A DNA stretch of 64,000 nucleotides from the IMG/VR virus record IMGVR_UViG_3300025096_000009, positions 1 through 64,000 of that record; one strand, written 5' to 3'. Under the pieces are notes generated by a model, which saw nothing but the letters and a program-made list of their open reading frames with translations, searched no databases and was not told where the DNA came from. Source of the DNA: a virus. Positions 1 to 64,000 of this stretch are shown one piece after another. Position 1 is the first letter of the stretch. Every line of letters begins with the position of its first letter. A program made the translations under genes and the position numbers.

Positions 1-248
1 GGCTTTGTGTGCGTGGCGTCAACGATTACAGAGACATTTAAATCGGTATAGTGTTTGATATCTGAATGCAATCTCTTCTCAATATCTTTAAAATTACCTT
101 GTATCGATTCATTGCCGTACAGATCGGCTCTAATGCTATCAGTAGAGATAATTACAGAGCCTGTAACTGTTGCTAATCGCTCTGCATAGGTACTCTTACC
201 ACTGGCAGGTATGCCAACTAATAAAGAGCATTTAACACTATTAGACAT
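1..248 (-). CDS. P-loop kinase (polynucleotide kinase/AAA_33-like), partial, runs off window
   Basis: Hand translation: MSNSVKCSLLVGIPASGKSTYAERL...ISTDSIRADLYG...VIVDATH. Walker A GxxxxGKST plus the DxxR and VIVDAT motifs of PNK-like kinases; not in the ORF track. Confidence 0.75.
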   Translation of the reverse strand, partial: MSNSVKCSLLVGIPASGKSTYAERLATVTGSVIISTDSIRADLYGNESIQGNFKDIEKRLHSDIKHYTDLNVSVIVDATHTK

Positions 249-288
249 AATAATAATTAGATAAGGTTTACAAGGGATATAAAAAGCT

Positions 289-1161
289 TTAAGCGATGCA
301 AAAAGCCTTCTTTAGTTCTGGAGTCTCATTCTTGGCCCGTTTCCATCTAAGGATCACAATGTGAGGCACTGACTTATTATCTAGAAACCTAGCGTCGTGC
401 TTGTCGCCGTCAACAGTTGGAAAGCCTAGTAGTTCAGTGGGTATTGGTTGAGACTTCTTTAAAGACATAGGAGCGGCAATGTTTAGATTATTCTCTTTAG
501 CGTACTTAATGACGTCGTGCTTACTTCCCCAACTGATAGACAAGTCATAGCCAACTTTTCTGCAAGTTTCCAAGTCTCTATCAATTCGCTTTGTATAGTC
601 ATAAAATACAACGTTTCTAGTAAGTATTTTTAAAGGTGATTTTTTGAATACTTCCATTATGTTGTTATATTTTCCAGGTACTAGGCATAAGTCAAAAGTT
701 TCTCCTATATATTCGGCAAGCTCAACGTCAACGACTACAGGCAAGGCTTCAAATTTATAATCACTAGTAGCATTTAAACGGATTGCAAACCGTTCTGAAG
801 GGTTATAGATTCCTTTAGACTTCTTATATACAAATCTTGCAACCTCTAATACTAATAAACGCATATATTCATTAGGGCGTTGATTAAATGCTTTAGACCT
901 TAAACCACGTCTAGCAATCTTATTAGACATATAAGCAGGATTGCCCGCAGTATTCAAGCAACATGCCATACAAGCCTTTGAAGCACTAGGACAAGCATTA
1001 TAGGCAACAGGTAGAAAGTGATGTCCGGCAATATGTACAGTTAAATTTTCCTTGGTCTTTACATCCTTAGAAAGTTTTGGGTTGCTATCTACTGTTAGAA
1101 CGTTTGCAGAGTTAAAAGAATAAGTTTGTCTAAGTGTTGCAAGGTCTTTAGGTAGTCTCAT
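289..1161 (-). CDS. GP88-like protein (Cys-cluster, radical-SAM-like phage protein)
   Basis: CPSASKACMACCLNTAG Cys motif, IRLNATSD, FYDYTK and DGDKHDARFLD motifs typical of the phage GP88 family. Confidence 0.65.
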   Translation of the reverse strand: MRLPKDLATLRQTYSFNSANVLTVDSNPKLSKDVKTKENLTVHIAGHHFLPVAYNACPSASKACMACCLNTAGNPAYMSNKIARRGLRSKAFNQRPNEYMRLLVLEVARFVYKKSKGIYNPSERFAIRLNATSDYKFEALPVVVDVELAEYIGETFDLCLVPGKYNNIMEVFKKSPLKILTRNVVFYDYTKRIDRDLETCRKVGYDLSISWGSKHDVIKYAKENNLNIAAPMSLKKSQPIPTELLGFPTVDGDKHDARFLDNKSVPHIVILRWKRAKNETPELKKAFCIA

Positions 1162-1539
1162 AATTGGTCATGTATGCGATTGAATGACTTTATAATAAGC
1201 AGGCTTATGGAAGTTTTGAGCATTAATTACATAAGCTTAATACTTGTTGATTATGACTGAAATGTAACGATTTCCACAGGTTCCCCGAGAATATGGTAAT
1301 AGCTAATACCTGCATTATCTGGCGGGCCTTAGGCTAGACATATCAACTAGTACAAAGAAACTAGTCGGAATCAGTGGAAAATAGGGTATTTTGGCGCATA
1401 ATTTAGGTGATTTGTCAAACCAAATCGATGTAAAAGTTAACCTGAATAATTGGACAAGAATTGGCCAGGATTTTTCCTCGAGATCCCTTGCTATCACTGC
1501 GCTTTGAATCTTGCGTAACTGTGCGCTAGACAGTTGGGC

Positions 1540-1656
1540 AGAACATATGTACTACTTTGTAACGTCGAAGAAAGGTAGACGTAGGTATTTATACGTAGCA
1601 CTTGATGTAGATGATACATATGTACTACTACTTTTAGTAGATGATACGTTTGTACT
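1540..1656. promoter_or_regulatory. Three cyanobacterial LexA-like operators
   Basis: Minus-strand reads: 1540-1553 AGTACATATGTTCT (exact RGTACNNNDGTWCB), 1613-1626 AGTACATATGTATC, 1643-1656 AGTACAAACGTATC. Confidence 0.55.
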
Positions 1657-1857
1657 ACTCAGTCATGCTCGACGTGCGCCATTGTTACAGTATGTTTTCT
1701 TTTTTTGTTTTTGCTTGACATCCCCCCTGGGCTGCGCCAGACCACTCAAATTTTTTTTACCCCAAATCGGCCTTTTTTAAGAGAAAGTAGGGGGAAAGCA
1801 ATCTAACAAGTTCAGACGCCTTAAAATTAGGTCTATAGCTATAAATTTTAGATAGAA

Positions 1858-3117
1858 GTGTCTGTTTCGCCAGCGGATTTTGAGTTATATTCACGTATGA
1901 CAGGGGCTCCTATGCCCAATTCACCTCAAGAGCAGATGCAAATGGCTCCGGAGGTCTATAATTTTGTCCGAAATAGAGATTATGAACCTAGCAAGTTAAG
2001 AAAAGCTGCTAATTTTATAGGAAAAGCCGCTCTTTTAGGTGGTGCAGCCTATGCAGCGAATAAATATTTGGGAAATCAGGAAGATAATACAGAAAGAAGC
2101 TCTATTAATGTTGCTTCTGATGATATAAACGATAATGACGCGCAAGAGCAGTCTTTTTTAGCATCTTCTTCCCCAAAAGGGCCAAAAAACCCTCCAAATA
2201 GTGGAGTAGATAGGGAAGGTAGTGTGATAAACAATGTTTCGATAGAAAAAGACGACGATCCTTGGGATTTACCTAAATATGATCGAGATAAAGAGGATCC
2301 ACGACTAGTAAGACAGGAAAAAGAACCTGGTGGTAGCAGTATCCGTGAAGAAGCAGAGAATTTTGCTAATAAATACAAAATTGAGCAATATGTTCCTCTA
2401 TCAGCCATTCCTTTAGGTGGTGGTGTAGTAGCACATCAAGCTACGGACGCTGCAAAGATCATGGGAGGAATAGATCCTGCTTCTATTGGTAGTTATCATG
2501 GTTATCCCATAGGTCAGGGAGTTACAGATCTTGCAAATAGAGGTCTTACCAGTGTTGTAGACCATGTTCCCTATGTAGGTCATGGTGCAGTTGAGGCTGT
2601 TAAGGGAGTAGGGCATGGTTTAGAAGGTGCAGCAAGTAATATGCATTGGTTAGGAAATAAATTAGGAAGTATAGGAGGAGGTTTTGTAGGTGATATGGCA
2701 ACTAATGTTGCACATCTACCTCCATTCGAGGTTATGGGAAATGCTATTGATGCTGCTGGCCATGTCATTCAGACAGGAACACCGGAACTTATTCTCGGAG
2801 GTTTAGGAGTAGCAGGTGGTACTGCTGCAGTAGGTGCTGCAAGAGCTGCTTTGAAGGGAGAGAAAGATGTCAAATTCCTTAAAAATTTCGTAGGTAGACT
2901 TACTGGTAAAGGTCTTAATTTGTATGATGATCATCCTCAAATTGATGGGCCAGGTGCAGATCAGGCAAGAATTGCTCCTAGTGTAACTATTCAGCGTGAT
3001 GGTCGGATACATCCAGGAGGAGCAGCTGGTTTAGGTGCTCATGTTGAGTCTGAGGATATTCATTTAGATGGCAGTCGCGATAGATATAACGATCTTATAA
3101 ATAGTCCTTGGAGATAA
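1858..3117 (+). CDS. Putative internal virion/ejection protein, low complexity, with hydrophobic Gly-Ala segments
   Basis: Long ORF (GTG start) in the pre-terminase block; KAALLGGAAYAANKY segment is shared with the next gene. Confidence 0.5.
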   Translation: MSVSPADFELYSRMTGAPMPNSPQEQMQMAPEVYNFVRNRDYEPSKLRKAANFIGKAALLGGAAYAANKYLGNQEDNTERSSINVASDDINDNDAQEQSFLASSSPKGPKNPPNSGVDREGSVINNVSIEKDDDPWDLPKYDRDKEDPRLVRQEKEPGGSSIREEAENFANKYKIEQYVPLSAIPLGGGVVAHQATDAAKIMGGIDPASIGSYHGYPIGQGVTDLANRGLTSVVDHVPYVGHGAVEAVKGVGHGLEGAASNMHWLGNKLGSIGGGFVGDMATNVAHLPPFEVMGNAIDAAGHVIQTGTPELILGGLGVAGGTAAVGAARAALKGEKDVKFLKNFVGRLTGKGLNLYDDHPQIDGPGADQARIAPSVTIQRDGRIHPGGAAGLGAHVESEDIHLDGSRDRYNDLINSPWR

Positions 3118-3121
3118 CATA

Positions 3122-4921
3122 ATGGCATATCCTTACTATCAAGATCCAGTAACTGGAGTACCTACAGGACGCTTTTCAGCTCCTATGTCTAGGGCAAATA
3201 TTAGTAATCCAATAACACCACACGGGATTCCATATTATTCCCCAACTACTGCTCCATCAAATGCTGTTCAGCCAGAGCGAAAGCCCAGCAGATTAAAACA
3301 AGCCGCTAGTTTTTTACGCAATGCTGCCCTTGTAGGTGGTGCAGCTTATTTAGCCAACCAGTTTTTTAAAGATGGTGGTGGAGATGATGGCGGAGGAGGT
3401 GGAGATAAGCCAAATTATGACGATGGAAATGTAGTAGATATGGAGCCTGTAAGGGATAAAGTACAAAAATTTTTAACGGATGGGCTACATAAGGGAGATA
3501 TAGATAGAGGTGATGTTGATCTAGAGGGTAGACCTATAAATTGGTCGTCTCCTAAACGTCCTCAATATCCAGGCGCTGGAGCATCAAGAGCAATTGGTGC
3601 AAATTATTTAAAATCTGATCCTGAAGAGTTTGGTGGTTTAAATGAAACAGGGAAGGAGCATCTTAAAGCATTTAGAAAGGAGATGAATATTCCAACTACT
3701 GAAGGTAGACCTCAAACGGGACATCCAGGCTTAGACGAAGAGATAGTAGGTATTTCTCCAAAACAAGAGGCACGTAGGGAGACGTGGGTTAATTCTCCTT
3801 GGGCAGTTAAGTCAAAACCTAAAAAAGTTGGGAAGGATGGTTTTTATACAGATGATTATTATCAAGATAGCGATTCGTATCAATTAGATCGTGATCGTTT
3901 CTTTGACCATCCCGATGTCGATGATCATGCAGGTGCTGATGAAACTCCTAATGTTGACGCCGGTCAACAGCATTTAGATAACTACACTAATGGAGCGATT
4001 GAGAAATTACTTTTCGATGAATTTGGAGAAGACTGGCCCCAGATTGTTGAAGAAAGAAGGCAGTGGAATAGGTCTTATAAGGGACCTGAAGTAGCTGGCA
4101 CCGATACTCTTACTTATCCAATAGAAGAGGGTGGTAGTGAAGCTGTTACTAAAGCTGAGCTAACTCCTGACATGGTATTAAAAGCGCAGTTTATTGAGAA
4201 ACCTACTGATGATCCAACAACATGGCGCGAGTCATCAGACGGTTATAAGTGGAATTTAGCTACTGGTGATGGACTGAATGAAGGCGATAGAAATGCGGGT
4301 ATTACACAGTTAGGTGAATTTATAGCTGATCGTATGCCAGGTACTCAACAAGGTAAAGAGAGTATGGGTGGATTGATTAATGTAGTTGAGGATGAAACTA
4401 GGCAAGAGCCAAATAAATTATATAAATTTGCACAAATGAAAAAGATTGAAGGTGATCCTAGTCTTGCAGAGAAACAAAGAGAGTATGGCGAAATTTCCAA
4501 TAGAAGAACAAAAGCAATGAATGAACGTCGCAAGGAGCTTAAAAAGGAATTGGGGGCAGTTGTACCAGATCATGGAAGAGGTCAGAGAGATTCGGCTTTT
4601 CTTGCTAAAGGTACGAAGTTCGATATGAGTGAATGGGATGAACAGCAGGATTTACCTGAAAGATCTGATACATCGGTACGTTTGGCAAGAGGTTATGACA
4701 AATCTAAGAGGAGAGGTTTAATTCCTGATTCTGCAGCTGACGATTCTACTCCAACTAGAAAGACGAGGTATACCTATCCACTTCAGGGTAATATGTCAAC
4801 AGAAAAGTATTTTGACCAGAATGCTTTTAAAATTGCGAAGTTAGCTGTTGATAATCCAGATTTTGATTCAGAGGCTTATTACGATAATAAGAGGAAGTGG
4901 ATCGAAGATCTGATGGATTAA
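3122..4921 (+). CDS. Putative internal virion protein, disordered; N-terminal segment paralogous to 1858..3117
   Basis: PSRLKQAASFLRNAALVGGAAYLANQF vs PSKLRKAANFIGKAALLGGAAYAANKY. Confidence 0.5.
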   Translation: MAYPYYQDPVTGVPTGRFSAPMSRANISNPITPHGIPYYSPTTAPSNAVQPERKPSRLKQAASFLRNAALVGGAAYLANQFFKDGGGDDGGGGGDKPNYDDGNVVDMEPVRDKVQKFLTDGLHKGDIDRGDVDLEGRPINWSSPKRPQYPGAGASRAIGANYLKSDPEEFGGLNETGKEHLKAFRKEMNIPTTEGRPQTGHPGLDEEIVGISPKQEARRETWVNSPWAVKSKPKKVGKDGFYTDDYYQDSDSYQLDRDRFFDHPDVDDHAGADETPNVDAGQQHLDNYTNGAIEKLLFDEFGEDWPQIVEERRQWNRSYKGPEVAGTDTLTYPIEEGGSEAVTKAELTPDMVLKAQFIEKPTDDPTTWRESSDGYKWNLATGDGLNEGDRNAGITQLGEFIADRMPGTQQGKESMGGLINVVEDETRQEPNKLYKFAQMKKIEGDPSLAEKQREYGEISNRRTKAMNERRKELKKELGAVVPDHGRGQRDSAFLAKGTKFDMSEWDEQQDLPERSDTSVRLARGYDKSKRRGLIPDSAADDSTPTRKTRYTYPLQGNMSTEKYFDQNAFKIAKLAVDNPDFDSEAYYDNKRKWIEDLMD

Positions 4922-4958
4922 ACTAGTTTTACTAATCCACTGTTAGTTTTACTCAGTT

Positions 4959-5495
4959 ATGGCAGGCGTTAAATTAGTTGACAATTTAGCAAGTTTTACG
5001 GATGCGTATGGCACCAATAAAAACTTTAAGAAAAGAGATAAAACTATCAAGGTAAATCCTTGGGCAGATGCTGGTTCACTTAGTAGAGATAAATATTTTG
5101 ATCCTGACAAAACAACTGGTAGTGCTCAGTGGAAAGGACTTCTTGATGATGAAAACCCAGATGTTAGTACTAATTCTTTTTATCGCGAGGCTAGATCCTT
5201 TATTGATAAAGATGAAAAAGGGTTTTCTCCAGCTGATGACGCTTATAAAAGATGGGAAGATTTTGCCTTCAATGACTTTGGCCCTGGTAACAAAACAGGA
5301 GAGTTAGCTGATCGAATTGACACCGAGGATGTTCAGACATTTTATGATAAGTATTATTCCTCTAAGTTAGTTAATGACGACGATTATGTCCCAGGAAAAC
5401 TTGCATATATATTCGGAGAACCCGCTGCTGCTGCCAGCACGGAGTCTAACCCGAATGAGGCTAATGTTTCACCTAGTACGGGGATAGTAGTGTAA
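4959..5495 (+). CDS. Hypothetical acidic protein (virion block)
   Basis: ORF coupled (TAATG) to the next gene. Confidence 0.55.
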   Translation: MAGVKLVDNLASFTDAYGTNKNFKKRDKTIKVNPWADAGSLSRDKYFDPDKTTGSAQWKGLLDDENPDVSTNSFYREARSFIDKDEKGFSPADDAYKRWEDFAFNDFGPGNKTGELADRIDTEDVQTFYDKYYSSKLVNDDDYVPGKLAYIFGEPAAAASTESNPNEANVSPSTGIVV

Positions 5496-6283
5496 TGTCA
5501 AAAACAGGAGATATGGCCACTAAATTTTTAATTAACTTGGGAGCTAATGCTTTCCAAAAGGTGGCAACAGAGTTCGTAGATAGAGCATTTACAAAAACAG
5601 GAGAAGTCCTTGGTGGTATTGGTGACCAAGCTAGAGAAACTACTTATAACAAATACACTGATCCGTTTGATGTACCGACAAAACAGGGGGCTGAACAGGA
5701 TAAAACTGGTAAGTGGGTAGGAGTAAATCCAAGAGAAGTTGGAGCCTATTACACAGATAAAGGAAAGACAATAAAAGGTGGACTAAGACCAGAGGTACCT
5801 GGTGATGATCCATGGAATACCCCTGAGTATGAATCCGATACAGGTACATGGCATGGGCGTAGAACTAAAGAAGCACCTCCTGGAACAGGATGGGATAAAG
5901 GATTTTATGATAACCCTGAGTTGGCCGCACAGGTTGCCTATTATGCTGCGCCTACTACAGCTGTTGGTACAACGTTAGCTGCTGGTAGTTGGTTATTTGG
6001 TGATCGAAGAAAGCCTCAATCTGATTACAGAGTTCCAGTTCAACCAAGCAAAAATCAAGGTGGTTATAACTCAAGTGTTGAATCAGCTTTAGCATCTGCT
6101 AGTGCTAAATATGAATTACAAGAACAAAAACATGCACATGATATGGAACTTCAAAGGTTTAGGGCAGAGTCCAAAACTCCTGGTAAGCAAGGTAATAGTT
6201 ATGATCCTGCTATGCCAAACATCTCTGCTGATGGAGATCCATTAGGTAATCCTTTTGGAAATACACGTACTTACTTTAGCTAA
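5495..6283 (+). CDS. Hypothetical virion protein with hydrophobic segment and short coiled coil
   Basis: APTTAVGTTLAAGSWLFG segment; C-terminal ELQEQKHAHDMELQ. Confidence 0.55.
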   Translation: MSKTGDMATKFLINLGANAFQKVATEFVDRAFTKTGEVLGGIGDQARETTYNKYTDPFDVPTKQGAEQDKTGKWVGVNPREVGAYYTDKGKTIKGGLRPEVPGDDPWNTPEYESDTGTWHGRRTKEAPPGTGWDKGFYDNPELAAQVAYYAAPTTAVGTTLAAGSWLFGDRRKPQSDYRVPVQPSKNQGGYNSSVESALASASAKYELQEQKHAHDMELQRFRAESKTPGKQGNSYDPAMPNISADGDPLGNPFGNTRTYFS

Positions 6284-6320
6284 TGAAGACTATAATAAAA
6301 AAAGTAGGTAAACGTTAATC

Positions 6321-6758
6321 ATGGGATTAGGCACTGGTTTATTTGGAGGTTATGAGACCGCACCAGGGACATCTGGTTGGGGACCTGTAGCTGATGGAGA
6401 TATGTATGGTAGAAATCTTAAAAGACAGAACTGGGATGGTTTTGGAAACAATTTTACATCTGCATTTAATGCTGTAGGTAAATCACAAGGTTGGCTAGAT
6501 CAGCGTAAACAGGATCAGTCTGGTTTTTTTCCATATGCCCAAGGATTTGGAGGAAAATCAGGAGGGGGCTATCAAAAAACAGGGAATAATTCTGGAGTTT
6601 ATACGCATCCTGGACAGGATTATCAGATTATGCACGGTGGCCAGGGCGGCGGCGGTAGTAATAAATTAGGGAACGTAGCATTTGGGGCTGGAACGGGATT
6701 CCTAAAGGGAGGACCAGCTGGAGCCGTTGTTGGTGCTATTGGCGGTTTATTTGCTTAA
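6321..6758 (+). CDS. Gly-rich protein with C-terminal glycine zipper (DNA pilot-like)
   Basis: GNVAFGAGTGFLKGGPAGAVVGAIGGLFA C-terminus. Confidence 0.5.
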   Translation: MGLGTGLFGGYETAPGTSGWGPVADGDMYGRNLKRQNWDGFGNNFTSAFNAVGKSQGWLDQRKQDQSGFFPYAQGFGGKSGGGYQKTGNNSGVYTHPGQDYQIMHGGQGGGGSNKLGNVAFGAGTGFLKGGPAGAVVGAIGGLFA

Positions 6759-6830
6759 CTACTTTATATTTAGTTCAAGGAGTTAGAGCGATTAAAATAA
6801 TTAGATATAGATATTCATTAAAAGAAAACC

Positions 6831-7637
6831 ATGTGGCAGAACGTAGCGCGGTTAGCCGGTAATCCCAAAGTATTAGGTATATTAGGGAAACTAGGCAATG
6901 TTATTAGGAACCCTGCTTTCATGCCAGTTGCAGGTGGCGCCATTGGTACTGTAAAAGGTGGAATGGAGGATGGTCTTGGTGGAGCAGTCCGAGGGGGCGT
7001 AGGTGGTGCTACTACTGGTGCCGCAATGAAGTGGGGCCTTGGTAAATTACCACCAACTATGTTGCCAATGGGTGCTGCTAAGGTTTTAGGAACAGCTGTT
7101 CCATTAGCAGGAGGAGTAATAGCAGGTGCAACAGCCGTTCCTACTGGAAATGTAGCTGGAGATGCAGCTGGAAAGGTAGCTGGTACCGGTGTGATAATGC
7201 AGCAAAATGAGCCAAACGTTGGAGGTGGATATATCGGTGGACCTGGCAGTGGATCTGGTGGTGGCTACGGTGGCGGCGGTAACGGTCCAGTACCTGTCCT
7301 CGGCGGCGACCATGGTCGAATGGTTCAAGGACCAGATGGTTCCATTTGGCAGGAAATTGATCCTAATGGATGGAAACAAGGTATGAGAGTAGGTAGTGGA
7401 TTAGATACTCAACAGAACATTTCTAATGCTAACCGTTGGTTTAAATCTAGATTCCCACAATCTGAAATGGTTAAGAAAGCTGACTGGGAACGTGAACTAG
7501 CTGCTTTACAGTTAGGCGAAAACATCAAGATGGCTAGAACAATGATGGAAGGTACTCACGCTGGTAATGTAAATATTGCAGAACAAGCTGGTGCTGATAT
7601 GGGACAGTTACTGAACAGTCGTTATCAGTACTTCTAA
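6831..7637 (+). CDS. Glycine-zipper protein with C-terminal helix (DNA pilot-like)
   Basis: GGAIGTVKGG...GGAVRGGVGGATTG; Gly linker; helical C-terminus. Confidence 0.5.
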   Translation: MWQNVARLAGNPKVLGILGKLGNVIRNPAFMPVAGGAIGTVKGGMEDGLGGAVRGGVGGATTGAAMKWGLGKLPPTMLPMGAAKVLGTAVPLAGGVIAGATAVPTGNVAGDAAGKVAGTGVIMQQNEPNVGGGYIGGPGSGSGGGYGGGGNGPVPVLGGDHGRMVQGPDGSIWQEIDPNGWKQGMRVGSGLDTQQNISNANRWFKSRFPQSEMVKKADWERELAALQLGENIKMARTMMEGTHAGNVNIAEQAGADMGQLLNSRYQYF

Positions 7638-7650
7638 ATAGGAGTTAATT

Positions 7651-8490
7651 ATGGGTCAATATTTTAACCAACAGCCAGTAATCAACCTAGGTTCAGGGAC
7701 TACTTTTGGTAATGGTTATACCGATCGTAATGTCAACTTAGGAACATTTCCTATGTATGCCCAACCGCCACGGATGGTGCCTAATCCTGAATATAAAACT
7801 AATCCTTATGGGCTAGAAGATGATCAGGCTCTAGAGAAGTGGGGTAAAAGCAAGAAGATTGTTGGTAAAGATGCTCCAGAAGGACTAATGCGTAATCTTG
7901 CTGGAATTGCAGACTTTTTAACTTTTGGAGTAGGGGATATAGATAGAAGAGGTAATTTATTTGGTGGAGAACATTTACCAGGACTAAGAGGAGGATCAGG
8001 ATATGGAGGACAGGGCGAATTAGGAAATGTTCCACAGACAATGCCTGCTCCACAGATGCCTGCTCCACAGATGACTCAGGAGCCAAATGTTATGACGACA
8101 GGAGGGCCAGTACCTACTAATCAGGGTATGTATGGTCACCTAGCCCAAGCAGGTGGAATAGGAGCATTAAATCATTTTGCAGGTAGGTTTATGAATAATC
8201 AATACCTAAATGATGCATATAATATGGCTCTAAAATCTCGTCAAGCATCTGATGCTCAGAGTGTTTTAACTAGTCAAGCAATGCAAAGAACAGATAAAGG
8301 TGTGTCTGAAAGGATGGAGGAAGAGCAAAAGAGGAGGAATCTTGCCCTGCAGGGTAAATATCTAACTCGTTTAGGTTTGGAATCTATGAAGAAAGGAACG
8401 GCACTGACAAACGTAGCATATGAGCCTAGAGCAAATGCGTCTCACTCTTCCGGTCATGTTGGCAACTGGGGTGTACAAAGAATGGGTTAA
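7651..8490 (+). CDS. Hypothetical virion protein
   Basis: RBS AGGAG; Pro/Gln-rich centre and helical C-terminus. Confidence 0.55.
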   Translation: MGQYFNQQPVINLGSGTTFGNGYTDRNVNLGTFPMYAQPPRMVPNPEYKTNPYGLEDDQALEKWGKSKKIVGKDAPEGLMRNLAGIADFLTFGVGDIDRRGNLFGGEHLPGLRGGSGYGGQGELGNVPQTMPAPQMPAPQMTQEPNVMTTGGPVPTNQGMYGHLAQAGGIGALNHFAGRFMNNQYLNDAYNMALKSRQASDAQSVLTSQAMQRTDKGVSERMEEEQKRRNLALQGKYLTRLGLESMKKGTALTNVAYEPRANASHSSGHVGNWGVQRMG

Positions 8491-8556
8491 TATCACATTA
8501 AGTTTATAACTTAACCGTTGGTAGAATCTAAGTACTGTTAATTAATAAAATTAGAA

Positions 8557-9804
8557 ATGGCTGACGATCCAGGTGGCGTTAAAGCTCAAGAAGCCGCTAA
8601 TAAAAAAGCGGATAAAAACTATACGATTGGCGGTGTTTCCTATACCGTTGATCAAGAAACGACTAACCAGTTAGTACTGGACGAAGCCGCTGCATCTCAA
8701 ACCAGGATCAACATGAAGTTGGCCGCTGATGAAGACAAGAAGTTAAAGACATATTTCACGACTGAAGAAAAAGGCATGGCGCAAACGCAGTCTGATCTTA
8801 GACGTGCAGAATATGGAACAATCGGTCAACAGGATCGACTAAAAGAAGGAGTCATTGGTTTAGAACGGCGAAAGGCGTTAGAAACTGAAGGAGCTGAAAC
8901 ACGAGAAACTGCTCAGACTGTTGGTGCACAGACTCGTTTAACTGAAACAACAAAAGGTCAACAGGAACGACTTACTCAAGCGGAAGGTCTTCAAGAAAGT
9001 GGAAGACAACAGCGAGAAACTCAAGCAGAACGTTATGTTGGAGAAAGAGGGTTAGAAGCAACTAGAGGTGCTGAAGCACGTAAGTTAACTGCAGCAACTG
9101 GCGAACAAGCAAGGGAGACACAGGCTGAGAGATACTCCGGAGAAAGGGGTCTTGTGGAAACAGGAGGAGCACAGCAAAGGCAAACTCAAGCTGAAAGATA
9201 TGTAGGAGAAAGAGGATTAGCAAGTACTGTTGCTGCTGAAGGAAGACAGACTCAAGCTGAAAAATATGCAGGGGAGAGAGGTCTTGTTGGAGCAACTGGC
9301 GAACAAGCAAGGGAGACTCAGGCTGAGAGATATGCAGGGGAGAGAGGTCTTCAGAAGGAAGGTGGTGCTCAGGCTCGACAGACACAGGCTGAAAGATATG
9401 CCGGAGAAAGGGGTCTTGTAGGGGAAGGAGGTAAGCAACAGCGTCAAACTCAAGCAGAGAAGTATGTTGGAGAAAGATCTCTTGTTGGAGCTGGTGGTAG
9501 AGAAACTAGACAGACTCAAGCTGAGCGTTATGCGGGTGAGAGAGGTTTACTTAGAACTGGTGGATCCGAGACACGAGCAACTAGACGAACTGAAGGACAG
9601 GAAACACGAGCTACTCAAGCCCAAGGTTTAAGGATTGGTGGATCAGAGACAAGGAAAACTAGACGAACTGAAGGAGGTCAAGCCAGAGCATTAGAAAGAA
9701 CCCGTGGAGGTGAGACTCGTCGTACAGACTTGCAAAGAGAATCATTCCGTAGATATAAAGAGGATAGGGATTATAGTCAAGCACGTTCTGCAACTAGAGT
9801 ATGA
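8557..9804 (+). CDS. Hendecad (11/22-residue) repeat helical protein, putative DNA-ejection tube
   Basis: Eight TQAE(R/K)YxGERxL units at 22-aa spacing inside a longer 11-aa periodicity; no Pro in the repeat region. Confidence 0.6.
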   Translation: MADDPGGVKAQEAANKKADKNYTIGGVSYTVDQETTNQLVLDEAAASQTRINMKLAADEDKKLKTYFTTEEKGMAQTQSDLRRAEYGTIGQQDRLKEGVIGLERRKALETEGAETRETAQTVGAQTRLTETTKGQQERLTQAEGLQESGRQQRETQAERYVGERGLEATRGAEARKLTAATGEQARETQAERYSGERGLVETGGAQQRQTQAERYVGERGLASTVAAEGRQTQAEKYAGERGLVGATGEQARETQAERYAGERGLQKEGGAQARQTQAERYAGERGLVGEGGKQQRQTQAEKYVGERSLVGAGGRETRQTQAERYAGERGLLRTGGSETRATRRTEGQETRATQAQGLRIGGSETRKTRRTEGGQARALERTRGGETRRTDLQRESFRRYKEDRDYSQARSATRV

Positions 9805-10286
9805 TCGAATGGCTTAAGGGCCTTACCTCGAAAGATCGGGAAGCCTTTTTAGCCTTTTGTAAAAGAACTCGAAGCCCAATTCAAATGTATCTGTATGCCC
9901 GATTTTTAGGGTTTACAGGAAGCATTGTGAGTTGCGATAAATGGGCTCAGAGAAAATTCAAAAGGCGTAACTTCAATGCAGTATTAGAAGTTGAGATTGA
10001 CTCAATGCAGCAAGATATTGCTAATTTGAGAGATGGAATTCAGATGGGTATGGTTAAACAAGATATGGGTACCGCCAGGATTGCCATGCTTCAAAAAGAA
10101 TTGAGAGGTACAATTAAACAGTTAAGTGATGAGAAGGTATTACTTGACAAACAAGGTTTAATTCTTGCTGGTGCGGATAGAGCATTACGTGAAATGTTAT
10201 CTATTTTTAGAGACGATCCTGTTGAAGGACCTTTATCAGAAGCCTCAATGGGTGTTTGGACAAAGATCTTACAAGAAGAATCTTAA
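9801..10286 (+). CDS. Putative terminase small subunit
   Basis: Helical 161-aa protein directly upstream of terL (position only). Confidence 0.4.
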   Translation: MIEWLKGLTSKDREAFLAFCKRTRSPIQMYLYARFLGFTGSIVSCDKWAQRKFKRRNFNAVLEVEIDSMQQDIANLRDGIQMGMVKQDMGTARIAMLQKELRGTIKQLSDEKVLLDKQGLILAGADRALREMLSIFRDDPVEGPLSEASMGVWTKILQEES

Positions 10287-10310
10287 AACTTATTACGCTA
10301 TGCTACGCCA

Positions 10311-11834
10311 ATGGCAGGTACAAGCATCTATAGCGTCTACAGACGTACTGCAAGAGCAGCTGCTAAACAGCAGATAGTTAAGAAAACTTCATCTGTTGAT
10401 GTTGATCGTGCTCGTGAAGACTTCGCATATTTTTGTGATGTAGTTGGTAATAAACCACCAGCTGAGCATCATAAACAGTGGCATGAATATCTATGCACAG
10501 GGGAAAGTAGTGGTTGCTTAATTAATATTGCCGGACCAAACATAGATATTCTTGCTCCAAGGGGATCAGCTAAATCTACTGTTCTTGGTTTATTCACGGC
10601 ATGGTCTATTGGTGTACATGCTTTAAGGAGAATGCCACTAAAGATTCTCTATATTTCATACACCGTAGATGTGGCGAGACCGAAGAGTGCTGCAATTAAA
10701 AGAATTATTGAAGAGAATAAGATATACAAAGAGATTTTCCCCACAGTAAAGATTGCTAAAGGGATTAACTCAAATGAGTATTGGAGTATTGATTGGAAAT
10801 TTGCAGGTATTCGATCAACTGGTGAGGAAGAATTTAGTGTTTGTTGTGCAGGTTTGAAAGGTGCAGTTACTTCGAAACGTTCACATCTATGTATTATTGA
10901 TGACGCGATTAAAAGTGCAGATGATATAAAGAATAGGGACATTCGTCAGGCTATGGAGGATAACTGGAATGCTGTCATTGTTCCAACGATGTTTGAAGGC
11001 GGTAGAGCGGTTTGTCTCGGAACTCGTTTCCGCCACGACGATATTCATAACAGCACTTTCACTCCTGCGAATGATTGGGTGCAGATTATTCAGTCTGCTA
11101 TTACAGTGGATTCGAACGGAGACGAGATCTCTTATTGGCCGGATATGTGGTCCTTGGATTACCTTCGTGACCGCAGGAGACAAGCGCCGGTTGCTTTTAG
11201 TTTTCAGTATCAGAATCAGATTGTTCAAACTAGTGAATTATCTCTTTCACCTGATTTAATTGTTAAGGGTTCTATTGCTACTCAATTTGATGCAATGGGA
11301 GTAGGAGTTGATTTATCAGCTGGTGTGAGAGAACAGAATGATTTTACTGTTTTCGTTATGGGAGGACGTATTGGAAATAAGATTCATATCATTGATTGTA
11401 AAAGATTGAGGATAATGGGGAACTTGGAGAAGTTAGAAAGTCTTATGGAAATGATGGAAGAATGGGGAGTTATTCATGGAGAAGGAAAGAATTATTTTGC
11501 TACTGGTAGTTCAGTTCATATTTGGTCAGAAGCTGTTGCCTATCAGGCTTCTTTAGAGGCTGACTTTAAACGAATATGTCAGGGAGAGCATGGTTTATAT
11601 AATATGATTTGGCATGCAGTCAAAGGATTTCGCGGGGACAAAGTTGCTCGCTTTAGGGGAATTATGGGTCTCTTTGAACAACGTCGAATTACTTTTAATA
11701 AGTATCGAAAGTTCACTCATTTGACAGATGAAATTGTAAATTTTGGAGTTAGTTCTCATGATGACTGTGTTGACGCATTGGTATGGCTATGCAATGGATT
11801 GATGTCTAAAGGAAAACTAGAGTTAGAGTATTGA
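10311..11834 (+). CDS. terL: Terminase large subunit
   Basis: Walker A APRGSAKST, Walker B CIIDD, coupling motif LGTR, nuclease acidic motifs GVDLS and HDDCVDA. Confidence 0.93.
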   Translation: MAGTSIYSVYRRTARAAAKQQIVKKTSSVDVDRAREDFAYFCDVVGNKPPAEHHKQWHEYLCTGESSGCLINIAGPNIDILAPRGSAKSTVLGLFTAWSIGVHALRRMPLKILYISYTVDVARPKSAAIKRIIEENKIYKEIFPTVKIAKGINSNEYWSIDWKFAGIRSTGEEEFSVCCAGLKGAVTSKRSHLCIIDDAIKSADDIKNRDIRQAMEDNWNAVIVPTMFEGGRAVCLGTRFRHDDIHNSTFTPANDWVQIIQSAITVDSNGDEISYWPDMWSLDYLRDRRRQAPVAFSFQYQNQIVQTSELSLSPDLIVKGSIATQFDAMGVGVDLSAGVREQNDFTVFVMGGRIGNKIHIIDCKRLRIMGNLEKLESLMEMMEEWGVIHGEGKNYFATGSSVHIWSEAVAYQASLEADFKRICQGEHGLYNMIWHAVKGFRGDKVARFRGIMGLFEQRRITFNKYRKFTHLTDEIVNFGVSSHDDCVDALVWLCNGLMSKGKLELEY

Positions 11835-11862
11835 CGATTTAAACTGGAAAGAACAACTTCCA

Positions 11863-12045
11863 ATGTCAAACAGCTATTACAACTTAGAAATCGAACAGGA
11901 CGCATATGGTTCTGTAGTCATTCCTCTCCCCGACGAACTTTGTCACGATATGGCGCTTCAGCCAAGTGAACGATTTGATGTCGAAGTTGATGATGATGTG
12001 ATCACTCTAAAAAGGTTGCATGCTGGTTATAACATTGACCAATAG
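11863..12045 (+). CDS. AbrB/MazE-type swapped-hairpin DNA-binding protein
   Basis: GSVVIPLPDELCHDMALQPSERFDVEVDDDVITLKR pattern. Confidence 0.65.
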   Translation: MSNSYYNLEIEQDAYGSVVIPLPDELCHDMALQPSERFDVEVDDDVITLKRLHAGYNIDQ

Positions 12046-12063
12046 ACAATTCGTTAAAAACTC

Positions 12064-14322
12064 ATGAGTGATACTGCTGTTAAATCTGGTCTCGACGCCA
12101 TTATTAAGTCGGTAGTAAATCGAGATGGTGGAGGAGAGGCCGACACGATGTTGGTTAATGCTCATCTTTCTCAAATGAAAATGTTTGGGATAAGACAAGG
12201 TGTTGAGTTCTATCCCGAGCAAGACAATTTTGGAACACAGAGATTTGATTTCGTTCAACAGGTTATAAAGTTCAACAAACTAGATGCAAGGCTTGATTCA
12301 ATATGGGATAGATTTTTAGCTTATGGAAAAGGACTTTTTTATATAAGACCTACTCAGAAAACTTATCGTCTCTACTGGTTTGATAAAGATTCATATAGAA
12401 CTTATTACACACCAGAAGGTGATTTAGAAGAGGTTGTTATCATATATCCCTATAAAGTTAAGTCTTCTAAGGGGTTTAAGGGTGTTGGGTTAAATACAGA
12501 TAAGCGTTATATGCGTTTACGGATTACTCCAGAAGAGATAGAAGAGTTTCATAGTGAGCAGGAGATAACTTTTGATAATGAAAATTTAGATTATTCCACC
12601 TTTGATAAGAAGGTTCATGAGAACAGCATGGAGTTTATTCCATGTGTTGAGGTCTTTAATAATCCAGACGCTTTTGGAACTGATGGTGCTGGCGAGTTTG
12701 AGTGGTTATCTAGTCAGATAATTGCTCATGATGAGATGGTAAAGAATATTCGTGCAAACTTATCATTCTTTGGTAATCCGACTCTCTTATCTTCACGTCC
12801 GAAGCAAGATATTATTGAACAAAATTCGGATGATGCAGCTCAAAGACCTAGCATTTCAAGTCAATCTGGTTTTCAATCAAACTTTGATCTTTCCAGTTCT
12901 ACTTTTAAACAAGATCCTACAACTAGACAACAACCAGGGTACATAGGGAAACCAGGTAGTGGTTACCGTGTGCCTAGAGTTATCGCCAACTTGGAGCCAA
13001 CAGACCGTGTTGGTTTTATTACTCCTAATGCTGTAGGAACTGATCAGGCTCGCTATGCAGAACAGTTAAGAAGTGAGATACGTCTTGCTTTAGGTGGTAT
13101 TGACGACTTAAGTATTACTAATGTAACTGCTACTGAGATTAAATCAGCTTATGGTCGTGTCAGTGCAACTGCCAAGAAGAAGTGTCTCCAGTTATATACC
13201 TATGGTGTTTGTAAGTGTTTTGAGCTAATGATTTTTCAGGAAGAACAAATCTTCCGTAAGTCTCTTGCTTATCAATCAGGAATTAAATATCCGATTCCTC
13301 CAGAGGATCCTGATGACGAAATTTTATATGAGAAGTATATAAAACAAAAAGAGAGATATGAAAACAAATTGCAGAAGGCTATTGATGCTGCTGTTGAGAC
13401 TAAAGAGATTCCAGATGGTGTTGTTGGATTAGCTCCAGATGGTGATAGGACAGTTAGTTGGCGTTGGATGGGGCCCGTTTATGAGGATACTGCTCAAGAT
13501 AAATTGAACCAATCTATCTTCACTAGGAACCTACAAGAATTGGGTGTTGATAGTATAGAAGCACTGAAGTATTTATTTCCTTCCAAAACCGACGACGAGA
13601 TTGCAGGTATGCTTTCTGGTTATCCGTTTAGAATGGTAGGAGAATTACAGCGGTCATATTCTCAACTTATTGACTTAGTCAATCAAGAAATGAGAACACC
13701 ACATCCACAGCAACCGAATTTACCGATGGCTGCGGATCCAAGATTGGACCTCACTCCATTCCTATACCGAACACTCGAATCATTACAGAAGGAAGTTACT
13801 TATGCAGGACGCTACCGTAGCGCCGACCCAATCGGCACCCCAAGTATCCCAGACCCAGCCGACCAGCTACGTGGCTCCAGCAGCCCAGTCAGCAGCCCAG
13901 GCTCCGGTAGTGGGAACATCTCCCCAATGGGTGGGGACCTCCCAGCCGATGGCGGCACCCGTGGCACAAGCGCCGGGCCAGACGGCAATTCCTTACCAGA
14001 ATTCAGTCCCTACAGCGTACAGCTCCCAGGTATCCCAGGCTCCCCAACAGCAGGAGAACCCATACAAGGAGGCGTTCAACAGAGTAGTGGGCGCCCTGAG
14101 TTCACCAGTCCAATTCCCGTTCCAGGGTCAACAGTCTCCTCAGACGCAAGTAATAGACCCGGCCAGTTACGCTTCCCAACAAACGACCCAGTTCGCCAGT
14201 CAGGTAGCTCCGACCTCTATGCCTGGGATCAGCAGCAACCAGGGATACTCGGCCAATTATTCCCAAACTTCAGCGGACAACCTGGAGATAACCGCAGACC
14301 AGCTCCTAAACAACGGCGTTAG
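12064..14322 (+). CDS. Portal protein with disordered C-terminal extension overprinted on the scaffold gene
   Basis: Position after terL, size, helical core with portal-like layout (FIPCVEVFNN, ATEIK); P/G/S-rich tail. Confidence 0.72.
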   Translation: MSDTAVKSGLDAIIKSVVNRDGGGEADTMLVNAHLSQMKMFGIRQGVEFYPEQDNFGTQRFDFVQQVIKFNKLDARLDSIWDRFLAYGKGLFYIRPTQKTYRLYWFDKDSYRTYYTPEGDLEEVVIIYPYKVKSSKGFKGVGLNTDKRYMRLRITPEEIEEFHSEQEITFDNENLDYSTFDKKVHENSMEFIPCVEVFNNPDAFGTDGAGEFEWLSSQIIAHDEMVKNIRANLSFFGNPTLLSSRPKQDIIEQNSDDAAQRPSISSQSGFQSNFDLSSSTFKQDPTTRQQPGYIGKPGSGYRVPRVIANLEPTDRVGFITPNAVGTDQARYAEQLRSEIRLALGGIDDLSITNVTATEIKSAYGRVSATAKKKCLQLYTYGVCKCFELMIFQEEQIFRKSLAYQSGIKYPIPPEDPDDEILYEKYIKQKERYENKLQKAIDAAVETKEIPDGVVGLAPDGDRTVSWRWMGPVYEDTAQDKLNQSIFTRNLQELGVDSIEALKYLFPSKTDDEIAGMLSGYPFRMVGELQRSYSQLIDLVNQEMRTPHPQQPNLPMAADPRLDLTPFLYRTLESLQKEVTYAGRYRSADPIGTPSIPDPADQLRGSSSPVSSPGSGSGNISPMGGDLPADGGTRGTSAGPDGNSLPEFSPYSVQLPGIPGSPTAGEPIQGGVQQSSGRPEFTSPIPVPGSTVSSDASNRPGQLRFPTNDPVRQSGSSDLYAWDQQQPGILGQLFPNFSGQPGDNRRPAPKQRR

Positions 14323-14848
14323 TCCTGAAAGTATTCAAGTAATTGATCATTTTGGTCCTGACACTGCAGGTATCCTTAATGACTATTCATGTCAACTAGA
14401 AGACGCAGTATCATCTACTCATGGTCAGTTAAATGAAGCAGCAGGTCTACTTCAAGAGCTCTCTCAAGAGCATAGGGTTTACGAAAGAATCCTTACTGAT
14501 CCTGATATTCTTGCTGATTACACTTGTGAGTTCTTCGGTGAAAATGGTCCTTATCCTGTTCCCACCCAGCAGTATGCAGCTCCTCATGGTCAGGCAGTAG
14601 GTCAACAGTTCGCTAATGCTCCTCAGGTTACTGGTCAGCCTAACGTTACTGGACAAGCTCCAGCAGCAGCTCCAACACGCCCTGAGATGCCTGTACCTCC
14701 ACAGCCTCAACAGCAAGGGAACCCAACTGATTTCTGGAATAACTTCGGAAGTGCAGCTGATAGAGACCCACAGAATGCATGGCGTTATTTAAATGCAGCT
14801 CAACAGAGTCCTGAGATCTTCCGCCAGAAGCTTCTGGTAATGGAGTGA
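13802..14848 (+). CDS. Putative capsid scaffolding protein
   Basis: Q/P/A-rich protein with helical core and short helical C-terminus, between portal and capsid; hairpin follows. Confidence 0.6.
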   Translation: MQDATVAPTQSAPQVSQTQPTSYVAPAAQSAAQAPVVGTSPQWVGTSQPMAAPVAQAPGQTAIPYQNSVPTAYSSQVSQAPQQQENPYKEAFNRVVGALSSPVQFPFQGQQSPQTQVIDPASYASQQTTQFASQVAPTSMPGISSNQGYSANYSQTSADNLEITADQLLNNGVSPESIQVIDHFGPDTAGILNDYSCQLEDAVSSTHGQLNEAAGLLQELSQEHRVYERILTDPDILADYTCEFFGENGPYPVPTQQYAAPHGQAVGQQFANAPQVTGQPNVTGQAPAAAPTRPEMPVPPQPQQQGNPTDFWNNFGSAADRDPQNAWRYLNAAQQSPEIFRQKLLVME

Positions 14849-14864
14849 TCGAATAACTAAATGA

Positions 14865-14894
14865 GGGGTAGATGTCTACCCCCTATTCATTTTT
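14865..14894 (+). terminator. Stem-loop after scaffold gene
   Basis: GGGGTAGA-TG-TCTACCCC inverted repeat followed by a T-rich tract. Confidence 0.45.
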
Positions 14895-14897
14895 ACA

Positions 14898-15302
14898 ATG
14901 GCAAAAAAGAAAGCTAGCGCACAAGATAAAGCAGATGCATTCCTTGCGGGGTTAGGCACAGCTGGAGGAGCAATTGGTGCGCCTGGGTTAGTTACCTTCG
15001 GTGCAGGAGATACGCAGCGTCAGTTGATGACTGGAACTATGGATAATAATTGGGCAGTAAAAGAACAACAGCTAGTTGAAGATGCTCCAATGCCTCAGAA
15101 TTTAGATGCTTCATATTTAAAATTAAATCTTCCAGGTTCACCTTTACCTATGAATGGTTTGTTATCTAACCAGAACCTCGATGCTAGTATTAGCAATCAG
15201 AAGATGTTTCTTGCACAATACCAAATGACGTTGGCACAGATGATGCCGCCAGCTGCATTTCAACAGCTCCCAATGGGCTATCCACCTCTTAAGAAAAAAT
15301 GA
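14898..15302 (+). CDS. Hypothetical head-associated protein
   Basis: ORF between scaffold and capsid; carries QDKADAFLAGLG motif. Confidence 0.55.
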   Translation: MAKKKASAQDKADAFLAGLGTAGGAIGAPGLVTFGAGDTQRQLMTGTMDNNWAVKEQQLVEDAPMPQNLDASYLKLNLPGSPLPMNGLLSNQNLDASISNQKMFLAQYQMTLAQMMPPAAFQQLPMGYPPLKKK

Positions 15303-15487
15303 GCAAAGCTAAGGCCGCAGAGGCAATCCAGAAGTCGGAAGACTATAAGAATATAATGATGGCTCTTGCTGCAGAACAAGAGGCTTCTCAGTCAGATTTA
15401 CAGCCTACAAATATTAATCCAAATCCAAAACCTGATGGACAAACAGTTGTACCTACAACTGGTTATTCACAGTACAACATGGTTTAG
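15299..15487 (+). CDS. Small hypothetical protein
   Basis: ATGA coupling with the upstream ORF. Confidence 0.5.
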   Translation: MSKAKAAEAIQKSEDYKNIMMALAAEQEASQSDLQPTNINPNPKPDGQTVVPTTGYSQYNMV

Positions 15488-15632
15488 TAGACGTAAAACT
15501 TATATAAGGCGGTTGATAAACTCATATTATAATTATCTCAATGGAATTATTCCAGATATAGAGAATTTACGTCCTCTTCTCGAGGATTTTGTTCTCAGAT
15601 ATCAGCAAACTACATAACGCTGAAAAACCCCA

Positions 15633-16778
15633 ATGTTTATTGACAATGATTTCCCGAAGCTGTTGGGTGCGGAACTATACCGTCCCCATCCAGCTTATAT
15701 AGTGGAAATGGCTGCAGAGCCAGTCGTCGTACACGACTTTACTAAGCAACCGGGTCAAACTGTTCAGCTAGATCGTTACCGTTTCTTCGGTAACCCTGGC
15801 ACGAAGACACAACGTGAGCGTACTCAGGATCAAACCATCGGTACAGCAAACAGTAGGTCTATCGTTAAGGACAAAGTACTTGTATCTCTTCGTGAGTATA
15901 CAGGTCCTGCTGACCCAAATAATAACGCTCTCCCTAGCACATTCAAAATTGCTCGTGAGACATTAATGACCGCTCAGCGTTTGCTGCTTGATACTGGGAA
16001 CCTTAATATGTTCCACCAGTCAATAGGTAGCCTTACGCTTCTTGATGACTACCGGAGATGGAGAGATAGAGTCTTCATTGACGAACTTTTCAAGACTGAA
16101 TCACGTGGTCAAAGTAGTGATTCACAAGGTGGATACTACTACCCTAATAACAAGGCTAAGACAAACTCAACTACTCTTACTGCTTATACAGCTACAGAGT
16201 ACGCTTCTGAGCGCTTTAAGTTCAATGTAAAAACTGACCTTCTAGAAGTTGTTAAGAGTCTACGTAAGCGTCACGTACCAGTTTTCGCAGATGGCTACTA
16301 TCGTTGCATAGCAGATCCTTCACTTATGAAAGATCTTCGTGCTGATCAAGGCTTCCGTGAAGTTGCACGTTACCCAGGAATGGGCGCTCCTAACCCTCTT
16401 ATGGGTGCACAAGCTCCTAACTCAGCTATCTACGGTGGCGGCCAATTCGGTCAGGCACAATTCGTAGCTGGAGAGCCAGTTATGCCATCAGGCTTCGTTT
16501 TTGAAGGTGTAAGATTCTTCGAATCTACAAACTTCCCAGGAAAAACTATCACGGTCGACATCGGTGATGGTAATGGAGCCGTTTCAAAAGACACTCCTGC
16601 AGGATTATTCTTCGGTCCTCAGGCAATCGGTGTAGGTATTGGTGGTCCAAATGCTCAAGTTCTAATTAATAACAACGATGACTTCTCAAGATTCATCATT
16701 CTTATTTGGCAGCTTTATGCTGGTTTTGCGAACTTGAATAAGGACTTCATCACTACAGCCTTCACTGTATCTGAGTAA
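15633..16778 (+). CDS. Major capsid protein
   Basis: 381 aa, after portal/scaffold; high-expression codon bias (ttc, tac, aac, cgt); HK97-like features (PGQTVQL, GFVFEGVRFFES, FFGPQAIG, NDDFSR); own TATAAT at 15528. Confidence 0.8.
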   Translation: MFIDNDFPKLLGAELYRPHPAYIVEMAAEPVVVHDFTKQPGQTVQLDRYRFFGNPGTKTQRERTQDQTIGTANSRSIVKDKVLVSLREYTGPADPNNNALPSTFKIARETLMTAQRLLLDTGNLNMFHQSIGSLTLLDDYRRWRDRVFIDELFKTESRGQSSDSQGGYYYPNNKAKTNSTTLTAYTATEYASERFKFNVKTDLLEVVKSLRKRHVPVFADGYYRCIADPSLMKDLRADQGFREVARYPGMGAPNPLMGAQAPNSAIYGGGQFGQAQFVAGEPVMPSGFVFEGVRFFESTNFPGKTITVDIGDGNGAVSKDTPAGLFFGPQAIGVGIGGPNAQVLINNNDDFSRFIILIWQLYAGFANLNKDFITTAFTVSE

Positions 16779-16793
16779 GGAGGTATTTAACTA

Positions 16794-17615
16794 ATGGCAA
16801 CTTACAAATCTAGCGCTGGAGCTATTCTTCAGCCAGGTAACCAGATCAATAGACTATCTGGTTATAACGACGAAGGCGTTTTCGGCCTTCCCGGTGTTGA
16901 AGCATTCGAACTTGTTGGTTATGCAAAAGTTACTAACGTAGCTGCTGACAAAGCCTCTTACAAGAGTTTTAGCATCACAGTACCTTCTCCTGATCGCCGT
17001 AGTGGCGATAGAGTTCGGAATGATCGTACTAGCCTTGTTGTACAAGCTAGTGCTGAGCGTCCAGCTTATGTTTATGGCGCTTCAATCGCTATAGGACAGG
17101 ATGTTCCTTCACTTGCTGCAGATCGCGCAGGCTTCCCTGCTGCACCTGTAACAGCTGATTTAGGAGCAACAAGTACTGAACTATTACTTCTAGGACCTGA
17201 TAACAGTGGTGCACCAATTGGTGTTCCAGCCACTCAACTATTAGGAAATGCTGCTGCTTCTAGTTCTATCACCGCTGCTTCTAGTGCTTTCGCTCAAGGA
17301 GCTTCTGACGTAACAACAGGCAACCTACCATTCTGGTCAAGCGTAACTAGCACAATTGCTGCTGCTGACGCTGCTGATTCCATGATGTATAAGGTTGTAG
17401 CAGATACCACATTTAAGGTATACAACGTAAACGCAATCACTAACACTTCTGTGACTGGTGACGGTGTTTATATTAGTGCTGACGACTCAACTGCTGGTCG
17501 CGCTGGCTACATTCTGTGCCGCGTGAACTATCTACGTCCTGCTGCTGGTGTTTCTTGGAATGATATTCAAGGCTATATCGACTTTGCTTCTCAGCTAGGC
17601 GGTAACGACGAGTAA
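16794..17615 (+). CDS. Putative capsid decoration/second major structural protein
   Basis: Strong RBS AAGGAGG, high-expression codons, Ala/Ser/Thr beta-rich, followed by terminator. Confidence 0.6.
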   Translation: MATYKSSAGAILQPGNQINRLSGYNDEGVFGLPGVEAFELVGYAKVTNVAADKASYKSFSITVPSPDRRSGDRVRNDRTSLVVQASAERPAYVYGASIAIGQDVPSLAADRAGFPAAPVTADLGATSTELLLLGPDNSGAPIGVPATQLLGNAAASSSITAASSAFAQGASDVTTGNLPFWSSVTSTIAAADAADSMMYKVVADTTFKVYNVNAITNTSVTGDGVYISADDSTAGRAGYILCRVNYLRPAAGVSWNDIQGYIDFASQLGGNDE

Positions 17616-17638
17616 TATCTTTTTAGATTAAAAGAATT

Positions 17639-17667
17639 AGGCGGGTCCTTGTGGCTCGCTTTTTTCT
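17639..17667 (+). terminator. Rho-independent terminator of the capsid operon
   Basis: AGGCGGGTC-CTTGT-GGCTCGCTT followed by a T run. Confidence 0.7.
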
Positions 17668-17699
17668 TGTCTATACTCTTTATATCTAGTTTCTCCTCT

Positions 17700-17792
17700 A
17701 TGATCTCCTTAGCTCTTGCTCTAATAATTGGAATTACTATTCTCTTTTGGATTTTGATTAATGATAATTCCCATCCGAATCACCCTGCGTGA
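17700..17792 (+). CDS. 30-aa single-TM microprotein
   Basis: Hand translation MISLALALIIGITILFWILINDNSHPNHPA; TATACT upstream. Confidence 0.45.
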   Translation: MISLALALIIGITILFWILINDNSHPNHPA

Positions 17793-17847
17793 TGTTGAAA
17801 GCAAGGGTTTACTTTGGTAAGCTAATCAGAGACTAACAAATCGTTTT

Positions 17848-18288
17848 ATGTTGTACCAGTACAGAGTCACAGGTGGTCTTGTGGAAGTCATATCAAAACA
17901 TGGCGATGGGATCATGATGTGTCTTGATGCCCAAGATGAAGTTCTTTACGTAGACGAGGGAGATTTAACTCCCCATTTAGATGCTACTAATGAGAAGTTG
18001 CGTACAGAAGAGAGGCTTACTGCAGAGTTAGCAGCTGAAGGAGTAAAGCCTGCTAAGTTAACTACGCGAGAGACATTCCCAGTCGATGTACGTGTCAATA
18101 TTAATAATGCTTCTGCACGTCAAATTGCGGATGCATTACCTGGAGTTGGTCTTAAAACAGCTAGGGACATCAAAGATCTTCAAACTTCTCAGTCTGGAGA
18201 AAAGTTCCAAAAACTAGAGCAGTTGAGAAATATTAAAAGAGTAGATTGGGATCAGATTTTCAAAGAGAACTTAGTCCGAGTAGACTGA
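17848..18288 (+). CDS. Helix-hairpin-helix (ComEA-like) DNA-binding protein
   Basis: VNINNASARQIADALPGVGLKTARDI...FQKLEQLRNI. Confidence 0.75.
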   Translation: MLYQYRVTGGLVEVISKHGDGIMMCLDAQDEVLYVDEGDLTPHLDATNEKLRTEERLTAELAAEGVKPAKLTTRETFPVDVRVNINNASARQIADALPGVGLKTARDIKDLQTSQSGEKFQKLEQLRNIKRVDWDQIFKENLVRVD

Positions 18289-18314
18289 TACTAGGCTCGT
18301 TTTAATGTTGATTA

Positions 18315-18794
18315 ATGAAGCTTGATACATATGTACAATCTAAAGTCCGTTGGCATTTAGGTTATAACTTAACTTCGGTCCCTGCTGGTGACCAAGCACG
18401 TCTTGAAGAAGCAATGAATAATGTTCAAGACTCCTTTTGGTATGACAAAATTGTTGAGCAGATAGGTCGTTGTGACGAAGCTGAAAAGCGTACCGATATG
18501 ACTGGTAGTGTCAATAATGATTCAGTACCAAAAAGTCGTATTGAAAGTATTTTGGGTGACGTTGACCGTACAATTTCGACATCTGATTTCAAGGATACAT
18601 TAAAGACTTGGACACAGATTTATTTATATGAAACAGATCGTTTAGCATTACACTTATATGTTCCTAATTATAGGAATCCAGAGCAAGCTCGATATCGTTT
18701 TAATCGAGAAGGTGCTGAATTTATTCAGGCTTTACCTGGACCAGCAGATGTTGCTGTTGGTACAAGGATTGTTCTTGAAACCTCTCATCGTTAA
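18315..18794 (+). CDS. Putative head-tail adaptor/connector
   Basis: Helical 159-aa protein after head genes, KVRWHLGY N-terminus (position-based). Confidence 0.4.
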   Translation: MKLDTYVQSKVRWHLGYNLTSVPAGDQARLEEAMNNVQDSFWYDKIVEQIGRCDEAEKRTDMTGSVNNDSVPKSRIESILGDVDRTISTSDFKDTLKTWTQIYLYETDRLALHLYVPNYRNPEQARYRFNREGAEFIQALPGPADVAVGTRIVLETSHR

Positions 18795-18809
18795 AGGAGA
18801 TTTTTAATC

Positions 18810-19853
18810 ATGGCTACTGGTCGACTTACTGAATCTGATTTTAGAAGAATGTCCGATGATGATCCTCGGAAACAGAGTTGGAATAAAGTTCAAAAGAAAT
18901 ATGGAGAACAAGGACGTCATCACGATAAGAAAAAAGATATGGAAGCGGCGAGAGCTCGTGCCGGTGGTTCTTCGCCTGAGAGTACTGAAGCATCTAGATC
19001 TGTAGGAATAGCTGCAGCTGAGAATACAGAGAGGAGGTCTACTGCTAAGGATTTAGCTGCTGGACACCGTGGAGCACAACAAGTGAAAAGTCGCGAAGCT
19101 GCTGATAGGAGAAATGTTAGACGAACCGAAATTGATAATAGTAGGTTCGAAAGGGGTAATCAAAGAAGATATGAAGATACAAAGTCAGCTTTAGAAGGTC
19201 AGACTGCAGGACGAGTTCAAGGTAGAACTGCTCAAGCGGCAGAAGGTCGTGGACGTGGAGGATATGGTAGACATGGAGAACTACTAGGAGGAGATCCTAG
19301 ACAGATGAGAGATAGAGGAAGAGGAGGAGTTTCTTCTAATCCTTTTAGAAGAGGAGGAAGAGGAGGTAGTAGAGGAATGGTAGACCAAGCAACAGTAGAT
19401 AATATTGGATCACATGTCTCAGATCAAATAAACAAGCAGAATCAAGCAAAAGGTGGACCAACATTTAAACATAAATCTTCTGGACCTGTAAGTAAAGAAA
19501 AACTTGATGCATTTGCAGATCATATGAAAGTGCAAATGGATAAAGCTAACAAAACGAATACAACTAGACAGAGTTGGCCGCCACCACCGAGAAAAGTTCC
19601 ACAGAAGACTAAAACCACTGGTCTTTCTTCTGATCAAGAGAGAAGGAATTTATTAACCGGTGGTGCATCACAATCTCCTCATGAGATTCTACAAAGTAAA
19701 TATGGCGGTCTACAAACACAGAAGACTAAAGCCCCTGGTCTTTCTTCTGATCAAGAGAGAAGGAATTTATTAACCGGTGGTGCATCACAATCTTCTGATT
19801 ACGATAGAGGAAAGAGTTTTATTAGTGATTATGTCTCTGGTTATCGTCGTTAG
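18810..19853 (+). CDS. Basic, RG-rich disordered protein
   Basis: RBS AAGGAG; GRGRGG/RGGRGG tracts; internal duplication. Confidence 0.6.
   Translation: MATGRLTESDFRRMSDDDPRKQSWNKVQKKYGEQGRHHDKKKDMEAARARAGGSSPESTEASRSVGIAAAENTERRSTAKDLAAGHRGAQQVKSREAADRRNVRRTEIDNSRFERGNQRRYEDTKSALEGQTAGRVQGRTAQAAEGRGRGGYGRHGELLGGDPRQMRDRGRGGVSSNPFRRGGRGGSRGMVDQATVDNIGSHVSDQINKQNQAKGGPTFKHKSSGPVSKEKLDAFADHMKVQMDKANKTNTTRQSWPPPPRKVPQKTKTTGLSSDQERRNLLTGGASQSPHEILQSKYGGLQTQKTKAPGLSSDQERRNLLTGGASQSSDYDRGKSFISDYVSGYRR
19601..19793 (+). repeat. 76-nt in-frame direct repeat, 2 copies (period 117)
   Basis: 19601-19676 and 19718-19793, two mismatches. Confidence 0.9.
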
Positions 19854-19864
19854 AGGTACCTATT

Positions 19865-20170
19865 ATGCCACTTGATCCAGTTGCTAAAAGAGAAAGAGCT
19901 AAACGATTAGCTACAGATTATTCTGCTTCTCAAAATGAAAGGGATAACCAAGACCGTGCAAGAGGTTCTCAAAGACGTGGTGCTATAGCGGAAGGTGCAG
20001 AAAGGATGAGTAGCGGGAGTATGGATAGGGAGACTGAAAGAGTTGATAGACCACCACTGAGTGAGACTACTGAAGTGGAACGTGAACTACATTCATCTAA
20101 TAGGAATCCAAGGGTTGCAAGACCAACAACTACTAGACCTGAGATGTTAAAAAACAGGTCTCAACTCTAA
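19865..20170 (+). CDS. Charged disordered protein
   Basis: ORF with GAGGT RBS. Confidence 0.5.
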   Translation: MPLDPVAKRERAKRLATDYSASQNERDNQDRARGSQRRGAIAEGAERMSSGSMDRETERVDRPPLSETTEVERELHSSNRNPRVARPTTTRPEMLKNRSQL

Positions 20171-20180
20171 GGAGAAATTT

Positions 20181-20381
20181 ATGTCTATTATGGATGACCT
20201 CGACTGGGGTAGTGATGATTATGGAACTAAGGATACTAAAAAGGATCCTAAATCTTTAGGTGGTTATAAGAGATGGACTTCCGATTCAGATAGGTCAGCT
20301 ACCACTAAAAAAAGTAAGGGTAAAGAGTTTCTAGGTATTTTTAAATCTAAGTTTAAGAATAAGTTCCGTGATAGCAGGTAG
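20181..20381 (+). CDS. Small basic protein
   Basis: RBS AAGGAG. Confidence 0.5.
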   Translation: MSIMDDLDWGSDDYGTKDTKKDPKSLGGYKRWTSDSDRSATTKKSKGKEFLGIFKSKFKNKFRDSR

Positions 20382-20424
20382 CATTTCCCCCTGTTATTCT
20401 AGTTGGTAGGCTTAGTTTAATTTC

Positions 20425-20769
20425 ATGGCGATAACTTATTTTCAGGACACTATTTTCAGTATTGAGAGTACCTTAACTGCTCCAGCTGCTGGAACTGCTT
20501 TGCAGGTAGCCGTTAATAACCTTTTTTCTACAAAAGATTACACTCTCATTGTTACTGTCGCTAGTGTAGATACAAATGTAATTGTTGGTTTAGAAGGTAG
20601 TGTTGATGGTACAACTTATGCTCCAATTATTGCTAATCAAACAATAACTGCTAACGGTACGACTGTTTATAGTGTTTCTGGTAGACCAGTTAAATGGATT
20701 CGAACAAATTGGGTGAGTGAGTCAGGAGGAACTGCTGCCACTGTAACCTTCAATGTAGCGGCTGCATAA
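20425..20769 (+). CDS. Small beta-rich structural protein
   Basis: Thr/Val/Ala-rich, LEGSVDG and WIR motifs typical of virion beta-sandwich proteins. Confidence 0.55.
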   Translation: MAITYFQDTIFSIESTLTAPAAGTALQVAVNNLFSTKDYTLIVTVASVDTNVIVGLEGSVDGTTYAPIIANQTITANGTTVYSVSGRPVKWIRTNWVSESGGTAATVTFNVAAA

Positions 20770-20770
20770 G

Positions 20771-21094
20771 ATGGCAGGCCGTTTTAACGCTGTTCAACCT
20801 ACGACTAGGAACGGCTATCTGTTTGGTGCGAGAAGAGAAAATATACCTTGGGAATCTGAAGGACCTGACACTGGTAGACGTTTTCAACAAGGTAGGGCGA
20901 CAAGAATGGCAGGGCAGAAAGATATCTCCGATCTTCAATTAGGATACAAAGATGCTCCTCAAGGTGTAGGACGTGGATTTGTTCCTAAAGATAGTGATGC
21001 TTGGGAAACACAGGAAAAGGATGATGCATATACCCAGGATGATCCTTGGAGAACCTTTGAAGAAGATTTAGATCCAAAAGTAGCTCGTTGGTAA
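20771..21094 (+). CDS. Hypothetical protein
   Basis: ORF in operon. Confidence 0.5.
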   Translation: MAGRFNAVQPTTRNGYLFGARRENIPWESEGPDTGRRFQQGRATRMAGQKDISDLQLGYKDAPQGVGRGFVPKDSDAWETQEKDDAYTQDDPWRTFEEDLDPKVARW

Positions 21095-21139
21095 AAAACC
21101 TTCGGCTATAATTAGTTCTAAGTCTATCTGTAAATAAAC

Positions 21140-21934
21140 GTGTCAAGCAGTAGTTCAAATAAACAGCCATTAATGGTGGATCGTCCGGCAACGGGTTCGA
21201 CCTTACTGACTGTTGCTTCAGGACAATTATTCTCTACAAGTCTTATCCCAACTTCTGTTGGTAATGCGACAAAAATTTTCGACGTTGACTCTGCGTTAAC
21301 TGATACATCTATTAGTGGAGCCTATATAGATGAAATTTGGTTTCGATATTCCAAACGAGTAAAGGAAGCTATTGATGCAAAGTCAGCTACTGCAGGTACA
21401 TATTCTGCTGCTTCTACAACGGTTACGGTAACTATTACTGCTGGACATAATATAGAAGTTGGTCAGGAAGTATTTTTAAATTTCACAAGTTATAACTCCG
21501 GTACTGTACCAATTGATGGTAAGTTTACAGTTTTAACTATTACTTCTACTACATTTACAGCTACGATTCCTAATATTGCTAGTGGAACAATTACAGGTAA
21601 CGTAGATGTTTATGTTCCTATTGATTTCTGTTTCTACTTAGTAAGTACCGGTATACTCACTAATATTAACCAATTTTTCCCTTTATTTGTCGCCAGTATT
21701 GAATCTGTTGCTTCAAAACAGTCTTGCAGTTTGACTATGAAGGAGGTACTTCCTCTTATTAATCATCCTACTGTTCAGTCTGGTGCTGCAAACTGGGGAT
21801 CGGCTAATAATGAGATAGCTCCTAAACAGAGAGGTTTAATGCTTAAGCGTGGACAAGCTTTGTATGTTTCTGCAAGTGGAACTGCGGCATTAACTAACGG
21901 TTTCTATTGTAATGTACAAGGTGGATACTATTAA
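21140..21934 (+). CDS. Virion structural protein with FCCH-like beta insert
   Basis: TVTITAGHNIEVGQEV...FTV...FTATI repeat; C-terminal LKRGQALYV...VQGGYY. Confidence 0.55.
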   Translation: MSSSSSNKQPLMVDRPATGSTLLTVASGQLFSTSLIPTSVGNATKIFDVDSALTDTSISGAYIDEIWFRYSKRVKEAIDAKSATAGTYSAASTTVTVTITAGHNIEVGQEVFLNFTSYNSGTVPIDGKFTVLTITSTTFTATIPNIASGTITGNVDVYVPIDFCFYLVSTGILTNINQFFPLFVASIESVASKQSCSLTMKEVLPLINHPTVQSGAANWGSANNEIAPKQRGLMLKRGQALYVSASGTAALTNGFYCNVQGGYY

Positions 21935-21942
21935 AGAGAACA

Positions 21943-24210
21943 ATGCCTTTCGGTGTAGGAAAGTTTGATAATTCATCGAAGTTAAAGTTCGATACTGATT
22001 TTTCAAAAAACATTGATGGTAGTGGAGCTTTTTCTATTACCGAAAGTGGTGGAAGAAGTTATAAAAATAGTGAAGTTAGATTTTATAATACTGATTCTTT
22101 ATGGAGTCGCTGGAGGCGTGGCTATGAATTATATTCTTTAACCCAAAGTTTATTAGGTTCTACAGCTGGCGAAAGACAACGCCGTGGAGATTATCGTTTA
22201 TATTTTACTTTTCAGCAGTTTCCGGGTGTCTTTATACCAGCTAGGATTTTTACTTTTCCTTCTACTAATCAGGAATTAGGGGAACAAATGGTTGGAATGC
22301 GAGACACTGACGCATTTAGTTTTTATGATTATGGTCTTCCTATTCTTGGTGTTAGATATTTAGGTAAGTCGGTAAGTGCTACTTATAGTCAATCAGGTAC
22401 AACATTAGTTGTCACTAAACTAGATCATGGATTATATCCAGGTGAGAGTGTTTGGCTAGATATTTCAACAGGAGGAGGTGTTGATGAAACACTTTTAATT
22501 GTTAGTACTACACAAAATACATTTACTGTAACTACTTCTGCATCAGCTACAAACAATGGGAATGTCACTTATTATTTATCGACTACTTTTGGGGACTCAC
22601 GTTGGACCACTACACGAACTCGCCTTCGTTATTTGCCTACAGAACTTTCTTTCTTTTCAGGCGAACGTTTAGCTGATCGTATTATTGAAAAAGATCCAGG
22701 TCTTGCTTCTACGTATTCAAGGAGTGGGTCTACTGTTACAGTTGTTTGCCCTTCAGCTCATGGTTTATCTACAGGAAATAAGGTTTTTGTTGATGTTACT
22801 AGTGGCGACGTCGCTTCTGGTAGATATACAATTACTGTTACCAGTACTACTCAATTCACAGTAACAACAATAACGAGTGGAACTACGTCTGGAAATCTAA
22901 CAGTTAGTAGATTATTGCGTGGTCGTGATTATAAAAACTATGTTGGCTACACGGTTACAGGACTTGATGCCGCCACAAAAGAAATAATTTTCCAAAGGAA
23001 GGATAGTTATGGTGCAACAACTGCTGATGAAAAAACGTCAACTGTAGTTCCTGCTCATAGGGGTTTTACTATCGGGAGATATTTAACTACTGAATTGCGT
23101 TGGCAATGTTCTTGTCAAGATTTTGCAAGACGTGATAGCTATGACTTATATAGTGATCTACGCAATAAAAAGTTTCCTCGTACTTCAGTAAGGTCTACAA
23201 AACCTGGACAAGTTTTACAGACTGATGGAACATTAAGTGATGAGAGAGATATTCCAGGTACTTTCCGAGATCTCGGTTTTGTAGCTATTAATAATTTTTA
23301 TGAACTGCCTGAGTACGAAGATACGACTGATACTGACTTTCAAAGCTTAATGTATTACCAAATACGTTGGTGTAAACATATTTATGCAGCTATGTTCGCC
23401 ATTACTCATGATGAAGGTAATGAACCTATTAAATTAGCGGCAAAATACACTCAGACTGGTCCAAATATCACTATTAACGTTGATAATCACGGTTTAGAAG
23501 TCGATACTAAGATTGAACTAGCTTTTACAAGTGGAAATGCAGTTTCTGGTGAATATACGATCACTTCGGTACCTGATCCGAACAGTTTCACTGTTATTTA
23601 TCCTTTTAGCGAGTCTGCTAGTGGTTATTGCAGTGTTACTAACCTAAAAAAACATGATTATGTGCGTTCTTGGTTGCTTGAACCAAGTGATAAGCCTATT
23701 GGGGATGGTTTAAAGCGCTTCGAGAAGACTTTTGAGAGAGAAAGAGAGCGTTTAGAAGGTGCTTTTGAATTATTGAAGCTAACTCAACAGAATACACCTT
23801 GGAGTGGGGGTAAAAATGTTACTGGAAACAGAAATCAGCCTCAATCAGTCGCAGATTTTGATCCATCACTTATTGGGATGACTCTTACTGATGGTTTGAA
23901 GCGTGATGCTGATGGCAATTTAAGTCGTAGTGGAAAAGCTGTTAATACTACTAATCGAATGATTACGTTAATTAATAAGTTGTTTAATCGATCTCCAACG
24001 CTGTTAGAAGATATAAAACTGGGTATAGTTGATAAACCTGTTGATGAATATGGTACAAACTTTGAAGCAGGAGTTGTAGATGCAGGAGAATACCTTAATG
24101 GTACTCCTATTGAAGTATTGGCTTCAAACAGTACAATAGACAGTAGTACTTACAGTCCTATTACCGATCAGGATGTAGTTGTTGATTCTGATCTATACAT
24201 TAACGTTTAA
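21943..24210 (+). CDS. Virion protein with three FCCH-like beta repeats and a split SWIM-type Zn finger
   Basis: HGLYPGE/HGLSTGN/HGLEVDT repeats; WQCSCQDF ... WCKHIYAA. Confidence 0.6.
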   Translation: MPFGVGKFDNSSKLKFDTDFSKNIDGSGAFSITESGGRSYKNSEVRFYNTDSLWSRWRRGYELYSLTQSLLGSTAGERQRRGDYRLYFTFQQFPGVFIPARIFTFPSTNQELGEQMVGMRDTDAFSFYDYGLPILGVRYLGKSVSATYSQSGTTLVVTKLDHGLYPGESVWLDISTGGGVDETLLIVSTTQNTFTVTTSASATNNGNVTYYLSTTFGDSRWTTTRTRLRYLPTELSFFSGERLADRIIEKDPGLASTYSRSGSTVTVVCPSAHGLSTGNKVFVDVTSGDVASGRYTITVTSTTQFTVTTITSGTTSGNLTVSRLLRGRDYKNYVGYTVTGLDAATKEIIFQRKDSYGATTADEKTSTVVPAHRGFTIGRYLTTELRWQCSCQDFARRDSYDLYSDLRNKKFPRTSVRSTKPGQVLQTDGTLSDERDIPGTFRDLGFVAINNFYELPEYEDTTDTDFQSLMYYQIRWCKHIYAAMFAITHDEGNEPIKLAAKYTQTGPNITINVDNHGLEVDTKIELAFTSGNAVSGEYTITSVPDPNSFTVIYPFSESASGYCSVTNLKKHDYVRSWLLEPSDKPIGDGLKRFEKTFERERERLEGAFELLKLTQQNTPWSGGKNVTGNRNQPQSVADFDPSLIGMTLTDGLKRDADGNLSRSGKAVNTTNRMITLINKLFNRSPTLLEDIKLGIVDKPVDEYGTNFEAGVVDAGEYLNGTPIEVLASNSTIDSSTYSPITDQDVVVDSDLYINV

Positions 24211-24212
24211 TT

Positions 24213-24644
24213 ATGGCGGTACAAATTCTTTCTCGTCGTTCTAGTACTCTTTATGACCGGCCTTTTCCTATTCGTCTCGGTGCTGCTGAGCTGGCTATTA
24301 ATAATAATGCAGGGGAGCCAGGACTATTTTTTGCTGACAACACTGCTTCTCCTTCGACAGGGTTAGTTAAAGTTGGTCCAATAGCTATAAGTTCTACAGC
24401 TCCTAATACTTCAGCGGTTGGTTTTACATCTTCTAGTAAAGGTGAATCATGGTTGGATACTGCCAGTACTCAGATACACAAAATCTTTGATGGATCAGCT
24501 TGGCAAACAGTAAAAGCTGTTGCGTCAGTTGCTGCAGGTTATCCAGCGAACCCTGTAGATGGTCAATTACACTACAACACATCCACTAGTAAGTTAACCA
24601 TTTATCTACTTGCCAGTGCCTCTTGGGTTGTTATAGGTCCTTAG
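24213..24644 (+). CDS. Short tail-fibre/adaptor protein
   Basis: MAVQILSRRSS...LGAAELAIN...GESWLDT...DGQLHYN fibre-type motifs. Confidence 0.6.
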   Translation: MAVQILSRRSSTLYDRPFPIRLGAAELAINNNAGEPGLFFADNTASPSTGLVKVGPIAISSTAPNTSAVGFTSSSKGESWLDTASTQIHKIFDGSAWQTVKAVASVAAGYPANPVDGQLHYNTSTSKLTIYLLASASWVVIGP

Positions 24645-24886
24645 TGTTGAGATAGGAGATGATCTAGTATGCGGTCCAGTTTGTTATGAACTGCTTGCAT
24701 TTCTCTTAGGAAGTCTTCTTTTAACACGTAATCACAAACAACACGATTTTGTAGGTTATCAAGATCACGTTCGATTACTTCAAAACGTTTATCTAGTTTT
24801 CTATTAAAATTAGAGAGTGCTCTAGTTATTCCTGCGAAAGCACCGATGCTTCCCGATATGATAGCTGCTAGGACTTCTGTTGACAT
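24641..24886 (-). CDS. Small membrane-anchored coiled-coil protein (possible lysis accessory)
   Basis: N-terminal hydrophobic segment, YVLKEDF, KLDRILD; own TAGAAT upstream. Confidence 0.5.
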   Translation of the reverse strand: MSTEVLAAIISGSIGAFAGITRALSNFNRKLDKRFEVIERDLDNLQNRVVCDYVLKEDFLREMQAVHNKLDRILDHLLSQH

Positions 24887-24953
24887 TTTAATTACCTATA
24901 TTTCTATTCTAAAGGAGTTTACAAATTAAAATGATACTTAGTAAGTAAAGATT

Positions 24954-25487
24954 ATGGCTACAGGATACGAACCAAATGTAGAAGGGGCTATAACAGTCAT
25001 GGTTGATCTGTTAGATGCAAACTCTTTTACCAAAACTAGACAACCTTATGAACCTAATTATCGTGGTCTAGTAGATGCATTAATCGATTTAAAAGAAGGA
25101 TTCCCTACTTTTGCACCAACACGACTAAGTTTTGACGCGACTGCATTTGAAAATGTAGCGGAGGGAGATGCTTTATATATGAGAGCTGCGGATGGTCAGG
25201 TAGGAAAAGCTAGTGCTGCTAATGGTTCTTTAGAGAATTGTCACGTTATTGGACTTGCTGATGCAGCAACTTCTGCTTCAGGTACATGTAAAGTAATTAC
25301 AACAGGTGTGAAAACGATGCCTAGTACTGTTGATCCAGGAGATATTTATTATTTAAGTGCTTCAACTGCAGGAGCTATATCAACTACTATTCCTTCATCT
25401 TCTGGACAAGCTGTTGTAGTAATAGGTGAAGGTGCAACGACTTCTGTTTTTAGCATCCGTATAGAACCACCTATCAGGTTAGATTAA
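24954..25487 (+). CDS. Capsid fibre/cement-like structural protein
   Basis: AFENVAEGDALY...GQVGKA...IGLA...YYLS; paralog of the next gene. Confidence 0.55.
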   Translation: MATGYEPNVEGAITVMVDLLDANSFTKTRQPYEPNYRGLVDALIDLKEGFPTFAPTRLSFDATAFENVAEGDALYMRAADGQVGKASAANGSLENCHVIGLADAATSASGTCKVITTGVKTMPSTVDPGDIYYLSASTAGAISTTIPSSSGQAVVVIGEGATTSVFSIRIEPPIRLD

Positions 25488-25951
25488 TGTCAGGCGCAAA
25501 AGATCAAGAACCTTATGAATCTAATTTTGAAGGTTTAATAGGAGTCTTAATAGATTTAAAAACAACAATAGCTGGTAAGCAGGTTTACTCTGTTATAGGG
25601 TTTTCAGCTCCTGCGTTTGAGAATGTATCTCAAGGTGAGGCTTTATATTCACGTTCTAGTGATGGCAAAGTAGGTAAAGCAATAGCAAACGATACTGTTG
25701 ATAAAGCAAGTTGTATAGGGTTTGCTCAGACTTCGAAGTTGACAGGTGAAACAGTAAACTGTGTAACTCTTGGTCAATTAGCCTCTTCAGGACTGACTAG
25801 AGCTAGTGATTACTATTTATCTGGGGCAAGCGCGGGTGGTATAACTACAACACCTCCAACTGGAAGTGATAAATATCTAGTCCGTGTAGGTAGAGCATCT
25901 AGTACAACTCAATTAATTATCAAAATAGAAGCACCTATGGTTAGAAATTAA
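25487..25951 (+). CDS. Capsid fibre/cement-like structural protein (paralog)
   Basis: AFENVSQGEALY...GKVGKA...YYLS...RVGRA. Confidence 0.55.
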   Translation: MSGAKDQEPYESNFEGLIGVLIDLKTTIAGKQVYSVIGFSAPAFENVSQGEALYSRSSDGKVGKAIANDTVDKASCIGFAQTSKLTGETVNCVTLGQLASSGLTRASDYYLSGASAGGITTTPPTGSDKYLVRVGRASSTTQLIIKIEAPMVRN

Positions 25952-26025
25952 GGGCTATATCCTTGGTAAGATAGATAGAATAACAGTTCTTTTGAAATAT
26001 ATGCAGAACTGCGTTGGATTGAGGT

Positions 26026-28317
26026 ATGGCAACTAGAAAGTCACTTGTAATAGTCAGTGGATTATTCCAGGAGTTAAATACTTCTTCGGATAAGTTAGAT
26101 TTCGGTGGAAATACAACAGCTGATCTTACTGAGAATACTAATCTTTATTACACAACTGCACGAGCACGGGGTGCTGTAAGTATTGCCTCTGGTGAGGGAT
26201 TAACATATAACTCGTCTACAGGTGTATTAGGAACAAGTGCAATTCCTAATGCTCAATTAGCTAATAGTTCGGTAACCATTGGTAGCACTGCTGTTGCTCT
26301 AGGTGCGACTGTTACTACCTTTACTGGTATAACAGCGTTAACAGCAACGACTGGTAATGTCACCACGTTAAATATAGGTACAGATGCTGCTGCTAACTCT
26401 TTAAAGTTAACAACTAGTGGGCTGACTTTTGAAGGGGCTACGGCAGATGCTTATGAGACAACATTAACGGCTACTGATCCAACAGCTGATCGCACAATTA
26501 CACTTCCAAATGAAACTGGAACTGTATTAACGAGTGCGACTTCGATTGGAAATAGTAACCTTGCAAATAGTGCAGTAACTATTGGTAGCACCAGTGTCAG
26601 TCTTGGTGCAACAGTAACTACTTTTGTAGGACTCAGTTCTTTAACTTCGACTTCAGTAATAGGTACGACATTATATGCAGGAGCTATAGATGCTGCTAAT
26701 ACAATTAGCATTGGCAGTGGGAATATTATTTTTGAAGGTTCTACAGCGGATGCCTATGAAACGACCCTAACTGTTACAGATGCGACTGCAGATAGAACGA
26801 TTACATTCCCTAATGCAACCGGTACAGTTGCACTCCTTAGTTCTATTTCAGTTACAGATGCTGGTGGGGATGGAAGTCTTGCTTATAACAATTCAACAGG
26901 TGTTATCACATATACAGGACCTTCAGCTTCTGAAGTTAGGGCTCATATTAGTGTTGCTTCCGGTTCTGGGTTAACTTACTCCTCTGGAGAGATAGGAACA
27001 AATGCCATACCTAATGCCAAGTTAGCTAATAGCTCTATAACTATAGGTGGTTCAAGTGTTGCTTTAGGAAGCAGTCTTGCAACTATTACTGGTGTAACAT
27101 CGATCACATCAGCGGCTGTAGTTACTGATGATAGTGGATTCAGAATTAGAGATAACTCAGACAATACAAAACAATTAGCTTTTGAATGTTCAGGAATATC
27201 TGGTAGTACTACTAGAACTCTTACTGCACCAAACGTAAGCGGAACACTGTCTTTAATAGATGCAGCTGAGACTCTAACAAATAAGACATTAACTAGTGCT
27301 GTTCTAAACAGTACTATTTCAGGAACATCTATTAAGGATGAGGATAATATGTCTAGCGACTCTGCTAGTCATTTAGCTACACAGCAGAGTATTAAGGCGT
27401 ATGTAGACACGAAGATAACAGCTGAAGATTTAGATATTCAAACTGATTCTGGAAATATTGATATTGATTTAGATTCAGAGGCTTTAGTTCTTACTGGTGG
27501 TACAGGTATTGATACCAGTGCTACGGGAACTACAGTTACTTACGCTATTGATTCCACAGTTGCTACGCTATCTGGATCACAGACTTTAACTAATAAGACA
27601 TTAACTGCTCCTCTTGCTACTAGTATCCTTCTTACTGACTCAAATCTTATCTTTGAAGGGAATACTGCAGATGCTCATGAGACAACTCTGACCGTTTCTG
27701 ATCCGACTGCAGATCGTACAATCACGCTCCCGAATGCTACAGATACACTTGTTGGTAAGGCCACCACAGATACGCTAACAAATAAAACTTTAACCAGTGC
27801 TGTTTTAAATGACGCCATATCAGGAACGTCTATTAAAGATGAAGATAATATGTCGAGTGATTCGGCTACTCATTTAGCTACTCAGCAAAGTATTAAGGCA
27901 TATGTTGATACAAAAATTACAGCTGAGGACTTAGATGTTCAATCTGATTCTGGATCAATATCTATTGATTTGGATTCAGCAACATTAGTTCTTACTGGTG
28001 GCACTGGAATTGATACTAGCGCTACAGGATCAACAGTTACTTATGCCATTGATTCCACAGTGGCAACGTTAACTGGATCACAAACTCTAACTAATAAATC
28101 ATTAACTGCTCCTACAATTACAGGTGCAGTTACTGCTACTAGTGCTGTATTTACAGGAGCTAGTCCTCTCGTATTCGAAGGAGCCACAGCTAACGCTTAC
28201 GAAACTACTCTTGCAGTTACTGATCCAACTGCGGATCGAACTATTACATTACCAGATGATTCTGGAACTATGGCAACTGAAAGTTTCGCTACTGCAATAG
28301 CAGTTGCATTAGGATAG
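26026..28317 (+). CDS. Long fibre protein with internal repeats
   Basis: Four FEGxTAxAxETTLxxxDxTADRTIT repeats, LANSSVTIG repeats, about 110-aa duplication. Confidence 0.75.
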   Translation: MATRKSLVIVSGLFQELNTSSDKLDFGGNTTADLTENTNLYYTTARARGAVSIASGEGLTYNSSTGVLGTSAIPNAQLANSSVTIGSTAVALGATVTTFTGITALTATTGNVTTLNIGTDAAANSLKLTTSGLTFEGATADAYETTLTATDPTADRTITLPNETGTVLTSATSIGNSNLANSAVTIGSTSVSLGATVTTFVGLSSLTSTSVIGTTLYAGAIDAANTISIGSGNIIFEGSTADAYETTLTVTDATADRTITFPNATGTVALLSSISVTDAGGDGSLAYNNSTGVITYTGPSASEVRAHISVASGSGLTYSSGEIGTNAIPNAKLANSSITIGGSSVALGSSLATITGVTSITSAAVVTDDSGFRIRDNSDNTKQLAFECSGISGSTTRTLTAPNVSGTLSLIDAAETLTNKTLTSAVLNSTISGTSIKDEDNMSSDSASHLATQQSIKAYVDTKITAEDLDIQTDSGNIDIDLDSEALVLTGGTGIDTSATGTTVTYAIDSTVATLSGSQTLTNKTLTAPLATSILLTDSNLIFEGNTADAHETTLTVSDPTADRTITLPNATDTLVGKATTDTLTNKTLTSAVLNDAISGTSIKDEDNMSSDSATHLATQQSIKAYVDTKITAEDLDVQSDSGSISIDLDSATLVLTGGTGIDTSATGSTVTYAIDSTVATLTGSQTLTNKSLTAPTITGAVTATSAVFTGASPLVFEGATANAYETTLAVTDPTADRTITLPDDSGTMATESFATAIAVALG

Positions 28318-28321
28318 TCTT

Positions 28322-28726
28322 ATGGCCACCCAAGTACAATTCCGTCGAGGATCAACAACTCAAACTTCCACCTTTATTGGTGCAGTCGGAGAAGTCACTG
28401 TAGATACAGATAAAAAAGTCTGTGTTGTTCATGATAACTCTACTAGTGGAGGTATAGCATTATTAAGAGAAGATGGTACCAATGCTTCTTTTGGACTCGG
28501 TTCGTTAACAAGCTGCGCTCTTAAATTTGCAAGTGATCCAAATACAGGACTTTATTCTCCTGGTTCTGATCAGGTAGCACTAGTTACTGGAGGTGTTGCT
28601 CAGCTTACAATAGATGGATCGGGCTCAGTAACCATGCCAGGTAACGTTTCTATTACAGGAAGCTTAACTGTCAATGGGCTGTTTAATTCCAACGACAACA
28701 TCGCTCTCATCGTCGCTCTAGGCTGA
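28322..28726 (+). CDS. Fibre protein with Mtd/hyaluronidase-like N-terminal domain
   Basis: MATQVQFRRGS...GAVGEVTVDTDK...VHD...GG. Confidence 0.65.
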   Translation: MATQVQFRRGSTTQTSTFIGAVGEVTVDTDKKVCVVHDNSTSGGIALLREDGTNASFGLGSLTSCALKFASDPNTGLYSPGSDQVALVTGGVAQLTIDGSGSVTMPGNVSITGSLTVNGLFNSNDNIALIVALG

Positions 28727-28727
28727 T

Positions 28728-29069
28728 ATGGCAAATACCTTCAAACAATCAACTAAATCTAGCTTGGTTACGGATGCTGTAAGTAGTTCGAACGCCAACA
28801 TAGTAACTGCTGGTAACACTTCGACTCTTATTATTCTGAATGCACTTGTAGCTAATAAAACAAGTACTAGTGCCAACGTTGACGTCTATCTAGTCACTGA
28901 CAGTGGCGATGATGTCTATCTACTAAAGAGTGTACCAGTACCAGCTGGATCTTCTTTGGAGTTGATTACAGGAAGTAAAATTATTCTCGAATCTAGTGAC
29001 GTACTAAGGGCGCGTGCAGATACGGCATCAGCTTTAGATCTGACAATTAGTTACTTAGATCAGACTTAA
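28728..29069 (+). CDS. Small virion beta-sandwich protein
   Basis: MANTFK...VPVPAGSSLE...KIILESSDVL. Confidence 0.55.
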   Translation: MANTFKQSTKSSLVTDAVSSSNANIVTAGNTSTLIILNALVANKTSTSANVDVYLVTDSGDDVYLLKSVPVPAGSSLELITGSKIILESSDVLRARADTASALDLTISYLDQT

Positions 29070-29073
29070 TGTT

Positions 29074-29394
29074 ATGGGCTTATCTACTTTCGGAGATATA
29101 GGGGCTCTTCAAAGACAGTTTGAAGATATTAAAGTTGAGATTGACAAACAGTTTGATAAGGCGATTTTAAAATTAGATGAGACAAGTTGGGAGATTATTC
29201 GTAAGAAAAGGGATTTTTTAATACGGACTACTGATTGGACAATGACACCAGGTTGTACTGTTGATCAAGCTGCTTGGTCTGCCTATAGACAGTCTTTGAG
29301 AGACATCCCACAAACTTATAGTGATTATGGAAGTGTCGTTTGGCCAAAAGCACCTACAACAAATGGTCCAAATACTAAATTTGAAGCGGAATAG
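29074..29394 (+). CDS. Tail fibre assembly chaperone
   Basis: IRKKRDFLIRTTDWT...WSAYRQSLRDIP...VVWP motif. Confidence 0.75.
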   Translation: MGLSTFGDIGALQRQFEDIKVEIDKQFDKAILKLDETSWEIIRKKRDFLIRTTDWTMTPGCTVDQAAWSAYRQSLRDIPQTYSDYGSVVWPKAPTTNGPNTKFEAE

Positions 29395-29443
29395 ATAAAT
29401 AGACTTCAAATACAATAGAGGATATAAGGTTTACTAAATACAA

Positions 29444-32323
29444 ATGTATATTGGGAATGATCTGCAAGTTGCGGAATCAGGCAACAAAATTATTGATGAT
29501 ATAAGCTCTAGTTTTAACGGGAGTACAACATCATTCGCGTTGCTGGTAGGTGGGGCAGCTCCTGTTCCTTTTCCAATCAATACTCAGCAGATTTATATAT
29601 CGGTCAACGGTGTACTTCAGGAACCAGATCCAACTGGTAGCGCAGGTTTTAAACTATTAGGAAATAATATTGTATTCAGTTCAGCTCCAGCTAATGGACA
29701 TGCTTTCTTTGGTGTCATCTTATCTGGTGCAGATTACGTCACAGTAGGTACGGAGTTCCCTGCAGGCAGTGCTACCGCTCCCTCTATTACCTTTGGAAAC
29801 GACGACAACACAGGACTATATTCTGTAACTGGTGGAACAGTAGGTTTCACTTCAGATGGTGTTCAAACCTTCACCATGGATAGTAATGGTTTTAACTTCC
29901 CTGATAGTAAGAAAGTAAACCTTGGATCTTCGTCGGATTTACAGCTTTATCATGACGGCTCCAATTCATACATAGAGGAAGCAGGAACAGGTAGTTTGTT
30001 TCTCCGAGCAACACCTTCTATTGAATTTAGAAAGGCAGGTGGTACTGAAAAGATGCTCTATGCGGAGCCTGATGCTCAAGTAGAACTCTATTATGACAAC
30101 ACCAAGCGTTTTGAAACCACTAACACAGGAACAAATGTTATCGGAATTCACGTAGACGATGGTGCTACACACGACGGAGATGTAACGTTTACTGGTGCAG
30201 CTGCTAGTGTTACGTGGGATAAGTCAGCAGATGATTTGATATTTAATGACAATGCAAAAGCCGCATTCGGTACTTCATCGGATTTAAATATCTATCATGA
30301 TGGATCTCATAGCTATATAGACAGTACTGGTACAGGTTATCTTCTTATACAAGACTCAGGAAACATATATATCAGAACTAATGATTTCCGTGTTCAAACA
30401 TCAGGTGGCAGTGAAACATGTATTACCTGTAGTGCAAACGGAGCAGTATCACTTAATTTTGACAATAGCACAAAATTTGCCACTACTTCAAGTGGTGCAA
30501 CGATAACAGGAGACCTAATTGTTGGTCAAATAACATCATCAGGTAACATAACGTCTAATGGTACGTACTTAACATTAACGGGTAATAGTTATAACGCATG
30601 GTGGGACAAAGCTGCTAGTGCTCTTGAGTTTCAAGATAATGCTAAGGCAACTTTTGGGACAGCAAATGATCTTCAAATTTATCATGATGGATCTAACTCA
30701 TATATAAAAGATGCAGGTACAGGTAATCTTTATATTTTCTCCGAAAACTTACGCATAGAAAATGCAGATGGAAGTGAGTCTTATATAGAAGCTAATGTTA
30801 ATGGGTCCGTAGAACTTTATTACGACAACTCAAAGAAATTTGAGACAACTTCAACGGGGGCTAAGGTCTCTAATGTTCTGGAAATAAATAGTAATGGAAC
30901 TTCAATTGCTGAAAATAATTTAAACTTCGAACCTTCTGGAAATGTTTATATTGATCATAGGACTACTTCACAAGATATAATTTTTAGGATGTCTAATTCT
31001 TCGGCGTTAGACACAACAGCATTAACAATAAAAGCTGACGGGTCTACTACACATCCCGATGCTATTAAGTCTAAATGGGGTGCTGGAGATGATCTTCAAA
31101 TCTACCATGATGGATCTAATAGTTATGTTCATAATGATAATGGATCTGGTAACTTCTATATACAAGGCGATGCTATTAGACTCAGATCAAAAACTGGTAC
31201 TGAAGATTATATAGTAGCTAATCATAATGGATCCGTAGAACTCTATTACGATAACGCTAAAACTTTTGAAACAGGTACAACAGGAGCAATCCTTAAAGGT
31301 GGTAATACAGGCGCAGCAACTGAATTACAAATTTTTGGTAATGAAGGTCAACGCGGTATATTACTGTTGGCTGCTGATGATGGAGATGATAATGCAGATT
31401 ATTGGCATTTTGAAGCAGGAACTGATGGAAACTTAAATATTCAAAATTACAGTGGAGGTTCTTGGGAAAATAGTTTACTTTTAAAAAGTGGTGCAGCCGT
31501 AGAACTCTATTATGATGACGCTAAGAAGTTAGAGACAACTTCAGCAGGTGCAACTGTAACAGGTAGTCAAAACTCAGCAGTTGAACTTAGGATAGAAAAT
31601 ACTAATAATAGTCAAAATGCTGCAATTGCAAAATTAAGCCTACATGGTGGTGATGCTGCAAACCAAGGACCAATAATAGAATTAGATAGAAATGGTGCTT
31701 ATCATCAAATAGAAGAAGATGCTTCTGGAAATTTAGATTTTAGTGATAACGGCACAGTTAAATATATAATGGAATCCGATGGTGATTTCCAAATATGTGA
31801 TGGCGATCTAATCATAGGAACTTCTGGTCACGGTATTGACTTTAGTGCTACAGGTGGTCCTACTGGTACCGGGGCTTCAAGTGATTCAGAAGTTCTTTCG
31901 GACTATGAACATGGGACATGGGTTCCTCTTTTAAGGAATGGAACTAATGAGATTACCTATACAACTGGTAATGCTTCTACAAAGTTTACCTACGTAAAAA
32001 TTGGTAGATTAGTCCATTTAACTTTTTGCTTAAACAATGAAACTACAGCAGGAACTACAGGTGGTAGTAGCAGTTTCCAAATACTAAATGCTCCTTTTGC
32101 TCCCGCTGCTGAGAGGATTATAAGTACACAAGTGCTTTGGTATGCTACTGGATTGCGTATAAACCAAACACCTATCTTTATGCACCTTCATACCGCTGGT
32201 AATTTTGAGGCATATAGAATGGTTTCTGCTACTGGTGGTTATACTTCAAATAATTGTGAAGTTGAGCAGGTCGGAGCTAGTAGTTATATGTTCTGGCGTA
32301 TGAGTTATGAAACCAGTTCATAG
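29444..32323 (+). CDS. Modular tail fibre 1
   Basis: DDISSSFNG N-terminus, repeated DLQIYHDG...VELYYDN modules, GIDFSA...YEHGTW...YVKIG tip. Confidence 0.85.
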   Translation: MYIGNDLQVAESGNKIIDDISSSFNGSTTSFALLVGGAAPVPFPINTQQIYISVNGVLQEPDPTGSAGFKLLGNNIVFSSAPANGHAFFGVILSGADYVTVGTEFPAGSATAPSITFGNDDNTGLYSVTGGTVGFTSDGVQTFTMDSNGFNFPDSKKVNLGSSSDLQLYHDGSNSYIEEAGTGSLFLRATPSIEFRKAGGTEKMLYAEPDAQVELYYDNTKRFETTNTGTNVIGIHVDDGATHDGDVTFTGAAASVTWDKSADDLIFNDNAKAAFGTSSDLNIYHDGSHSYIDSTGTGYLLIQDSGNIYIRTNDFRVQTSGGSETCITCSANGAVSLNFDNSTKFATTSSGATITGDLIVGQITSSGNITSNGTYLTLTGNSYNAWWDKAASALEFQDNAKATFGTANDLQIYHDGSNSYIKDAGTGNLYIFSENLRIENADGSESYIEANVNGSVELYYDNSKKFETTSTGAKVSNVLEINSNGTSIAENNLNFEPSGNVYIDHRTTSQDIIFRMSNSSALDTTALTIKADGSTTHPDAIKSKWGAGDDLQIYHDGSNSYVHNDNGSGNFYIQGDAIRLRSKTGTEDYIVANHNGSVELYYDNAKTFETGTTGAILKGGNTGAATELQIFGNEGQRGILLLAADDGDDNADYWHFEAGTDGNLNIQNYSGGSWENSLLLKSGAAVELYYDDAKKLETTSAGATVTGSQNSAVELRIENTNNSQNAAIAKLSLHGGDAANQGPIIELDRNGAYHQIEEDASGNLDFSDNGTVKYIMESDGDFQICDGDLIIGTSGHGIDFSATGGPTGTGASSDSEVLSDYEHGTWVPLLRNGTNEITYTTGNASTKFTYVKIGRLVHLTFCLNNETTAGTTGGSSSFQILNAPFAPAAERIISTQVLWYATGLRINQTPIFMHLHTAGNFEAYRMVSATGGYTSNNCEVEQVGASSYMFWRMSYETSS
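30080..31520 (+). repeat. In-frame CCGTAGAACT(C/T)TATTA cores in fibre 1
   Basis: Cores at 30807, 31233, 31497; partial core at 30080. Confidence 0.85.
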
Positions 32324-32354
32324 ACCGTAGCTAAATCTTTAAATAAGGAGAGTA

Positions 32355-32846
32355 ATGAAAGCACCAACTACTAATAATTGCTATAATTTTCGAGTTATAT
32401 CGATAGATAAGATTGTAGATGGTGACACAATAGATGTCACTTTCGATTTAGGCTTTGGTATTTGTAAATCTGAAAGAATTAGAGTAGCTGGTATTGATAG
32501 TCCAGAGAAAAGAACACGTAATCTTGAAGAGAAAGAATTAGGAATAGAAGCGAGTGAATGGCTTGAATGTCAATTAGAAGGCGCCATAGCAGGTGATGAA
32601 GATTTAGTGATTAAAACTGAATTAGAAGGAGGTAAAGGTAAATTCGGAAGGCTTTTAGGTTGGCTTTATATTGGCTATCCTGAATGTGAAAAAGATTGTA
32701 AGTGTAATTGCCATCATCAAGTCTCTATCAACGAGACAATGGTGGAAAAGGGATATGCATGGGAGTATGATGGCGGTACCAAATCCAAAGATCTCGAATC
32801 TTTAAGAGAAGTTCGTAGATCTCAGGGTACATTAATTTCTGAGTAA
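32355..32846 (+). CDS. Thermonuclease (SNase) family protein
   Basis: IVDGDTIDV, RIRVAGIDSPE, GKFGRLLG, INETMVEKGYA. Confidence 0.85.
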   Translation: MKAPTTNNCYNFRVISIDKIVDGDTIDVTFDLGFGICKSERIRVAGIDSPEKRTRNLEEKELGIEASEWLECQLEGAIAGDEDLVIKTELEGGKGKFGRLLGWLYIGYPECEKDCKCNCHHQVSINETMVEKGYAWEYDGGTKSKDLESLREVRRSQGTLISE

Positions 32847-32849
32847 ATC

Positions 32850-33092
32850 ATGCAAAAAGTTGTTAACATCATCGCTATTTCGTCTGGTGTTGTATCTCTT
32901 GCCGTTATTGGGAGTGGTTTATTTATATACCTACAAAGAGATAAACTCGTTGATAGCGTTAAGACTCAAGTACTTAAATCAGTTGGTGGAGCACTACCTG
33001 GTTTAGTTGATACGAAGCTTCCCAGCATGACAGGACCTGCATTAGCTCCACCAGCTGCTCCTGCGCCTAAAGGCTTTGGTATACCTAGATAG
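32850..33092 (+). CDS. Membrane-anchored small protein
   Basis: N-terminal TM, Pro-rich tail. Confidence 0.6.
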   Translation: MQKVVNIIAISSGVVSLAVIGSGLFIYLQRDKLVDSVKTQVLKSVGGALPGLVDTKLPSMTGPALAPPAAPAPKGFGIPR

Positions 33093-33859
33093 TGGACGAG
33101 ATACCTGATATTCAGGTTGAACCAATAAATACATTTTTTGTTCCAGTAAGTACTCTTCCAACTGAGTTTCTACTTCCTGCTGCACCTCCTGTAACTGTAA
33201 TTATTGGTATTCCTGTAGTAGAGATGCCGGGATGTGTTGAATGGCATCCTGATGATAAGAGAGCAGGTAATTTACCGATAGAAGATGATAAAGGCGTAAG
33301 AACTTTATGCCCCAATGGACAGTATCCAAGCTTTAATGCGATGGATTACTCTCCAGAGGATTTACTTTATACGTCGGAGGCGCCACCACCTGCATATAAG
33401 TCTCCACCACCTCCTGAAGCTCCTGAGACAGGCGTTCCTGAGATTCCTAAGGAAGAAGTACCATGCCCTGGTCCTAATGCTCCTCGTATAGGAGACGTTG
33501 CTCAGAACCAGAAAGAGAAGGTTTCAGGGTTCAAATTAAATGAGAGTAAAACTATTTGCATTACGTTGTACGAAGATATAGGACCCGTTGAACAATTCCT
33601 ACCATCTCCTCAAGTTGTAGCAACAACTGCTACGATTGCGACGGTGGCCACGACATCGGCCCTCCTAGCAAAGCCTTTGGCTGATCTTCTTCTGAAGGTT
33701 GTGAAGCCTGCCGTGAAAAAGGCCATCGGAGCCATCCAAACCAAGCTTGGTCGGAAACCTCGGAAGTTATCTCTTTCGGAGATACAGGCGAATCGTTATC
33801 GGGAGAAGAAGGGTTTACTTCCGTTGAAGGAGTTGAAGAAGAAGAAGAAGGTGAAATAG
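33092..33859 (+). CDS. Pro-rich protein with Cys pairs, C-terminal hydrophobic helix and basic tail
   Basis: GCVEWHP, LCPNG, PCPG, VVATTATIATVATTSALLA...KKKKVK. Confidence 0.6.
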   Translation: MDEIPDIQVEPINTFFVPVSTLPTEFLLPAAPPVTVIIGIPVVEMPGCVEWHPDDKRAGNLPIEDDKGVRTLCPNGQYPSFNAMDYSPEDLLYTSEAPPPAYKSPPPPEAPETGVPEIPKEEVPCPGPNAPRIGDVAQNQKEKVSGFKLNESKTICITLYEDIGPVEQFLPSPQVVATTATIATVATTSALLAKPLADLLLKVVKPAVKKAIGAIQTKLGRKPRKLSLSEIQANRYREKKGLLPLKELKKKKKVK

Positions 33860-34670
33860 TATGTTGGTGAGGACCTACTACACCTGGTGGATTTACTAAT
33901 ATTACGTCTGAACATATCACTGCTGATTTGGATTTTGGATGAAAGCGTATTCCAGCCTTTAGGAGTTCAGCACAATTTTTAAGTCTTGCAATTTCGAAAT
34001 CTAATCTTTTATTAGCAACTAGTTGATTGGTATATTTAATTCTTGAATCCACGGCCCTTTTACATCTTGACTGCAATGATCCATCGAGGGGAATTGAGAT
34101 GGTAGCGGAGAGCCCATAATTAAAGTTGAACTGATCCTTCTGTCCTGTTCTTGTGGGTACATGATACAAGATGGATCCTGGATTATCGACGACCCCATCG
34201 TTATTGCCGTCAGAAACGTCGTATACAGGATCATTATAGTAATATTCTCTTGGTTCCTGCCAGCTGGTGCTGTCGGTCAAAAATGGCGTGATGTTTAGAG
34301 TAGGACCCTGACAGCTGATTCCGTCCCCATAGGTGTTGGTAATGTACGGTCCTTGCAAAACCTGGATGGCTTGGTTGGTAACAGAACCTGAGCTATTAGC
34401 CACAGGATTAGCAGTGGCGCTAACACCGCCAACGTCGCCCGCGCGTACTGCTGTGGGGAATAGTGCATTCGCATTGAGTAATACTAATAGAAGGTAGCTT
34501 AGTTGCTGAACGTTGACGTTGTATCTGTGACGCTTTGGATCTCTGTGACTCTCTGAATTATTGTCTGGTTGACCATTCCGGGTGCTCGATACGTTTCGGT
34601 GAATTGGAAGCTGCCACCAGGATTTGCTATCGTCCAATTGGGTTTGTTTGCAGCATCTAGACCCGTCCAT
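33630..34670 (-). CDS. Exported/membrane-tethered protein, overlapped at both ends
   Basis: Internal signal-like LSYLLLVLLNANALFPTAVRA, then SATANPVANSSGSVTNQA, Cys pairs. Confidence 0.6.
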   Translation of the reverse strand: MDGSRCCKQTQLDDSKSWWQLPIHRNVSSTRNGQPDNNSESHRDPKRHRYNVNVQQLSYLLLVLLNANALFPTAVRAGDVGGVSATANPVANSSGSVTNQAIQVLQGPYITNTYGDGISCQGPTLNITPFLTDSTSWQEPREYYYNDPVYDVSDGNNDGVVDNPGSILYHVPTRTGQKDQFNFNYGLSATISIPLDGSLQSRCKRAVDSRIKYTNQLVANKRLDFEIARLKNCAELLKAGIRFHPKSKSAVICSDVILVNPPGVVGPHQHTISPSSSSSTPSTEVNPSSPDNDSPVSPKEITSEVSDQAWFGWLRWPFSRQASQPSEEDQPKALLGGPMSWPPSQS

Positions 34671-34930
34671 GTCGAAGTAACGCCTTGAAGAGTGTTGCTA
34701 TTTCCTGTTACTGAATCAGGAGATATACTTGCACCTGAATGCTGAACATTTGTGCCGGTCACAGTATACTGCCACCCTGTTTGGTAATCAATCGCATTAA
34801 TTGTCTCTGTCACTTTCGATGTAGTTTCCGTATGGCTAGTCATACCTCCTTGCGTGAAGTTTGGAATTACGGGAACTGCTCCAGCTTCAGGTATAAACAG
34901 TAGTGATAAGAAGAATAATAGCCGTTTCAT
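34499..34930 (-). CDS. Secreted Thr-rich beta protein
   Basis: Sec signal MKRLLFFLSLLFIPEAGA. Confidence 0.7.
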   Translation of the reverse strand: MKRLLFFLSLLFIPEAGAVPVIPNFTQGGMTSHTETTSKVTETINAIDYQTGWQYTVTGTNVQHSGASISPDSVTGNSNTLQGVTSTWTGLDAANKPNWTIANPGGSFQFTETYRAPGMVNQTIIQRVTEIQSVTDTTSTFSN

Positions 34931-34939
34931 AGTAGCTCA

Positions 34940-35452
34940 TTAATCTCCGATAACTACCTCGCTAACGAATTGACCCGTAGCTGTAGTACCAGCGCCTCCA
35001 GCGGTTAGCGTAACCACACCAGCACTAGTAAGAGTCCCTGCCAAAGTACCTGCCACACCACCAGATTGCGTAGTCTGTACACCATATGCTGGCATGTCTG
35101 CTACAACTCCAGCCGTAACGTCAACACCTGCACCCATTGCATTTATGGCGTCTCCTTGATTATAGCTAGTTGAAAAACTGAAGGCAGATCCTGCGGTATT
35201 TATGTCATAAGTACCTACATCAAGAGTCGGTGCAGCAGTGGCGCTACCAGCAGTTAGAGCACCGAAGTGACCACTATTTGAAGTATCTACTTTTATATTT
35301 GATCCTGAGACTGTATAAGTTGAACCTAATCTAGTTCCACTTGTTGCTGCTCCATTAACTGTGAGCTGAGTACTTGTCGATAAGCGATGAACGAGATCTG
35401 CTCTTACCGGAGAGGCACTAAACAATATTAATAATGGGATTAACTTCCACAT
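34940..35452 (-). CDS. Secreted Gly/Ala/Thr-rich beta protein
   Basis: Sec signal MWKLIPLLILFSASPVRA. Confidence 0.7.
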   Translation of the reverse strand: MWKLIPLLILFSASPVRADLVHRLSTSTQLTVNGAATSGTRLGSTYTVSGSNIKVDTSNSGHFGALTAGSATAAPTLDVGTYDINTAGSAFSFSTSYNQGDAINAMGAGVDVTAGVVADMPAYGVQTTQSGGVAGTLAGTLTSAGVVTLTAGGAGTTATGQFVSEVVIGD

Positions 35453-35523
35453 GATGAGTAATAATTCTTTGGCGCAATATAAGTTTACCTGAGGTTAAAC
35501 TTAATACGTATTGCTACTATACG

Positions 35524-35988
35524 ATGCCTGAGAATGTAATTAAAGATCCTATAAAAGAGGATAGTTCTAAGAAGAAAAGTGTTCTTGGAAAAATGAAAGA
35601 TGCCCTTCTTCCTGATCAAGAAGAACAGGCCGCAATCATATCTACAGGTGTGAGAATCGTAGTACTTGGGTGGTCCGGTGCGATCTTGACTTTAAACTAC
35701 GTTTCCATCCCAGGAATACCTCAACAGAAAATAGATCCAACCTTCATAGCTTCAGTGTTCACGGGGGTTTTGGCGTCTTTTGGGATCGCTACAGCTAGTA
35801 AAAAAGGCGATGGCACGATGAAAATGAATGGTGATAGTAATGGGCAAGTAAGTAAGAAAGATATGGAGTCAATGATTGAAAAAGCAACTGCTAATTCTGC
35901 TGTACAAACTATTAGAATTGAGCAAGCTCCGTTAGTAATTAAGGCTGAAAGTCCTAATTCTAAAGATCCTACAAAATATGAGTTGTAA
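35524..35988 (+). CDS. Two-TM membrane protein (holin-like)
   Basis: VRIVVLGWSGAILTL and IDPTFIASVFTGVLASFGI segments; upstream of the C39-like gene. Confidence 0.5.
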   Translation: MPENVIKDPIKEDSSKKKSVLGKMKDALLPDQEEQAAIISTGVRIVVLGWSGAILTLNYVSIPGIPQQKIDPTFIASVFTGVLASFGIATASKKGDGTMKMNGDSNGQVSKKDMESMIEKATANSAVQTIRIEQAPLVIKAESPNSKDPTKYEL

Positions 35989-36032
35989 TTGAGTAAGGTC
36001 TAGGTAATATATGGACAGCATTTCATCTTCAT

Positions 36033-36830
36033 GTGCCGAACCTTCATTGGGGATGGGTTTCTGTGGTGTCCAAGAGCCCTACTTGGTTAAAGAAGCGTCC
36101 TGTCGATGTAAGTGATCTTGAGTCCGATGAAAAAGCTGAAGTATGTCCAGCTAGGCCAATAAGGCGCTGTAAAGTTTTAGATCGTAAAAATGACCATACA
36201 CAGTTAGAAACAGGTTTAGGGAAGTGGTGGATATCTGATGAGCATTGGTATGGTTTAACTGATGAGACGCCAGATGTCCCTTATTCAATAGATAGAGATT
36301 TGATCTATTTGAAGGACTTTCCTTACTATTATCAAGAGTCTGATAAGTGGGATGATAGTGCAGTTTTTACATTTTCAATGTGTTTGAAATACCTTAAAAC
36401 ACCTAGTATTAACGGTGTTATGGATTATCTAGATGTCCTTAATAAGCATGGTAAGAGTACTTCTAGAGAGGCAAATATGAAGTCTTTAGTCGAGTTTGGT
36501 AGGAAAGCTACTTTCACATATTCTGCTGATCCTCAAGACGTTAAGGACCAGATAAATAGAGGGTTACCAGTAGCAGCTAGTCTCTTATCCAAGGGTGATA
36601 TTACAAACCCAAATAGAGGAACACATCTTGTAGCTATTACTGGATATGGCGATGGATATTGGTTAGTTCAGGATCCTTTCGGAGAAATGGATCTAATTAA
36701 TGGCTTATGGTCTGATAGAAGTCCTAGGTCTGGTCAGAATGTTAAATATAATTTTGAGCAGATGGATAGACGTTTATTTGCTAGTGGCGGGGCATCCGGT
36801 TGGTGTTGGGTTAATTTCCGAAAATGTTGA
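36033..36830 (+). CDS. Peptidase C39-like protein, catalytic Cys apparently replaced
   Basis: PYYYQ, GLPV, HLVAITGY, QDPFG, GW motifs; Ser at the expected Cys. Confidence 0.6.
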   Translation: MPNLHWGWVSVVSKSPTWLKKRPVDVSDLESDEKAEVCPARPIRRCKVLDRKNDHTQLETGLGKWWISDEHWYGLTDETPDVPYSIDRDLIYLKDFPYYYQESDKWDDSAVFTFSMCLKYLKTPSINGVMDYLDVLNKHGKSTSREANMKSLVEFGRKATFTYSADPQDVKDQINRGLPVAASLLSKGDITNPNRGTHLVAITGYGDGYWLVQDPFGEMDLINGLWSDRSPRSGQNVKYNFEQMDRRLFASGGASGWCWVNFRKC

Positions 36831-36892
36831 GTCCTCTGTAAAGATTAGGGAGGGTTATTCTCATCTGAGATGTCAATTTACACTTTCGAATC

Positions 36893-37099
36893 ATGACCGA
36901 CGCTCCGAAATCATTAGATGATCAGTTACAAGATCAGCGTGAGCAACTAGAGACAACAATAAAAGATCTTGAAGCGCAGATTATGCGCGCTAAAGAAGCT
37001 TATTTGAAAATTTTAGGTGCTCAGGAATTCTCTGCAATTCAAAAACAACAAGCTGCAGCAGCTGAAGAAAACACCACTACCGAGGTCGTAGACCCCTAG
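36893..37099 (+). CDS. Small coiled-coil protein
   Basis: Heptad pattern, LKILGAQE. Confidence 0.6.
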   Translation: MTDAPKSLDDQLQDQREQLETTIKDLEAQIMRAKEAYLKILGAQEFSAIQKQQAAAAEENTTTEVVDP

Positions 37100-37103
37100 A
37101 ACC

Positions 37104-37340
37104 ATGTTAGGCGAGTTGAACAAAAGTAGATATCGTGCCCTCGAGTTACTAGCGGAGCATGTACGTGCTCCATCTCGTGAACTCTCCATTAACGCAATCG
37201 TTAGTGATATTAGTGACGAAGACCTCCGCTGGGTTACTGATCGTATTCATTACTATCTTCTTAAATTATTGGAAGATGCGGAGAATGATCCAATAGAAGA
37301 GGAAATTATAACTATTTCAGAAGAAGCAGAGATTTGTTAA
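37104..37340 (+). CDS. Hypothetical protein
   Basis: ORF. Confidence 0.55.
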   Translation: MLGELNKSRYRALELLAEHVRAPSRELSINAIVSDISDEDLRWVTDRIHYYLLKLLEDAENDPIEEEIITISEEAEIC

Positions 37341-37370
37341 ACTGAAGTATTCGATTAATTATTTTTTCTC

Positions 37371-37544
37371 GTGGAACCTAAACGTGATCCTTATGAATTT
37401 TTACGTGAGAGAGCGTTAAAAGTTGCTGATGAGATGGAAGATCATAGAAATGAGAGAGACGTGAATATTGGACGTCGGGCAATTGCAGGTGAAAAGCCAT
37501 CTACTGTCAGAGAAAAGATGGATGACAGAGTCATTACTACTTAA
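37371..37544 (+). CDS. 57-aa charged protein
   Basis: Hand translation MEPKRDPYEFLRERALKVADEMEDHRNE...; fills the gap in the operon. Confidence 0.45.
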   Translation: MEPKRDPYEFLRERALKVADEMEDHRNERDVNIGRRAIAGEKPSTVREKMDDRVITT

Positions 37545-37558
37545 TTGAGGATAGTGCT

Positions 37559-37813
37559 ATGAATGAACCATTGTGGGGGCCATTAAAGAAAGAGCACAGT
37601 TCCGGTACGAATTCATGGGGGTCTAGTCAATGGGCTAAATCTTTAGGTGCTGCTAATGCATTTCAAAGTCTTCGCGCTAGCGATTTATTAAAACAAATGG
37701 ATAGACAATATATTCCAAAGTCAACTCTTTTAGGACAATATTGGGATCAAGCCGGAAACCCTACAGATGGTCCAGCTTTGCACGAATCTGGTTTAACTAA
37801 GTTTGGATTCTAA
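37559..37813 (+). CDS. Hypothetical protein
   Basis: GAGG RBS. Confidence 0.45.
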   Translation: MNEPLWGPLKKEHSSGTNSWGSSQWAKSLGAANAFQSLRASDLLKQMDRQYIPKSTLLGQYWDQAGNPTDGPALHESGLTKFGF

Positions 37814-38620
37814 TTAAATTAGTGACCAGCTCCTCCACCATTTAGTTATTACATACTTATTACCTTTTATTGGAGGTAAAGCTTCGTGCATAGTTTTATA
37901 GTTAGGTTTTCCATTTTGATATAAATTATTCCATGCAAGTAGAAGACCTTGTTCTGGCCGAACTTTTAGATTAAGGCGTTTGAAATAAGTTTCTCCTCCC
38001 TCTTCAACGTCATTTAAGTAAATCAGGGTTGTCCATGTACGTTGCCCCATCCATTCGCAATACACTTGATATTGTTTCTTACTCCTTGGTGGGAAGAAAT
38101 CCCAATGCTCTTTATAATACTGGCCTGGACTATATTTTTGAGCTTGTAAAGCTTCTCCTAAGAAAGGATCTAGCTCCATTAAGTCTTCTAGCTTCTCGTC
38201 TAAATCTAAAATTAACTCTGCTGGAAAGTCATGTAAATCTGCCGTTTCGCTAGTTCTATAGTCAGATGTTAGAGCTGAATCAGTGTCGTTTGCGAGAGTA
38301 GATTTTCTAGTAGATTTATTTATACATTCAATTATGTCTTTGCATTCTCCAGGGGAGAGAAATTCATTATATGCATACACTTGTGTAAAGGGATAGTTAA
38401 GTTTATCTGCCTTTTCTTCTATGGGATTGTCATAGAATGCTCCATAGTTAATCCATTCAGGTTCCTCTTTGAAGTTACACAGTTGAAGTAGATCTTCAAT
38501 ATCTTGATCACTTAGTTCGTAGGCTTCTTTAAAAGATCTTAAGAGTTGTTTCTTAGTAACACCACATAATGCAGATCTAGTAAGAGGTTTGACTAATGAT
38601 GCTAATTCAGAGGTATTCAT
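37814..38620 (-). CDS. 2OG-Fe(II) oxygenase, prolyl 4-hydroxylase-like
   Basis: YRTS, HWD (HxD), RTWTTLIYLNDVEEGGETYF, HEALP, KYVITKW. Confidence 0.88.
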   Translation of the reverse strand: MNTSELASLVKPLTRSALCGVTKKQLLRSFKEAYELSDQDIEDLLQLCNFKEEPEWINYGAFYDNPIEEKADKLNYPFTQVYAYNEFLSPGECKDIIECINKSTRKSTLANDTDSALTSDYRTSETADLHDFPAELILDLDEKLEDLMELDPFLGEALQAQKYSPGQYYKEHWDFFPPRSKKQYQVYCEWMGQRTWTTLIYLNDVEEGGETYFKRLNLKVRPEQGLLLAWNNLYQNGKPNYKTMHEALPPIKGNKYVITKWWRSWSLI

Positions 38621-38835
38621 TTTTAAGTTCCATTACTCGTAGAATATGTGAGTGTAACTATATGTGCAAGTGGAGTTAATTGTTCTCAACTTCATAGTAA
38701 TATTTGGAGGAAGCTACGGAATAAGTACGCTTCTTCTTAGCCGTAGTGAAAAGAAACGCAGTGGTAGCCGTTCTAGGCGAGGAATTGCAGCGTCAGTTCA
38801 TCGCTGGTAATATAAAGATAAGGTTCAAACTTTTT

Positions 38836-39051
38836 ATGGATGCATTAGAGCTTCCGGTTGACGTAGAATTCACTATTCACGCTGCCTCTCTAGCGATTCA
38901 AAATCTGGATCGCTCAGATCTAGAGGAGGCTTTCGTTGAAATGCTCCACCAAAAAGCGTTAGATAAGCAGATGTTTTTTAACATTCTGAAGGACCACGGC
39001 ATTGATGCCGACATTAAATTCAACATCTCCACGATGGGACAGATCTCCTAA
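38836..39051 (+). CDS. nblA: NblA-like phycobilisome degradation protein 1
   Basis: LELPVDVEFTIHAASLAIQNLDRSDLEEAFVEMLHQ...FFNILK fits the NblA LxLxxxF helix-loop-helix pattern; start reassigned to ATG 38836. Confidence 0.55.
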   Translation: MDALELPVDVEFTIHAASLAIQNLDRSDLEEAFVEMLHQKALDKQMFFNILKDHGIDADIKFNISTMGQIS

Positions 39052-39056
39052 ATACC

Positions 39057-39440
39057 ATGGCTACTCGCACCATTGAAGGCACTCTAGACACACAAAGCGT
39101 TGACGCTGGCTCTGAGATTACTTATCTCGGTTCTACAGCTGCAGCAAATCCTGGCGAAGCTATTAGAGGGTTTCGTATTAATCCAGGTGGCACTGGCGAC
39201 ATCAAGGTAACACTTGACCGCAGTAACTCCATCAATACTATGGAGATTTTCCAAGAGGATGCTTATACAGGCGGAAGTGCACCTAACGGCTATAAAAAAT
39301 TTACTAATATTGCTAGAGATGGAAAAGGTAAAGGGGCAGTAGCAGTAACAGTAACTAATGCAGCTAAGAATTATGTTGTTCTCTTGAAGTTAGACGGCTA
39401 TTCTAGTGTTAGCTACAGCGGAAGCGTTGTCGTCCCATAA
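39057..39440 (+). CDS. Small beta-sandwich protein, probably structural
   Basis: High-expression codons, beta-strand composition. Confidence 0.5.
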   Translation: MATRTIEGTLDTQSVDAGSEITYLGSTAAANPGEAIRGFRINPGGTGDIKVTLDRSNSINTMEIFQEDAYTGGSAPNGYKKFTNIARDGKGKGAVAVTVTNAAKNYVVLLKLDGYSSVSYSGSVVVP

Positions 39441-40173
39441 GAAAAAGAAAGTTCAAGATAGGTGGAAAGAACATCCTTTTCTCACCAGAAGGGGTATTAA
39501 TTTAATAAAAACTCACTCAATGCCTCGTACTCACATCGGTATGGGGCGTTATGCTGCTTATAAGGACTATGGGGAGGATATTTGGCGTATTGGATATGGA
39601 AGTACAAAATTAGGGAAAAGATGGCTCAGTGCTTCAGATAAGGCTACTAGGGAAGAGATTGATTTACAGCTTGAAGAAGATTTAAAAGAGTTCTCTGATT
39701 TAGTAGCTAAATATGTTTTAGTACCTTTAAACCTTAATAGAAGAGCAGCTGTTCTTAGCTTTGCTCATAGCATTGGGATATCATCGTTAAAGACTTGTCG
39801 TTTATTAGAACTAATTAACGGTTCTGCCAGTAAGAACACGCTTATTAAGGAGTGGAGTCCTTATATCAACAGAATTTGGATGTCTGGTGGGGATCTGATG
39901 AGAGATAGACGTCGGGTTGAGCTTGATACCTATTTTTCGGCGGATAAGGATATTCCCACTCTTGTTCCTCATCACTGTCGGTTGAAGAAATGCTTATTAA
40001 ATCTCCCTGAGACTTATACTGGGGCTCCCAATCAGTTGAAAGCAATTGAATATCTTGAGAGAAAGTTACTTCAGTGGGATCCTTCTGAAGAGACTCTTCG
40101 TCAGTTTTTCCGGTATTGGACTCAGAAGCCCACTGGTCTAGGATCTCCGCCGCCTCGGGCTCGAAATGTTTAA
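39406..40173 (+). CDS. GH24 phage lysozyme homolog with altered catalytic residues and C-terminal extension
   Basis: GINLIK...AYKD...WRIGYGST, AAVLSFAHSIG, RRRVE; start uncertain. Confidence 0.7.
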   Translation: MLATAEALSSHKKKKVQDRWKEHPFLTRRGINLIKTHSMPRTHIGMGRYAAYKDYGEDIWRIGYGSTKLGKRWLSASDKATREEIDLQLEEDLKEFSDLVAKYVLVPLNLNRRAAVLSFAHSIGISSLKTCRLLELINGSASKNTLIKEWSPYINRIWMSGGDLMRDRRRVELDTYFSADKDIPTLVPHHCRLKKCLLNLPETYTGAPNQLKAIEYLERKLLQWDPSEETLRQFFRYWTQKPTGLGSPPPRARNV

Positions 40174-40240
40174 GCATGTCTAGTGCATCCATCAGTTGGA
40201 GTTCAGGAGTGTAATTTTCTATGAAGGTTTTGTACTGCAT
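39866..40240 (-). CDS. Acidic hypothetical protein convergently overlapping the lysozyme homolog
   Basis: Continues the minus-strand operon; helical acidic N-terminus. Confidence 0.45.
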   Translation of the reverse strand: MQYKTFIENYTPELQLMDALDMLKHFEPEAAEILDQWASESNTGKTDEESLQKDPTEVTFSQDIQLLSTDWEPQYKSQGDLISISSTDSDEEQEWEYPYPPKNRYQAQPDVYLSSDPHQTSKFC

Positions 40241-40539
40241 GAAGGAAGAGCCTTTGGTTGATCTGCTTGATTCTTTAAACCTATTTTAAGCAGTACTAAA
40301 TAGCCGATTAAGTCCATAATGACGTCTTCATCCTCGCCAATCAACCCCACTCCTTTCTGAATTCGGTTTAATTTGTCGTCAATTCTGACTAATAACTGCT
40401 CAACTGCACTTGATTTACTAAATATACGAGCTGGTTCAAGAGCAGAATTGCCATATTTCTTATTTTTGTACAGTAAAAGTTCTTTTACATCATCACAGAC
40501 AGCTGCTATTTCAAGTTGAGTTCCTGTCATTTCTAACAT
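40219..40539 (-). CDS. DUF1599/nucleotide-modification-associated (Nmad1-like) helical protein
   Basis: KNKKYGNS, VRIDDKLNRI, EDVIMDLIGY. Confidence 0.75.
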   Translation of the reverse strand: MLEMTGTQLEIAAVCDDVKELLLYKNKKYGNSALEPARIFSKSSAVEQLLVRIDDKLNRIQKGVGLIGEDEDVIMDLIGYLVLLKIGLKNQADQPKALPSCSTKPS

Positions 40540-40557
40540 GGATCTTAAAATCTCAAT

Positions 40558-41184
40558 TTAGCAGATAACTCTGCCTAAATTAGAAAAAATTTCTTCAAAT
40601 CTCTTGGTTTGATCAAAACCAAACTCCAAACTTGGTAGATATATAAAGTAGCCCCAATACATTGGTGATTTCAAGGTATATAACTTCTTTCCATGTATAG
40701 TATTTGCCCTATCAGTCGGTATGCAGACTGGAAAATCCCACATTTCGGGACAAATTCTAATCATTTCCGGATAAATTGTATAAAAGAGAGCTTCTGGTAT
40801 ATTTCTGAGCTTCCATTCTTTTACTAAACGTCTAAACCAAATTACAGAGGGTGCTTTAGCGGCTGCACCAGCTCTTACGCTCCATCTCCACGTCCCTCTT
40901 TCCTTACTGAACGAACAACGGCCAAATGTTGGTGGAAATAAGTATGTTTTACCTGTCCAAGGTTCTTGAATATTTAAACCATCTTCTTTTAGGGTATATA
41001 TTTTTTTAGCCCTTAAAAACTCAGCATTTGCGCTGTGAGTGGAACATGGATCTAAGTCAATATCACCTAGAAGAGCATAGATATAGGGTAAATATTCAGC
41101 AGGAGTTAGCCAGTCGTCATTAAGGTGAGCTATTCGTCCTAAGACAAATTTATAATTCGCCCACCGTAGCTTTTTCTTATTCAC
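40558..41184 (-). CDS. Phage N6-adenine DNA methyltransferase homolog with degenerate motif IV
   Basis: WLTP, IDLDPCS, EDGL...W.G..YLFPPTF where NPPY is expected. Confidence 0.65.
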   Translation of the reverse strand: MNKKKLRWANYKFVLGRIAHLNDDWLTPAEYLPYIYALLGDIDLDPCSTHSANAEFLRAKKIYTLKEDGLNIQEPWTGKTYLFPPTFGRCSFSKERGTWRWSVRAGAAAKAPSVIWFRRLVKEWKLRNIPEALFYTIYPEMIRICPEMWDFPVCIPTDRANTIHGKKLYTLKSPMYWGYFIYLPSLEFGFDQTKRFEEIFSNLGRVIC

Positions 41185-41588
41185 ATCATTTTTATAAAAT
41201 CAGCCCCTTCATTGTCATGTTTGTAGTGTATAAGTTCCATTTTCTCTTGATCTTGGATGATAAATAGTGATTCCTTACCAAATTCTAGTTTTTCAGCGTG
41301 AGTTATTGCCTTCTGCATCACCTCTGCAACTCCAGTCATATCCCTGTTATTAAAGTCATTAAGAGCATTCATTAAGTGATCTACGGTTAAATAGAACATG
41401 CTTTTCTTCTCTGGTGCATCTGGAACATAAACCATTGCTCCAGGTCCTTCTTTTTTATAGAACTCGGCATAGAACTCACACATATCGGCACAGATGCGCT
41501 CGATAGTTAATTTCAGTAGTTTTGCTTCATCGTCATTTTTCACCGTGTGAAGAAGTTTTTTTAGTAGCTTGTTACGTCTGTTTGTCAT
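41181..41588 (-). CDS. Hypothetical protein
   Basis: ORF in operon. Confidence 0.55.
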   Translation of the reverse strand: MTNRRNKLLKKLLHTVKNDDEAKLLKLTIERICADMCEFYAEFYKKEGPGAMVYVPDAPEKKSMFYLTVDHLMNALNDFNNRDMTGVAEVMQKAITHAEKLEFGKESLFIIQDQEKMELIHYKHDNEGADFIKMM

Positions 41589-41613
41589 AAGATTCTCTAA
41601 CTGATTAAGTTTA

Positions 41614-42207
41614 TCAAGATTTTTCTTTATTTCCAGGCTTTTCTCTCAAGACTGATTTGATGAGGTGTCCTAATCCTGATTTTTTTAAGGTTTCTAAGAG
41701 CTTAGGTAGAGGTTGATATAGGACTACAGCTTTCTGCATGTTGCCAATTTTTTTTATTAATTTGCCATTTTCATCTCTTAATTTTGTCAATTCACCTTGG
41801 CGTATTAAATATTCTGCGACACATCGATAGCGACGTTTTTCTGCCAAGTTGATTTCTGGGTAGCGATCACAGATAGTACTTGTTCTCATATCGCTGAAGG
41901 TTAATCTGATTTGATCTGCTAAAGAGAGACCAAGCATTAAGTCTGTTGTACTCGTTTCATAGCTGCATATCAATTCAAGATACCTGTGTAGGTCTGCGTT
42001 TTCAAAGCTACCTGATGGAGGTATGAATATCTCTACTTGTTCGATTAGTGAATCTACTAAGAGGTCTCTATAGTTCTTAACTGTGACTGTGTTTATATCT
42101 AATTCGGAGAATCGATAACTTTGATAGACATTTTCATCTGTATCTATCGGTTCATATTCTGTTTGATTTAAAGCTTCAATCCACGCCTCGTTTTTTATAA
42201 CTGTCAT
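41614..42207 (-). CDS. Hypothetical protein (possible winged-helix C-terminus)
   Basis: VAEYLIRQGELTKL...VVLYQ pattern. Confidence 0.5.
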   Translation of the reverse strand: MTVIKNEAWIEALNQTEYEPIDTDENVYQSYRFSELDINTVTVKNYRDLLVDSLIEQVEIFIPPSGSFENADLHRYLELICSYETSTTDLMLGLSLADQIRLTFSDMRTSTICDRYPEINLAEKRRYRCVAEYLIRQGELTKLRDENGKLIKKIGNMQKAVVLYQPLPKLLETLKKSGLGHLIKSVLREKPGNKEKS

Positions 42208-42224
42208 TCGAGGTCCGAGGTTAT

Positions 42225-42614
42225 CTAAAGCTTAGCGGAGTTTTTATAATTATTCCATTGTTGGCGATGATCTATTTGAAGAACATACTCATAATATTCT
42301 CGAATATCTGCCATATGTTCGTCTATTGAGGTAACTAAATACCATTTAGATCCGTGAATTTCTTTTAGTCTTTTTTCGCATTTGGTTCTTGATCCACCAT
42401 AGTTTTCGGCTTCCCATATAGCTTTAGCAAAGTTTTTTTGAGTATGTGTAAGTAGGTTATTTTCCAAGTCATCTATAGACACTTGTGCTATAAGTTGGTT
42501 AAACTCTTTAAGGAAAGGATACTGTTTATCATGCGCCGACCCATTACTTATGCTGAGTTGCTCTTGATCCTCGCACTTTTGCCTGTTGGCGTTATCGGTG
42601 TTCAACATTTGCAC
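42225..42614 (-). CDS. Hypothetical protein
   Basis: ORF. Confidence 0.5.
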   Translation of the reverse strand: MQMLNTDNANRQKCEDQEQLSISNGSAHDKQYPFLKEFNQLIAQVSIDDLENNLLTHTQKNFAKAIWEAENYGGSRTKCEKRLKEIHGSKWYLVTSIDEHMADIREYYEYVLQIDHRQQWNNYKNSAKL

Positions 42615-42662
42615 GGGTTTGTGACAGATAGAATCAGTATAGAAGTTAAGCTTAAATAGACA

Positions 42663-43289
42663 ATGGGTAGGAAGTCACCTCCACCACCACAGGTTATAAT
42701 GCCTCCACCACCGCCACCTTCGACGATTGTGACGGATGTGACTCCTACGGAGACATACCAGGATGCAACGGATTATTTAAGACGTTTAGATGCACGTGAA
42801 GAAGCAATCGAGAAAAGAAGGTGGGATGCTGGAGAAACTCCTGGGAATATAAGATCCTCTCATGCAGCTATTAATTTACGAAATGCTGAATTAGCAAATA
42901 ATTTAGATCGTGGATCTTCATTCCCTGGAACACCTAATTTTGGATCTCAGACTAATCCAGGACTAATGTCTGGTACAGGTGCTGTTATGAGTACTTTAGG
43001 TACAGGTGCTAATACTGGTAGTACTAGTAGACAAGCACGAATTAGACCAGATCAAATGTCACCTACTGCTCAGGCAGCTGCTGTTACTGGACCTGAGGCT
43101 CGTCTTGCTAATGCTCAAAAAGCCTATTGGTTAGCGGAGCAACAGAAGAACAATGAGCAGTTTTCTTATCCTGATTTTGAAGAGCCTTCATGGGCTGATC
43201 GTGACTGGTATCCAGTTGTTGATAAATGGAAAGAACGGAGCGATAAAATTGAAGTAGATGACTCTCCACCTAGAGTAGTTTCTATGTAA
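42663..43289 (+). CDS. Disordered protein with Pro-rich N-terminus (virion-type)
   Basis: MGRKSPPPPQVIMPPPPPP. Confidence 0.55.
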   Translation: MGRKSPPPPQVIMPPPPPPSTIVTDVTPTETYQDATDYLRRLDAREEAIEKRRWDAGETPGNIRSSHAAINLRNAELANNLDRGSSFPGTPNFGSQTNPGLMSGTGAVMSTLGTGANTGSTSRQARIRPDQMSPTAQAAAVTGPEARLANAQKAYWLAEQQKNNEQFSYPDFEEPSWADRDWYPVVDKWKERSDKIEVDDSPPRVVSM

Positions 43290-43294
43290 TAGTC

Positions 43295-43972
43295 TTATTC
43301 GTCCACTTCTCCAAAGTTCAATATTTCATCATAGGTTTGTGTAATTAGGCCGAAGTTTATAGCTAAGTCATGACTATCTTTTACTAATCCCCAGTCGAGA
43401 ACATTGACGTTAATACTGATTGAATAGGTGGTTTCGAGATAACGTATATCATTTGTAATTAAGAATAGATATTCCCCAGGGTTTAACTTAGTAATGGGAT
43501 AGTCATCAGTTCCAATTTCGACCTCATCATCTAAGTAGTCAACAGCTCCTTCGTTATATACATAGCCATCATCATTAATTGGGAGTTCTTCTCGACGCTT
43601 ATCTTCAGTTATGCGATAAAAAGCTAGTAGTGTATTTTTATTTGTCTGCTCTTCGTAGGAAAATTGAGAATAATCTTGAGTAAATTGGACAGAGCGTGGC
43701 TCTACTAATTTTATTTTATAGAAAGTTGTTTGCTTACGAGATAATCCTCCATGAGAGTTCTTGATCGTGAATGATCGAAACACAGATGAGAAATCCCCTA
43801 AGTCAATCGGGTTATTAAGGTTATCTCCGTGCTCTTGAGGAAGTGGATCTGAACCATAATATGAATTAGGACCATAAGCAGTAGGACCTGCTCCACCAGT
43901 AGGATACGCTTCAACTGTTCCTAAGTTATAGAAACCTGTATTATTCGGAATTGTTGTCAGATACCTGCTCAT
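43295..43972 (-). CDS. Beta-sandwich (PPC-like) protein, possibly structural
   Basis: NPIDLG, TFYKIKL, LNPGEYLFLI, YSISI. Confidence 0.5.
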   Translation of the reverse strand: MSRYLTTIPNNTGFYNLGTVEAYPTGGAGPTAYGPNSYYGSDPLPQEHGDNLNNPIDLGDFSSVFRSFTIKNSHGGLSRKQTTFYKIKLVEPRSVQFTQDYSQFSYEEQTNKNTLLAFYRITEDKRREELPINDDGYVYNEGAVDYLDDEVEIGTDDYPITKLNPGEYLFLITNDIRYLETTYSISINVNVLDWGLVKDSHDLAINFGLITQTYDEILNFGEVDE

Positions 43973-44342
43973 ATTCTTCTTTTAAGCCAGTAAATAGTCC
44001 ATGCATAGGATGATCAGGGTCATCTCTGCCGGATTCTGTATATCGTTCATACATTATTCTAACTCGTTCAGCCATAGCCTTAACTCCTTCTCTGCCGGTG
44101 CCTTCTTCTTGCATTGTGGGGTAAGAATCATAATCTAAGGCAATTTCTAAATGTTTTAAAGCCCATTCAGCCCTTTCCTGATCTTCTGAGTCAAACCAAG
44201 CAGTGTAATGTGATTCACCACCTAATGTAACTACACCTGCATATTGTTTTTCATCTAAATGATAATTACTTGGGAAGACTTGACTACTTTTCGCTACTAT
44301 TTTTGGCCTCTTTGTCCTTGTGGTGCTGGAAGATGTCTCCAT
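43941..44342 (-). CDS. Hypothetical protein
   Basis: Start reassigned to METSSS ATG at 44342. Confidence 0.45.
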   Translation of the reverse strand: METSSSTTRTKRPKIVAKSSQVFPSNYHLDEKQYAGVVTLGGESHYTAWFDSEDQERAEWALKHLEIALDYDSYPTMQEEGTGREGVKAMAERVRIMYERYTESGRDDPDHPMHGLFTGLKEEYEQVSDNNSE

Positions 44343-45417
44343 GGTTGAGTCTGATTCTCTCAATTTCATTTGGCTCCGGATAATTTTTGAGTTCTTTGAT
44401 TGTAAGGTGTGTTGGGTTACAACAGAAGGCTTTGCATGTTGGTCTGCTAAAAATCCTATATTTACCTGTATAGCCACGACTTAACCAGAACGCCACCCTT
44501 GATGCTGATTGGGTTTTAGCTGAGTGGAAAGGAGACCCAGGAAAATAAGCTGTTGATTCAGTATTGTTTTTTCTTGTAGCACCTTGCCATAGCCAGCATT
44601 CATCGATTTCTTTTATATCAACTTGATCCCAGAAAGTTTTTACTTGCCAATACCAAGTTCGAAAATCAAAATTAGTGACATCTATGGAGCACCTTCCTTT
44701 TTTTATCTCCTCCATACAGTCAAGGCACTCTCCCATGAGCCCAAAATTACCTTTGTGGGTTGATTCTCCTTTTTGATGCCAAGGGCACTCTAATTCTTGT
44801 GTCATGTGATAGGCGAGATTAAATTTTTTAGCTTCAGTTGGGTAAGCAGTTGTTAGTTTTTCGCATGTTAGAAGCACTCCCTCCCAGATTTCCGTTAGAT
44901 TATCGGACTTAGGAGCATTTGCAACTTCTTCATATGTCTCATTATTACAGAGACGTCTAACAGTATGATAAGGAATTTTATAAACTTTAGATAATTTCAA
45001 ACTACTTATCCCTTCTTCACTTTCCACTCTTAATTTAGTTATTAAGTCATTATTTAAACCTATTTCTCTTTTTTGTGCATTTTCATATGCCACATCATTC
45101 CTAGTTCCCCAATAGTAATGAGATGGGTTTAAACAATACTGAGAGGTACAACAGGCTCTTCGAACAACTATTGAGTTATTTCCTTCACTATATTTTCCCG
45201 CCATTGAAAGCAATAGTGGTCGAGCATCTTTATTTTTATAGCGAAGTATCCTTGTTTTACTAGTTTTAAAACCTTGAAAGACAGCATTAGTATGCTTTTT
45301 CATGCACCAGCATTTATCTTTTCCTACGCCTTGGAATAAGATTTGAAATGCTTTAGCAAAGGCGATTTGGTCCTCTGGTGTAAGGGAGTCATCTAAAAAA
45401 GGAGAAGATTGGCTCAT
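44284..45417 (-). CDS. Tandem HNH/His-Cys-box-like Zn protein with HTH, likely nuclease-dead
   Basis: KCW...CLNPSHY and FW..V...ECWLWQG...CCNPTHL domains; HTH ISSLKLSKVYKIPYHTVRRL; CPWH...CLDC finger. Confidence 0.6.
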   Translation of the reverse strand: MSQSSPFLDDSLTPEDQIAFAKAFQILFQGVGKDKCWCMKKHTNAVFQGFKTSKTRILRYKNKDARPLLLSMAGKYSEGNNSIVVRRACCTSQYCLNPSHYYWGTRNDVAYENAQKREIGLNNDLITKLRVESEEGISSLKLSKVYKIPYHTVRRLCNNETYEEVANAPKSDNLTEIWEGVLLTCEKLTTAYPTEAKKFNLAYHMTQELECPWHQKGESTHKGNFGLMGECLDCMEEIKKGRCSIDVTNFDFRTWYWQVKTFWDQVDIKEIDECWLWQGATRKNNTESTAYFPGSPFHSAKTQSASRVAFWLSRGYTGKYRIFSRPTCKAFCCNPTHLTIKELKNYPEPNEIERIRLNHGDIFQHHKDKEAKNSSEK

Positions 45418-45478
45418 GCTGAGTAGGGTGAGGAATAGAGATTAACATAAAAGCCTGTCAGAGACAAGAAAATCATTC

Positions 45479-45817
45479 AACAGTCAAGTAGGAATTTTTT
45501 ACCCCTATATTATTTACTTCTAAGGATAGTGAGGTTAGGTACATGACTGTCAATATTTATATATACACTCTTATACCTAACCACAACATACACATACTTA
45601 AGTGAAACCCCCTTTATTTTTTTAAACTTGGGTGTTGATATCAAATCAGTTGTTGTGGAATAAGTTTCGAAGGAAGTGGAGTTGTTTTGTCGAGTTCCCC
45701 TACCCTGTTTTTAGGGTATTTTTAGCCTATTTTTAAATATCTGTACTTTGGGTTAGGTATTTGACTGTTAAATTTTGATTGAAAGTTATATTACACTCAG
45801 GACCCTAACCTCAACAT
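45479..45817. repeat. Duplicated dyad element in AT-rich intergenic DNA (origin/operator candidate)
   Basis: GGTTAGGTAnnTGACTGT at 45533 and 45751, each followed by TACACTC..CCTAACCnCAACAT. Confidence 0.7.
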
Positions 45818-45986
45818 GCTTTGAGAATTCTTCGAAGGTATCAGCAAATATAGTGGCTTCATCTTCGGTTTTTGCATAGCGGCACATTCCGCCTCCGTTA
45901 GAGCAGACTAAATGTCTTTTATGTCCTCTATTTTCAAAGACTTCTATTGTTGTTCCGTGCGGTAAGATTGTCATCTTATCTACCAT
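45786..45986 (-). CDS. Small hypothetical protein
   Basis: VCSNGGGMCRY motif. Confidence 0.5.
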   Translation of the reverse strand: MVDKMTILPHGTTIEVFENRGHKRHLVCSNGGGMCRYAKTEDEATIFADTFEEFSKHVEVRVLSVI

Positions 45987-46035
45987 TTCCCGATGATAAT
46001 ATTATAAGAGAAACCTTACGAATTATTGAGTAGAC

Positions 46036-46935
46036 ATGTCAGTATATGATAAATATCAAAAAGCCTGGGGTATTGAAAGCGGTTTACAAGCTGGTAAATC
46101 TTTTTTAAATAAATTTGTTCCTCGTGTTTTAGGTAACCCTGCTGTTAGAGGTGTTTTAAATAATCCAGTTGTAAGAGTAGGTGGTGGGGCTGCTTCAAAA
46201 TTATTTAGTCTTCCTGCTCAATTGTTTATTCATGAAGTAGCTAAGCCTAATCCTTGGGGTGATAAGAATTCTCCAATGTATGGCAAAGGACCAGGGAGTT
46301 TGGAATATGCAGCAGCTATAGAGAGGGCAAATGCAGCTGGTAGGAATAACCCTATTGAAGAAGATTATCTTATAACTCCCCCAGTAGAGGGATCAACGTC
46401 TGGGCCTAAAATATCTAACATTGGTGAAACACCTAAAGAGTTTCAAGTAGGTGGTAAGTATGGTCCTAGTGAAGAGGCTTTAATAGATATTGCGGATGAT
46501 GCAACTCTTTATAATGCGAAGGGTGACTATACAGGCGGTGTTTTACCAGAAGGAGATGGTATAGATCATCGTGCTACTTGGCTACACAATAGTCGTAATA
46601 GTCCGGCTGCTAAAGCGGGTCTTTCAGAAGATGCTAGATGGGGAACATATCTAGGGAATCAGGCATGGAGAAAAGATCAAGGTAGAAGCTATGACACATC
46701 TATAGATCATTTATTAAAGCCTTCTTCTGAGAATAAGAGACATTGGGATGTATTTGGTAATAAAGTTGTAATGGATGATAATCAGTCTGCTGTATCCCAG
46801 AAGGTAGATGCTTTTTTAGATACTGTTCCTGCAGAGGTTATTGAAGCAAATATAGCTAAGAATGATGCGGATAAAGCTAAGGTTAATAGTGGTGCGATGA
46901 CTGCTGCGGAATACTTCGGAACTAATATAAGATAG
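46036..46935 (+). CDS. Disordered virion-type protein
   Basis: AGKSFLNKF and QKVDAFLD motifs; NSPAAKAG. Confidence 0.55.
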   Translation: MSVYDKYQKAWGIESGLQAGKSFLNKFVPRVLGNPAVRGVLNNPVVRVGGGAASKLFSLPAQLFIHEVAKPNPWGDKNSPMYGKGPGSLEYAAAIERANAAGRNNPIEEDYLITPPVEGSTSGPKISNIGETPKEFQVGGKYGPSEEALIDIADDATLYNAKGDYTGGVLPEGDGIDHRATWLHNSRNSPAAKAGLSEDARWGTYLGNQAWRKDQGRSYDTSIDHLLKPSSENKRHWDVFGNKVVMDDNQSAVSQKVDAFLDTVPAEVIEANIAKNDADKAKVNSGAMTAAEYFGTNIR

Positions 46936-46973
46936 TTATAGCCTTATAATTAGTATAAATAGTTAATAAAGTA

Positions 46974-47195
46974 ATGAACGGCGCAGGATTTGATCCATCT
47001 GGTTTTGACATGACTGATATTGGTGATCCTCGGCGCCAATCGAAGTTACCTGGTGGGTATGCAACTCAGGGACAAGCAGTTAGTGCACCTTATGCGGATG
47101 CAAATAAGGCAGCAGCTGCAAAAACTAATCCTATGAATGCTGCTTCCCAAGGGATAGGCGATAGGGTTGATCATTTTCTTAGTCAATTGGGCTAA
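46974..47195 (+). CDS. Small disordered protein
   Basis: TATAAT upstream; ends DRVDHFLSQLG. Confidence 0.55.
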   Translation: MNGAGFDPSGFDMTDIGDPRRQSKLPGGYATQGQAVSAPYADANKAAAAKTNPMNAASQGIGDRVDHFLSQLG

Positions 47196-47422
47196 TGGGC
47201 GATAATGATTTCCCAGCAGTAATGGCCAACGGTGGTTGGGATGAAGCCAAAGATAAGGCATCTAAATGGAAGTCATATAGAAGTGGTTCATCTTCATATA
47301 GTCAATCTGGTACAGATATTCCTACTGGAGGCATGTATTCGAGGGGTGAAGCTACTGATGGATCCGACATAGCACCATATGGATATGAGGAATTTGGAGT
47401 TACTCCTAGTTTGTTAGGGTAA
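47195..47422 (+). CDS. Small disordered protein
   Basis: TAATG coupling. Confidence 0.5.
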   Translation: MGDNDFPAVMANGGWDEAKDKASKWKSYRSGSSSYSQSGTDIPTGGMYSRGEATDGSDIAPYGYEEFGVTPSLLG

Positions 47423-47478
47423 GTAGTAGGTTTTCTAAGCGTAAAATTAGATATATAGACTAAAGATTAGGCTGGTAG

Positions 47479-49644
47479 ATGTCACAAACAAAAGCACAAT
47501 TACTTGACAATATCAAGGACAATGTTCAGCTAGATGCACGAAACTCTTTACGGTTCGCTGATACTGACTCAAGTCATTACGTAGCTTTCAAGGCTCCAGC
47601 TACAGTTTCGAGTAATGTTACTTGGACTTTACCTGCAGCAGATGGCAGTGCAAATTACGTATTAGCTACGGATGGTAGTGGAACTTTAAGTTGGATTGCT
47701 GATCCAGCTGGGCAATGGGTTACTAGTGGAAGCAATATTTATTTCACCGGAGGCAATGTAGGAATAGGAGATAGTTCGCCAAGTAATCCTCTATCCGTGA
47801 CAGGTGTTGCAGCTTTTAATGGAGATGTAACTTTTACTGGTGCGAGTTATAACGCTCTTTGGGATAAATCGGATAACGCTCTTGAGTTTGCGGATAATGT
47901 GAAAGTGATTTTGGGGAGTGGAGACGACACACATCTTTACCACAACGGTAGCCATACTTATATTTCACATAGAGGTACAGGTGATTTAATTCTTGAACCT
48001 AAAGAAGGTGAAAATGGTGTAGTTTTAAAAGCTGACGGAGCCGTAGAACTCTATTACGATAATTCTCGAATGTTACGCACCACTGCAACAGGGGGCATTC
48101 TTTCGGGTAACTGGTCTCTAACAGATGACAATAAAATGATGTTCGGGACAGGGGATGATTTATATGTTTATCATGATGGATCTACAAATATAATTGATGG
48201 TCGATATCATCCTATTGAACTAAGACATCAATCAGAAGTACATATCAAATGTGTAGATGATGGAGCCGTAGAACTCTATTACGATAACAGTAAGAAATTT
48301 GAAACTGATTCAAATGGTATCTGGGTTAGCGGAGCGTTACGTGGTGAGTCTGTTGACTTAGCAGATGACAAGAAAATTCTATTAGGTTCTGGAGATGATC
48401 TTGAAATCTATCATAGTGGTAATCAGAACCTTATTAAATCTACTAATGGAAGGATTAATTTATTAGCTGCTGAAACTCGTATGGAGTCAGCTAGTGGTTC
48501 TGAAGTTCTAGCAAAGTTTATTGAAAACGGAGCCGTAGAACTCTTTCATGACAATGTAAAGAAATTAGAGACAGCGAGTACTGGTATAGAAGTAAACGGT
48601 GGAAAAATAGAACTTAAAGGTGCTGAAGGTGGAGAAGCTCAACTACAATTAAAAGCTGACGAAGGTGATGATAATGATGATTCTTGGCGAATTGTAGCAA
48701 ATACAGATAATAATTTAATTCTTGGCAACTTAGCTTCTGGTACTTGGGAAAATTCTATAAAAGCTATTGGTAATGGAGCCGTAGAACTCTATTACGACAA
48801 CTCAAAGAAATTAGAGACAGATTCAAGCGGAGTTTCCGTTTGGGGCAACTTAATGCTTGAGAGTGATGATGATATTCTTTATATTGGTCATGGTTCAGAT
48901 ATAAGGATCTGGCATGATGGGGCTAACTCTCACTTTCGTAGTTATACAGGTGAATTGAGAATAGAACCTGATAATGGGCAAACTTTAAGTATTAATAATC
49001 AAGCTAATACTGTAGATTCAGCTAAATTTATTATCGGTGGATCCGTAGAACTCTATTACGACAACTCAAAGAAATTAGAGACAGATAGTTTTGGGACCTC
49101 TATTCAAGGTGATTGTTTAAAAGTTCCTGATGGTACAGCTGGTAGTCCTGGCTTTACTTGGAATAATGAGGGTAATGCTGATACAGGTATTTTCCGTCCA
49201 GGTGCTAATATTATCGCGTTTAGTAACGCTGGTACTGAAAATTTCCGTATTGCAGCTAACGGTGATCTAACAGCTACTGATACTACTATTGGGTCTAATT
49301 CTGACCAAAGATTGAAAACTAATATTAATGATTTTACCTATGATTTAGCTAAATTTAAGCAATTTAAACCTAAAACATTTGATTGGAAAAATCCTGGTGA
49401 ACATGGAAACAAAACAGGTCAGAGAGGATTCTTAGCACAAGATGTTGAATCTATTGATAACTATTTAGTTGGAGAATGTTTCATACATGATGATGATCCA
49501 GATCGCTCATTAGTAGATTCAGATGGAAAATTTAAAACATCTAAATTAGGTAAGAATGATGCTATGTATATTTCAGTTATAAATCAATTGATAACAAAAA
49601 TAGAAACCTTAGAAACAAAAGTAGCTGCGTTAGAAAGTGCATAA
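47479..49644 (+). CDS. Modular tail fibre 2 with C-terminal intramolecular chaperone (peptidase S74-like)
   Basis: Five GAVEL/GSVEL modules; SDQRLKTNI...GFLAQDVE...coiled coil. Confidence 0.85.
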   Translation: MSQTKAQLLDNIKDNVQLDARNSLRFADTDSSHYVAFKAPATVSSNVTWTLPAADGSANYVLATDGSGTLSWIADPAGQWVTSGSNIYFTGGNVGIGDSSPSNPLSVTGVAAFNGDVTFTGASYNALWDKSDNALEFADNVKVILGSGDDTHLYHNGSHTYISHRGTGDLILEPKEGENGVVLKADGAVELYYDNSRMLRTTATGGILSGNWSLTDDNKMMFGTGDDLYVYHDGSTNIIDGRYHPIELRHQSEVHIKCVDDGAVELYYDNSKKFETDSNGIWVSGALRGESVDLADDKKILLGSGDDLEIYHSGNQNLIKSTNGRINLLAAETRMESASGSEVLAKFIENGAVELFHDNVKKLETASTGIEVNGGKIELKGAEGGEAQLQLKADEGDDNDDSWRIVANTDNNLILGNLASGTWENSIKAIGNGAVELYYDNSKKLETDSSGVSVWGNLMLESDDDILYIGHGSDIRIWHDGANSHFRSYTGELRIEPDNGQTLSINNQANTVDSAKFIIGGSVELYYDNSKKLETDSFGTSIQGDCLKVPDGTAGSPGFTWNNEGNADTGIFRPGANIIAFSNAGTENFRIAANGDLTATDTTIGSNSDQRLKTNINDFTYDLAKFKQFKPKTFDWKNPGEHGNKTGQRGFLAQDVESIDNYLVGECFIHDDDPDRSLVDSDGKFKTSKLGKNDAMYISVINQLITKIETLETKVAALESA
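48041..49086 (+). repeat. Five in-frame CCGTAGAACTCT cores in fibre 2
   Basis: 48041, 48266, 48533, 48779, 49043; spacings 225, 267, 246, 264. Confidence 0.9.
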
Positions 49645-49711
49645 AAGTTGACGGGTTAGAAAGTGCATAAAAGTTGACGGGTTAGAAAGTGCATAAAAGT
49701 TGACGGGTTAG
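49629..49711 (+). repeat. Perfect 26-bp tandem repeat x3 (+5 nt)
   Basis: GTTAGAAAGTGCATAAAAGTTGACGG at 49629, 49655, 49681. Confidence 0.95.
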
Positions 49712-49772
49712 TGATCTTACAATGAATAGAAAGCTCTGCAAAGGGTAAGTATCATTTTTGTTTGATATCTAA

Positions 49773-51392
49773 ATGGCATACATTGGTAGACAACTTGTAC
49801 GAGGTCAGAATCGTGTTCTTGATGACATCTCAAGTAGTTTTAATGGCAGTACGACTGCTTTCAACTTAACGGTTTCGAGTTCATCGTCTCCTCCAGCGAG
49901 TGTTAATCAACTCTGGATAATTCTCGGTGGTGTTATACAGAAGCCAGGGACTGACTTTACGGTTGCCGATGCTGTTATTACATTTACGACTGCTCCAGCT
50001 TCTACTTTAAGTTTCTGGGGGATGATTCAAGGTGATACTTCAGACATTAACTCACCAGCTGATGCTTCAGTCACGCCTTCTAAGATTGCTAATAGTGGGG
50101 ATTTTGCTTTTCCGGCTGACGTTAGATTTAAAGATGCAGATGCCTCACATTATGTAGGTTTACAAGCACCATCTACTGTAAGTAGTAATTTAGTTTGGAC
50201 ATTACCTGCGGCGGATGGCTCGGCTAATCAAGTACTTAAAACAGATGGATCAGGGGCATTAGGGTGGGCTTCTGATGCTAATGCACCGGAAGGTACAGCT
50301 GTATTGTCTACTGGTGAAACTGGAACGACTAAATATTTAAGAGTAGATGGAGATAATACTTGTTCTTGGCAACTCGCAGTCGATGCAACAAAGATGCCTC
50401 TTGCTGGTGGTACGTTCACAGGAGATGTCACATTTACAGGTGATAGCAGTAATGGGTTATGGGATAAGTCAGCGAATGCGTTTGTTGCAAACTTAACTGG
50501 TACGGCCTCTGGAAATGCTGTTCTAACAGGTTCGACTAATAATACCATTACTACGGTTACCGGAGCCGATGCAATTCAAGGAGAGGCCAATCTTACTTTT
50601 GATGGTAATAATTTAACTCAAACTATTGATGCAGATGGTGAAGGAATTGTTATTACAGGAGGATCATCAAATATTAAGGCGATGCTTACTGGTAATACAA
50701 ATAGATCCTCCGCTAATAACACTATATTTGGAGTAAGTGGAAAATGGAATAGTACCGAAGTAGGTAGGATTGCTTTTGAGGCTGGTGCTGATACAACCAA
50801 TAAAGATGATGGACATATAAATTTTTATACAACTCCTTCTGGTGGAAGTCTTACATCAAGATTTGATATACAAGCTGATGGTAATGTAAAAATAGCTGAC
50901 GGTGATCTAGTAATAGGAACGTCTGGTCACGGTATTGACTTTAGTGCTAACTCTCACGCTGGAGGTATGACAAGTGAGACGTTGGACGCGTATGAAGAAG
51001 GAACATTTACACCTACATACGTATTTCATAGTAGTACAGGAACATTTGGGTATAGTACTCAGACTGGTACATACACCAAAATAGGTAATAGGGTTTTCTT
51101 TTCAGTAGTTATCATTGCAAGTTCACATAGTGGTACAAGTACTGGAAACCTTATGTTAGCTGGTTTACCTTATGCAGTACCTTCGACAACACCTATTCCC
51201 GGTAGTTGTTTCTTTATTATTGGTGGTAATTTTACTACAGATTATGGTGTTGCTCTACAAACAAATCAAAGTGAGAGAATAGAATTCTATAGACAAGTAC
51301 AAAGCACAGGTGCTAATTATTCTCCTGTAGACGCTTCTGAGGTAAGTTTAGGTAGTTTATATATAAAATGCCAAGGACAATATCTAACCTAA
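49773..51392 (+). CDS. Modular tail fibre 3
   Basis: DDISSSFNG N-terminus as in fibre 1, WTLPAADGSAN module as in fibre 2, GIDFSA...YEEGTFTP...YTKIG tip. Confidence 0.85.
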   Translation: MAYIGRQLVRGQNRVLDDISSSFNGSTTAFNLTVSSSSSPPASVNQLWIILGGVIQKPGTDFTVADAVITFTTAPASTLSFWGMIQGDTSDINSPADASVTPSKIANSGDFAFPADVRFKDADASHYVGLQAPSTVSSNLVWTLPAADGSANQVLKTDGSGALGWASDANAPEGTAVLSTGETGTTKYLRVDGDNTCSWQLAVDATKMPLAGGTFTGDVTFTGDSSNGLWDKSANAFVANLTGTASGNAVLTGSTNNTITTVTGADAIQGEANLTFDGNNLTQTIDADGEGIVITGGSSNIKAMLTGNTNRSSANNTIFGVSGKWNSTEVGRIAFEAGADTTNKDDGHINFYTTPSGGSLTSRFDIQADGNVKIADGDLVIGTSGHGIDFSANSHAGGMTSETLDAYEEGTFTPTYVFHSSTGTFGYSTQTGTYTKIGNRVFFSVVIIASSHSGTSTGNLMLAGLPYAVPSTTPIPGSCFFIIGGNFTTDYGVALQTNQSERIEFYRQVQSTGANYSPVDASEVSLGSLYIKCQGQYLT

Positions 51393-51459
51393 CATCTTAG
51401 ACCGTCGCTAAGTCTCTAAACTAAGCCATAAACCTGTTTCGTTCGGAGAACGTCCCTAA

Positions 51460-51759
51460 ATGGCAATCACAAAAACAACTGAAAACGACAAAATAGAGGT
51501 CGTTTCAAAATGGAACATACAAGTTAGAACTGCAACCGTTATCAAAGAAGATGGCACAGAACTGACTCGTTCATTCCATAGAAAGGTACTTACACCTGGA
51601 ACACTTAAAGGTGGTTCAGGATCTGATAAAGATGATCTAGTAGCTACTGATCTATCTGGAGAAGATGCAGATGTTCAGGCAATCTGTAATGCAGCTTGGA
51701 CTAGTCAAGTGAAGACAGATTTTACTGCCTTCCTTGTAGCCAATAAAGCTGCTGAATAG
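51460..51759 (+). CDS. Fibre-associated small protein (putative chaperone)
   Basis: DKIEVV...IQVR...IKEDG.E..RSFHR...EDADVQAICNAAWT, typically downstream of this tip type. Confidence 0.55.
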   Translation: MAITKTTENDKIEVVSKWNIQVRTATVIKEDGTELTRSFHRKVLTPGTLKGGSGSDKDDLVATDLSGEDADVQAICNAAWTSQVKTDFTAFLVANKAAE

Positions 51760-51760
51760 A

Positions 51761-51952
51761 TTACCAGATTCCTGGAATAATTTGCCCTGTGAAGGCATAG
51801 GTTCCTAGAGCTGCAAAAATACCAATCATTGCCCAACGGCCATTAGCCTTTTCTGCTGCTTCAATGTAGGAGGATTCTCCTTCCATTACAGCGATTTGAG
51901 GCTCTTTGCCGAATATATTCTGGCGTCCACCAGATTCATTAGTAACTGTCAT
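51761..51952 (-). CDS. hli: High-light-inducible protein
   Basis: AEKANGRWAMIG chlorophyll-binding motif, TGQIIPGIW end. Confidence 0.95.
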   Translation of the reverse strand: MTVTNESGGRQNIFGKEPQIAVMEGESSYIEAAEKANGRWAMIGIFAALGTYAFTGQIIPGIW

Positions 51953-52021
51953 TTGTAGTAGAGAAATTGACTCTTCTATATTACATGAAGTTTTGTTAAG
52001 TTTGAGTATAAATACCTATTA

Positions 52022-52306
52022 CTATATCTTATAAAATGTATATTTCAAAAATAACTCTTCGCCTTTTTTTATAGTTTTGATAGTTCTTATAAAGTAGAAA
52101 TCATCCTCACAATATTTCAGGCAATTAGGTTCATCAGAATGATTTATAAATCCACCTAAAGGTGTTCTATATATCAGCTCATCTATGACGATATGAGACA
52201 TACCTAAGTAGGTTCCGGAAGGGATCTCCTCCTTAGCGAAAAGACCTTGACCTGCTATGGGGCTGTCTTGTATATGTAGACTTTCTGGTAGTGCTTGATA
52301 GCTCAT
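52022..52306 (-). CDS. Minimal SET-domain protein
   Basis: SPIAGQGLFA, GFINHSDEPN, IKKGEELFLKY. Confidence 0.85.
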   Translation of the reverse strand: MSYQALPESLHIQDSPIAGQGLFAKEEIPSGTYLGMSHIVIDELIYRTPLGGFINHSDEPNCLKYCEDDFYFIRTIKTIKKGEELFLKYTFYKI

Positions 52307-52361
52307 AAAAATACCCTACTAAAGAAGATTAGCAGGGCACCTTTTGTTTTTTAAAGTTTGA

Positions 52362-52748
52362 TTAGAACTTATATTTGGCTCCTAACTTAGTTCCCCAAGA
52401 AGAGTCATCTGAAGTGTCTGAATCAGCAGTTAGTAGTGATACTTCACCGTAGAAGTTTAGCTTTTCAGTAGCGTCAACATTGGCGCCAACCTTACCAGAG
52501 AATCTCCAGTCGCTATCAACACCATCAGCAGCAACGATTGCTGGACCACCTTGAACATAATATCCAAAACCTTCATTACCACCTTCATACCCTACGTGCA
52601 GGTCGGTAGTTGTGTTTGTATAATTGCTCCCACTATATGAGGAGTTGGCTTCAGTATTAACATAAAGTCCACCAGCAAAAGCAGCAGGGGCAGCTATAGA
52701 AGCAGCAGCTGCAAGCATTAAAGGTTTAATCATTGTTTTTTTGATCAA
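52362..52748 (-). CDS. Small picocyanobacterial-type outer-membrane beta protein
   Basis: Signal peptide ...APAAFA, alternating beta strands, C-terminal GAKYKF. Confidence 0.7.
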   Translation of the reverse strand: MIKKTMIKPLMLAAAASIAAPAAFAGGLYVNTEANSSYSGSNYTNTTTDLHVGYEGGNEGFGYYVQGGPAIVAADGVDSDWRFSGKVGANVDATEKLNFYGEVSLLTADSDTSDDSSWGTKLGAKYKF

Positions 52749-52807
52749 AAAATTTTAAGATACTGCTACGCTAACATCCCAAAACCCAGATGTAGGAAGG
52801 GTTTTGC

Positions 52808-55396
52808 TTATGCCAATTTATTTTCTGGCAGTATGGTAGGAGCATCCTCATGTTTCTGATCTGATTTTCTGACGGCTAAACCTTTGATAAAAGGTCGTCC
52901 CTGCTTGGTGAAATGGCTTATATTTTTCATATCTAATTGGTTCTTACAGCAGTCAAGCAGTAGTGCAATAAAACGTTTTTGACCTACCGGTTTTGATCCT
53001 GTGTCCTCACAGTAAGAGCAATAGCTTGCATAGAGATGATAGCTACTATTGCAATAACGCTCCTTAGCATCTTTCGCAGCTGGTATTTTTTTACCAACGG
53101 AAGAAACGACGTCAGGATTGTGAATTACTTCAGACTGGAGCCATTCAATTAGGTTGTTGCTATTGAGAAGAATCTCATTACGAACTCTCTTTAATGAATG
53201 TACTTTTTCGTAGGTATCGAGGAGATATTCGCGCATCGATTCGGTCTTCATTTCCAAAACCCAGTTAACTAATCCTGGTAAATAGTTCTTCCATAAGCCT
53301 TTTACAACACCACTTTCGAGTTTGATCATCTCTTTGGCTTCAGAATTTTTATCCCATAATGACCGGTTAAACTCGACAGTTAGGCGGCGACGTGTCAGGC
53401 CAGAAGTGTTGTCGGTTGTCTGGATTGGTTCATTGGCGCAGACCATAACCATGCCTGTATAGACGAAAGGTTCACCAACATTTTTATTTTTTTCTTCAAA
53501 TCTTAGATTGTCTCCTCCAGTTAGAGCTTTGAAAATTTGAGCTGATCCTCCATAACGTTCTGAGTCATTAATTAGAGTTAGCCGCTTACCTTTAATGGAT
53601 GCAACTTCGAAACGACTTTGCTCTAGCTGATTCAATGTTGTACTGGCATAGTTACCATTTCCAACGAGTGCACAGCATAAATTGGCGAAGGTTGACTTTC
53701 CTCTACCACCTGGACCTATGACTTCTAAGAATCGTTGTAGCTCATGCCCCTGACCGATCAGGCATGCCTTTAACCAAGCTCGTAGAACTTGTACCCTTTC
53801 TTCATCTCCGAACTGTGTACGCTTCAACCAGTCGATGATGGGACCGGGGGTTGCATTTGGATCATAGTCAAAATCTAATCCCCAAGTTAGGTAATGTTCG
53901 GCGTTGTGCTCGAGAAATTCTCCAGTACTTACTTCGAGTACTCCATTACGGAAGGCGAGACGATCATCATCGTCATCCCAGTAGGTGTGAGTGATATAAG
54001 CCTGTGTCAGATTAACTACATCGTTGAGTAAATGAGATGTAAAACCACCTGGGGTAGGGATATTTTCCCTTAAAAAGAGGTCCTGTACGAAGTGTTTGTA
54101 TTCTTGTCGATAGTCTTCACGTCTCCATGTTCCTTTACTGTTCTGATAGAACATGAAGGTGTCGAATTTAGGGTCATAGCGCCAACCACATTCGATCACC
54201 ATTCCAGTAACGAATTCGGCTAGTTCGGAGGCGGGTGGTGTCTTTGGTTTTCTTCTACCTTTGACAGCTTGTTCTATCTCTGAGACATCTTCTTTCGTTG
54301 GCGTACCAATTATTTCTTTTAGTGCGGTGTTTAAATCTTGGATCTGTTTTTTCTGTGGAGTTCCTTTCTCCTTAAAGAGAGCTTTAGCGCGTTGAGCTAA
54401 TACTTCAGGGGAAGATTCGACAACAAAGCCACCAAATTCAACGAATCCATCTTCTTTAGCTTTTGCTCTGAGTGTTTGTAGTCCTGCACCTCCTTCTGGG
54501 TTTGGTCCACCAGGCATTCTCTCAAAAGTTTCCCATTTTTGTTCACAGACACCGACTTCAAAGTTAGGTGCCTCAGAAGACCATTCGACCCATTCTGCTA
54601 ATAAGGTTTCATCAATTTGATGTAGGGCAGCTCCTACAGTTATCCATTCTTCATAGTCAATTGCTCGTTCTGGTTTGAGGTGGTCCAGATAGACTTTAGT
54701 TTCAGCTAGTAAGTCCTCTTTCTGATATTCAGATCCGTCTTCATAGCTGATATTAACTTGTTGAGTAACAACGCCAGATGATGGAGTTTTGCGATACTTA
54801 TTAGTTGGGAAACTCTTAGCAATTGCTTGATATAGCCATTCTGGTAGTTCAGGAGGATTCTTTGCATGTTCAAATCCACCATTAGTAGTAGTGTGATAGC
54901 CCTCTGTATCAGGGTGACTACCCATAATTGCTCCCTGACGAGAGCGGAAGAGTATTTCGAATGCTGGAATATCAATCTTAATAGTTGCTTTATCTGGTAA
55001 TAAGCGAATCTTTGAAGATGGAATGCTATATAGCATCCTCTGACGTCCTGGTTTTCCAGATGAGATTGTTAAGGTTGGAGGAAATATTGCATCTAATGGA
55101 GCCCCACCTAATTTTTCAAGTTCAGGGATAGCTTCAGGTCCATCTATATCAATCCAAATAAGACCGCCTTCATTAGAGCATTGACCGCTAATTAGACCTA
55201 CACCAGTTGCATTTCCGGCTTCTAGTTCTTGTTTTATGCGCTCTACAGAGTAAGGATGGGACGTCCAGCCAGCTATATAAGCTCTCTTATCTTTTAAAGG
55301 AGTCAACGGCCAATGAGCCGGAATCAGGTCGAGATTGATCTCTCCTGGCTTTAAATTGCTATCAGGTTTTTGCGGATCTGGTGAGGCGATTGGCAC
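52808..55396 (-). CDS. Primase-helicase: bifunctional prim-pol + PriCT-2 + D5/P4-type SF3 helicase
   Basis: GVGL...WIDID, GSHP, YEEWITVGAALH...CEQKWETF, GPGGRGKST, FKALTGGD, RRRL. Confidence 0.88.
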   Translation of the reverse strand: MPIASPDPQKPDSNLKPGEINLDLIPAHWPLTPLKDKRAYIAGWTSHPYSVERIKQELEAGNATGVGLISGQCSNEGGLIWIDIDGPEAIPELEKLGGAPLDAIFPPTLTISSGKPGRQRMLYSIPSSKIRLLPDKATIKIDIPAFEILFRSRQGAIMGSHPDTEGYHTTTNGGFEHAKNPPELPEWLYQAIAKSFPTNKYRKTPSSGVVTQQVNISYEDGSEYQKEDLLAETKVYLDHLKPERAIDYEEWITVGAALHQIDETLLAEWVEWSSEAPNFEVGVCEQKWETFERMPGGPNPEGGAGLQTLRAKAKEDGFVEFGGFVVESSPEVLAQRAKALFKEKGTPQKKQIQDLNTALKEIIGTPTKEDVSEIEQAVKGRRKPKTPPASELAEFVTGMVIECGWRYDPKFDTFMFYQNSKGTWRREDYRQEYKHFVQDLFLRENIPTPGGFTSHLLNDVVNLTQAYITHTYWDDDDDRLAFRNGVLEVSTGEFLEHNAEHYLTWGLDFDYDPNATPGPIIDWLKRTQFGDEERVQVLRAWLKACLIGQGHELQRFLEVIGPGGRGKSTFANLCCALVGNGNYASTTLNQLEQSRFEVASIKGKRLTLINDSERYGGSAQIFKALTGGDNLRFEEKNKNVGEPFVYTGMVMVCANEPIQTTDNTSGLTRRRLTVEFNRSLWDKNSEAKEMIKLESGVVKGLWKNYLPGLVNWVLEMKTESMREYLLDTYEKVHSLKRVRNEILLNSNNLIEWLQSEVIHNPDVVSSVGKKIPAAKDAKERYCNSSYHLYASYCSYCEDTGSKPVGQKRFIALLLDCCKNQLDMKNISHFTKQGRPFIKGLAVRKSDQKHEDAPTILPENKLA

Positions 55397-55510
55397 TTTG
55401 TCGTTCTTCGTATATTAGGTAATTACACCAGCAGTAGCGTAGCTCTTTTTCGCCGATGCGCTAGGTGTGCTGCATCACTAATTTATAGGGAGTGCATTTA
55501 TCCTTCAATT

Positions 55511-56344
55511 TTAGGCGGCATCTCCATCTATTCCTTCCATTTCAACTTTTGCTGCTTCTTGAGCTGGAAGGATCTCGTTGTAGTACTTGTTGACTGCCTC
55601 AAGCCACTTTTGTTTGTATTTTTCGATCGTTGTGTTTTGGATTACAAATACTTGACTGCTATCTCGTGTTGCAACGAACGTCATACACAATTCAGGTTTA
55701 AAACCAATGGTGTGTTCTAGGGCTAATGCATAAGCTGCAAGTTGTAATTGACACTTTGTATATTTCATAAATCCTGCTCGTCTCTTCCCATACTCTGCTT
55801 TAGGAGTATCGGATCCTGGCCATCTGGAGTAGTACGGCCCATTACTTGTTTTCAAATCTCCGAGTACTAATTGACCCTTATATTCAGCGACAATATCGGG
55901 TGCACCTGCCCATCCTTGTTTTTGCTCTTCATCCATCCCTGGATGCCATACACGGGAGATTCCATCGCCTCCCATTGTCCAACCATAGTCATCAGGTTTA
56001 ACAGGATTCTCTGCCCATATAACGTTCTCTAATTTATCAAGATTATCTGATAGTCCATCCCAAAATTCTGCAATTTCTGGATTATCAATTTGAGGATTTT
56101 TTTCAACGCCTAATAAATATTCTTCCATGAGCGAGTGAACTTTTGTTCCTCTAGCTGCAGCTGCTTCTCTTCCACCAGGATTCTTTTTAGCCCATCTTTC
56201 TAAGGCTGCTTTACTTCCAGAGGTAGCTGAAAGAATTGTAGTAACAGAAGGTAGTGCTCCATAGGGAGTTTTGTAGTGTCTTGACCCACCAATTGTTACT
56301 CGAGTGTCTCCTTTGGAGCGATAATCCAAATCATTACTAGACAC
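55511..56344 (-). CDS. PD-(D/E)XK exonuclease
   Basis: LPSVTTIL, RGTKVH, AGAPD...GDLKTS, QLAAY. Confidence 0.85.
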   Translation of the reverse strand: MSSNDLDYRSKGDTRVTIGGSRHYKTPYGALPSVTTILSATSGSKAALERWAKKNPGGREAAAARGTKVHSLMEEYLLGVEKNPQIDNPEIAEFWDGLSDNLDKLENVIWAENPVKPDDYGWTMGGDGISRVWHPGMDEEQKQGWAGAPDIVAEYKGQLVLGDLKTSNGPYYSRWPGSDTPKAEYGKRRAGFMKYTKCQLQLAAYALALEHTIGFKPELCMTFVATRDSSQVFVIQNTTIEKYKQKWLEAVNKYYNEILPAQEAAKVEMEGIDGDAA

Positions 56345-56399
56345 GTCGCTCGATATATAGATCTAAAGGAGAATAACCCTCCTAAATCTTGGCTATCTT

Positions 56400-56597
56400 C
56401 TATGCTCTATACATATCCTCTTCAAGTTGTAAATCAACTAGATGTTCTTTAGCTTCTTCTATGTTGTTAAAGAATTTACAGATACCTGTGTAGCAACTTA
56501 GATATCTCTCGAATGTTGTCTTTCCGCCTGTTAAAGGATAGCTATGAACTGTACCTCCTTTAGGGGTTGTTAGTAGTAGTTGTGGCATGTCATTCAT
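56400..56597 (-). CDS. Small hypothetical protein
   Basis: ORF in operon. Confidence 0.5.
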   Translation of the reverse strand: MNDMPQLLLTTPKGGTVHSYPLTGGKTTFERYLSCYTGICKFFNNIEEAKEHLVDLQLEEDMYRA

Positions 56598-56926
56598 CAG
56601 TCATGCTCCACTTCTGGTGGTCTTTCTTTTGGACCTTCTTTCGGTCCTTCTACAAAGCAGTTTTCAATGTTTTGGGCAAATTGCATACTTTGAAATTGTC
56701 CTACGTGTGCTTGTATTCTTGCATGGATGTCAAATGCTGACTTAATAGCGTCTTCTGGACTAATCATTAGCTTTGAGTTAGCAAGTAGACCGGAAGTTAA
56801 GATCGTGATTGCTAATTCCTGAGAATTAATGGTGAAAGCACGGAGAGATTTACCATTATCAGTGAAGGATGATACTAAAAAATCTAGGTGTTCCAGATTT
56901 GGATCAGGGGTGGCATGTTCGGGCAT
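56597..56926 (-). CDS. Hypothetical protein
   Basis: ORF in operon. Confidence 0.55.
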   Translation of the reverse strand: MPEHATPDPNLEHLDFLVSSFTDNGKSLRAFTINSQELAITILTSGLLANSKLMISPEDAIKSAFDIHARIQAHVGQFQSMQFAQNIENCFVEGPKEGPKERPPEVEHD

Positions 56927-56928
56927 AA

Positions 56929-57171
56929 TTAGTCTTCTAAATTGCGAATGTGATATAGAGCGATGGTACTTCTTCTAATTACAGGGGTTAAGAGTCCTTC
57001 GTCTTTAAGGGCATGGATTCGACGTTGAATAGTCCTGTGATTGCGACCAAATTTTTTAACTACTTCCGTTATAGGTATGAGCACTAAGTGATTCCCTTCG
57101 AAATCAGTGGATACTTCTAGGAGGTAGGTATGGATATCCTTGGCCAGATCATCCATGAGATTTGCCATCAT
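56929..57171 (-). CDS. Winged-HTH DNA-binding protein
   Basis: ITEVVKKFGRNHRTIQRRIHALKDEGLL. Confidence 0.7.
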   Translation of the reverse strand: MMANLMDDLAKDIHTYLLEVSTDFEGNHLVLIPITEVVKKFGRNHRTIQRRIHALKDEGLLTPVIRRSTIALYHIRNLED

Positions 57172-57205
57172 TTTTTTCTCGTGTATTTTTGATTCTACGG
57201 TTGTC

Positions 57206-57433
57206 TTACTCTTCTTCTTCTGAACGTTGCTGGTACTTCAGTACGTTATTTTTAGCTGTTTGAAGATCCATGGTCCAACAGTCTTCCCAGTCATAGACTT
57301 TGCTGGGATATTTAAAGAGGACGTGGCCTGTGTTTCCATGTTTTAAACTTTTTATTTCGTAATCAGAGAATATTACTGAATCGAGGATTTCCGATGGTCC
57401 TCCTCGATAGCGGAGTTTTTTCGAATGTCTCAC
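57206..57433 (-). CDS. Hypothetical protein
   Basis: ORF. Confidence 0.5.
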   Translation of the reverse strand: MRHSKKLRYRGGPSEILDSVIFSDYEIKSLKHGNTGHVLFKYPSKVYDWEDCWTMDLQTAKNNVLKYQQRSEEEE

Positions 57434-57475
57434 TGTTGAGCTGCAACAACAAGACTACAATATCTGGCCTAATCT

Positions 57476-57721
57476 TTACCGGTCGTAGAGATCATACTGA
57501 TCTTCAAGACTTCTGTTTGACTGAGCCATTTTGATGGCTTTTTGACTAGGTCTATTAGGTGGAGTCAGATCCCACTTAGACTTTTCGTTTTTCTTTTTTG
57601 CAGAGTTCTCGATGAGGTCGTGCATTCTTTTCCTATGCGGTTCCATTGATTTTAGTAACAGTGAATGTGTAATCACCTTTAGGTTTTTTGTATCTTTATT
57701 AATAATATGGGATTGATACAA
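57476..57721 (-). CDS. Hypothetical protein (start uncertain)
   Basis: ORF. Confidence 0.4.
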   Translation of the reverse strand: MYQSHIINKDTKNLKVITHSLLLKSMEPHRKRMHDLIENSAKKKNEKSKWDLTPPNRPSQKAIKMAQSNRSLEDQYDLYDR

Positions 57722-57737
57722 GTTGCCAATTATTTCT

Positions 57738-58340
57738 TTACACTCCTTTTTTTATTCTCTTTCTCAAGCCATAAATAAGTGAGACTCTTTGGACTAGACG
57801 TGAGGATTCTGGTGCTTCTTTTGGATGATTTGATAGGACTTTTCGGATTTGATCTCGGTCTGGAAGTTCCTCTTGTTTTTGATCAAGTATTGAATTATCG
57901 ATCGCTCTGGAGATTACGGTTCTTTTGTAGAGGCTATATTTTTCTTTCTCGGTACGAGACCATTTATCGAAGTTGTCTACGAGTTTTGATTTGACTGGTC
58001 TGATTGTTGCTTGATACTTGCTTCCAGTAGGTTTTGAGCTTATTAATTGTCTTTCATATGCCATTTTAATAATGTTAATAACATTCTTTCTTTTCTTTTT
58101 CCAGTACTCATAGGTATTTTTGATCTCCCGAGATTCCTTTTCTAGTTGATCTAAGCATTTATCACATTCTTTAATAACACCAATAATGGCGTCAAATTTC
58201 GACTCTTCTCGAGATTTTAGAGCTTGCCAGACTTCTTCTAGCTCAGCTTTTTCTTCTTCATTTAGGTCCGGTAGTTCTAATAGGTAGTCAATTTGTTTGC
58301 CCTGTTCTAAAAGCTGTAGATAGGAGACTGGATCTGCCAT
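57738..58340 (-). CDS. Siphovirus Gp157-like coiled-coil protein
   Basis: KFDAIIGVIKE coiled coil, PDRDQIRKVL. Confidence 0.5.
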   Translation of the reverse strand: MADPVSYLQLLEQGKQIDYLLELPDLNEEEKAELEEVWQALKSREESKFDAIIGVIKECDKCLDQLEKESREIKNTYEYWKKKRKNVINIIKMAYERQLISSKPTGSKYQATIRPVKSKLVDNFDKWSRTEKEKYSLYKRTVISRAIDNSILDQKQEELPDRDQIRKVLSNHPKEAPESSRLVQRVSLIYGLRKRIKKGV

Positions 58341-58457
58341 CTATTTTCCTTGACCTCTATACTTCTTTTTACCTTTCCATGCATAGGAGCCTCTTTTACG
58401 TCTACCATTTCCGATAGAGGTTTTTTTAGGTACACTATCTGAGACTTTCTTAAGCAT
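58341..58457 (-). CDS. 38-aa basic microprotein
   Basis: Hand translation ...PKKTSIGNGRRKRGSYAWKGKKKYRGQGK; type common in marine phages. Confidence 0.6.
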   Translation of the reverse strand: MLKKVSDSVPKKTSIGNGRRKRGSYAWKGKKKYRGQGK

Positions 58458-58544
58458 TCTTTACTAAAAGATGTGCATTAATCTTAGAGTTTGTTCGGGG
58501 TATGTCAATAACCTTAGGTAGACTTAGTAATAGGTCTTTTATTT

Positions 58545-58793
58545 ATGGCATCTTTTCAGCTAATAGAACTTTCCTTTGAGCCCATCGATTTCGAACCTAC
58601 TTTGGAAGATGAGTTCACTATGAAAGCAGTCTCAAATGAGATTGAAGCGGTGGAAGATATTGAACATTTACGTACTGGCGCAATGAATTTATTAAAGATT
58701 TCAATGCATCGTCAGGCTGTTATCCGTGGCCTCTGTAGGAGGTTGGCAGAGCTAGAAACTAAGGGCGTTACTACAACACAACATAGAGATTGA
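58545..58793 (+). CDS. nblA: NblA-like protein 2
   Basis: PTLEDEFTMKAVSNEIEAVEDIEHLRTGAMNLLKISMHRQAVIRGL fits the (S/T)LExxF helix-loop-helix pattern. Confidence 0.5.
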   Translation: MASFQLIELSFEPIDFEPTLEDEFTMKAVSNEIEAVEDIEHLRTGAMNLLKISMHRQAVIRGLCRRLAELETKGVTTTQHRD

Positions 58794-58930
58794 ATCCAAA
58801 AAAACAGCATAAAAAATTGGTCAGATTAACGACCAAAGCAGAGTTATGTCTTTCTAGGAAAGAAGCAAAGAAGATTATTAGTAAAGCCGATAAGGCTCAA
58901 TCTAAGTTATCTTCCTCAGTTAATCCTTGA
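58790..58930 (+). CDS. 46-aa basic protein of picocyanobacterial type
   Basis: Hand translation (TTG) NPKKQHKKLVRLTTKAELCLSRKEAKKIISKADKA. Confidence 0.5.
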   Translation: MNPKKQHKKLVRLTTKAELCLSRKEAKKIISKADKAQSKLSSSVNP

Positions 58931-59034
58931 AGCGAAAGTCCAATTAAGCTCACGATCAAGACAGCAGCCCCTGCTCCTATGGATAGGAACAGAAGCTTTG
59001 TCATGACAACGTATAGAGTTGTTTCTTGAAGCAT
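58897..59034 (-). CDS. 45-aa single-TM protein
   Basis: Hand translation MLQETTLYVVMTKLLFLSIGAGAAVLIVSLIGLSLQG...; directly after the 59035 stop. Confidence 0.45.
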   Translation of the reverse strand: MLQETTLYVVMTKLLFLSIGAGAAVLIVSLIGLSLQGLTEEDNLD

Positions 59035-60081
59035 TTACTTCAGGCCACCAGCGAGTGCACCGGTTTCGTCTCGTTCTCCTATGGATGGAGCAAGGATTGC
59101 TACAGTCCCTTGAGGTTGTAATGCTGGAACTCCATCAGCAATTCCATAAGCACCTGCAAGTTTTGCAGCTTCTTGTGCACTATGCTTATTAATATAATCG
59201 CTTAGAAAATCATCTTTTTGTTGTTGCCAAGCTAACTCCCAATCTTTTTTATGAAGAGTATATTTAAATACCTCTTGTTCTGCTGATTTTCTATCTGTAT
59301 ATTCAGGAGTCAATACACTTTCAACGCCAGCATAAGAATATGTTTTTCCAGTTAGCTCATTTGTATCTTTGATAATTTTAAATCTAGGGCAAAAAGCATA
59401 GATAACGTGTGCTTCTTTGGAGAATTTTGCTGCAGCTCCTAGATCTTGTGCTCTGCTCATACATTTATCCATGTTGTTATAGAATTTTGTTAGAGATTCG
59501 CTAACACTGCGACTTACTGAAGGACTAAGTGTTAGAACAATAGGAACTTCATGTGCTAATTCATTCTCTTTGGTAAGAATGTTAACTAGATATTTCCGTC
59601 TAGTACTATATTTTGATTGTCTTGGATTGGGTTTTGCGTTAGCAGCTGCAATTTTCTCTGCGTTAAATGCGTCTTTTATAGGCTCCATACTGAGATCACC
59701 GACGGTAATATTCATGCTTCTCCCCTTATTGTTTTTAATAGAATTATCAATTACGAGTATTCCAGAGGCATGAATAATTTGGAGACGTGGAGCAACAAAG
59801 CAATGCATTGTTTCTCTATCTCCTCCGTCGAAAATATGTACACGATTCCAATGAACCGTATTTTCTTCAAAATCGTCTTCTTTAGCAGTCCATTTACATC
59901 CTTTTAGATCTGATTCTCTAATAGCAAGATAAGCAAGGTCGTCTCTTGTATCATAAAGAGGCTGTAATGTTCCTAGACCTTGGATACCTTCTCTGTATTC
60001 TGGACTATTGAACATTGCAAAGTCGTCAAAACTGCGTGTTTCAAGAGAAGAGTTGTTTTTAGTTGTTTTAGCTGGGGTCAT
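59035..60081 (-). CDS. DUF5895-like cyanobacterial/phage protein
   Basis: FNSPEY...LQ, PRLQII, RRKYLVNILTKENELAHEVPIVLTL. Confidence 0.5.
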   Translation of the reverse strand: MTPAKTTKNNSSLETRSFDDFAMFNSPEYREGIQGLGTLQPLYDTRDDLAYLAIRESDLKGCKWTAKEDDFEENTVHWNRVHIFDGGDRETMHCFVAPRLQIIHASGILVIDNSIKNNKGRSMNITVGDLSMEPIKDAFNAEKIAAANAKPNPRQSKYSTRRKYLVNILTKENELAHEVPIVLTLSPSVSRSVSESLTKFYNNMDKCMSRAQDLGAAAKFSKEAHVIYAFCPRFKIIKDTNELTGKTYSYAGVESVLTPEYTDRKSAEQEVFKYTLHKKDWELAWQQQKDDFLSDYINKHSAQEAAKLAGAYGIADGVPALQPQGTVAILAPSIGERDETGALAGGLK

Positions 60082-60129
60082 TGCTTGGATGATTAGTGTT
60101 TGTTAAAAGGATAGCGATGTTTGGGATTT

Positions 60130-60849
60130 TTAGAAAGGGATATCATCCTTAGGAGGATTTTTAATATCCACAGGTTTTGCAATTGCTTGTTGATGAGGTG
60201 AGTCAAAAATCTCAGCCTTATCAAAGGATGCAATTGGTGGATTCTTTTCTTCAGTCTTTTGATTCTTACCAAAGAAGGAATACTGAGCAGATCTAACTCT
60301 GATTTTGTAGTTAGTTCTTACATTGCCTTCTTTGTCAGTCCAATGATCAAATTTAAGAGTTCCTCCTAAGGACATTTGTCTACCTACAAAGAGGAATTTC
60401 TTCATACGTCCTGCATCGTCACCCCAGCTTTCAATACGGAAGCCAAGACTGTCTTGCCAATCATGCTTAAGGGTTTTCTGTTTAGGAGCTTGGCACATTA
60501 AGCCAAAGTTAAAGCAGTCTTCTCTGCGTTGTTCTCCTATAAAACCAACTCCACCTGCTAGGTGAACATGATTCAGAGTTGTGCCTTCTTTGATTATCTG
60601 TAGAGGCTGAACTGGGACGATATACATCTTTTGATCTTCATTCGGATAAAGACGTCCATTTATTAGTACGTTTAAACCTTCTGTGAAGGCACCCGGAGCA
60701 CAGCTATCTCCAGCTGCATAACTAGGGATAACGAAGATCGGTATTATAGGAGTTTTTCCAGTACTTGGAATTTCAAAGCGCAGTGTTCGTAGACCTGACT
60801 CCATTGCGGAATCTCCGGTGTACTTGGCGCATGCATTAATAATGTTCAT
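60130..60849 (-). CDS. ssb: Single-stranded DNA-binding protein (tandem OB folds)
   Basis: NHVHLAGGVG, IESWG, GTLKFDHWTDKEG, acidic DDIPF C-terminus. Confidence 0.85.
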   Translation of the reverse strand: MNIINACAKYTGDSAMESGLRTLRFEIPSTGKTPIIPIFVIPSYAAGDSCAPGAFTEGLNVLINGRLYPNEDQKMYIVPVQPLQIIKEGTTLNHVHLAGGVGFIGEQRREDCFNFGLMCQAPKQKTLKHDWQDSLGFRIESWGDDAGRMKKFLFVGRQMSLGGTLKFDHWTDKEGNVRTNYKIRVRSAQYSFFGKNQKTEEKNPPIASFDKAEIFDSPHQQAIAKPVDIKNPPKDDIPF

Positions 60850-60851
60850 AG

Positions 60852-61022
60852 TTAGGCAACTAGGTCAAATTTTTTTTCTAATCGAGATTGGAACTCTCTC
60901 AAGATTGCTTCAATGTTGAAGTTTGCATGATCTCGCAGATCTAGAAAACCTTCTTGGAGCGAGTTTAATTCTTCATCAGACATTTCGGAGAGTGAGTGGT
61001 GCTTTTTGGTTCGTGGTGGCAT
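60852..61022 (-). CDS. 56-aa hypothetical protein
   Basis: Hand translation MPPRTKKHHSLSEMSDEELNSL...ILREFQSRL. Confidence 0.5.
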   Translation of the reverse strand: MPPRTKKHHSLSEMSDEELNSLQEGFLDLRDHANFNIEAILREFQSRLEKKFDLVA

Positions 61023-61093
61023 GAGATATTTTTGTTCATAAGGACTGTACTTGGATAATCTAAAATAAACAAGAGATATTAATTAAAAAAATA

Positions 61094-61516
61094 ATGACTG
61101 AAGGATTTAACAGGGTTGCATCTCTTTTAGACCGATTACCAGGGATGGAGGATGACAAATGGGGAAAGGTAGGACCGATTGGTACTGCACCAATTAGGAA
61201 AAGTGAAATGGAAGGTGTAGAGCCAATTGGTGTTGCACCTTTCGGTGAACGCAAGCTTCAACCAGCACATCCGGGTTTTGGATCGAACTCGATTGTAGCT
61301 CCTCAGCCATTGCCTCTTCCTTACCCCCGTCGTAAACCTGAAGGATTTCCACCTATAGGTAAAGATGGGGGTGAATGGAAAATGGAATGTCGACAGGTAC
61401 CTTCATCAGGACCTTGGGGAAGAGCCCCTGGAAGAACACCTGACTTTAATCCAAGACTACCTGATTATGGTGGAGTGTTTAATCCAACGTTTAATAATGT
61501 CCAATCCAATTACTGA
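61094..61516 (+). CDS. Pro/Gly-rich disordered protein
   Basis: VGPIGTAP/VEPIGVAP repeat; opposite strand to the replication block. Confidence 0.5.
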   Translation: MTEGFNRVASLLDRLPGMEDDKWGKVGPIGTAPIRKSEMEGVEPIGVAPFGERKLQPAHPGFGSNSIVAPQPLPLPYPRRKPEGFPPIGKDGGEWKMECRQVPSSGPWGRAPGRTPDFNPRLPDYGGVFNPTFNNVQSNY

Positions 61517-61820
61517 TTGGTTCTTTAGAGGGCAGAATACACGTATTCCCAATGAGGCTGCTGCTAGTTTAGGCGAGCTTTTTAGGGATGATTGGGCTCA
61601 AAGAGGTAAGTTTGGAAAAGATGGATCTCAAGGTGGTTGGGATTTTACAAGAGGATTTAGACCTGGGGTATCCGCTGATGAAGGAGGATTTACATCCGGC
61701 CCAACTCCATTAGCTCGTCAAGCTGTTTTGCGAAGTTTAAATGCTGTACTTGGTCAAAATAATCCTTTAACTGATCACCCTGATCTACCACCTGGTGAAG
61801 ACGATAATAGGTTTTCTTAA
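61497..61820 (+). CDS. Disordered virion-type protein
   Basis: Start reassigned to MSNPITDW; TDHPDL motif. Confidence 0.5.
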   Translation: MSNPITDWFFRGQNTRIPNEAAASLGELFRDDWAQRGKFGKDGSQGGWDFTRGFRPGVSADEGGFTSGPTPLARQAVLRSLNAVLGQNNPLTDHPDLPPGEDDNRFS

Positions 61821-62137
61821 ATTCTCGGGATTCTATTTAAGGCTGGTGCTAAATCTCTTTCTACAATTGTCTTAGTTTTCTCTGCAATATCGTCCAAGAT
61901 ATTAACGTCAATATCCATGAATGGTGGAATGATACCAAGTATGCGAAGTAGTCCATCAACAAATAGTGCTAAACAAATAAATCCCAAAATCATACTAATA
62001 ATAGTGGCCTTGAAATTATGCTCTGCCATTGAAGCTTCATCAATTGCTCTAGCTTCTTCAAGAGCAGCTGCAACCATGGCATCTACTTCACCTTTGGTGT
62101 AAAAGTCACCTATAAAAGGTATGTCGTGCTTGTCCAT
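61817..62137 (-). CDS. Picocyanobacterial-type membrane protein
   Basis: HNFKATIISMILGFICLALFVDGLLRILGIIPPFM. Confidence 0.6.
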   Translation of the reverse strand: MDKHDIPFIGDFYTKGEVDAMVAAALEEARAIDEASMAEHNFKATIISMILGFICLALFVDGLLRILGIIPPFMDIDVNILDDIAEKTKTIVERDLAPALNRIPRI

Positions 62138-62287
62138 ATTATTTCTTTATATTTTTTTGAGAACTTTTACTCATGACTTTTTTACCTCTTTAACGATAAA
62201 GTGTTGAGATGAACACACATGATCCAGTCGAAACTTACTTTGAATGCATTTCTCATTGTTACATAGACGATGAGGAAGAAAAATGTC

Positions 62288-62467
62288 TCAACGTTTGCGT
62301 GGAGCGTCTGAAGGAGGATCAAATCGGAGTACACCCTGTTTGATTGTCTCTGACATTTCTCTATAGCCAGTTCCAACATAAATTTGTCCAGCTACTACGG
62401 AAGCTGACATAATGCTCCAAAAGATGTAGTACCAAGAAGATTTGACTTGGTGCTTCTTTTTTTTCAT
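62288..62467 (-). CDS. Small membrane protein
   Basis: MKKKKHQVKSSWYYIFW...GQIYVG; TAATG coupling with the polA stop. Confidence 0.55.
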   Translation of the reverse strand: MKKKKHQVKSSWYYIFWSIMSASVVAGQIYVGTGYREMSETIKQGVLRFDPPSDAPRKR

Positions 62468-64000
62468 TAGTGAGTCTCCATCCAATTTTTACCTTCTTTA
62501 GCTTCACCAGTTAGAGGGCATTTCAAGTTGTAATACTCTCCAGCTTTACGGAATGAGTCAATCGCTAAGCTTTTATAAAGGTCTTCAAACTGGGGCTTAA
62601 CAAGAGATTGAATCTCATCATGGATGTGAGCAACAAAGGCAAAGTGACAAGCCCATCTTAAACCGGCTTCGTACAAATCTTTGTATAGGATACATGTAGC
62701 TTTTTTAACTGCAATAGCACCGGTTGATTGCAATAACTGGTTTAATGCGGAATGTCGTGATCTGATTTGTAGATGTCTACCATCTATCCCAGTTAAATAT
62801 CCTCGTTGTGTGACACGTTCATCAACTTTGTCTTTTAGTTGTTTAATAGCAGGAAGATTTTTATAGAAAGTATTGATAGTTTCATAACCTAATTCTTTTT
62901 GTTTATGTTCACTTAAAGAGACATCTAATATAGAACCTAACTTCTGGGCCCCGGCTCCATAAAGTACCGCATAAATCATAGTCTTCGCAAGCTCTCTCGT
63001 CTTTTTATCTATTTTTCCTTTACCATCAAATATGCCAAATAGTTTTGCATTATGGGTATGAATATCAAAGTCATCAGTACTAACTAACTTCGCATATTCT
63101 CCTTCATCAAAGTAAGCTAATTGGGCACCTAGACCACGCAGTTCTAAACCACTAGCATCGGCTCCTATTAGTAGCCAACCTGGTGTTGCATAGAATAGGG
63201 CTCTACATTCTGCGCCATATTGGTGACCAACTCTCGGAATTTGAGCCATATTGGGACCTCGATGGCTACATCTACCGCTGACACAGGCATTTGTAATAAC
63301 TGATCCATGTATTCGTCCATCTTTATATTTTTGACTATGCTTCAACCATGCTTCCTTGCCTTCTGCAATTTGGCCTAATCTTTTGTTGAGTAATTGATAT
63401 TCAGCTAGAAGAGCAGCTTCTGGATATTTTTTACCCAAGATCTCCAAGACGTCATCATCGACCTTAACATTCCCTTTTTCCGTCTTGTTGAATCGTATCT
63501 CAGGGTATTTCTCCCGTAGTCGCTCGGCAGTCTGCTTCCTTGAAGCGGGATTAAACGTTGTGACTTTGTCCTTAAGTCGCTTCCCCGTTTTCGTCGAAAT
63601 ACGTTCTTCCGTAATGGGAGGGAAAACCTTTTGTAGCTGTTCATCAATCTCCGTATGTCGTGTTTTAAGAGTGTTAACCAGAGCGAACGCTGCCTTTTCG
63701 TCAAAAGGAAATCCATAATCCTCTTGCAAGGTCATAAGGATGGCGAAGGAGTGTTCTAGCTCGTAGCATCGTGGGTCTAGTTCCTGAGCGTTGAGGTAAT
63801 TGTAGAGTTCTAATGAGACTAGGGTGTCATTTTCACAATACGTTTGCATTTCAGGAGTCCACTTATCCCACTTGTCAGCTCCAGCCTCTACTGGAAAATC
63901 AGATTTATTGACATTCAGTCTTGCACCCCATGCACCTAGAGAATGCTTACCTTTATATTTAGCTTCAATATGAGAGAACTTTTGCTCATCTACTGGCTCT
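62467..64000 (-). CDS. polA: Family A DNA polymerase, T7-like, 5' part beyond window
   Basis: Frame open to the window end (HSLGAWG, ExoIII YCEND); motif A DASGLELR, motif B RELAKTMIYAVLYG, motif C HDEIQ. Confidence 0.95.
   Translation of the reverse strand, partial: EPVDEQKFSHIEAKYKGKHSLGAWGARLNVNKSDFPVEAGADKWDKWTPEMQTYCENDTLVSLELYNYLNAQELDPRCYELEHSFAILMTLQEDYGFPFDEKAAFALVNTLKTRHTEIDEQLQKVFPPITEERISTKTGKRLKDKVTTFNPASRKQTAERLREKYPEIRFNKTEKGNVKVDDDVLEILGKKYPEAALLAEYQLLNKRLGQIAEGKEAWLKHSQKYKDGRIHGSVITNACVSGRCSHRGPNMAQIPRVGHQYGAECRALFYATPGWLLIGADASGLELRGLGAQLAYFDEGEYAKLVSTDDFDIHTHNAKLFGIFDGKGKIDKKTRELAKTMIYAVLYGAGAQKLGSILDVSLSEHKQKELGYETINTFYKNLPAIKQLKDKVDERVTQRGYLTGIDGRHLQIRSRHSALNQLLQSTGAIAVKKATCILYKDLYEAGLRWACHFAFVAHIHDEIQSLVKPQFEDLYKSLAIDSFRKAGEYYNLKCPLTGEAKEGKNWMETH

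Follow-up and report, generated by a model that had tools for sequence, protein, structure and literature searches.

The window analysed here is a 64,000-nt stretch of DNA from a marine S-EIV1-like cyanophage, in which the portal gene and the following head gene, encoding a scaffold-like protein, overlap out of frame. The features of the locus are listed below in order of position.

10311-11834, large terminase gene (terL), matching phrog_38 (E 2e-77) and adjoining the portal gene

12064-14322, + strand, portal gene (752 aa), taken from the open reading frame list

13519-13800, + strand, upstream portal stretch with unexplained synonymous-site conservation, as seen in third-position rates

13787-13804, + strand, putative start region of the scaffold-like gene, with a Shine-Dalgarno-like purine run and an ATG that both lie inside portal codons

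13802-14322, + strand, probable dual-coding overlap, corresponding to a GC-rich island (521 nt, 173 codons per frame)

13802-14848, + strand, scaffold-like gene (348 aa), offset by +1 from the portal frame

14054-14131, + strand, conserved scaffold-frame motif (ENPYKEAFNRVVGALSSPVQFPFQGQ), where conservation of the scaffold-like protein is highest; aa 87-100 are predicted to be helical

14098-14136, + strand, portal-tail motif 1 (EFTSPIPVPGSTV), the sole part of the tail with raised pLDDT (~70)

14206-14271, + strand, portal-tail motif 2 (SSDLYAWDQQQPGILGQLFPNF), under portal-frame constraint and kept in distant portals

14287-14319, + strand, basic C-terminal tip of the portal tail (DNRRPAPKQRR)

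15633-16778, MCP gene, matching phrog_1357

Phage portals form a dodecameric ring at one capsid vertex. The product of the first gene matches phrog_20475 over aa 7-745 (E=4e-213) and, weakly, the portal family phrog_64 (E 1.2e-5). The AF2 model predicts a folded region at aa 1-581 (pLDDT 70-90), followed by a tail at aa 582-752 with a pLDDT of 31-44. Every Foldseek PDB match listed for this model is a portal chain from a phage or an assembly that contains one (80alpha, SaPI1, T7, SPP1 and cyanophages), the best having an E value of 3e-10 and a probability of 1.00. The protein is identified as a portal by its predicted fold, that of wing, stem, clip and crown, and by the place of its gene in the head module, beside terL. 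The tail itself is predicted to be a 171-residue disordered extension, rich in Pro, Gly and Ser (16, 15 and 15%, respectively).

The second gene is located between the portal and MCP genes, with the MCP gene directly next to it in two of the related loci (L089 and L171), and its product is homologous to a 325-aa ORF of S-EIVl (39% identity). Phage scaffolding proteins occur in procapsids and are absent from mature virions; they are elongated, with helical and disordered parts and a C-terminal helix-turn-helix. In the AF2 model of the present protein (mean pLDDT 46.6), residues 1-86 and 100-162 are predicted to be disordered, with helices at 87-100, 165-245 and 308-341. The N-terminal half is rich in Gln, Ala, Ser and Pro (17, 14, 13 and 11%), and the residue compositions agree with an initial annotation of this DNA that had described both products of the overlap as low in complexity. 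No significant Pfam match was found for the scaffold-like protein, the one hit falling far below the curated cut-off, and there was no match in PHROGs for the query or 33 relatives, in PDB profile searches with both alignments, or in the ESM Atlas. The label 'scaffold' reflects solely the gene position and the predicted architecture.

The initial annotation had claimed a 521-nt overlap in which the portal frame stays open for 173 codons, and both the ORF coordinates and the sequence bear this out. The overlap is also GC-richer than its surroundings, as had been claimed (55-65% versus ~38% in the flanks): GC content is 0.555-0.655 in windows over 13700-14200 and 0.47 by 14200-14399, with flanks at ~0.32-0.44. 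The same island carries two short minus-strand ORFs of 54-58 aa. Portal-frame stops can arise where a scaffold codon ending in T precedes a codon starting with AA, AG or GA. There are 25 contexts with such a following codon, in 20 of which a synonymous T-ending codon is possible. T is avoided in 19 of these 20, in line with the earlier hand count of about 19, and the 20th, GTT-AGT at 14318, creates the portal stop TAG at 14320-14322, again as had been noted. T-ending codons do resume beyond this point, with T occupying 15% of scaffold third positions within the overlap versus 45% downstream.

The statistical weight of this pattern was assessed by resampling in the one genome. When scaffold codons were resampled synonymously at genome usage, a mean of 10 portal-frame stops was obtained and 0/20,000 trials were stop-free, while local codon permutation left the portal frame stop-free with P = 0.033. 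In the reverse test, in which the amino-acid sequence of the tail was kept constant, an open scaffold frame was obtained with P = 0.15-0.18. The stop-avoidance signal from one genome is moderate, and the decisive evidence is therefore comparative. The fit to genome codon usage is equally poor in the two overlap frames (-1.47 versus -1.55 log-likelihood per codon, with flanks at -0.9 to -1.0), and the older frame is therefore not identifiable by this means. It could be argued from these values that only one frame gives a functional product, the other being open by chance in GC-rich, low-complexity DNA: 15-18% of resamplings leave no stop in the scaffold frame, 3% leave none in the portal frame under local codon usage, and the minus-strand ORFs of the island are open as well. 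This argument is set against the comparative data below.

The start region of the scaffold-like gene is embedded in portal codons. The purine run AGAAGGAAG (13787-13795) is encoded within portal Q-K-E codons, and the ATG at 13802-13804 within the Tyr-Ala codons TAT GCA, so placed that the putative start coincides exactly with the end of the predicted portal fold. This ATG is conserved in all loci examined, the portal residues there being a conserved Tyr-Ala/Gly. An ATG inside TATGxx, with AAGGA or GAGG 8-13 nt upstream, is found in lineages down to ~30% portal identity, and in most relatives an in-frame TAA precedes the scaffold ATG by 6 nt. A promoter scan revealed no plus-strand sigma-70-like promoter before the scaffold start.

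The GenBank record of S-EIVl (KJ410740) annotates only 59863..60264, corresponding to 133 aa, for the scaffold-like gene. Were the protein truly to start past the portal stop, as in that record, there would be no meaningful overlap. We consider this very improbable. In the present sequence the scaffold frame contains no ATG from the portal stop until about residue 297, and the best conserved scaffold motif (14054-14131) lies upstream of that stop. Conservation in the scaffold frame already exceeds that in the portal frame at 13873-13944, and many contigs have gene calls for a full-length product of 330-350 aa. As a consequence for annotation, the S-EIVl record appears to truncate the downstream gene to 133 aa.

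The initial annotation had also raised the possibility of a frameshift generating a portal-scaffold fusion. Such a +1 programmed frameshift in the overlap would seed the procapsid with a fusion made beside, or in place of, the separate products, and the frames are indeed so arranged that slipping by +1 at any point of the 521 nt would join the portal core to the helical half of the scaffold-like protein. However, the scaffold ORF comes with start signals of its own, a conserved ATG behind a Shine-Dalgarno-like run. No X_XXY_YYZ heptamer occurs in the scaffold frame, and no homopolymer of at least 5 nt is present in the overlap. The sole portal-frame heptamer, C_CCA_AAC at 14262 (58/72 loci), corresponds to the codons for LFPNF and leads into the third frame, which contains 9 stops. 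The distal part of the tail carries conserved motifs, which shows the zero-frame product to be the selected one, and among the 150 portal representatives listed the longest is 843 aa, none being fusion-sized. The fusion found no support, and we regard it as highly unlikely, although a rare +1 shift might escape sequence analysis. The locus differs in this respect from T7 10A/10B and the tail chaperone pair G/GT, as there is no conserved slippery site leading to the downstream frame, and that frame has its own start signals.

We examined whether the arrangement extends to relatives, as the initial annotation had proposed. Every complete homolog has both frames open, namely 72/72 loci of this phage's clade (overlap 512-548 nt), S-EIVl (554 nt), 68 S-EIV1-clade loci (497-662 nt) and 12 distant loci with portal identities down to ~30% (65-584 nt). 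The frame offset is +1 in all of the >150 loci examined, with an overall overlap range of 65-662 nt. DNA for the distant portals was drawn from IMG/VR scans using alignments; scans with single proteins (P0150, P0185 and P0194) gave no match. The group comprises about 580 IMG/VR contigs and >2,000 protein clusters, from marine and freshwater cyanophages. Contigs from four runs labelled RNA-Seq (one of them guessed to be RNA), mostly of relatives, cover parts of both genes including the overlap, which speaks to presence only.

Rather than stopping at random points near 13800, the portals carry tails of at least 83 aa in nearly every lineage of a tree of the portal core. A tail-less portal was considered as the ancestral state and rejected, the short-tailed portals being nested inside long-tailed lineages on that tree. 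Among the 73 full-length portal representatives at 50% identity, 38 carry a PxPG[ST]T[VI]-like motif, and 45 have at least 4 Lys or Arg among the last 15 residues. The tail motifs PxPxPG[ST]T[VI] and QPGILxQLFPxF, as well as the basic C-terminal end, persist in portals that are 30-47% identical to the present one. For the scaffold-like protein, the motif at 14054-14131 is recognisable in two distant loci (L083 and L093).

Substitution rates were compared inside and outside the overlap. Third positions undergo 11.4 (portal-only) and 11.8 (scaffold-only) Fitch changes per site outside the overlap, versus 4.0-4.1 for the portal third position and 4.9-5.1 for the scaffold third position within it. 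The synonymous constraint sought by the initial annotation is therefore present in both frames, and it was replicated in a second clade (11.9 and 11.6 outside versus 4.2 and 6.4 in the overlap). An OLGenie-style test gave a dNN/dSN of 0.50 [0.40-0.61] for the portal and a dNN/dNS of 0.39 [0.32-0.47] for the scaffold frame, compared with 1.38 [1.14-1.71] (portal-type) and 0.81 [0.70-0.95] (scaffold-type) for fake-frame controls in the non-overlapping flanks. These data indicate purifying selection on both frames.

The constraint forms a mosaic, in which the motifs of each frame sit where the other frame varies. At 14197-14268, amino-acid changes amount to 1.5-2.6 per site in the portal frame versus 6.8-7.2 in the scaffold frame, and within the motif 2 stretch the fastest-changing position is the portal third position. 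At 14053-14124 the situation is reversed, with 0.9-2.3 changes per site in the scaffold frame versus 4.3-6.8 in the portal frame. One stretch, at ~14098-14131, bears motifs of both proteins. A frame kept open by chance is scarcely credible in view of more than 150 loci open in both frames, across lineages saturated at silent sites. Each frame is the better conserved in some segments, dN/dS in the overlap is below 1 in both frames and departs from the fake-frame controls, and motifs from both frames survive at 30-40% identity. A functional role for the long disordered portal tail, as proposed in the initial annotation, is likewise supported by comparison: the tail is open in every homolog, its dNN/dSN is 0.50 versus 1.38 in the control, and its motifs persist.

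Low silent variation is also seen upstream of the overlap. The portal third-position rate is 5.2-6.9 in 13519-13800 versus 10-15 elsewhere, with the same result in the second clade, and some nucleotide blocks in this stretch are invariant across both clades. No alternative ORF accounts for the slow silent sites of 13519-13800. Since silent rates are low for ~280 nt in which a single frame is present, some nucleotide-level constraint or a shallower genealogy contributes locally. This could be taken to mean that a nucleic-acid element (an RNA structure, internal promoter or recombination linker), and not a second frame, causes the low silent variation throughout. However, conservation in the overlap tracks codon phase and alternates between frames, and amino-acid motifs are kept where the nucleotides have diverged. 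An Rfam search of 13300-15000 gave no match, the RNAalifold consensus is weak (-15 kcal/mol, with little covariation), and, as noted, the scan found no sigma-70-like promoter. Such an element in place of the second frame is very unlikely, although a separate one upstream, additional to the overlap, may well exist. The class comparisons within the region and the motif conservation are independent of the upstream effect.

Taken together, the comparative data make it very probable that the overlap is a real and ancient dual-coding region, with both frames translated from their own starts and both selected. The arrangement appears, from the sequences compared, to match the portal family in age. 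Ribosomes from the portal ATG at 12064 would read to 14322, yielding the core to about residue 581 and the 171-residue tail. Other ribosomes would initiate independently at the internal ATG (13802) behind the Shine-Dalgarno-like run, and this second reading, one base on, would give the Gln/Ala/Pro-rich N-terminal half of the scaffold-like head protein, whose helical, folded part (from about residue 165) is predicted to begin at about the portal stop. As the portal fold ends at residue 581 and the scaffold helices start later, the overlap falls where both proteins are predicted to be flexible. A separate internal start might further permit many scaffold copies to be made per portal.

For the role of the tail we infer a tentative model. 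Twelve tails could reach from the portal crown into the capsid, where the conserved hydrophobic motif and the basic tip would bind scaffold, coat or DNA and so nucleate or organise the portal vertex; this is possible, if doubtful. A more detailed and still less likely version is a 'fly-casting' nucleation of the vertex, in which QPGILxQLFPxF on a tether of ~150 residues docks scaffold or coat while the tip contacts DNA, overprinting keeps the partners inseparable, and the silent sites of 13519-13800 set the portal:scaffold ratio. A complex prediction with portal tail residues 640-752 and scaffold residues 80-348, both with alignments, returned a score of 0.00, which counts as evidence in neither direction.

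Tiny phages and RNA viruses are the textbook cases of out-of-frame overlaps spanning hundreds of bases. The overlaps of phiX174 (A/B, D/E and A/K) and the MS2 lysis gene are under dual selection, typically with one disordered product of unusual composition, in genomes of 3.5-5.4 kb where capsid size is thought to force compaction. The present overlap resembles these pairs in its length and dual selection; it lies, in contrast, in an 80-kb tailed phage in which nearly all other gene overlaps span a few bases. To our knowledge, long out-of-frame overlaps are rare among tailed phages, with their less tightly squeezed genomes. The spanin genes lambda Rz/Rz1 (and T7 18.5/18.7) are conserved pairs on the same strand that serve one process from their own starts, the second gene being in the +1 frame and Rz1, of ~60 codons, lying wholly within Rz. 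The portal and scaffold-like genes are likewise a conserved same-strand pair with the second in +1, but the sharing here extends over 173 codons, at the 3' third of the first gene and the 5' half of the second. Both are head-assembly genes, and constraint alternates along an overlap that falls in regions predicted to be disordered.

In lambda C/Nu3, Mu I/Z and P2-type protease/scaffold pairs, the scaffold is the more abundant product and arises from an internal start in the preceding head gene. Those pairs share a frame, and the scaffold sequence is therefore identical to the C-terminus of the larger protein. The present pair has in common with them an internal start and a separate product, whereas its two frames are distinct and encode unrelated peptides. 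In the P22 portal, >100 C-terminal residues encoded by their own DNA project from the crown into the capsid as a helical coiled-coil barrel. The portal described here similarly adds >100 C-terminal residues to the core; unlike the P22 barrel, its tail is Pro/Gly/Ser-rich and predicted to be disordered, bears short linear motifs as well as a basic tip, and shares its DNA with another gene.

Overprinting is a known phenomenon, of which the portal and scaffold-like pair is a new instance, unusually long and old for a tailed phage; a literature search for portal/scaffold overlap or overprinting found nothing relevant. Across a sizeable and abundant group of cyanophages from the sea and fresh water, two essential head genes would share >500 bases, providing a sequence-rich natural system for studying how two proteins share DNA, both being disordered there with short motifs taking turns. 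We know of no one who has studied this conserved portal appendage. Its role is cleanly testable, as there are 19 positions at which the portal tail can be cut silently for the scaffold gene.

The overlap at 13802-14322 falls in the head module of the viral record, which is 79.6 kb in full (the window covers 64 kb); the public runs containing the window sequence are marine metagenomes. The module is arranged as follows:

10311-11834, terL, first in order
12064-14322, portal ORF (752 aa), second, after terL
13802-14848, scaffold-like ORF (348 aa), third, frame +1 relative to the portal
between the scaffold-like ORF and the major capsid protein gene, two small ORFs
15633-16778, major capsid protein, end of the listed module

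The 752-aa and 348-aa ORFs thus have 521 nt in common. The 752-aa protein is a portal, with a match to phrog_20475 across nearly its full length (E 4e-213) and a weak one to phrog_64 ('portal protein'). The Foldseek PDB matches listed consist entirely of chains of phage portals or assemblies that contain a portal (best E 3e-10). None of the family searches with the 348-aa protein supports a 'scaffold' identity, and this label rests on gene position and predicted architecture. A terminator-like hairpin (14865-14882; GGGGTAGA TGTC TACCCC, 7 pairs, weak T-rich tail) is located 17 nt past the scaffold-like gene stop, ahead of the next ORF (14898).

About 580 related contigs were found in IMG/VR. 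The phage collection contains a single cultured relative, Synechococcus phage S-EIVl (52% identity for the portal, 39% for the scaffold-like protein), which has the same gene arrangement with a 554 nt overlap. Three sets of relatives were compared, and both frames proved open in each, a check put forward by the initial annotation:

Window's own clade, portal identity 78-95%: 72/72 complete loci with both frames open, overlap 512-548 nt
S-EIV1 clade, portal identity about 53%: 68 loci with both frames open, overlap 497-662 nt
Distant loci, portal identity 30-35%: 12 loci with both frames open, overlap 65-584 nt

The distant loci likewise have their downstream gene in the +1 frame, starting within the portal tail (the predicted disordered C-terminal part).

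The initial annotation had claimed a selection signature, and synonymous constraint is indeed evident in two clades, with third-position rates of 4.0-6.4 changes per site in the overlap vs 11.4-11.9 outside (Fitch counts on a tree from non-overlapping portal DNA). For the window's clade and the S-EIV1 clade respectively, portal-only third positions gave 11.4 and 11.9, and scaffold-only third positions 11.8 and 11.6; within the overlap, the values were 4.0-4.1 and 4.2 where the portal third is the scaffold second position, and 4.9-5.1 and 6.4 where the scaffold third is the portal first. An OLGenie-style test comparing mutation classes within the overlap yielded a portal dNN/dSN of 0.50 (0.40-0.61) and a scaffold dNN/dNS of 0.39 (0.32-0.47). 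These low ratios are not an artefact of the estimator, because fake frames in the flanks gave 1.38 (1.14-1.71; portal-like) and 0.81 (0.70-0.95; +1 frame). The most telling pattern for dual selection is that constraint, as amino-acid changes per site, switches between frames along the overlap:

13801-13872, both frames conserved
13873-13944, conservation higher in scaffold than in portal
14053-14124, scaffold motif ENPYKEAFNRVVGAL...PFQGQ almost invariant (0.9-2.3 changes/site; portal 4.3-6.8)
14197-14268, portal motif ...QPGILGQLFPNF conserved (1.5-2.6 changes/site; scaffold 6.8-7.2), the fastest position being once more the portal third

Neither frame alone explains this alternation. The overlap demonstrably holds two conserved, selected reading frames.

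Taken by itself, the window genome is suggestive of dual coding, short of decisive. As noted initially, the overlap is GC-richer than its surroundings (0.55-0.65 vs about 0.38) and both products are of low complexity (portal tail P/G/S-rich, scaffold N-half Q/A/S/P-rich). The reported avoidance of T also holds: 19 of 20 scaffold codons lack the synonymous T ending that would stop the portal frame, the 20th being the portal stop itself, and T occupies 15% of scaffold third positions within the overlap vs 45% downstream. When the scaffold protein was kept fixed and synonymous codons redrawn at the phage's own usage, a mean of 10 portal-frame stops resulted, with none of 20,000 draws stop-free; permuting local codons only gave P = 0.033 for an open portal frame. 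The reverse test (tail fixed, scaffold frame open) gave P = 0.15-0.18. Two minus-strand ORFs inside the overlap (13812-13988, 58 aa; 14102-14266, 54 aa) look like by-products of GC richness, since minus-strand frames contain 5-7 stops across the whole overlap.

The scaffold ATG occupies an identical position in every locus of the window's clade. Overlap length equals three times tail length, to within 5 nt, in most lineages, because the ATG falls within TATGxx, the conserved codons for Tyr-Gly or Tyr-Ala at the end of the portal core. At 8-13 nt 5' of the ATG, Lys-Glu codons contain a purine run (AAGGA or GAGG). The portal codons thus have a conserved internal start signal embedded in them. 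The scaffold-like protein would be initiated independently, which would allow its copy number to exceed that of the portal by far. The initial annotation had alternatively proposed that a frameshift within the overlap makes a portal-scaffold fusion, which we consider highly improbable: no -1 slippery heptamer exists in the scaffold frame, that of the portal frame, C_CCA_AAC (14262-14268), leads into the third frame with its 9 stops, homopolymer runs of 5 or more are absent from the overlap, and the longest of the 150 representatives listed (843 aa) falls short of the fused length. A rare +1 slip is possible. The canonical -1 heptamer C_CCA_AAC recurs in the portal frame of 58/72 relatives; it is probably incidental, as it comprises the same bases as the conserved LFPNF codons and exits into a stop-rich frame.

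Separately, portal third-position substitution rates are halved over the roughly 280 nt that precede the overlap (13519-13800). This is a single open frame, and the slow silent sites occur in both independent clades, with blocks GTTGATAG.AT.GAAGCACTGAA and CCGATGGCTGCGGATCC invariant across clades, third positions included. No alternative ORF was found in this region, no sigma-70 promoter, no match to an Rfam family and no convincing conserved RNA fold; the stretch could serve the scaffold-like gene as an internal regulatory element.

The AF2 portal model is confident for residues 1-581, with a disordered tail (pLDDT 31-44) except for a bump at the SPIPVPGST motif. For the scaffold-like protein, residues 1-86 and 100-162 are predicted to be disordered, with low-confidence helices at 87-100 (short, at the conserved motif), 165-245 (region) and 308-341 (C-terminal pair). 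Comparing these limits with the overlap (portal 580-752, scaffold 1-173) places its start at the end of the portal fold and its end at about the start of the scaffold helical region. Tails would lie inside the capsid, because the portal C-terminus sits in the crown. Speculatively, their motifs and basic tip could act at the portal vertex as a tether for scaffold, coat or DNA, a role we regard as rather doubtful.

Among 1.84 billion 50%-identity representatives searched, 314 were relatives. Tails are nearly universal among the 73 full-length representatives, with a PxPG[ST]T[VI]-like motif in 38, an xxLFPxF-type hydrophobic motif in 11 (strict pattern) or 20 (looser), and a basic cluster at the C-terminal end in 45. 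In the portal-core tree, every major branch, the deepest included, has tails of at least 83 residues, and short tails (18-64 aa) appear in one nested subclade only. The tail therefore looks ancestral on this phylogeny, as does the overlap wherever DNA is available, with short forms secondary. Codon usage is distorted equally in both frames of the overlap. The composition of the tail is alien to the portal core while the scaffold N-half resembles its C-half, a weak argument for the tail being the overprinted reading.

Lambda Rz/Rz1 and phiX174 provide overprinted gene pairs, and overprinting works alike here. In lambda C/Nu3, nested in-frame head genes, the scaffold likewise comes from an internal start, but in the same frame as C, whereas the present pair uses two different frames. 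The pair also differs from all of these systems in gene identities, in its overlap of 173 codons in an 80 kb genome, in the predicted confinement of the overlap to disordered regions and in the division of constraint between frames. A literature search on portal/scaffold overlap and overprinting found no description of this gene pair.

In the GenBank record of S-EIVl (KJ410740; 5739-6716 and 7311-8435), the head module annotation is seemingly wrong. The CDS for the downstream, scaffold-like gene comprises its last 133 codons only (AHV82225.1). The major capsid protein homolog is one intact plus-strand match, 69% identical to that of the window, in a region annotated instead with one CDS on the minus strand and a short one on the plus strand.

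Follow-up and report, generated by a model that had tools for sequence, protein, structure and literature searches.

Two tail-fibre genes of a marine cyanophage carry short in-frame DNA boxes in divergent shaft repeats. One of these (box B) shows a position-specific codon lock across marine phages, and tracts of similarity between otherwise unrelated fibre genes end preferentially at this box and at a second one (box A), in cultured isolates as well as in environmental contigs. Exchange of modules at the boxes by short-homology recombination is, from sequence comparison, probably the best explanation of these patterns as a whole, and the fibres are a new example of the rebuilding known from T4-type phages and from the receptor-binding-protein motifs of E. 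coli phages. The DNA analysed (the window) comprises positions 1–64,000 of IMG/VR record IMGVR_UViG_3300025096_000009.

Tail fibres determine which hosts a phage infects, and marine cyanophages keep Earth's most abundant phototrophs in check. A joint of about 24–45 nt that has one spelling in hundreds of fibre repeats of several phage families, and at which module boundaries fall, suggests a common module pool. Such a pool would go some way to explaining why fibre genes turn over rapidly in cyanophage "hypervariable islands". The boxes also offer natural in-frame splice points for the engineering of chimeric fibres.

Fibre genes, shaft repeats and their boxes

Both genes probably encode trimeric tail fibres, the shafts of which are built of all-beta repeats of 75–140 aa. 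The genes, and a module type that occurs in both, are located as follows:

29444..32323, + strand: tail-fibre gene 1 (ORF, 959 aa), with N-terminal anchor, five shaft repeats and C-terminal tip
31373..31492, + strand: ADDGDDNADYW...SWENS module in fibre 1, same type as 48655–48774
47479..49644, + strand: tail-fibre gene 2 (ORF, 721 aa), with N-terminal domain, five shaft repeats and C-terminal Peptidase_S74 intramolecular chaperone
48655..48774, + strand: ADEGDDNDDSW...TWENS module in fibre 2, same type as 31373–31492

Fibre 1 matches PHROG tail-fibre families 13518, 19195, 8745 and 18673, and PDB 8I4M, the fibre gp28 of P-SCSP1u (E 3.8e-18); fibre 2 matches the same structure (chain e, E 2.1e-22). 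P-SCSP1u gp28 is a homologue and carries the same repeats (NGAVELYYDNSKKFHT, E 2e-22); its structure shows the N-terminal anchor only, the repeat part being unresolved, and module exchange is not a topic of the paper (PMC10575957). The Peptidase_S74 domain (PF13884) occupies residues 608–660 of fibre 2 (E 6.6e-13; 49.2 bits, gathering cut-off 22), and the Pfam scan gave no PF13884 domain in fibre 1. The shaft repeats belong to a family common in marine phages (PHROG 13518/19195/29834/8745, E 6e-103 to 1e-65), which tblastn matched in 86 phage records and which is carried by T7-like and T4-like cyanophages, a pelagiphage and a roseophage. An AF2 model of the repeat, made as a monomer of a probably trimeric shaft, is all-beta with pLDDT 92.7; Foldseek gave no match to it at E <= 0.001, and in VIA-align the beta structures of fibres and spikes reached no more than Z 5.1.

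Two boxes are conserved in each repeat, box A (F-G-T-G-S-D-L-x-I-Y-H-D-G) and box B (G-A-V-E-L-Y-Y-D-N-S-K-K-F-E-T-T), and the sequence between them varies freely. The initial annotation, made from the sequence alone, named the segments adhesin modules; this label is not borne out, the modules being shaft repeats with only a putative binding role. It was right that the ADxGDDNxDxW...WENS type occurs in both genes, where the two copies have 52% aa identity, and the same type is found inside a cassette of isolate P-SCSP1c that takes the place of repeats of P-SCSP1a. Box B is present in 10 copies in the two genes, eight of them bearing the core CCGTAGAACT, one partial and one degenerate:

30074..30121, + strand: box B, partial, AQVELYYDNTKRFETT; a tract 90% identical to contig L170 has its left edge here
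30440..30487, + strand: box B, degenerate, GAVSLNFDNSTKFATT
30803..30850, + strand: box B, GSVELYYDNSKKFETT; core at 30807
31229..31276, + strand: box B, GSVELYYDNAKTFETG; core at 31233
31493..31540, + strand: box B, AAVELYYDDAKKLETT; core at 31497
48037..48084, + strand: box B, GAVELYYDNSRMLRTT; core at 48041
48262..48309, + strand: box B, GAVELYYDNSKKFETD; core at 48266
48529..48576, + strand: box B, GAVELFHDNVKKLETA; core at 48533
48775..48822, + strand: box B, GAVELYYDNSKKLETD; core at 48779; shares 44 identical nt with the next copy
49039..49086, + strand: box B, GSVELYYDNSKKLETD; core at 49043

Copies of box A are located as follows:

29921..29962, + strand: box A, LGSSSDLQLYHDGS; the N-terminal tract common to fibre 1 and contig L170 stops here
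30266..30307, + strand: box A, FGTSSDLNIYHDGS; end of tracts common with contigs L170, L169 and L079
30653..30694, + strand: box A, FGTANDLQIYHDGS
31076..31117, + strand: box A, WGAGDDLQIYHDGS
47911..47952, + strand: box A, LGSGDDTHLYHNGS
48142..48183, + strand: box A, FGTGDDLYVYHDGS; left edge of a sub-module with 74% nt identity to the T4-like cyanophage S-8S55
48382..48423, + strand: box A, LGSGDDLEIYHSGN
48883..48924, + strand: box A, IGHGSDIRIWHDGA

The eight cores compare with 0.08 expected from shuffled sequence; all lie on the + strand with none in reverse, and the rest of the 79.6-kb genome contains none. All are in frame at the (A/S)-V-E-L of the repeat motif G(A/S)VELYYDNSKKFETT. 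Seven extend to CCGTAGAACTCT, the exception at 30807 reading CTTT, and the partial site at 30080 reads CAA GTA GAA CTC TAT. These sites agree with the initial annotation, to which the degenerate copy at 30446 (GCA GTA TCA CTT AAT TTT) is added. Cores are spaced by 426 and 264 nt in fibre 1 and by 225, 267, 246 and 264 nt in fibre 2, all multiples of 3, a trivial result for sites that lie in frame within a single ORF. Pairwise nucleotide identity of box B is 71–91% over about 24 nt and falls to about 33% in the flanks. The longer likeness described earlier also holds: the copies at 48779 and 49043 are identical over 44 nt, and that at 30807 differs from both at 2 of 41 positions.

The codons of the core are rare in these genes, as had been noticed: outside the cores, GCC encodes 1 of 124 Ala, TCC 5 of 150 Ser and CTC 3 of 106 Leu. 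A duplication of 111 aa in the neighbouring fibre gene 26026–28317, located by string search (27280–27612 and 27781–28113, 89% protein identity), stands as the internal control that it was taken for, with 39 of its 99 identical residues written in different synonymous codons.

Codon usage of the boxes across phages

Repeats were collected from marine phage contigs with a codon-degenerate peptide pattern, for which IMG/VR has at least 572 stretches, and copies with related flanks were dropped, which left 177. Box B in these repeats departs from background usage: GCC (72% vs 6%), CTC (60% vs 5%), the second Tyr as TAC (80% vs 25%), GAC (80% vs 22%), AAC (80% vs 28%), GGA (84% vs 34%) and GTA (83% vs 41%). 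The first Tyr is TAT in 85% of copies, and TAT followed by TAC is found in 72%. GC3 alternates inside the box between 0.03–0.17 and 0.5–0.8, and the background value of 0.165 is regained at codons −4 and +12. The codons of box A (DLxIYHDG) are mostly near background, with GAT and CAT kept. Summed over 9 codons, box B diverges from background by ~8.3 bits; box A, over 8 codons, does so by ~2.2 bits. The comparison supports the view that the box B core is kept at the DNA level beyond the needs of the protein and against codon bias. Equal synonymous diversity at the core and at other conserved codons, such as those of YHDG, had been named as an outcome that would count against the initial annotation, and the opposite was found.

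Synonymous neighbours within box B are linked (GAA-CTC vs GAG-CTA/TTA, Fisher p 4e-5; GCC-CTC vs GCA-CTA), which is consistent with boxes spreading as short haplotypes.

Several general causes of the lock were rejected. Local RNA structure gave MFE z-scores for the 48-nt box of −0.2 against background recoding and +0.3 against GC-matched recoding, and a CGTA-N9-TACG inverted repeat in the core is too weak and cannot covary. Uniform GC-biased gene conversion, or import from a GC-rich donor, does not fit a GC3 that alternates per position and is at background directly outside the box. A general codon-pair effect is contradicted by the YY and DN dipeptides elsewhere in the same ORFs, which are without the box B codon pattern, and a general preference of conserved residues for C-ending codons by the GAT and CAT retained in box A.

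A constraint on expression, to which recombination at the boxes would be incidental, is an unlikely source of the lock, although it may account for part of the pattern. Written in the usual AT-rich codons, L-Y-Y-D-N becomes TTATATTATGATAAT, a promoter −10-like or slippery run, and the rare C-ending codons could be favoured because they prevent such a run or because a key beta-strand has to be decoded accurately. Hexamers resembling a −10 element number 0.82 per 48 nt in box B vs 4.19 after background recoding, and 0.48 vs 1.03 in box A. Most preferred box B codons would be perfect Watson–Crick partners of the standard anticodons, which is counted in favour of this explanation. It leaves unexplained the locked A-ending GGA and GTA, which lie below background GC3, the codons GCC, AAG and GAG, and the TAT-then-TAC order of the Tyr pair, for which several spellings would be equally good. 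The GAT and CAT kept by box A in the same genes and the linkage of neighbouring variants as haplotypes also speak against it.

Selection or drive for compatibility with a common pool of boxes is most likely what holds the lock, and avoidance of AT-rich promoter-like strings may contribute. More tentatively, and with some doubt, box B could be regarded as a "standard connector" held in one rare-codon spelling by second-order selection for recombinability. If so, a phage whose box drifted to AT-rich codons would be cut off from the common pool of fibre modules, that pool would span unrelated marine families (T7-like, T4-like, the present 80-kb psbA phage and pelagiphages), and synonymous sites would be under purifying selection for evolvability itself. 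Few cases allow a test, as this lock does, of whether synonymous sites are constrained by recombination compatibility rather than by translation.

Similarity-tract ends in environmental contigs and isolates

Orthologues of fibres 1 and 2 in related contigs have N-termini of 70–96% aa identity, with 0–5 cores and lengths from 269 to over 1487 aa. Junctions were mapped from tracts of at least 120 nt and at least 90% identity between otherwise unrelated fibre genes, which gave 145 clustered ends. For 65% of these ends a box centre is no more than 25 nt away (box B for 42, box A for 52), compared with 22 +/- 3% and a maximum of 32% in 1000 randomisations; the remaining 35% are away from any box. 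Constant module order with breakpoints unrelated to the core was the second outcome said to count against the initial annotation; the tract ends cluster at the boxes at about three times the chance level. The core as a unique, dedicated site does not hold up, box A being used just as often and the exchange crossing phage families.

Individual genes illustrate the pattern. Contig L030 has three successive modules that are 93–96% identical to three different contigs, with switches at cores. Fibre 1 and contig L170 share ~88% identity up to box A (29958), are unrelated until the core at 30080, share 90% identity from there to box A (30310), and are then unrelated again. Spacers differ through indels and unalignable sequence, not through point changes.

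The bulk of the junction evidence comes from metagenome contigs, and some mosaics could be chimeric assemblies. Taken to its limit, this gives an account without real exchange, in which the repeats share a recent common ancestor, the spacers diverged fast under positive selection and the mosaics are k-mer chimeras. Tail-fibre segments are known for fast evolution, and a read-level check, in which Logan contigs of four marine metagenome runs were placed on fibre 2, is in line with such an account: contigs of this phage break at every core, with depth spikes of 10- to 100-fold, and the graph is ambiguous there at k = 31. The "joints" seen in Logan contigs on fibre 2 have short sides of 21–38 nt at 90% likeness and probably derive from repeats of other phages. 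Exact runs shared over box B are mostly below assembler k-mer length, with a median of 11 nt, at least 20 nt in 12% and at least 30 nt in <1%. This counts against assembly chimeras; it also counts against the crossover reading, such runs being at or below the usual length for efficient RecA-type recombination. The repeats are old, because their box A codons sit near background usage, and the indels and unalignable spacers likewise speak against the account without exchange.

Cultured isolates bear most directly on this account, as chimeric assembly between phages is impossible in isolate genomes. The fibre genes of P-SCSP1c and P-SCSP1a are 98–100% identical save for residues ~780–937, where nucleotide identity is 45–50%. 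This corresponds to one replaced cassette of 470 nt, between flanks that are 100% identical in these clonal isolates, with its left junction about 15–25 codons upstream of box A and identity returning inside box B (VELYY). A 252-nt module of P-SSP6, identical in 9515-10a, begins directly after GAVELYYDATKK and is 95% identical to contigs L092–L094, which are fibre-2 orthologues of the window's lineage, another phage lineage than that of the isolates. NATL1A-7, P-SSP2 and P-SSP10 each have box-to-box tracts 90–96% identical to environmental contigs. A Megablast search of the NATL1A-7 fibre against all isolates gave no module common to cultured phages, and the T4-like isolates S-8S53 and S-8S55, a pair too similar for the purpose, are 90–100% identical throughout with no cassette difference in the repeats. 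The account without exchange is largely refuted by the isolate comparisons and is very improbable. These isolate cases, and the architectures of L092–94 and L173–176, which recur in 3–4 independent samples, argue against all mosaics being assembly chimeras. Exchange at the boxes remains the preferred reading; the clustering of ends could also be produced by selection for folding-compatible junctions without any recombination bias.

Proposed mechanism of exchange and comparison with known systems

The initial annotation likened the core to an integron or shufflon inside a coding sequence. Its proposal of module exchange at crossover points is strengthened by the lock in 177 repeats and by the tract ends; the likeness to a dedicated system is not. 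About 50 ORFs were scanned with PHROG and Pfam (window 21.9–64 kb and 15.6 kb beyond), and the search for a recombinase beyond the fibre genes that had been proposed found no tyrosine or serine recombinase among them. The same ORFs include a PD-(D/E)XK exonuclease, an SSB, a DUF5895 protein, an SNase-like nuclease whose gene immediately follows fibre 1, and, 2 kb upstream of fibre 2, an ORF that contains an HNH domain.

The position of the last two genes, together with a string of 10–12 nt that is invariant within the genome, could point to an integron, shufflon or homing nuclease in which a recombinase or nuclease recognises CCGTAGAACTCT and catalyses cassette exchange. Such a site-specific system is extremely unlikely. 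SNases are a family of non-specific nucleases, all sites are direct repeats on one strand, box A serves as a junction as often as box B, and across phages the string is only about 60–85% conserved per codon and has several haplotypes. Phages of families whose gene sets are unrelated have these joints in common; the use of the joints by T7-like, T4-like and other phages, despite differing replication and recombination machineries, counts against a dedicated system. Shufflons and integrons resemble the fibre boxes in having a short repeated DNA site between alternative surface or adhesin cassettes and, in shufflons, an in-frame outcome. Both depend on specific sites, which in shufflons are inverted, and on a dedicated tyrosine recombinase, and both operate in real time inside a single genome; none of these requirements applies to the fibre boxes. 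Neither inverted sites of shufflon type nor structured sites of attC type were found (8 forward, 0 reverse), no RNA or DNA structure signal in the box exceeds that of synonymous recodings, and junctions are not confined to one site as they are in shufflons and integrons.

Short-homology recombination would dispense with a site-specific recombinase. Being the sole DNA-level stretches common to divergent repeats, the boxes would serve as in-frame crossover points for ordinary recombination. The partners could be two repeats of the same gene, the two fibre genes, or phages that infect a cell together, whether of one family or of several. We infer that general host or phage functions, e.g. the phage exonuclease, SSB and DUF5895 genes, would act in the exchange, or that it may proceed by template switching during replication. 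Whole modules or half-modules would thereby be gained, lost or replaced.

In T-even phages, conserved motifs of gp37 ("His boxes") and glycine-rich motifs of gp38 separate hypervariable segments (Tetart, Desplats and Krisch 1998, J Mol Biol 282:543, as cited in PMC1079782), and recombination at conserved motifs of gp37/gp38 is also treated by Trojet et al. (2011; PMC3157838). As in that system, short and highly conserved in-frame motifs stand between variable segments of a host-recognition fibre, no dedicated recombinase takes part, and chimeric fibres result; in the present fibres the motif lies in frame between divergent segments, and relatives are chimeric with exchange points near the motifs. 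The box joints work like the T-even system and are not filed as the same sequence family. Unlike gp37/gp38, the repeats probably belong to a separate sequence family, the hosts are marine cyanobacteria, and the joints lie in shaft repeats, not in a proven receptor-binding tip. A codon lock that defies the AT bias and joints across podovirus, myovirus and other lineages also set them apart, as does their recognition by comparison and not by crosses. Pfam and PDB searches of both fibres gave no match to gp37 or gp38 sequences, and the repeat model resembles the tip of S16 gp37 at a level not above noise (Z 5.1, rmsd 2.3 A over 60 residues).

Another parallel is given by lytic E. coli phages, in which receptor-binding domains are flanked by motifs of 20–95 nt conserved across genera, placed before and after the exchangeable domain and proposed as recombination hotspots (Virol J 2023, PMC10408124). 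Those motifs bracket one C-terminal domain once per gene, whereas each of the present fibre genes has the motif 5 times, between modules in tandem, with tract ends three-fold enriched at the boxes.

Repeated core and codon usage in box B

The window contains eight copies of CCGTAGAACT, all on the + strand (0.08 expected from dinucleotide-preserving shuffles), and no further copy is found in the whole 79.6-kb virus record. All eight positions listed in the initial annotation are exact. The copies lie in frame within two ORFs, fibre 1 (29444-32323) and fibre 2 (47479-49644), and encode (A/S)-V-E-L of the recurring peptide G(A/S)VELYYDNSKKFETT; seven carry the extension CTCT. Their multiple-of-3 spacing is trivial, because each ORF has a single shared frame. 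The spelling is unusual for both genes, since outside the cores GCC encodes 1 of 124 Ala, TCC 5 of 150 Ser and CTC 3 of 106 Leu. Fibre 1 has two imperfect copies:

30080 (start), fibre 1: partial core
30446, fibre 1: degenerate core

The annotation's internal control, a duplication rich in synonymous changes in the neighbouring fibre gene 26026-28317, was borne out. This 111-aa duplication (27280-27612 and 27781-28113; 89% protein and 82% DNA identity) has 99 identical residues, 39 of them in differing synonymous codons. The gene itself is built of another repeat type (TADRTITLPN..., NKTLT...).

The core lies inside box B, the VELYY-type motif of each shaft repeat; the same repeats have a second conserved box, box A (DLxIYHDG). 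Eighty viral loci were retrieved with a codon-degenerate peptide pattern, and more through the N-terminal domains of both fibres. After removal of repeats with flanks >60% identical, 177 box B copies were compared with the background of the same ORFs.

Codon usage in box B and in the background of the same ORFs
GGA (Gly): box B 84%, background 34%
GCC (Ala): box B 72%, background 6%
GTA (Val): box B 83%, background 41%
CTC (Leu): box B 60%, background 5%
TAT (first Tyr): box B 85%, background 75%
TAC (second Tyr): box B 80%, background 25%
GAC (Asp): box B 80%, background 22%
AAC (Asn): box B 80%, background 28%

AAG, AAG and GAG are likewise above background. Box A (D-L-x-I-Y-H-D-G) is mostly at background (GAT 84-90%, CAT 73%) with a few deviating codons (CTA, ATC, GGA), and the summed divergence is 8.3 bits for box B versus about 2.2 bits for box A. 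GC3 alternates by position within box B (0.03-0.17 vs 0.5-0.8) and is at background, 0.165, immediately outside. This alternation and return to background exclude GC-rich import and uniform GC-biased conversion as the cause, and the alternation and the near-background box A together exclude a general rule for conserved residues. The pattern is absent from YY and DN dipeptides elsewhere in the same ORFs. Closely related spellings occur in cultured phages of several families, e.g., GTA GAA CTT TAT TAT GAC AAC in HTVC120P (34% GC).

Adjacent synonymous variants are linked (GAA-CTC vs GAG-CTA/TTA, p 4e-5), which suggests that box B copies move as short haplotypes. Across the window and loci L009-L224, GAA-CTC accounts for 103 copies, and GAG followed by CTA or TTA for 24. 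Only 3 copies have GAG-CTC, the combination that would yield the palindrome GAGCTC, and this scarcity may reflect restriction-site avoidance or simple haplotype structure.

Module junctions in contigs and isolates

Orthologues of both fibres in related contigs have N-terminal domains with 70-96% amino acid identity and vary from 0 to 5 cores and from 269 to >1487 aa. Ends of shared tracts (at least 120 nt, at least 90% identical, then <60% identity) were clustered from an all-against-all blastn of 216 loci and the window. No more than 25 nt separates 65% of the 145 clustered ends in repeat regions from the centre of a box (box B, 42; box A, 52), compared with 22 ± 3% (maximum 32%) under random placement. 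For example, three successive modules of locus L030 match L057 (95.7%), L038 (93.1%) and L092-94 (95.9%), with cores as switch points. Fibre 1 and its L170 orthologue agree at about 88% as far as box A at 29958, show no relationship between there and the partial core at 30080, match again at 90% until box A at 30310, and are unrelated beyond it; L169 has that cassette in the window's version.

Mosaics in contigs are not by themselves safe evidence. In four marine metagenomes, the Logan contigs of this phage are broken at every core, with depth spikes there: summed contig depth in core bins (48248-48351, 48768-48871, 48976-49079) is 10- to 100-fold above neighbouring bins, reaching 759 in 48248-48351 in run X2 (7.5-130 in core-free bins) and 1793 in 48768-48871 in run X6 (24 in the preceding and 0 in the following bin). 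The core string is therefore present at high abundance in many contexts and common to numerous phages of these samples, often ones more abundant than this phage, and assembly graphs are ambiguous at it. An assembly artefact is argued against by the short exact shared runs over box B (median 11 nt, <1% reaching at least 30 nt, mostly below assembler k-mers), by recurrence of the same architectures in 3-4 independent samples (L092-94, L173-176), and by the same pattern in clonal isolates.

The fibre genes of the MED4 podoviruses P-SCSP1c and P-SCSP1a are 98-100% identical apart from residues ~780-937, with 45-50% nucleotide identity, and identity returns inside box B. The P-SCSP1c gene has an ADDNDDYW...AWESN module, a type found in both window fibres. 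The two isolates (loci L236 and L237) are otherwise near-identical and differ by a single swapped fibre cassette of ~470 nt (3474-3950 of L236); they form a ready natural pair in which to study host range and recombination. In P-SSP6, a 252-nt module 95% identical to fibre-2 orthologues of the window's lineage starts immediately after GAVELYYDATKK, and 9515-10a, isolated independently, carries the identical fibre gene. NATL1A-7, P-SSP2 and P-SSP10 each have box-to-box tracts 90-96% identical to environmental contigs.

Probable mode of exchange and maintenance of the spelling

The initial annotation had proposed an integron- or shufflon-like system shuffling modules at the core. The crossover joints are upheld by the tract ends and the isolates; a dedicated system is not supported, given the direct repeats, the box A junctions and the lack of any tyrosine or serine recombinase among ~50 ORFs scanned. 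The following genes lie in the window:

55511-56344: PD-(D/E)XK exonuclease
59035-60081: DUF5895 protein
60130-60849: SSB
32355-32846, + strand: SNase-like (staphylococcal-nuclease-like) gene (PF00565, E 7e-10; phrog_452 'endonuclease')
44284-45417, - strand: 377-aa ORF with C-terminal HNH-endonuclease-like segment (phrog_1872/826)

The SNase-like gene begins 32 nt past the fibre 1 stop, a place kept in the relative L018, and the HNH ORF sits ~2 kb upstream of fibre 2, among a block of ORFs that match no family.

Modules are probably exchanged through short homology. Template switching, or else general short-homology recombination, would be at work here in place of a site-specific system, since every site is a direct repeat, junctions fall at box A no less often than at box B, the box exists in several haplotypes, and the joints are common to phage families with differing replication and recombination genes. 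Among known systems, the distal fibre and adhesin locus of T-even phages comes closest (Tetart, Desplats and Krisch, 1998, as cited in PMC1079782; Trojet et al., 2011, PMC3157838). In lytic E. coli phages, conserved DNA motifs flank receptor-binding domains across genera and are proposed recombination hotspots (PMC10408124). The present case has a different repeat family and many joints per gene, which recur in podovirus, myovirus and other lineages, and it shows a well-quantified, position-specific codon lock.

Unbiased exchange alone would not keep rare C-ending codons against AT pressure, measured as GC3 of 0.165 at synonymous sites adjoining box B, so a directional force appears to be needed. 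Compatibility with the majority box, through frequency-dependent or second-order selection, is favoured and would account for any frozen string, A-ending GGA and GTA included. Avoidance of AT-rich promoter-like strings may contribute: box B has 0.82 -10-like hexamers versus 4.2 if recoded with background codons, but this covers the L-Y-Y-D-N part only and not the single dominant solution. Decoding accuracy is contradicted by box A, and for RNA structure no signal was found. The locked codons form a small inverted repeat, CGTA-N9-TACG (GCC-GTA ... TAC-GAC), at 48266-48285 and other cores, too weak to fold.

Fibre proteins and genome

Both fibre proteins match PHROG tail-fibre families (E-values down to 1e-103), and fibre 2 ends in a C-terminal Peptidase_S74 intramolecular chaperone domain. 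Their repeats match the gp28 fibre of cyanophage P-SCSP1u (PDB 8I4M), of which the resolved part is the N-terminal anchor only (PMC10575957). By tblastn the repeat is present in 86 phage records, including T7-like and T4-like cyanophages, Pelagibacter phage HTVC120P and roseophages. One 90-aa repeat, modelled by AlphaFold2 from 133 repeat sequences, comes out all-beta at high confidence (pLDDT 92.7), with strands predicted at box A and at box B. Fold searches with it gave weak matches only (Z ≤ 5.1), to trimeric fibre or spike beta structures (S16 gp37 tip, R2 pyocin spike, T4 gp34, T5 L-shaped fibre, T7 gp17), which would fit a shaft repeat without assigning a family.

The genome encodes psbA, DNA polymerase I and primase, and is therefore that of a cyanophage. 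Beyond the window, a 474-aa ORF (genome 71430-72854, - strand; 7430-8854 of L235) carries a pretoxin-HINT-like segment at its N-terminus (PF07591; its score of 26.4 bits is slightly below the cut-off of 27.7). Another gene follows fibre 2:

49773-51392, + strand: third fibre-like gene, 539 aa, no VELYY repeats

Its N-terminal anchor is ~29% identical to fibre 1 (first ~270 residues, clearest in the first ~110), the two have a common C-terminal tip (32% over 166 aa), and it contains the fibre 2 segments 'HYV..APSTVSSN..WTLPAADGSAN' and 'GDVTFTG...WDKSAN'. The three genes are thus all mosaics drawn from one shared set of modules.
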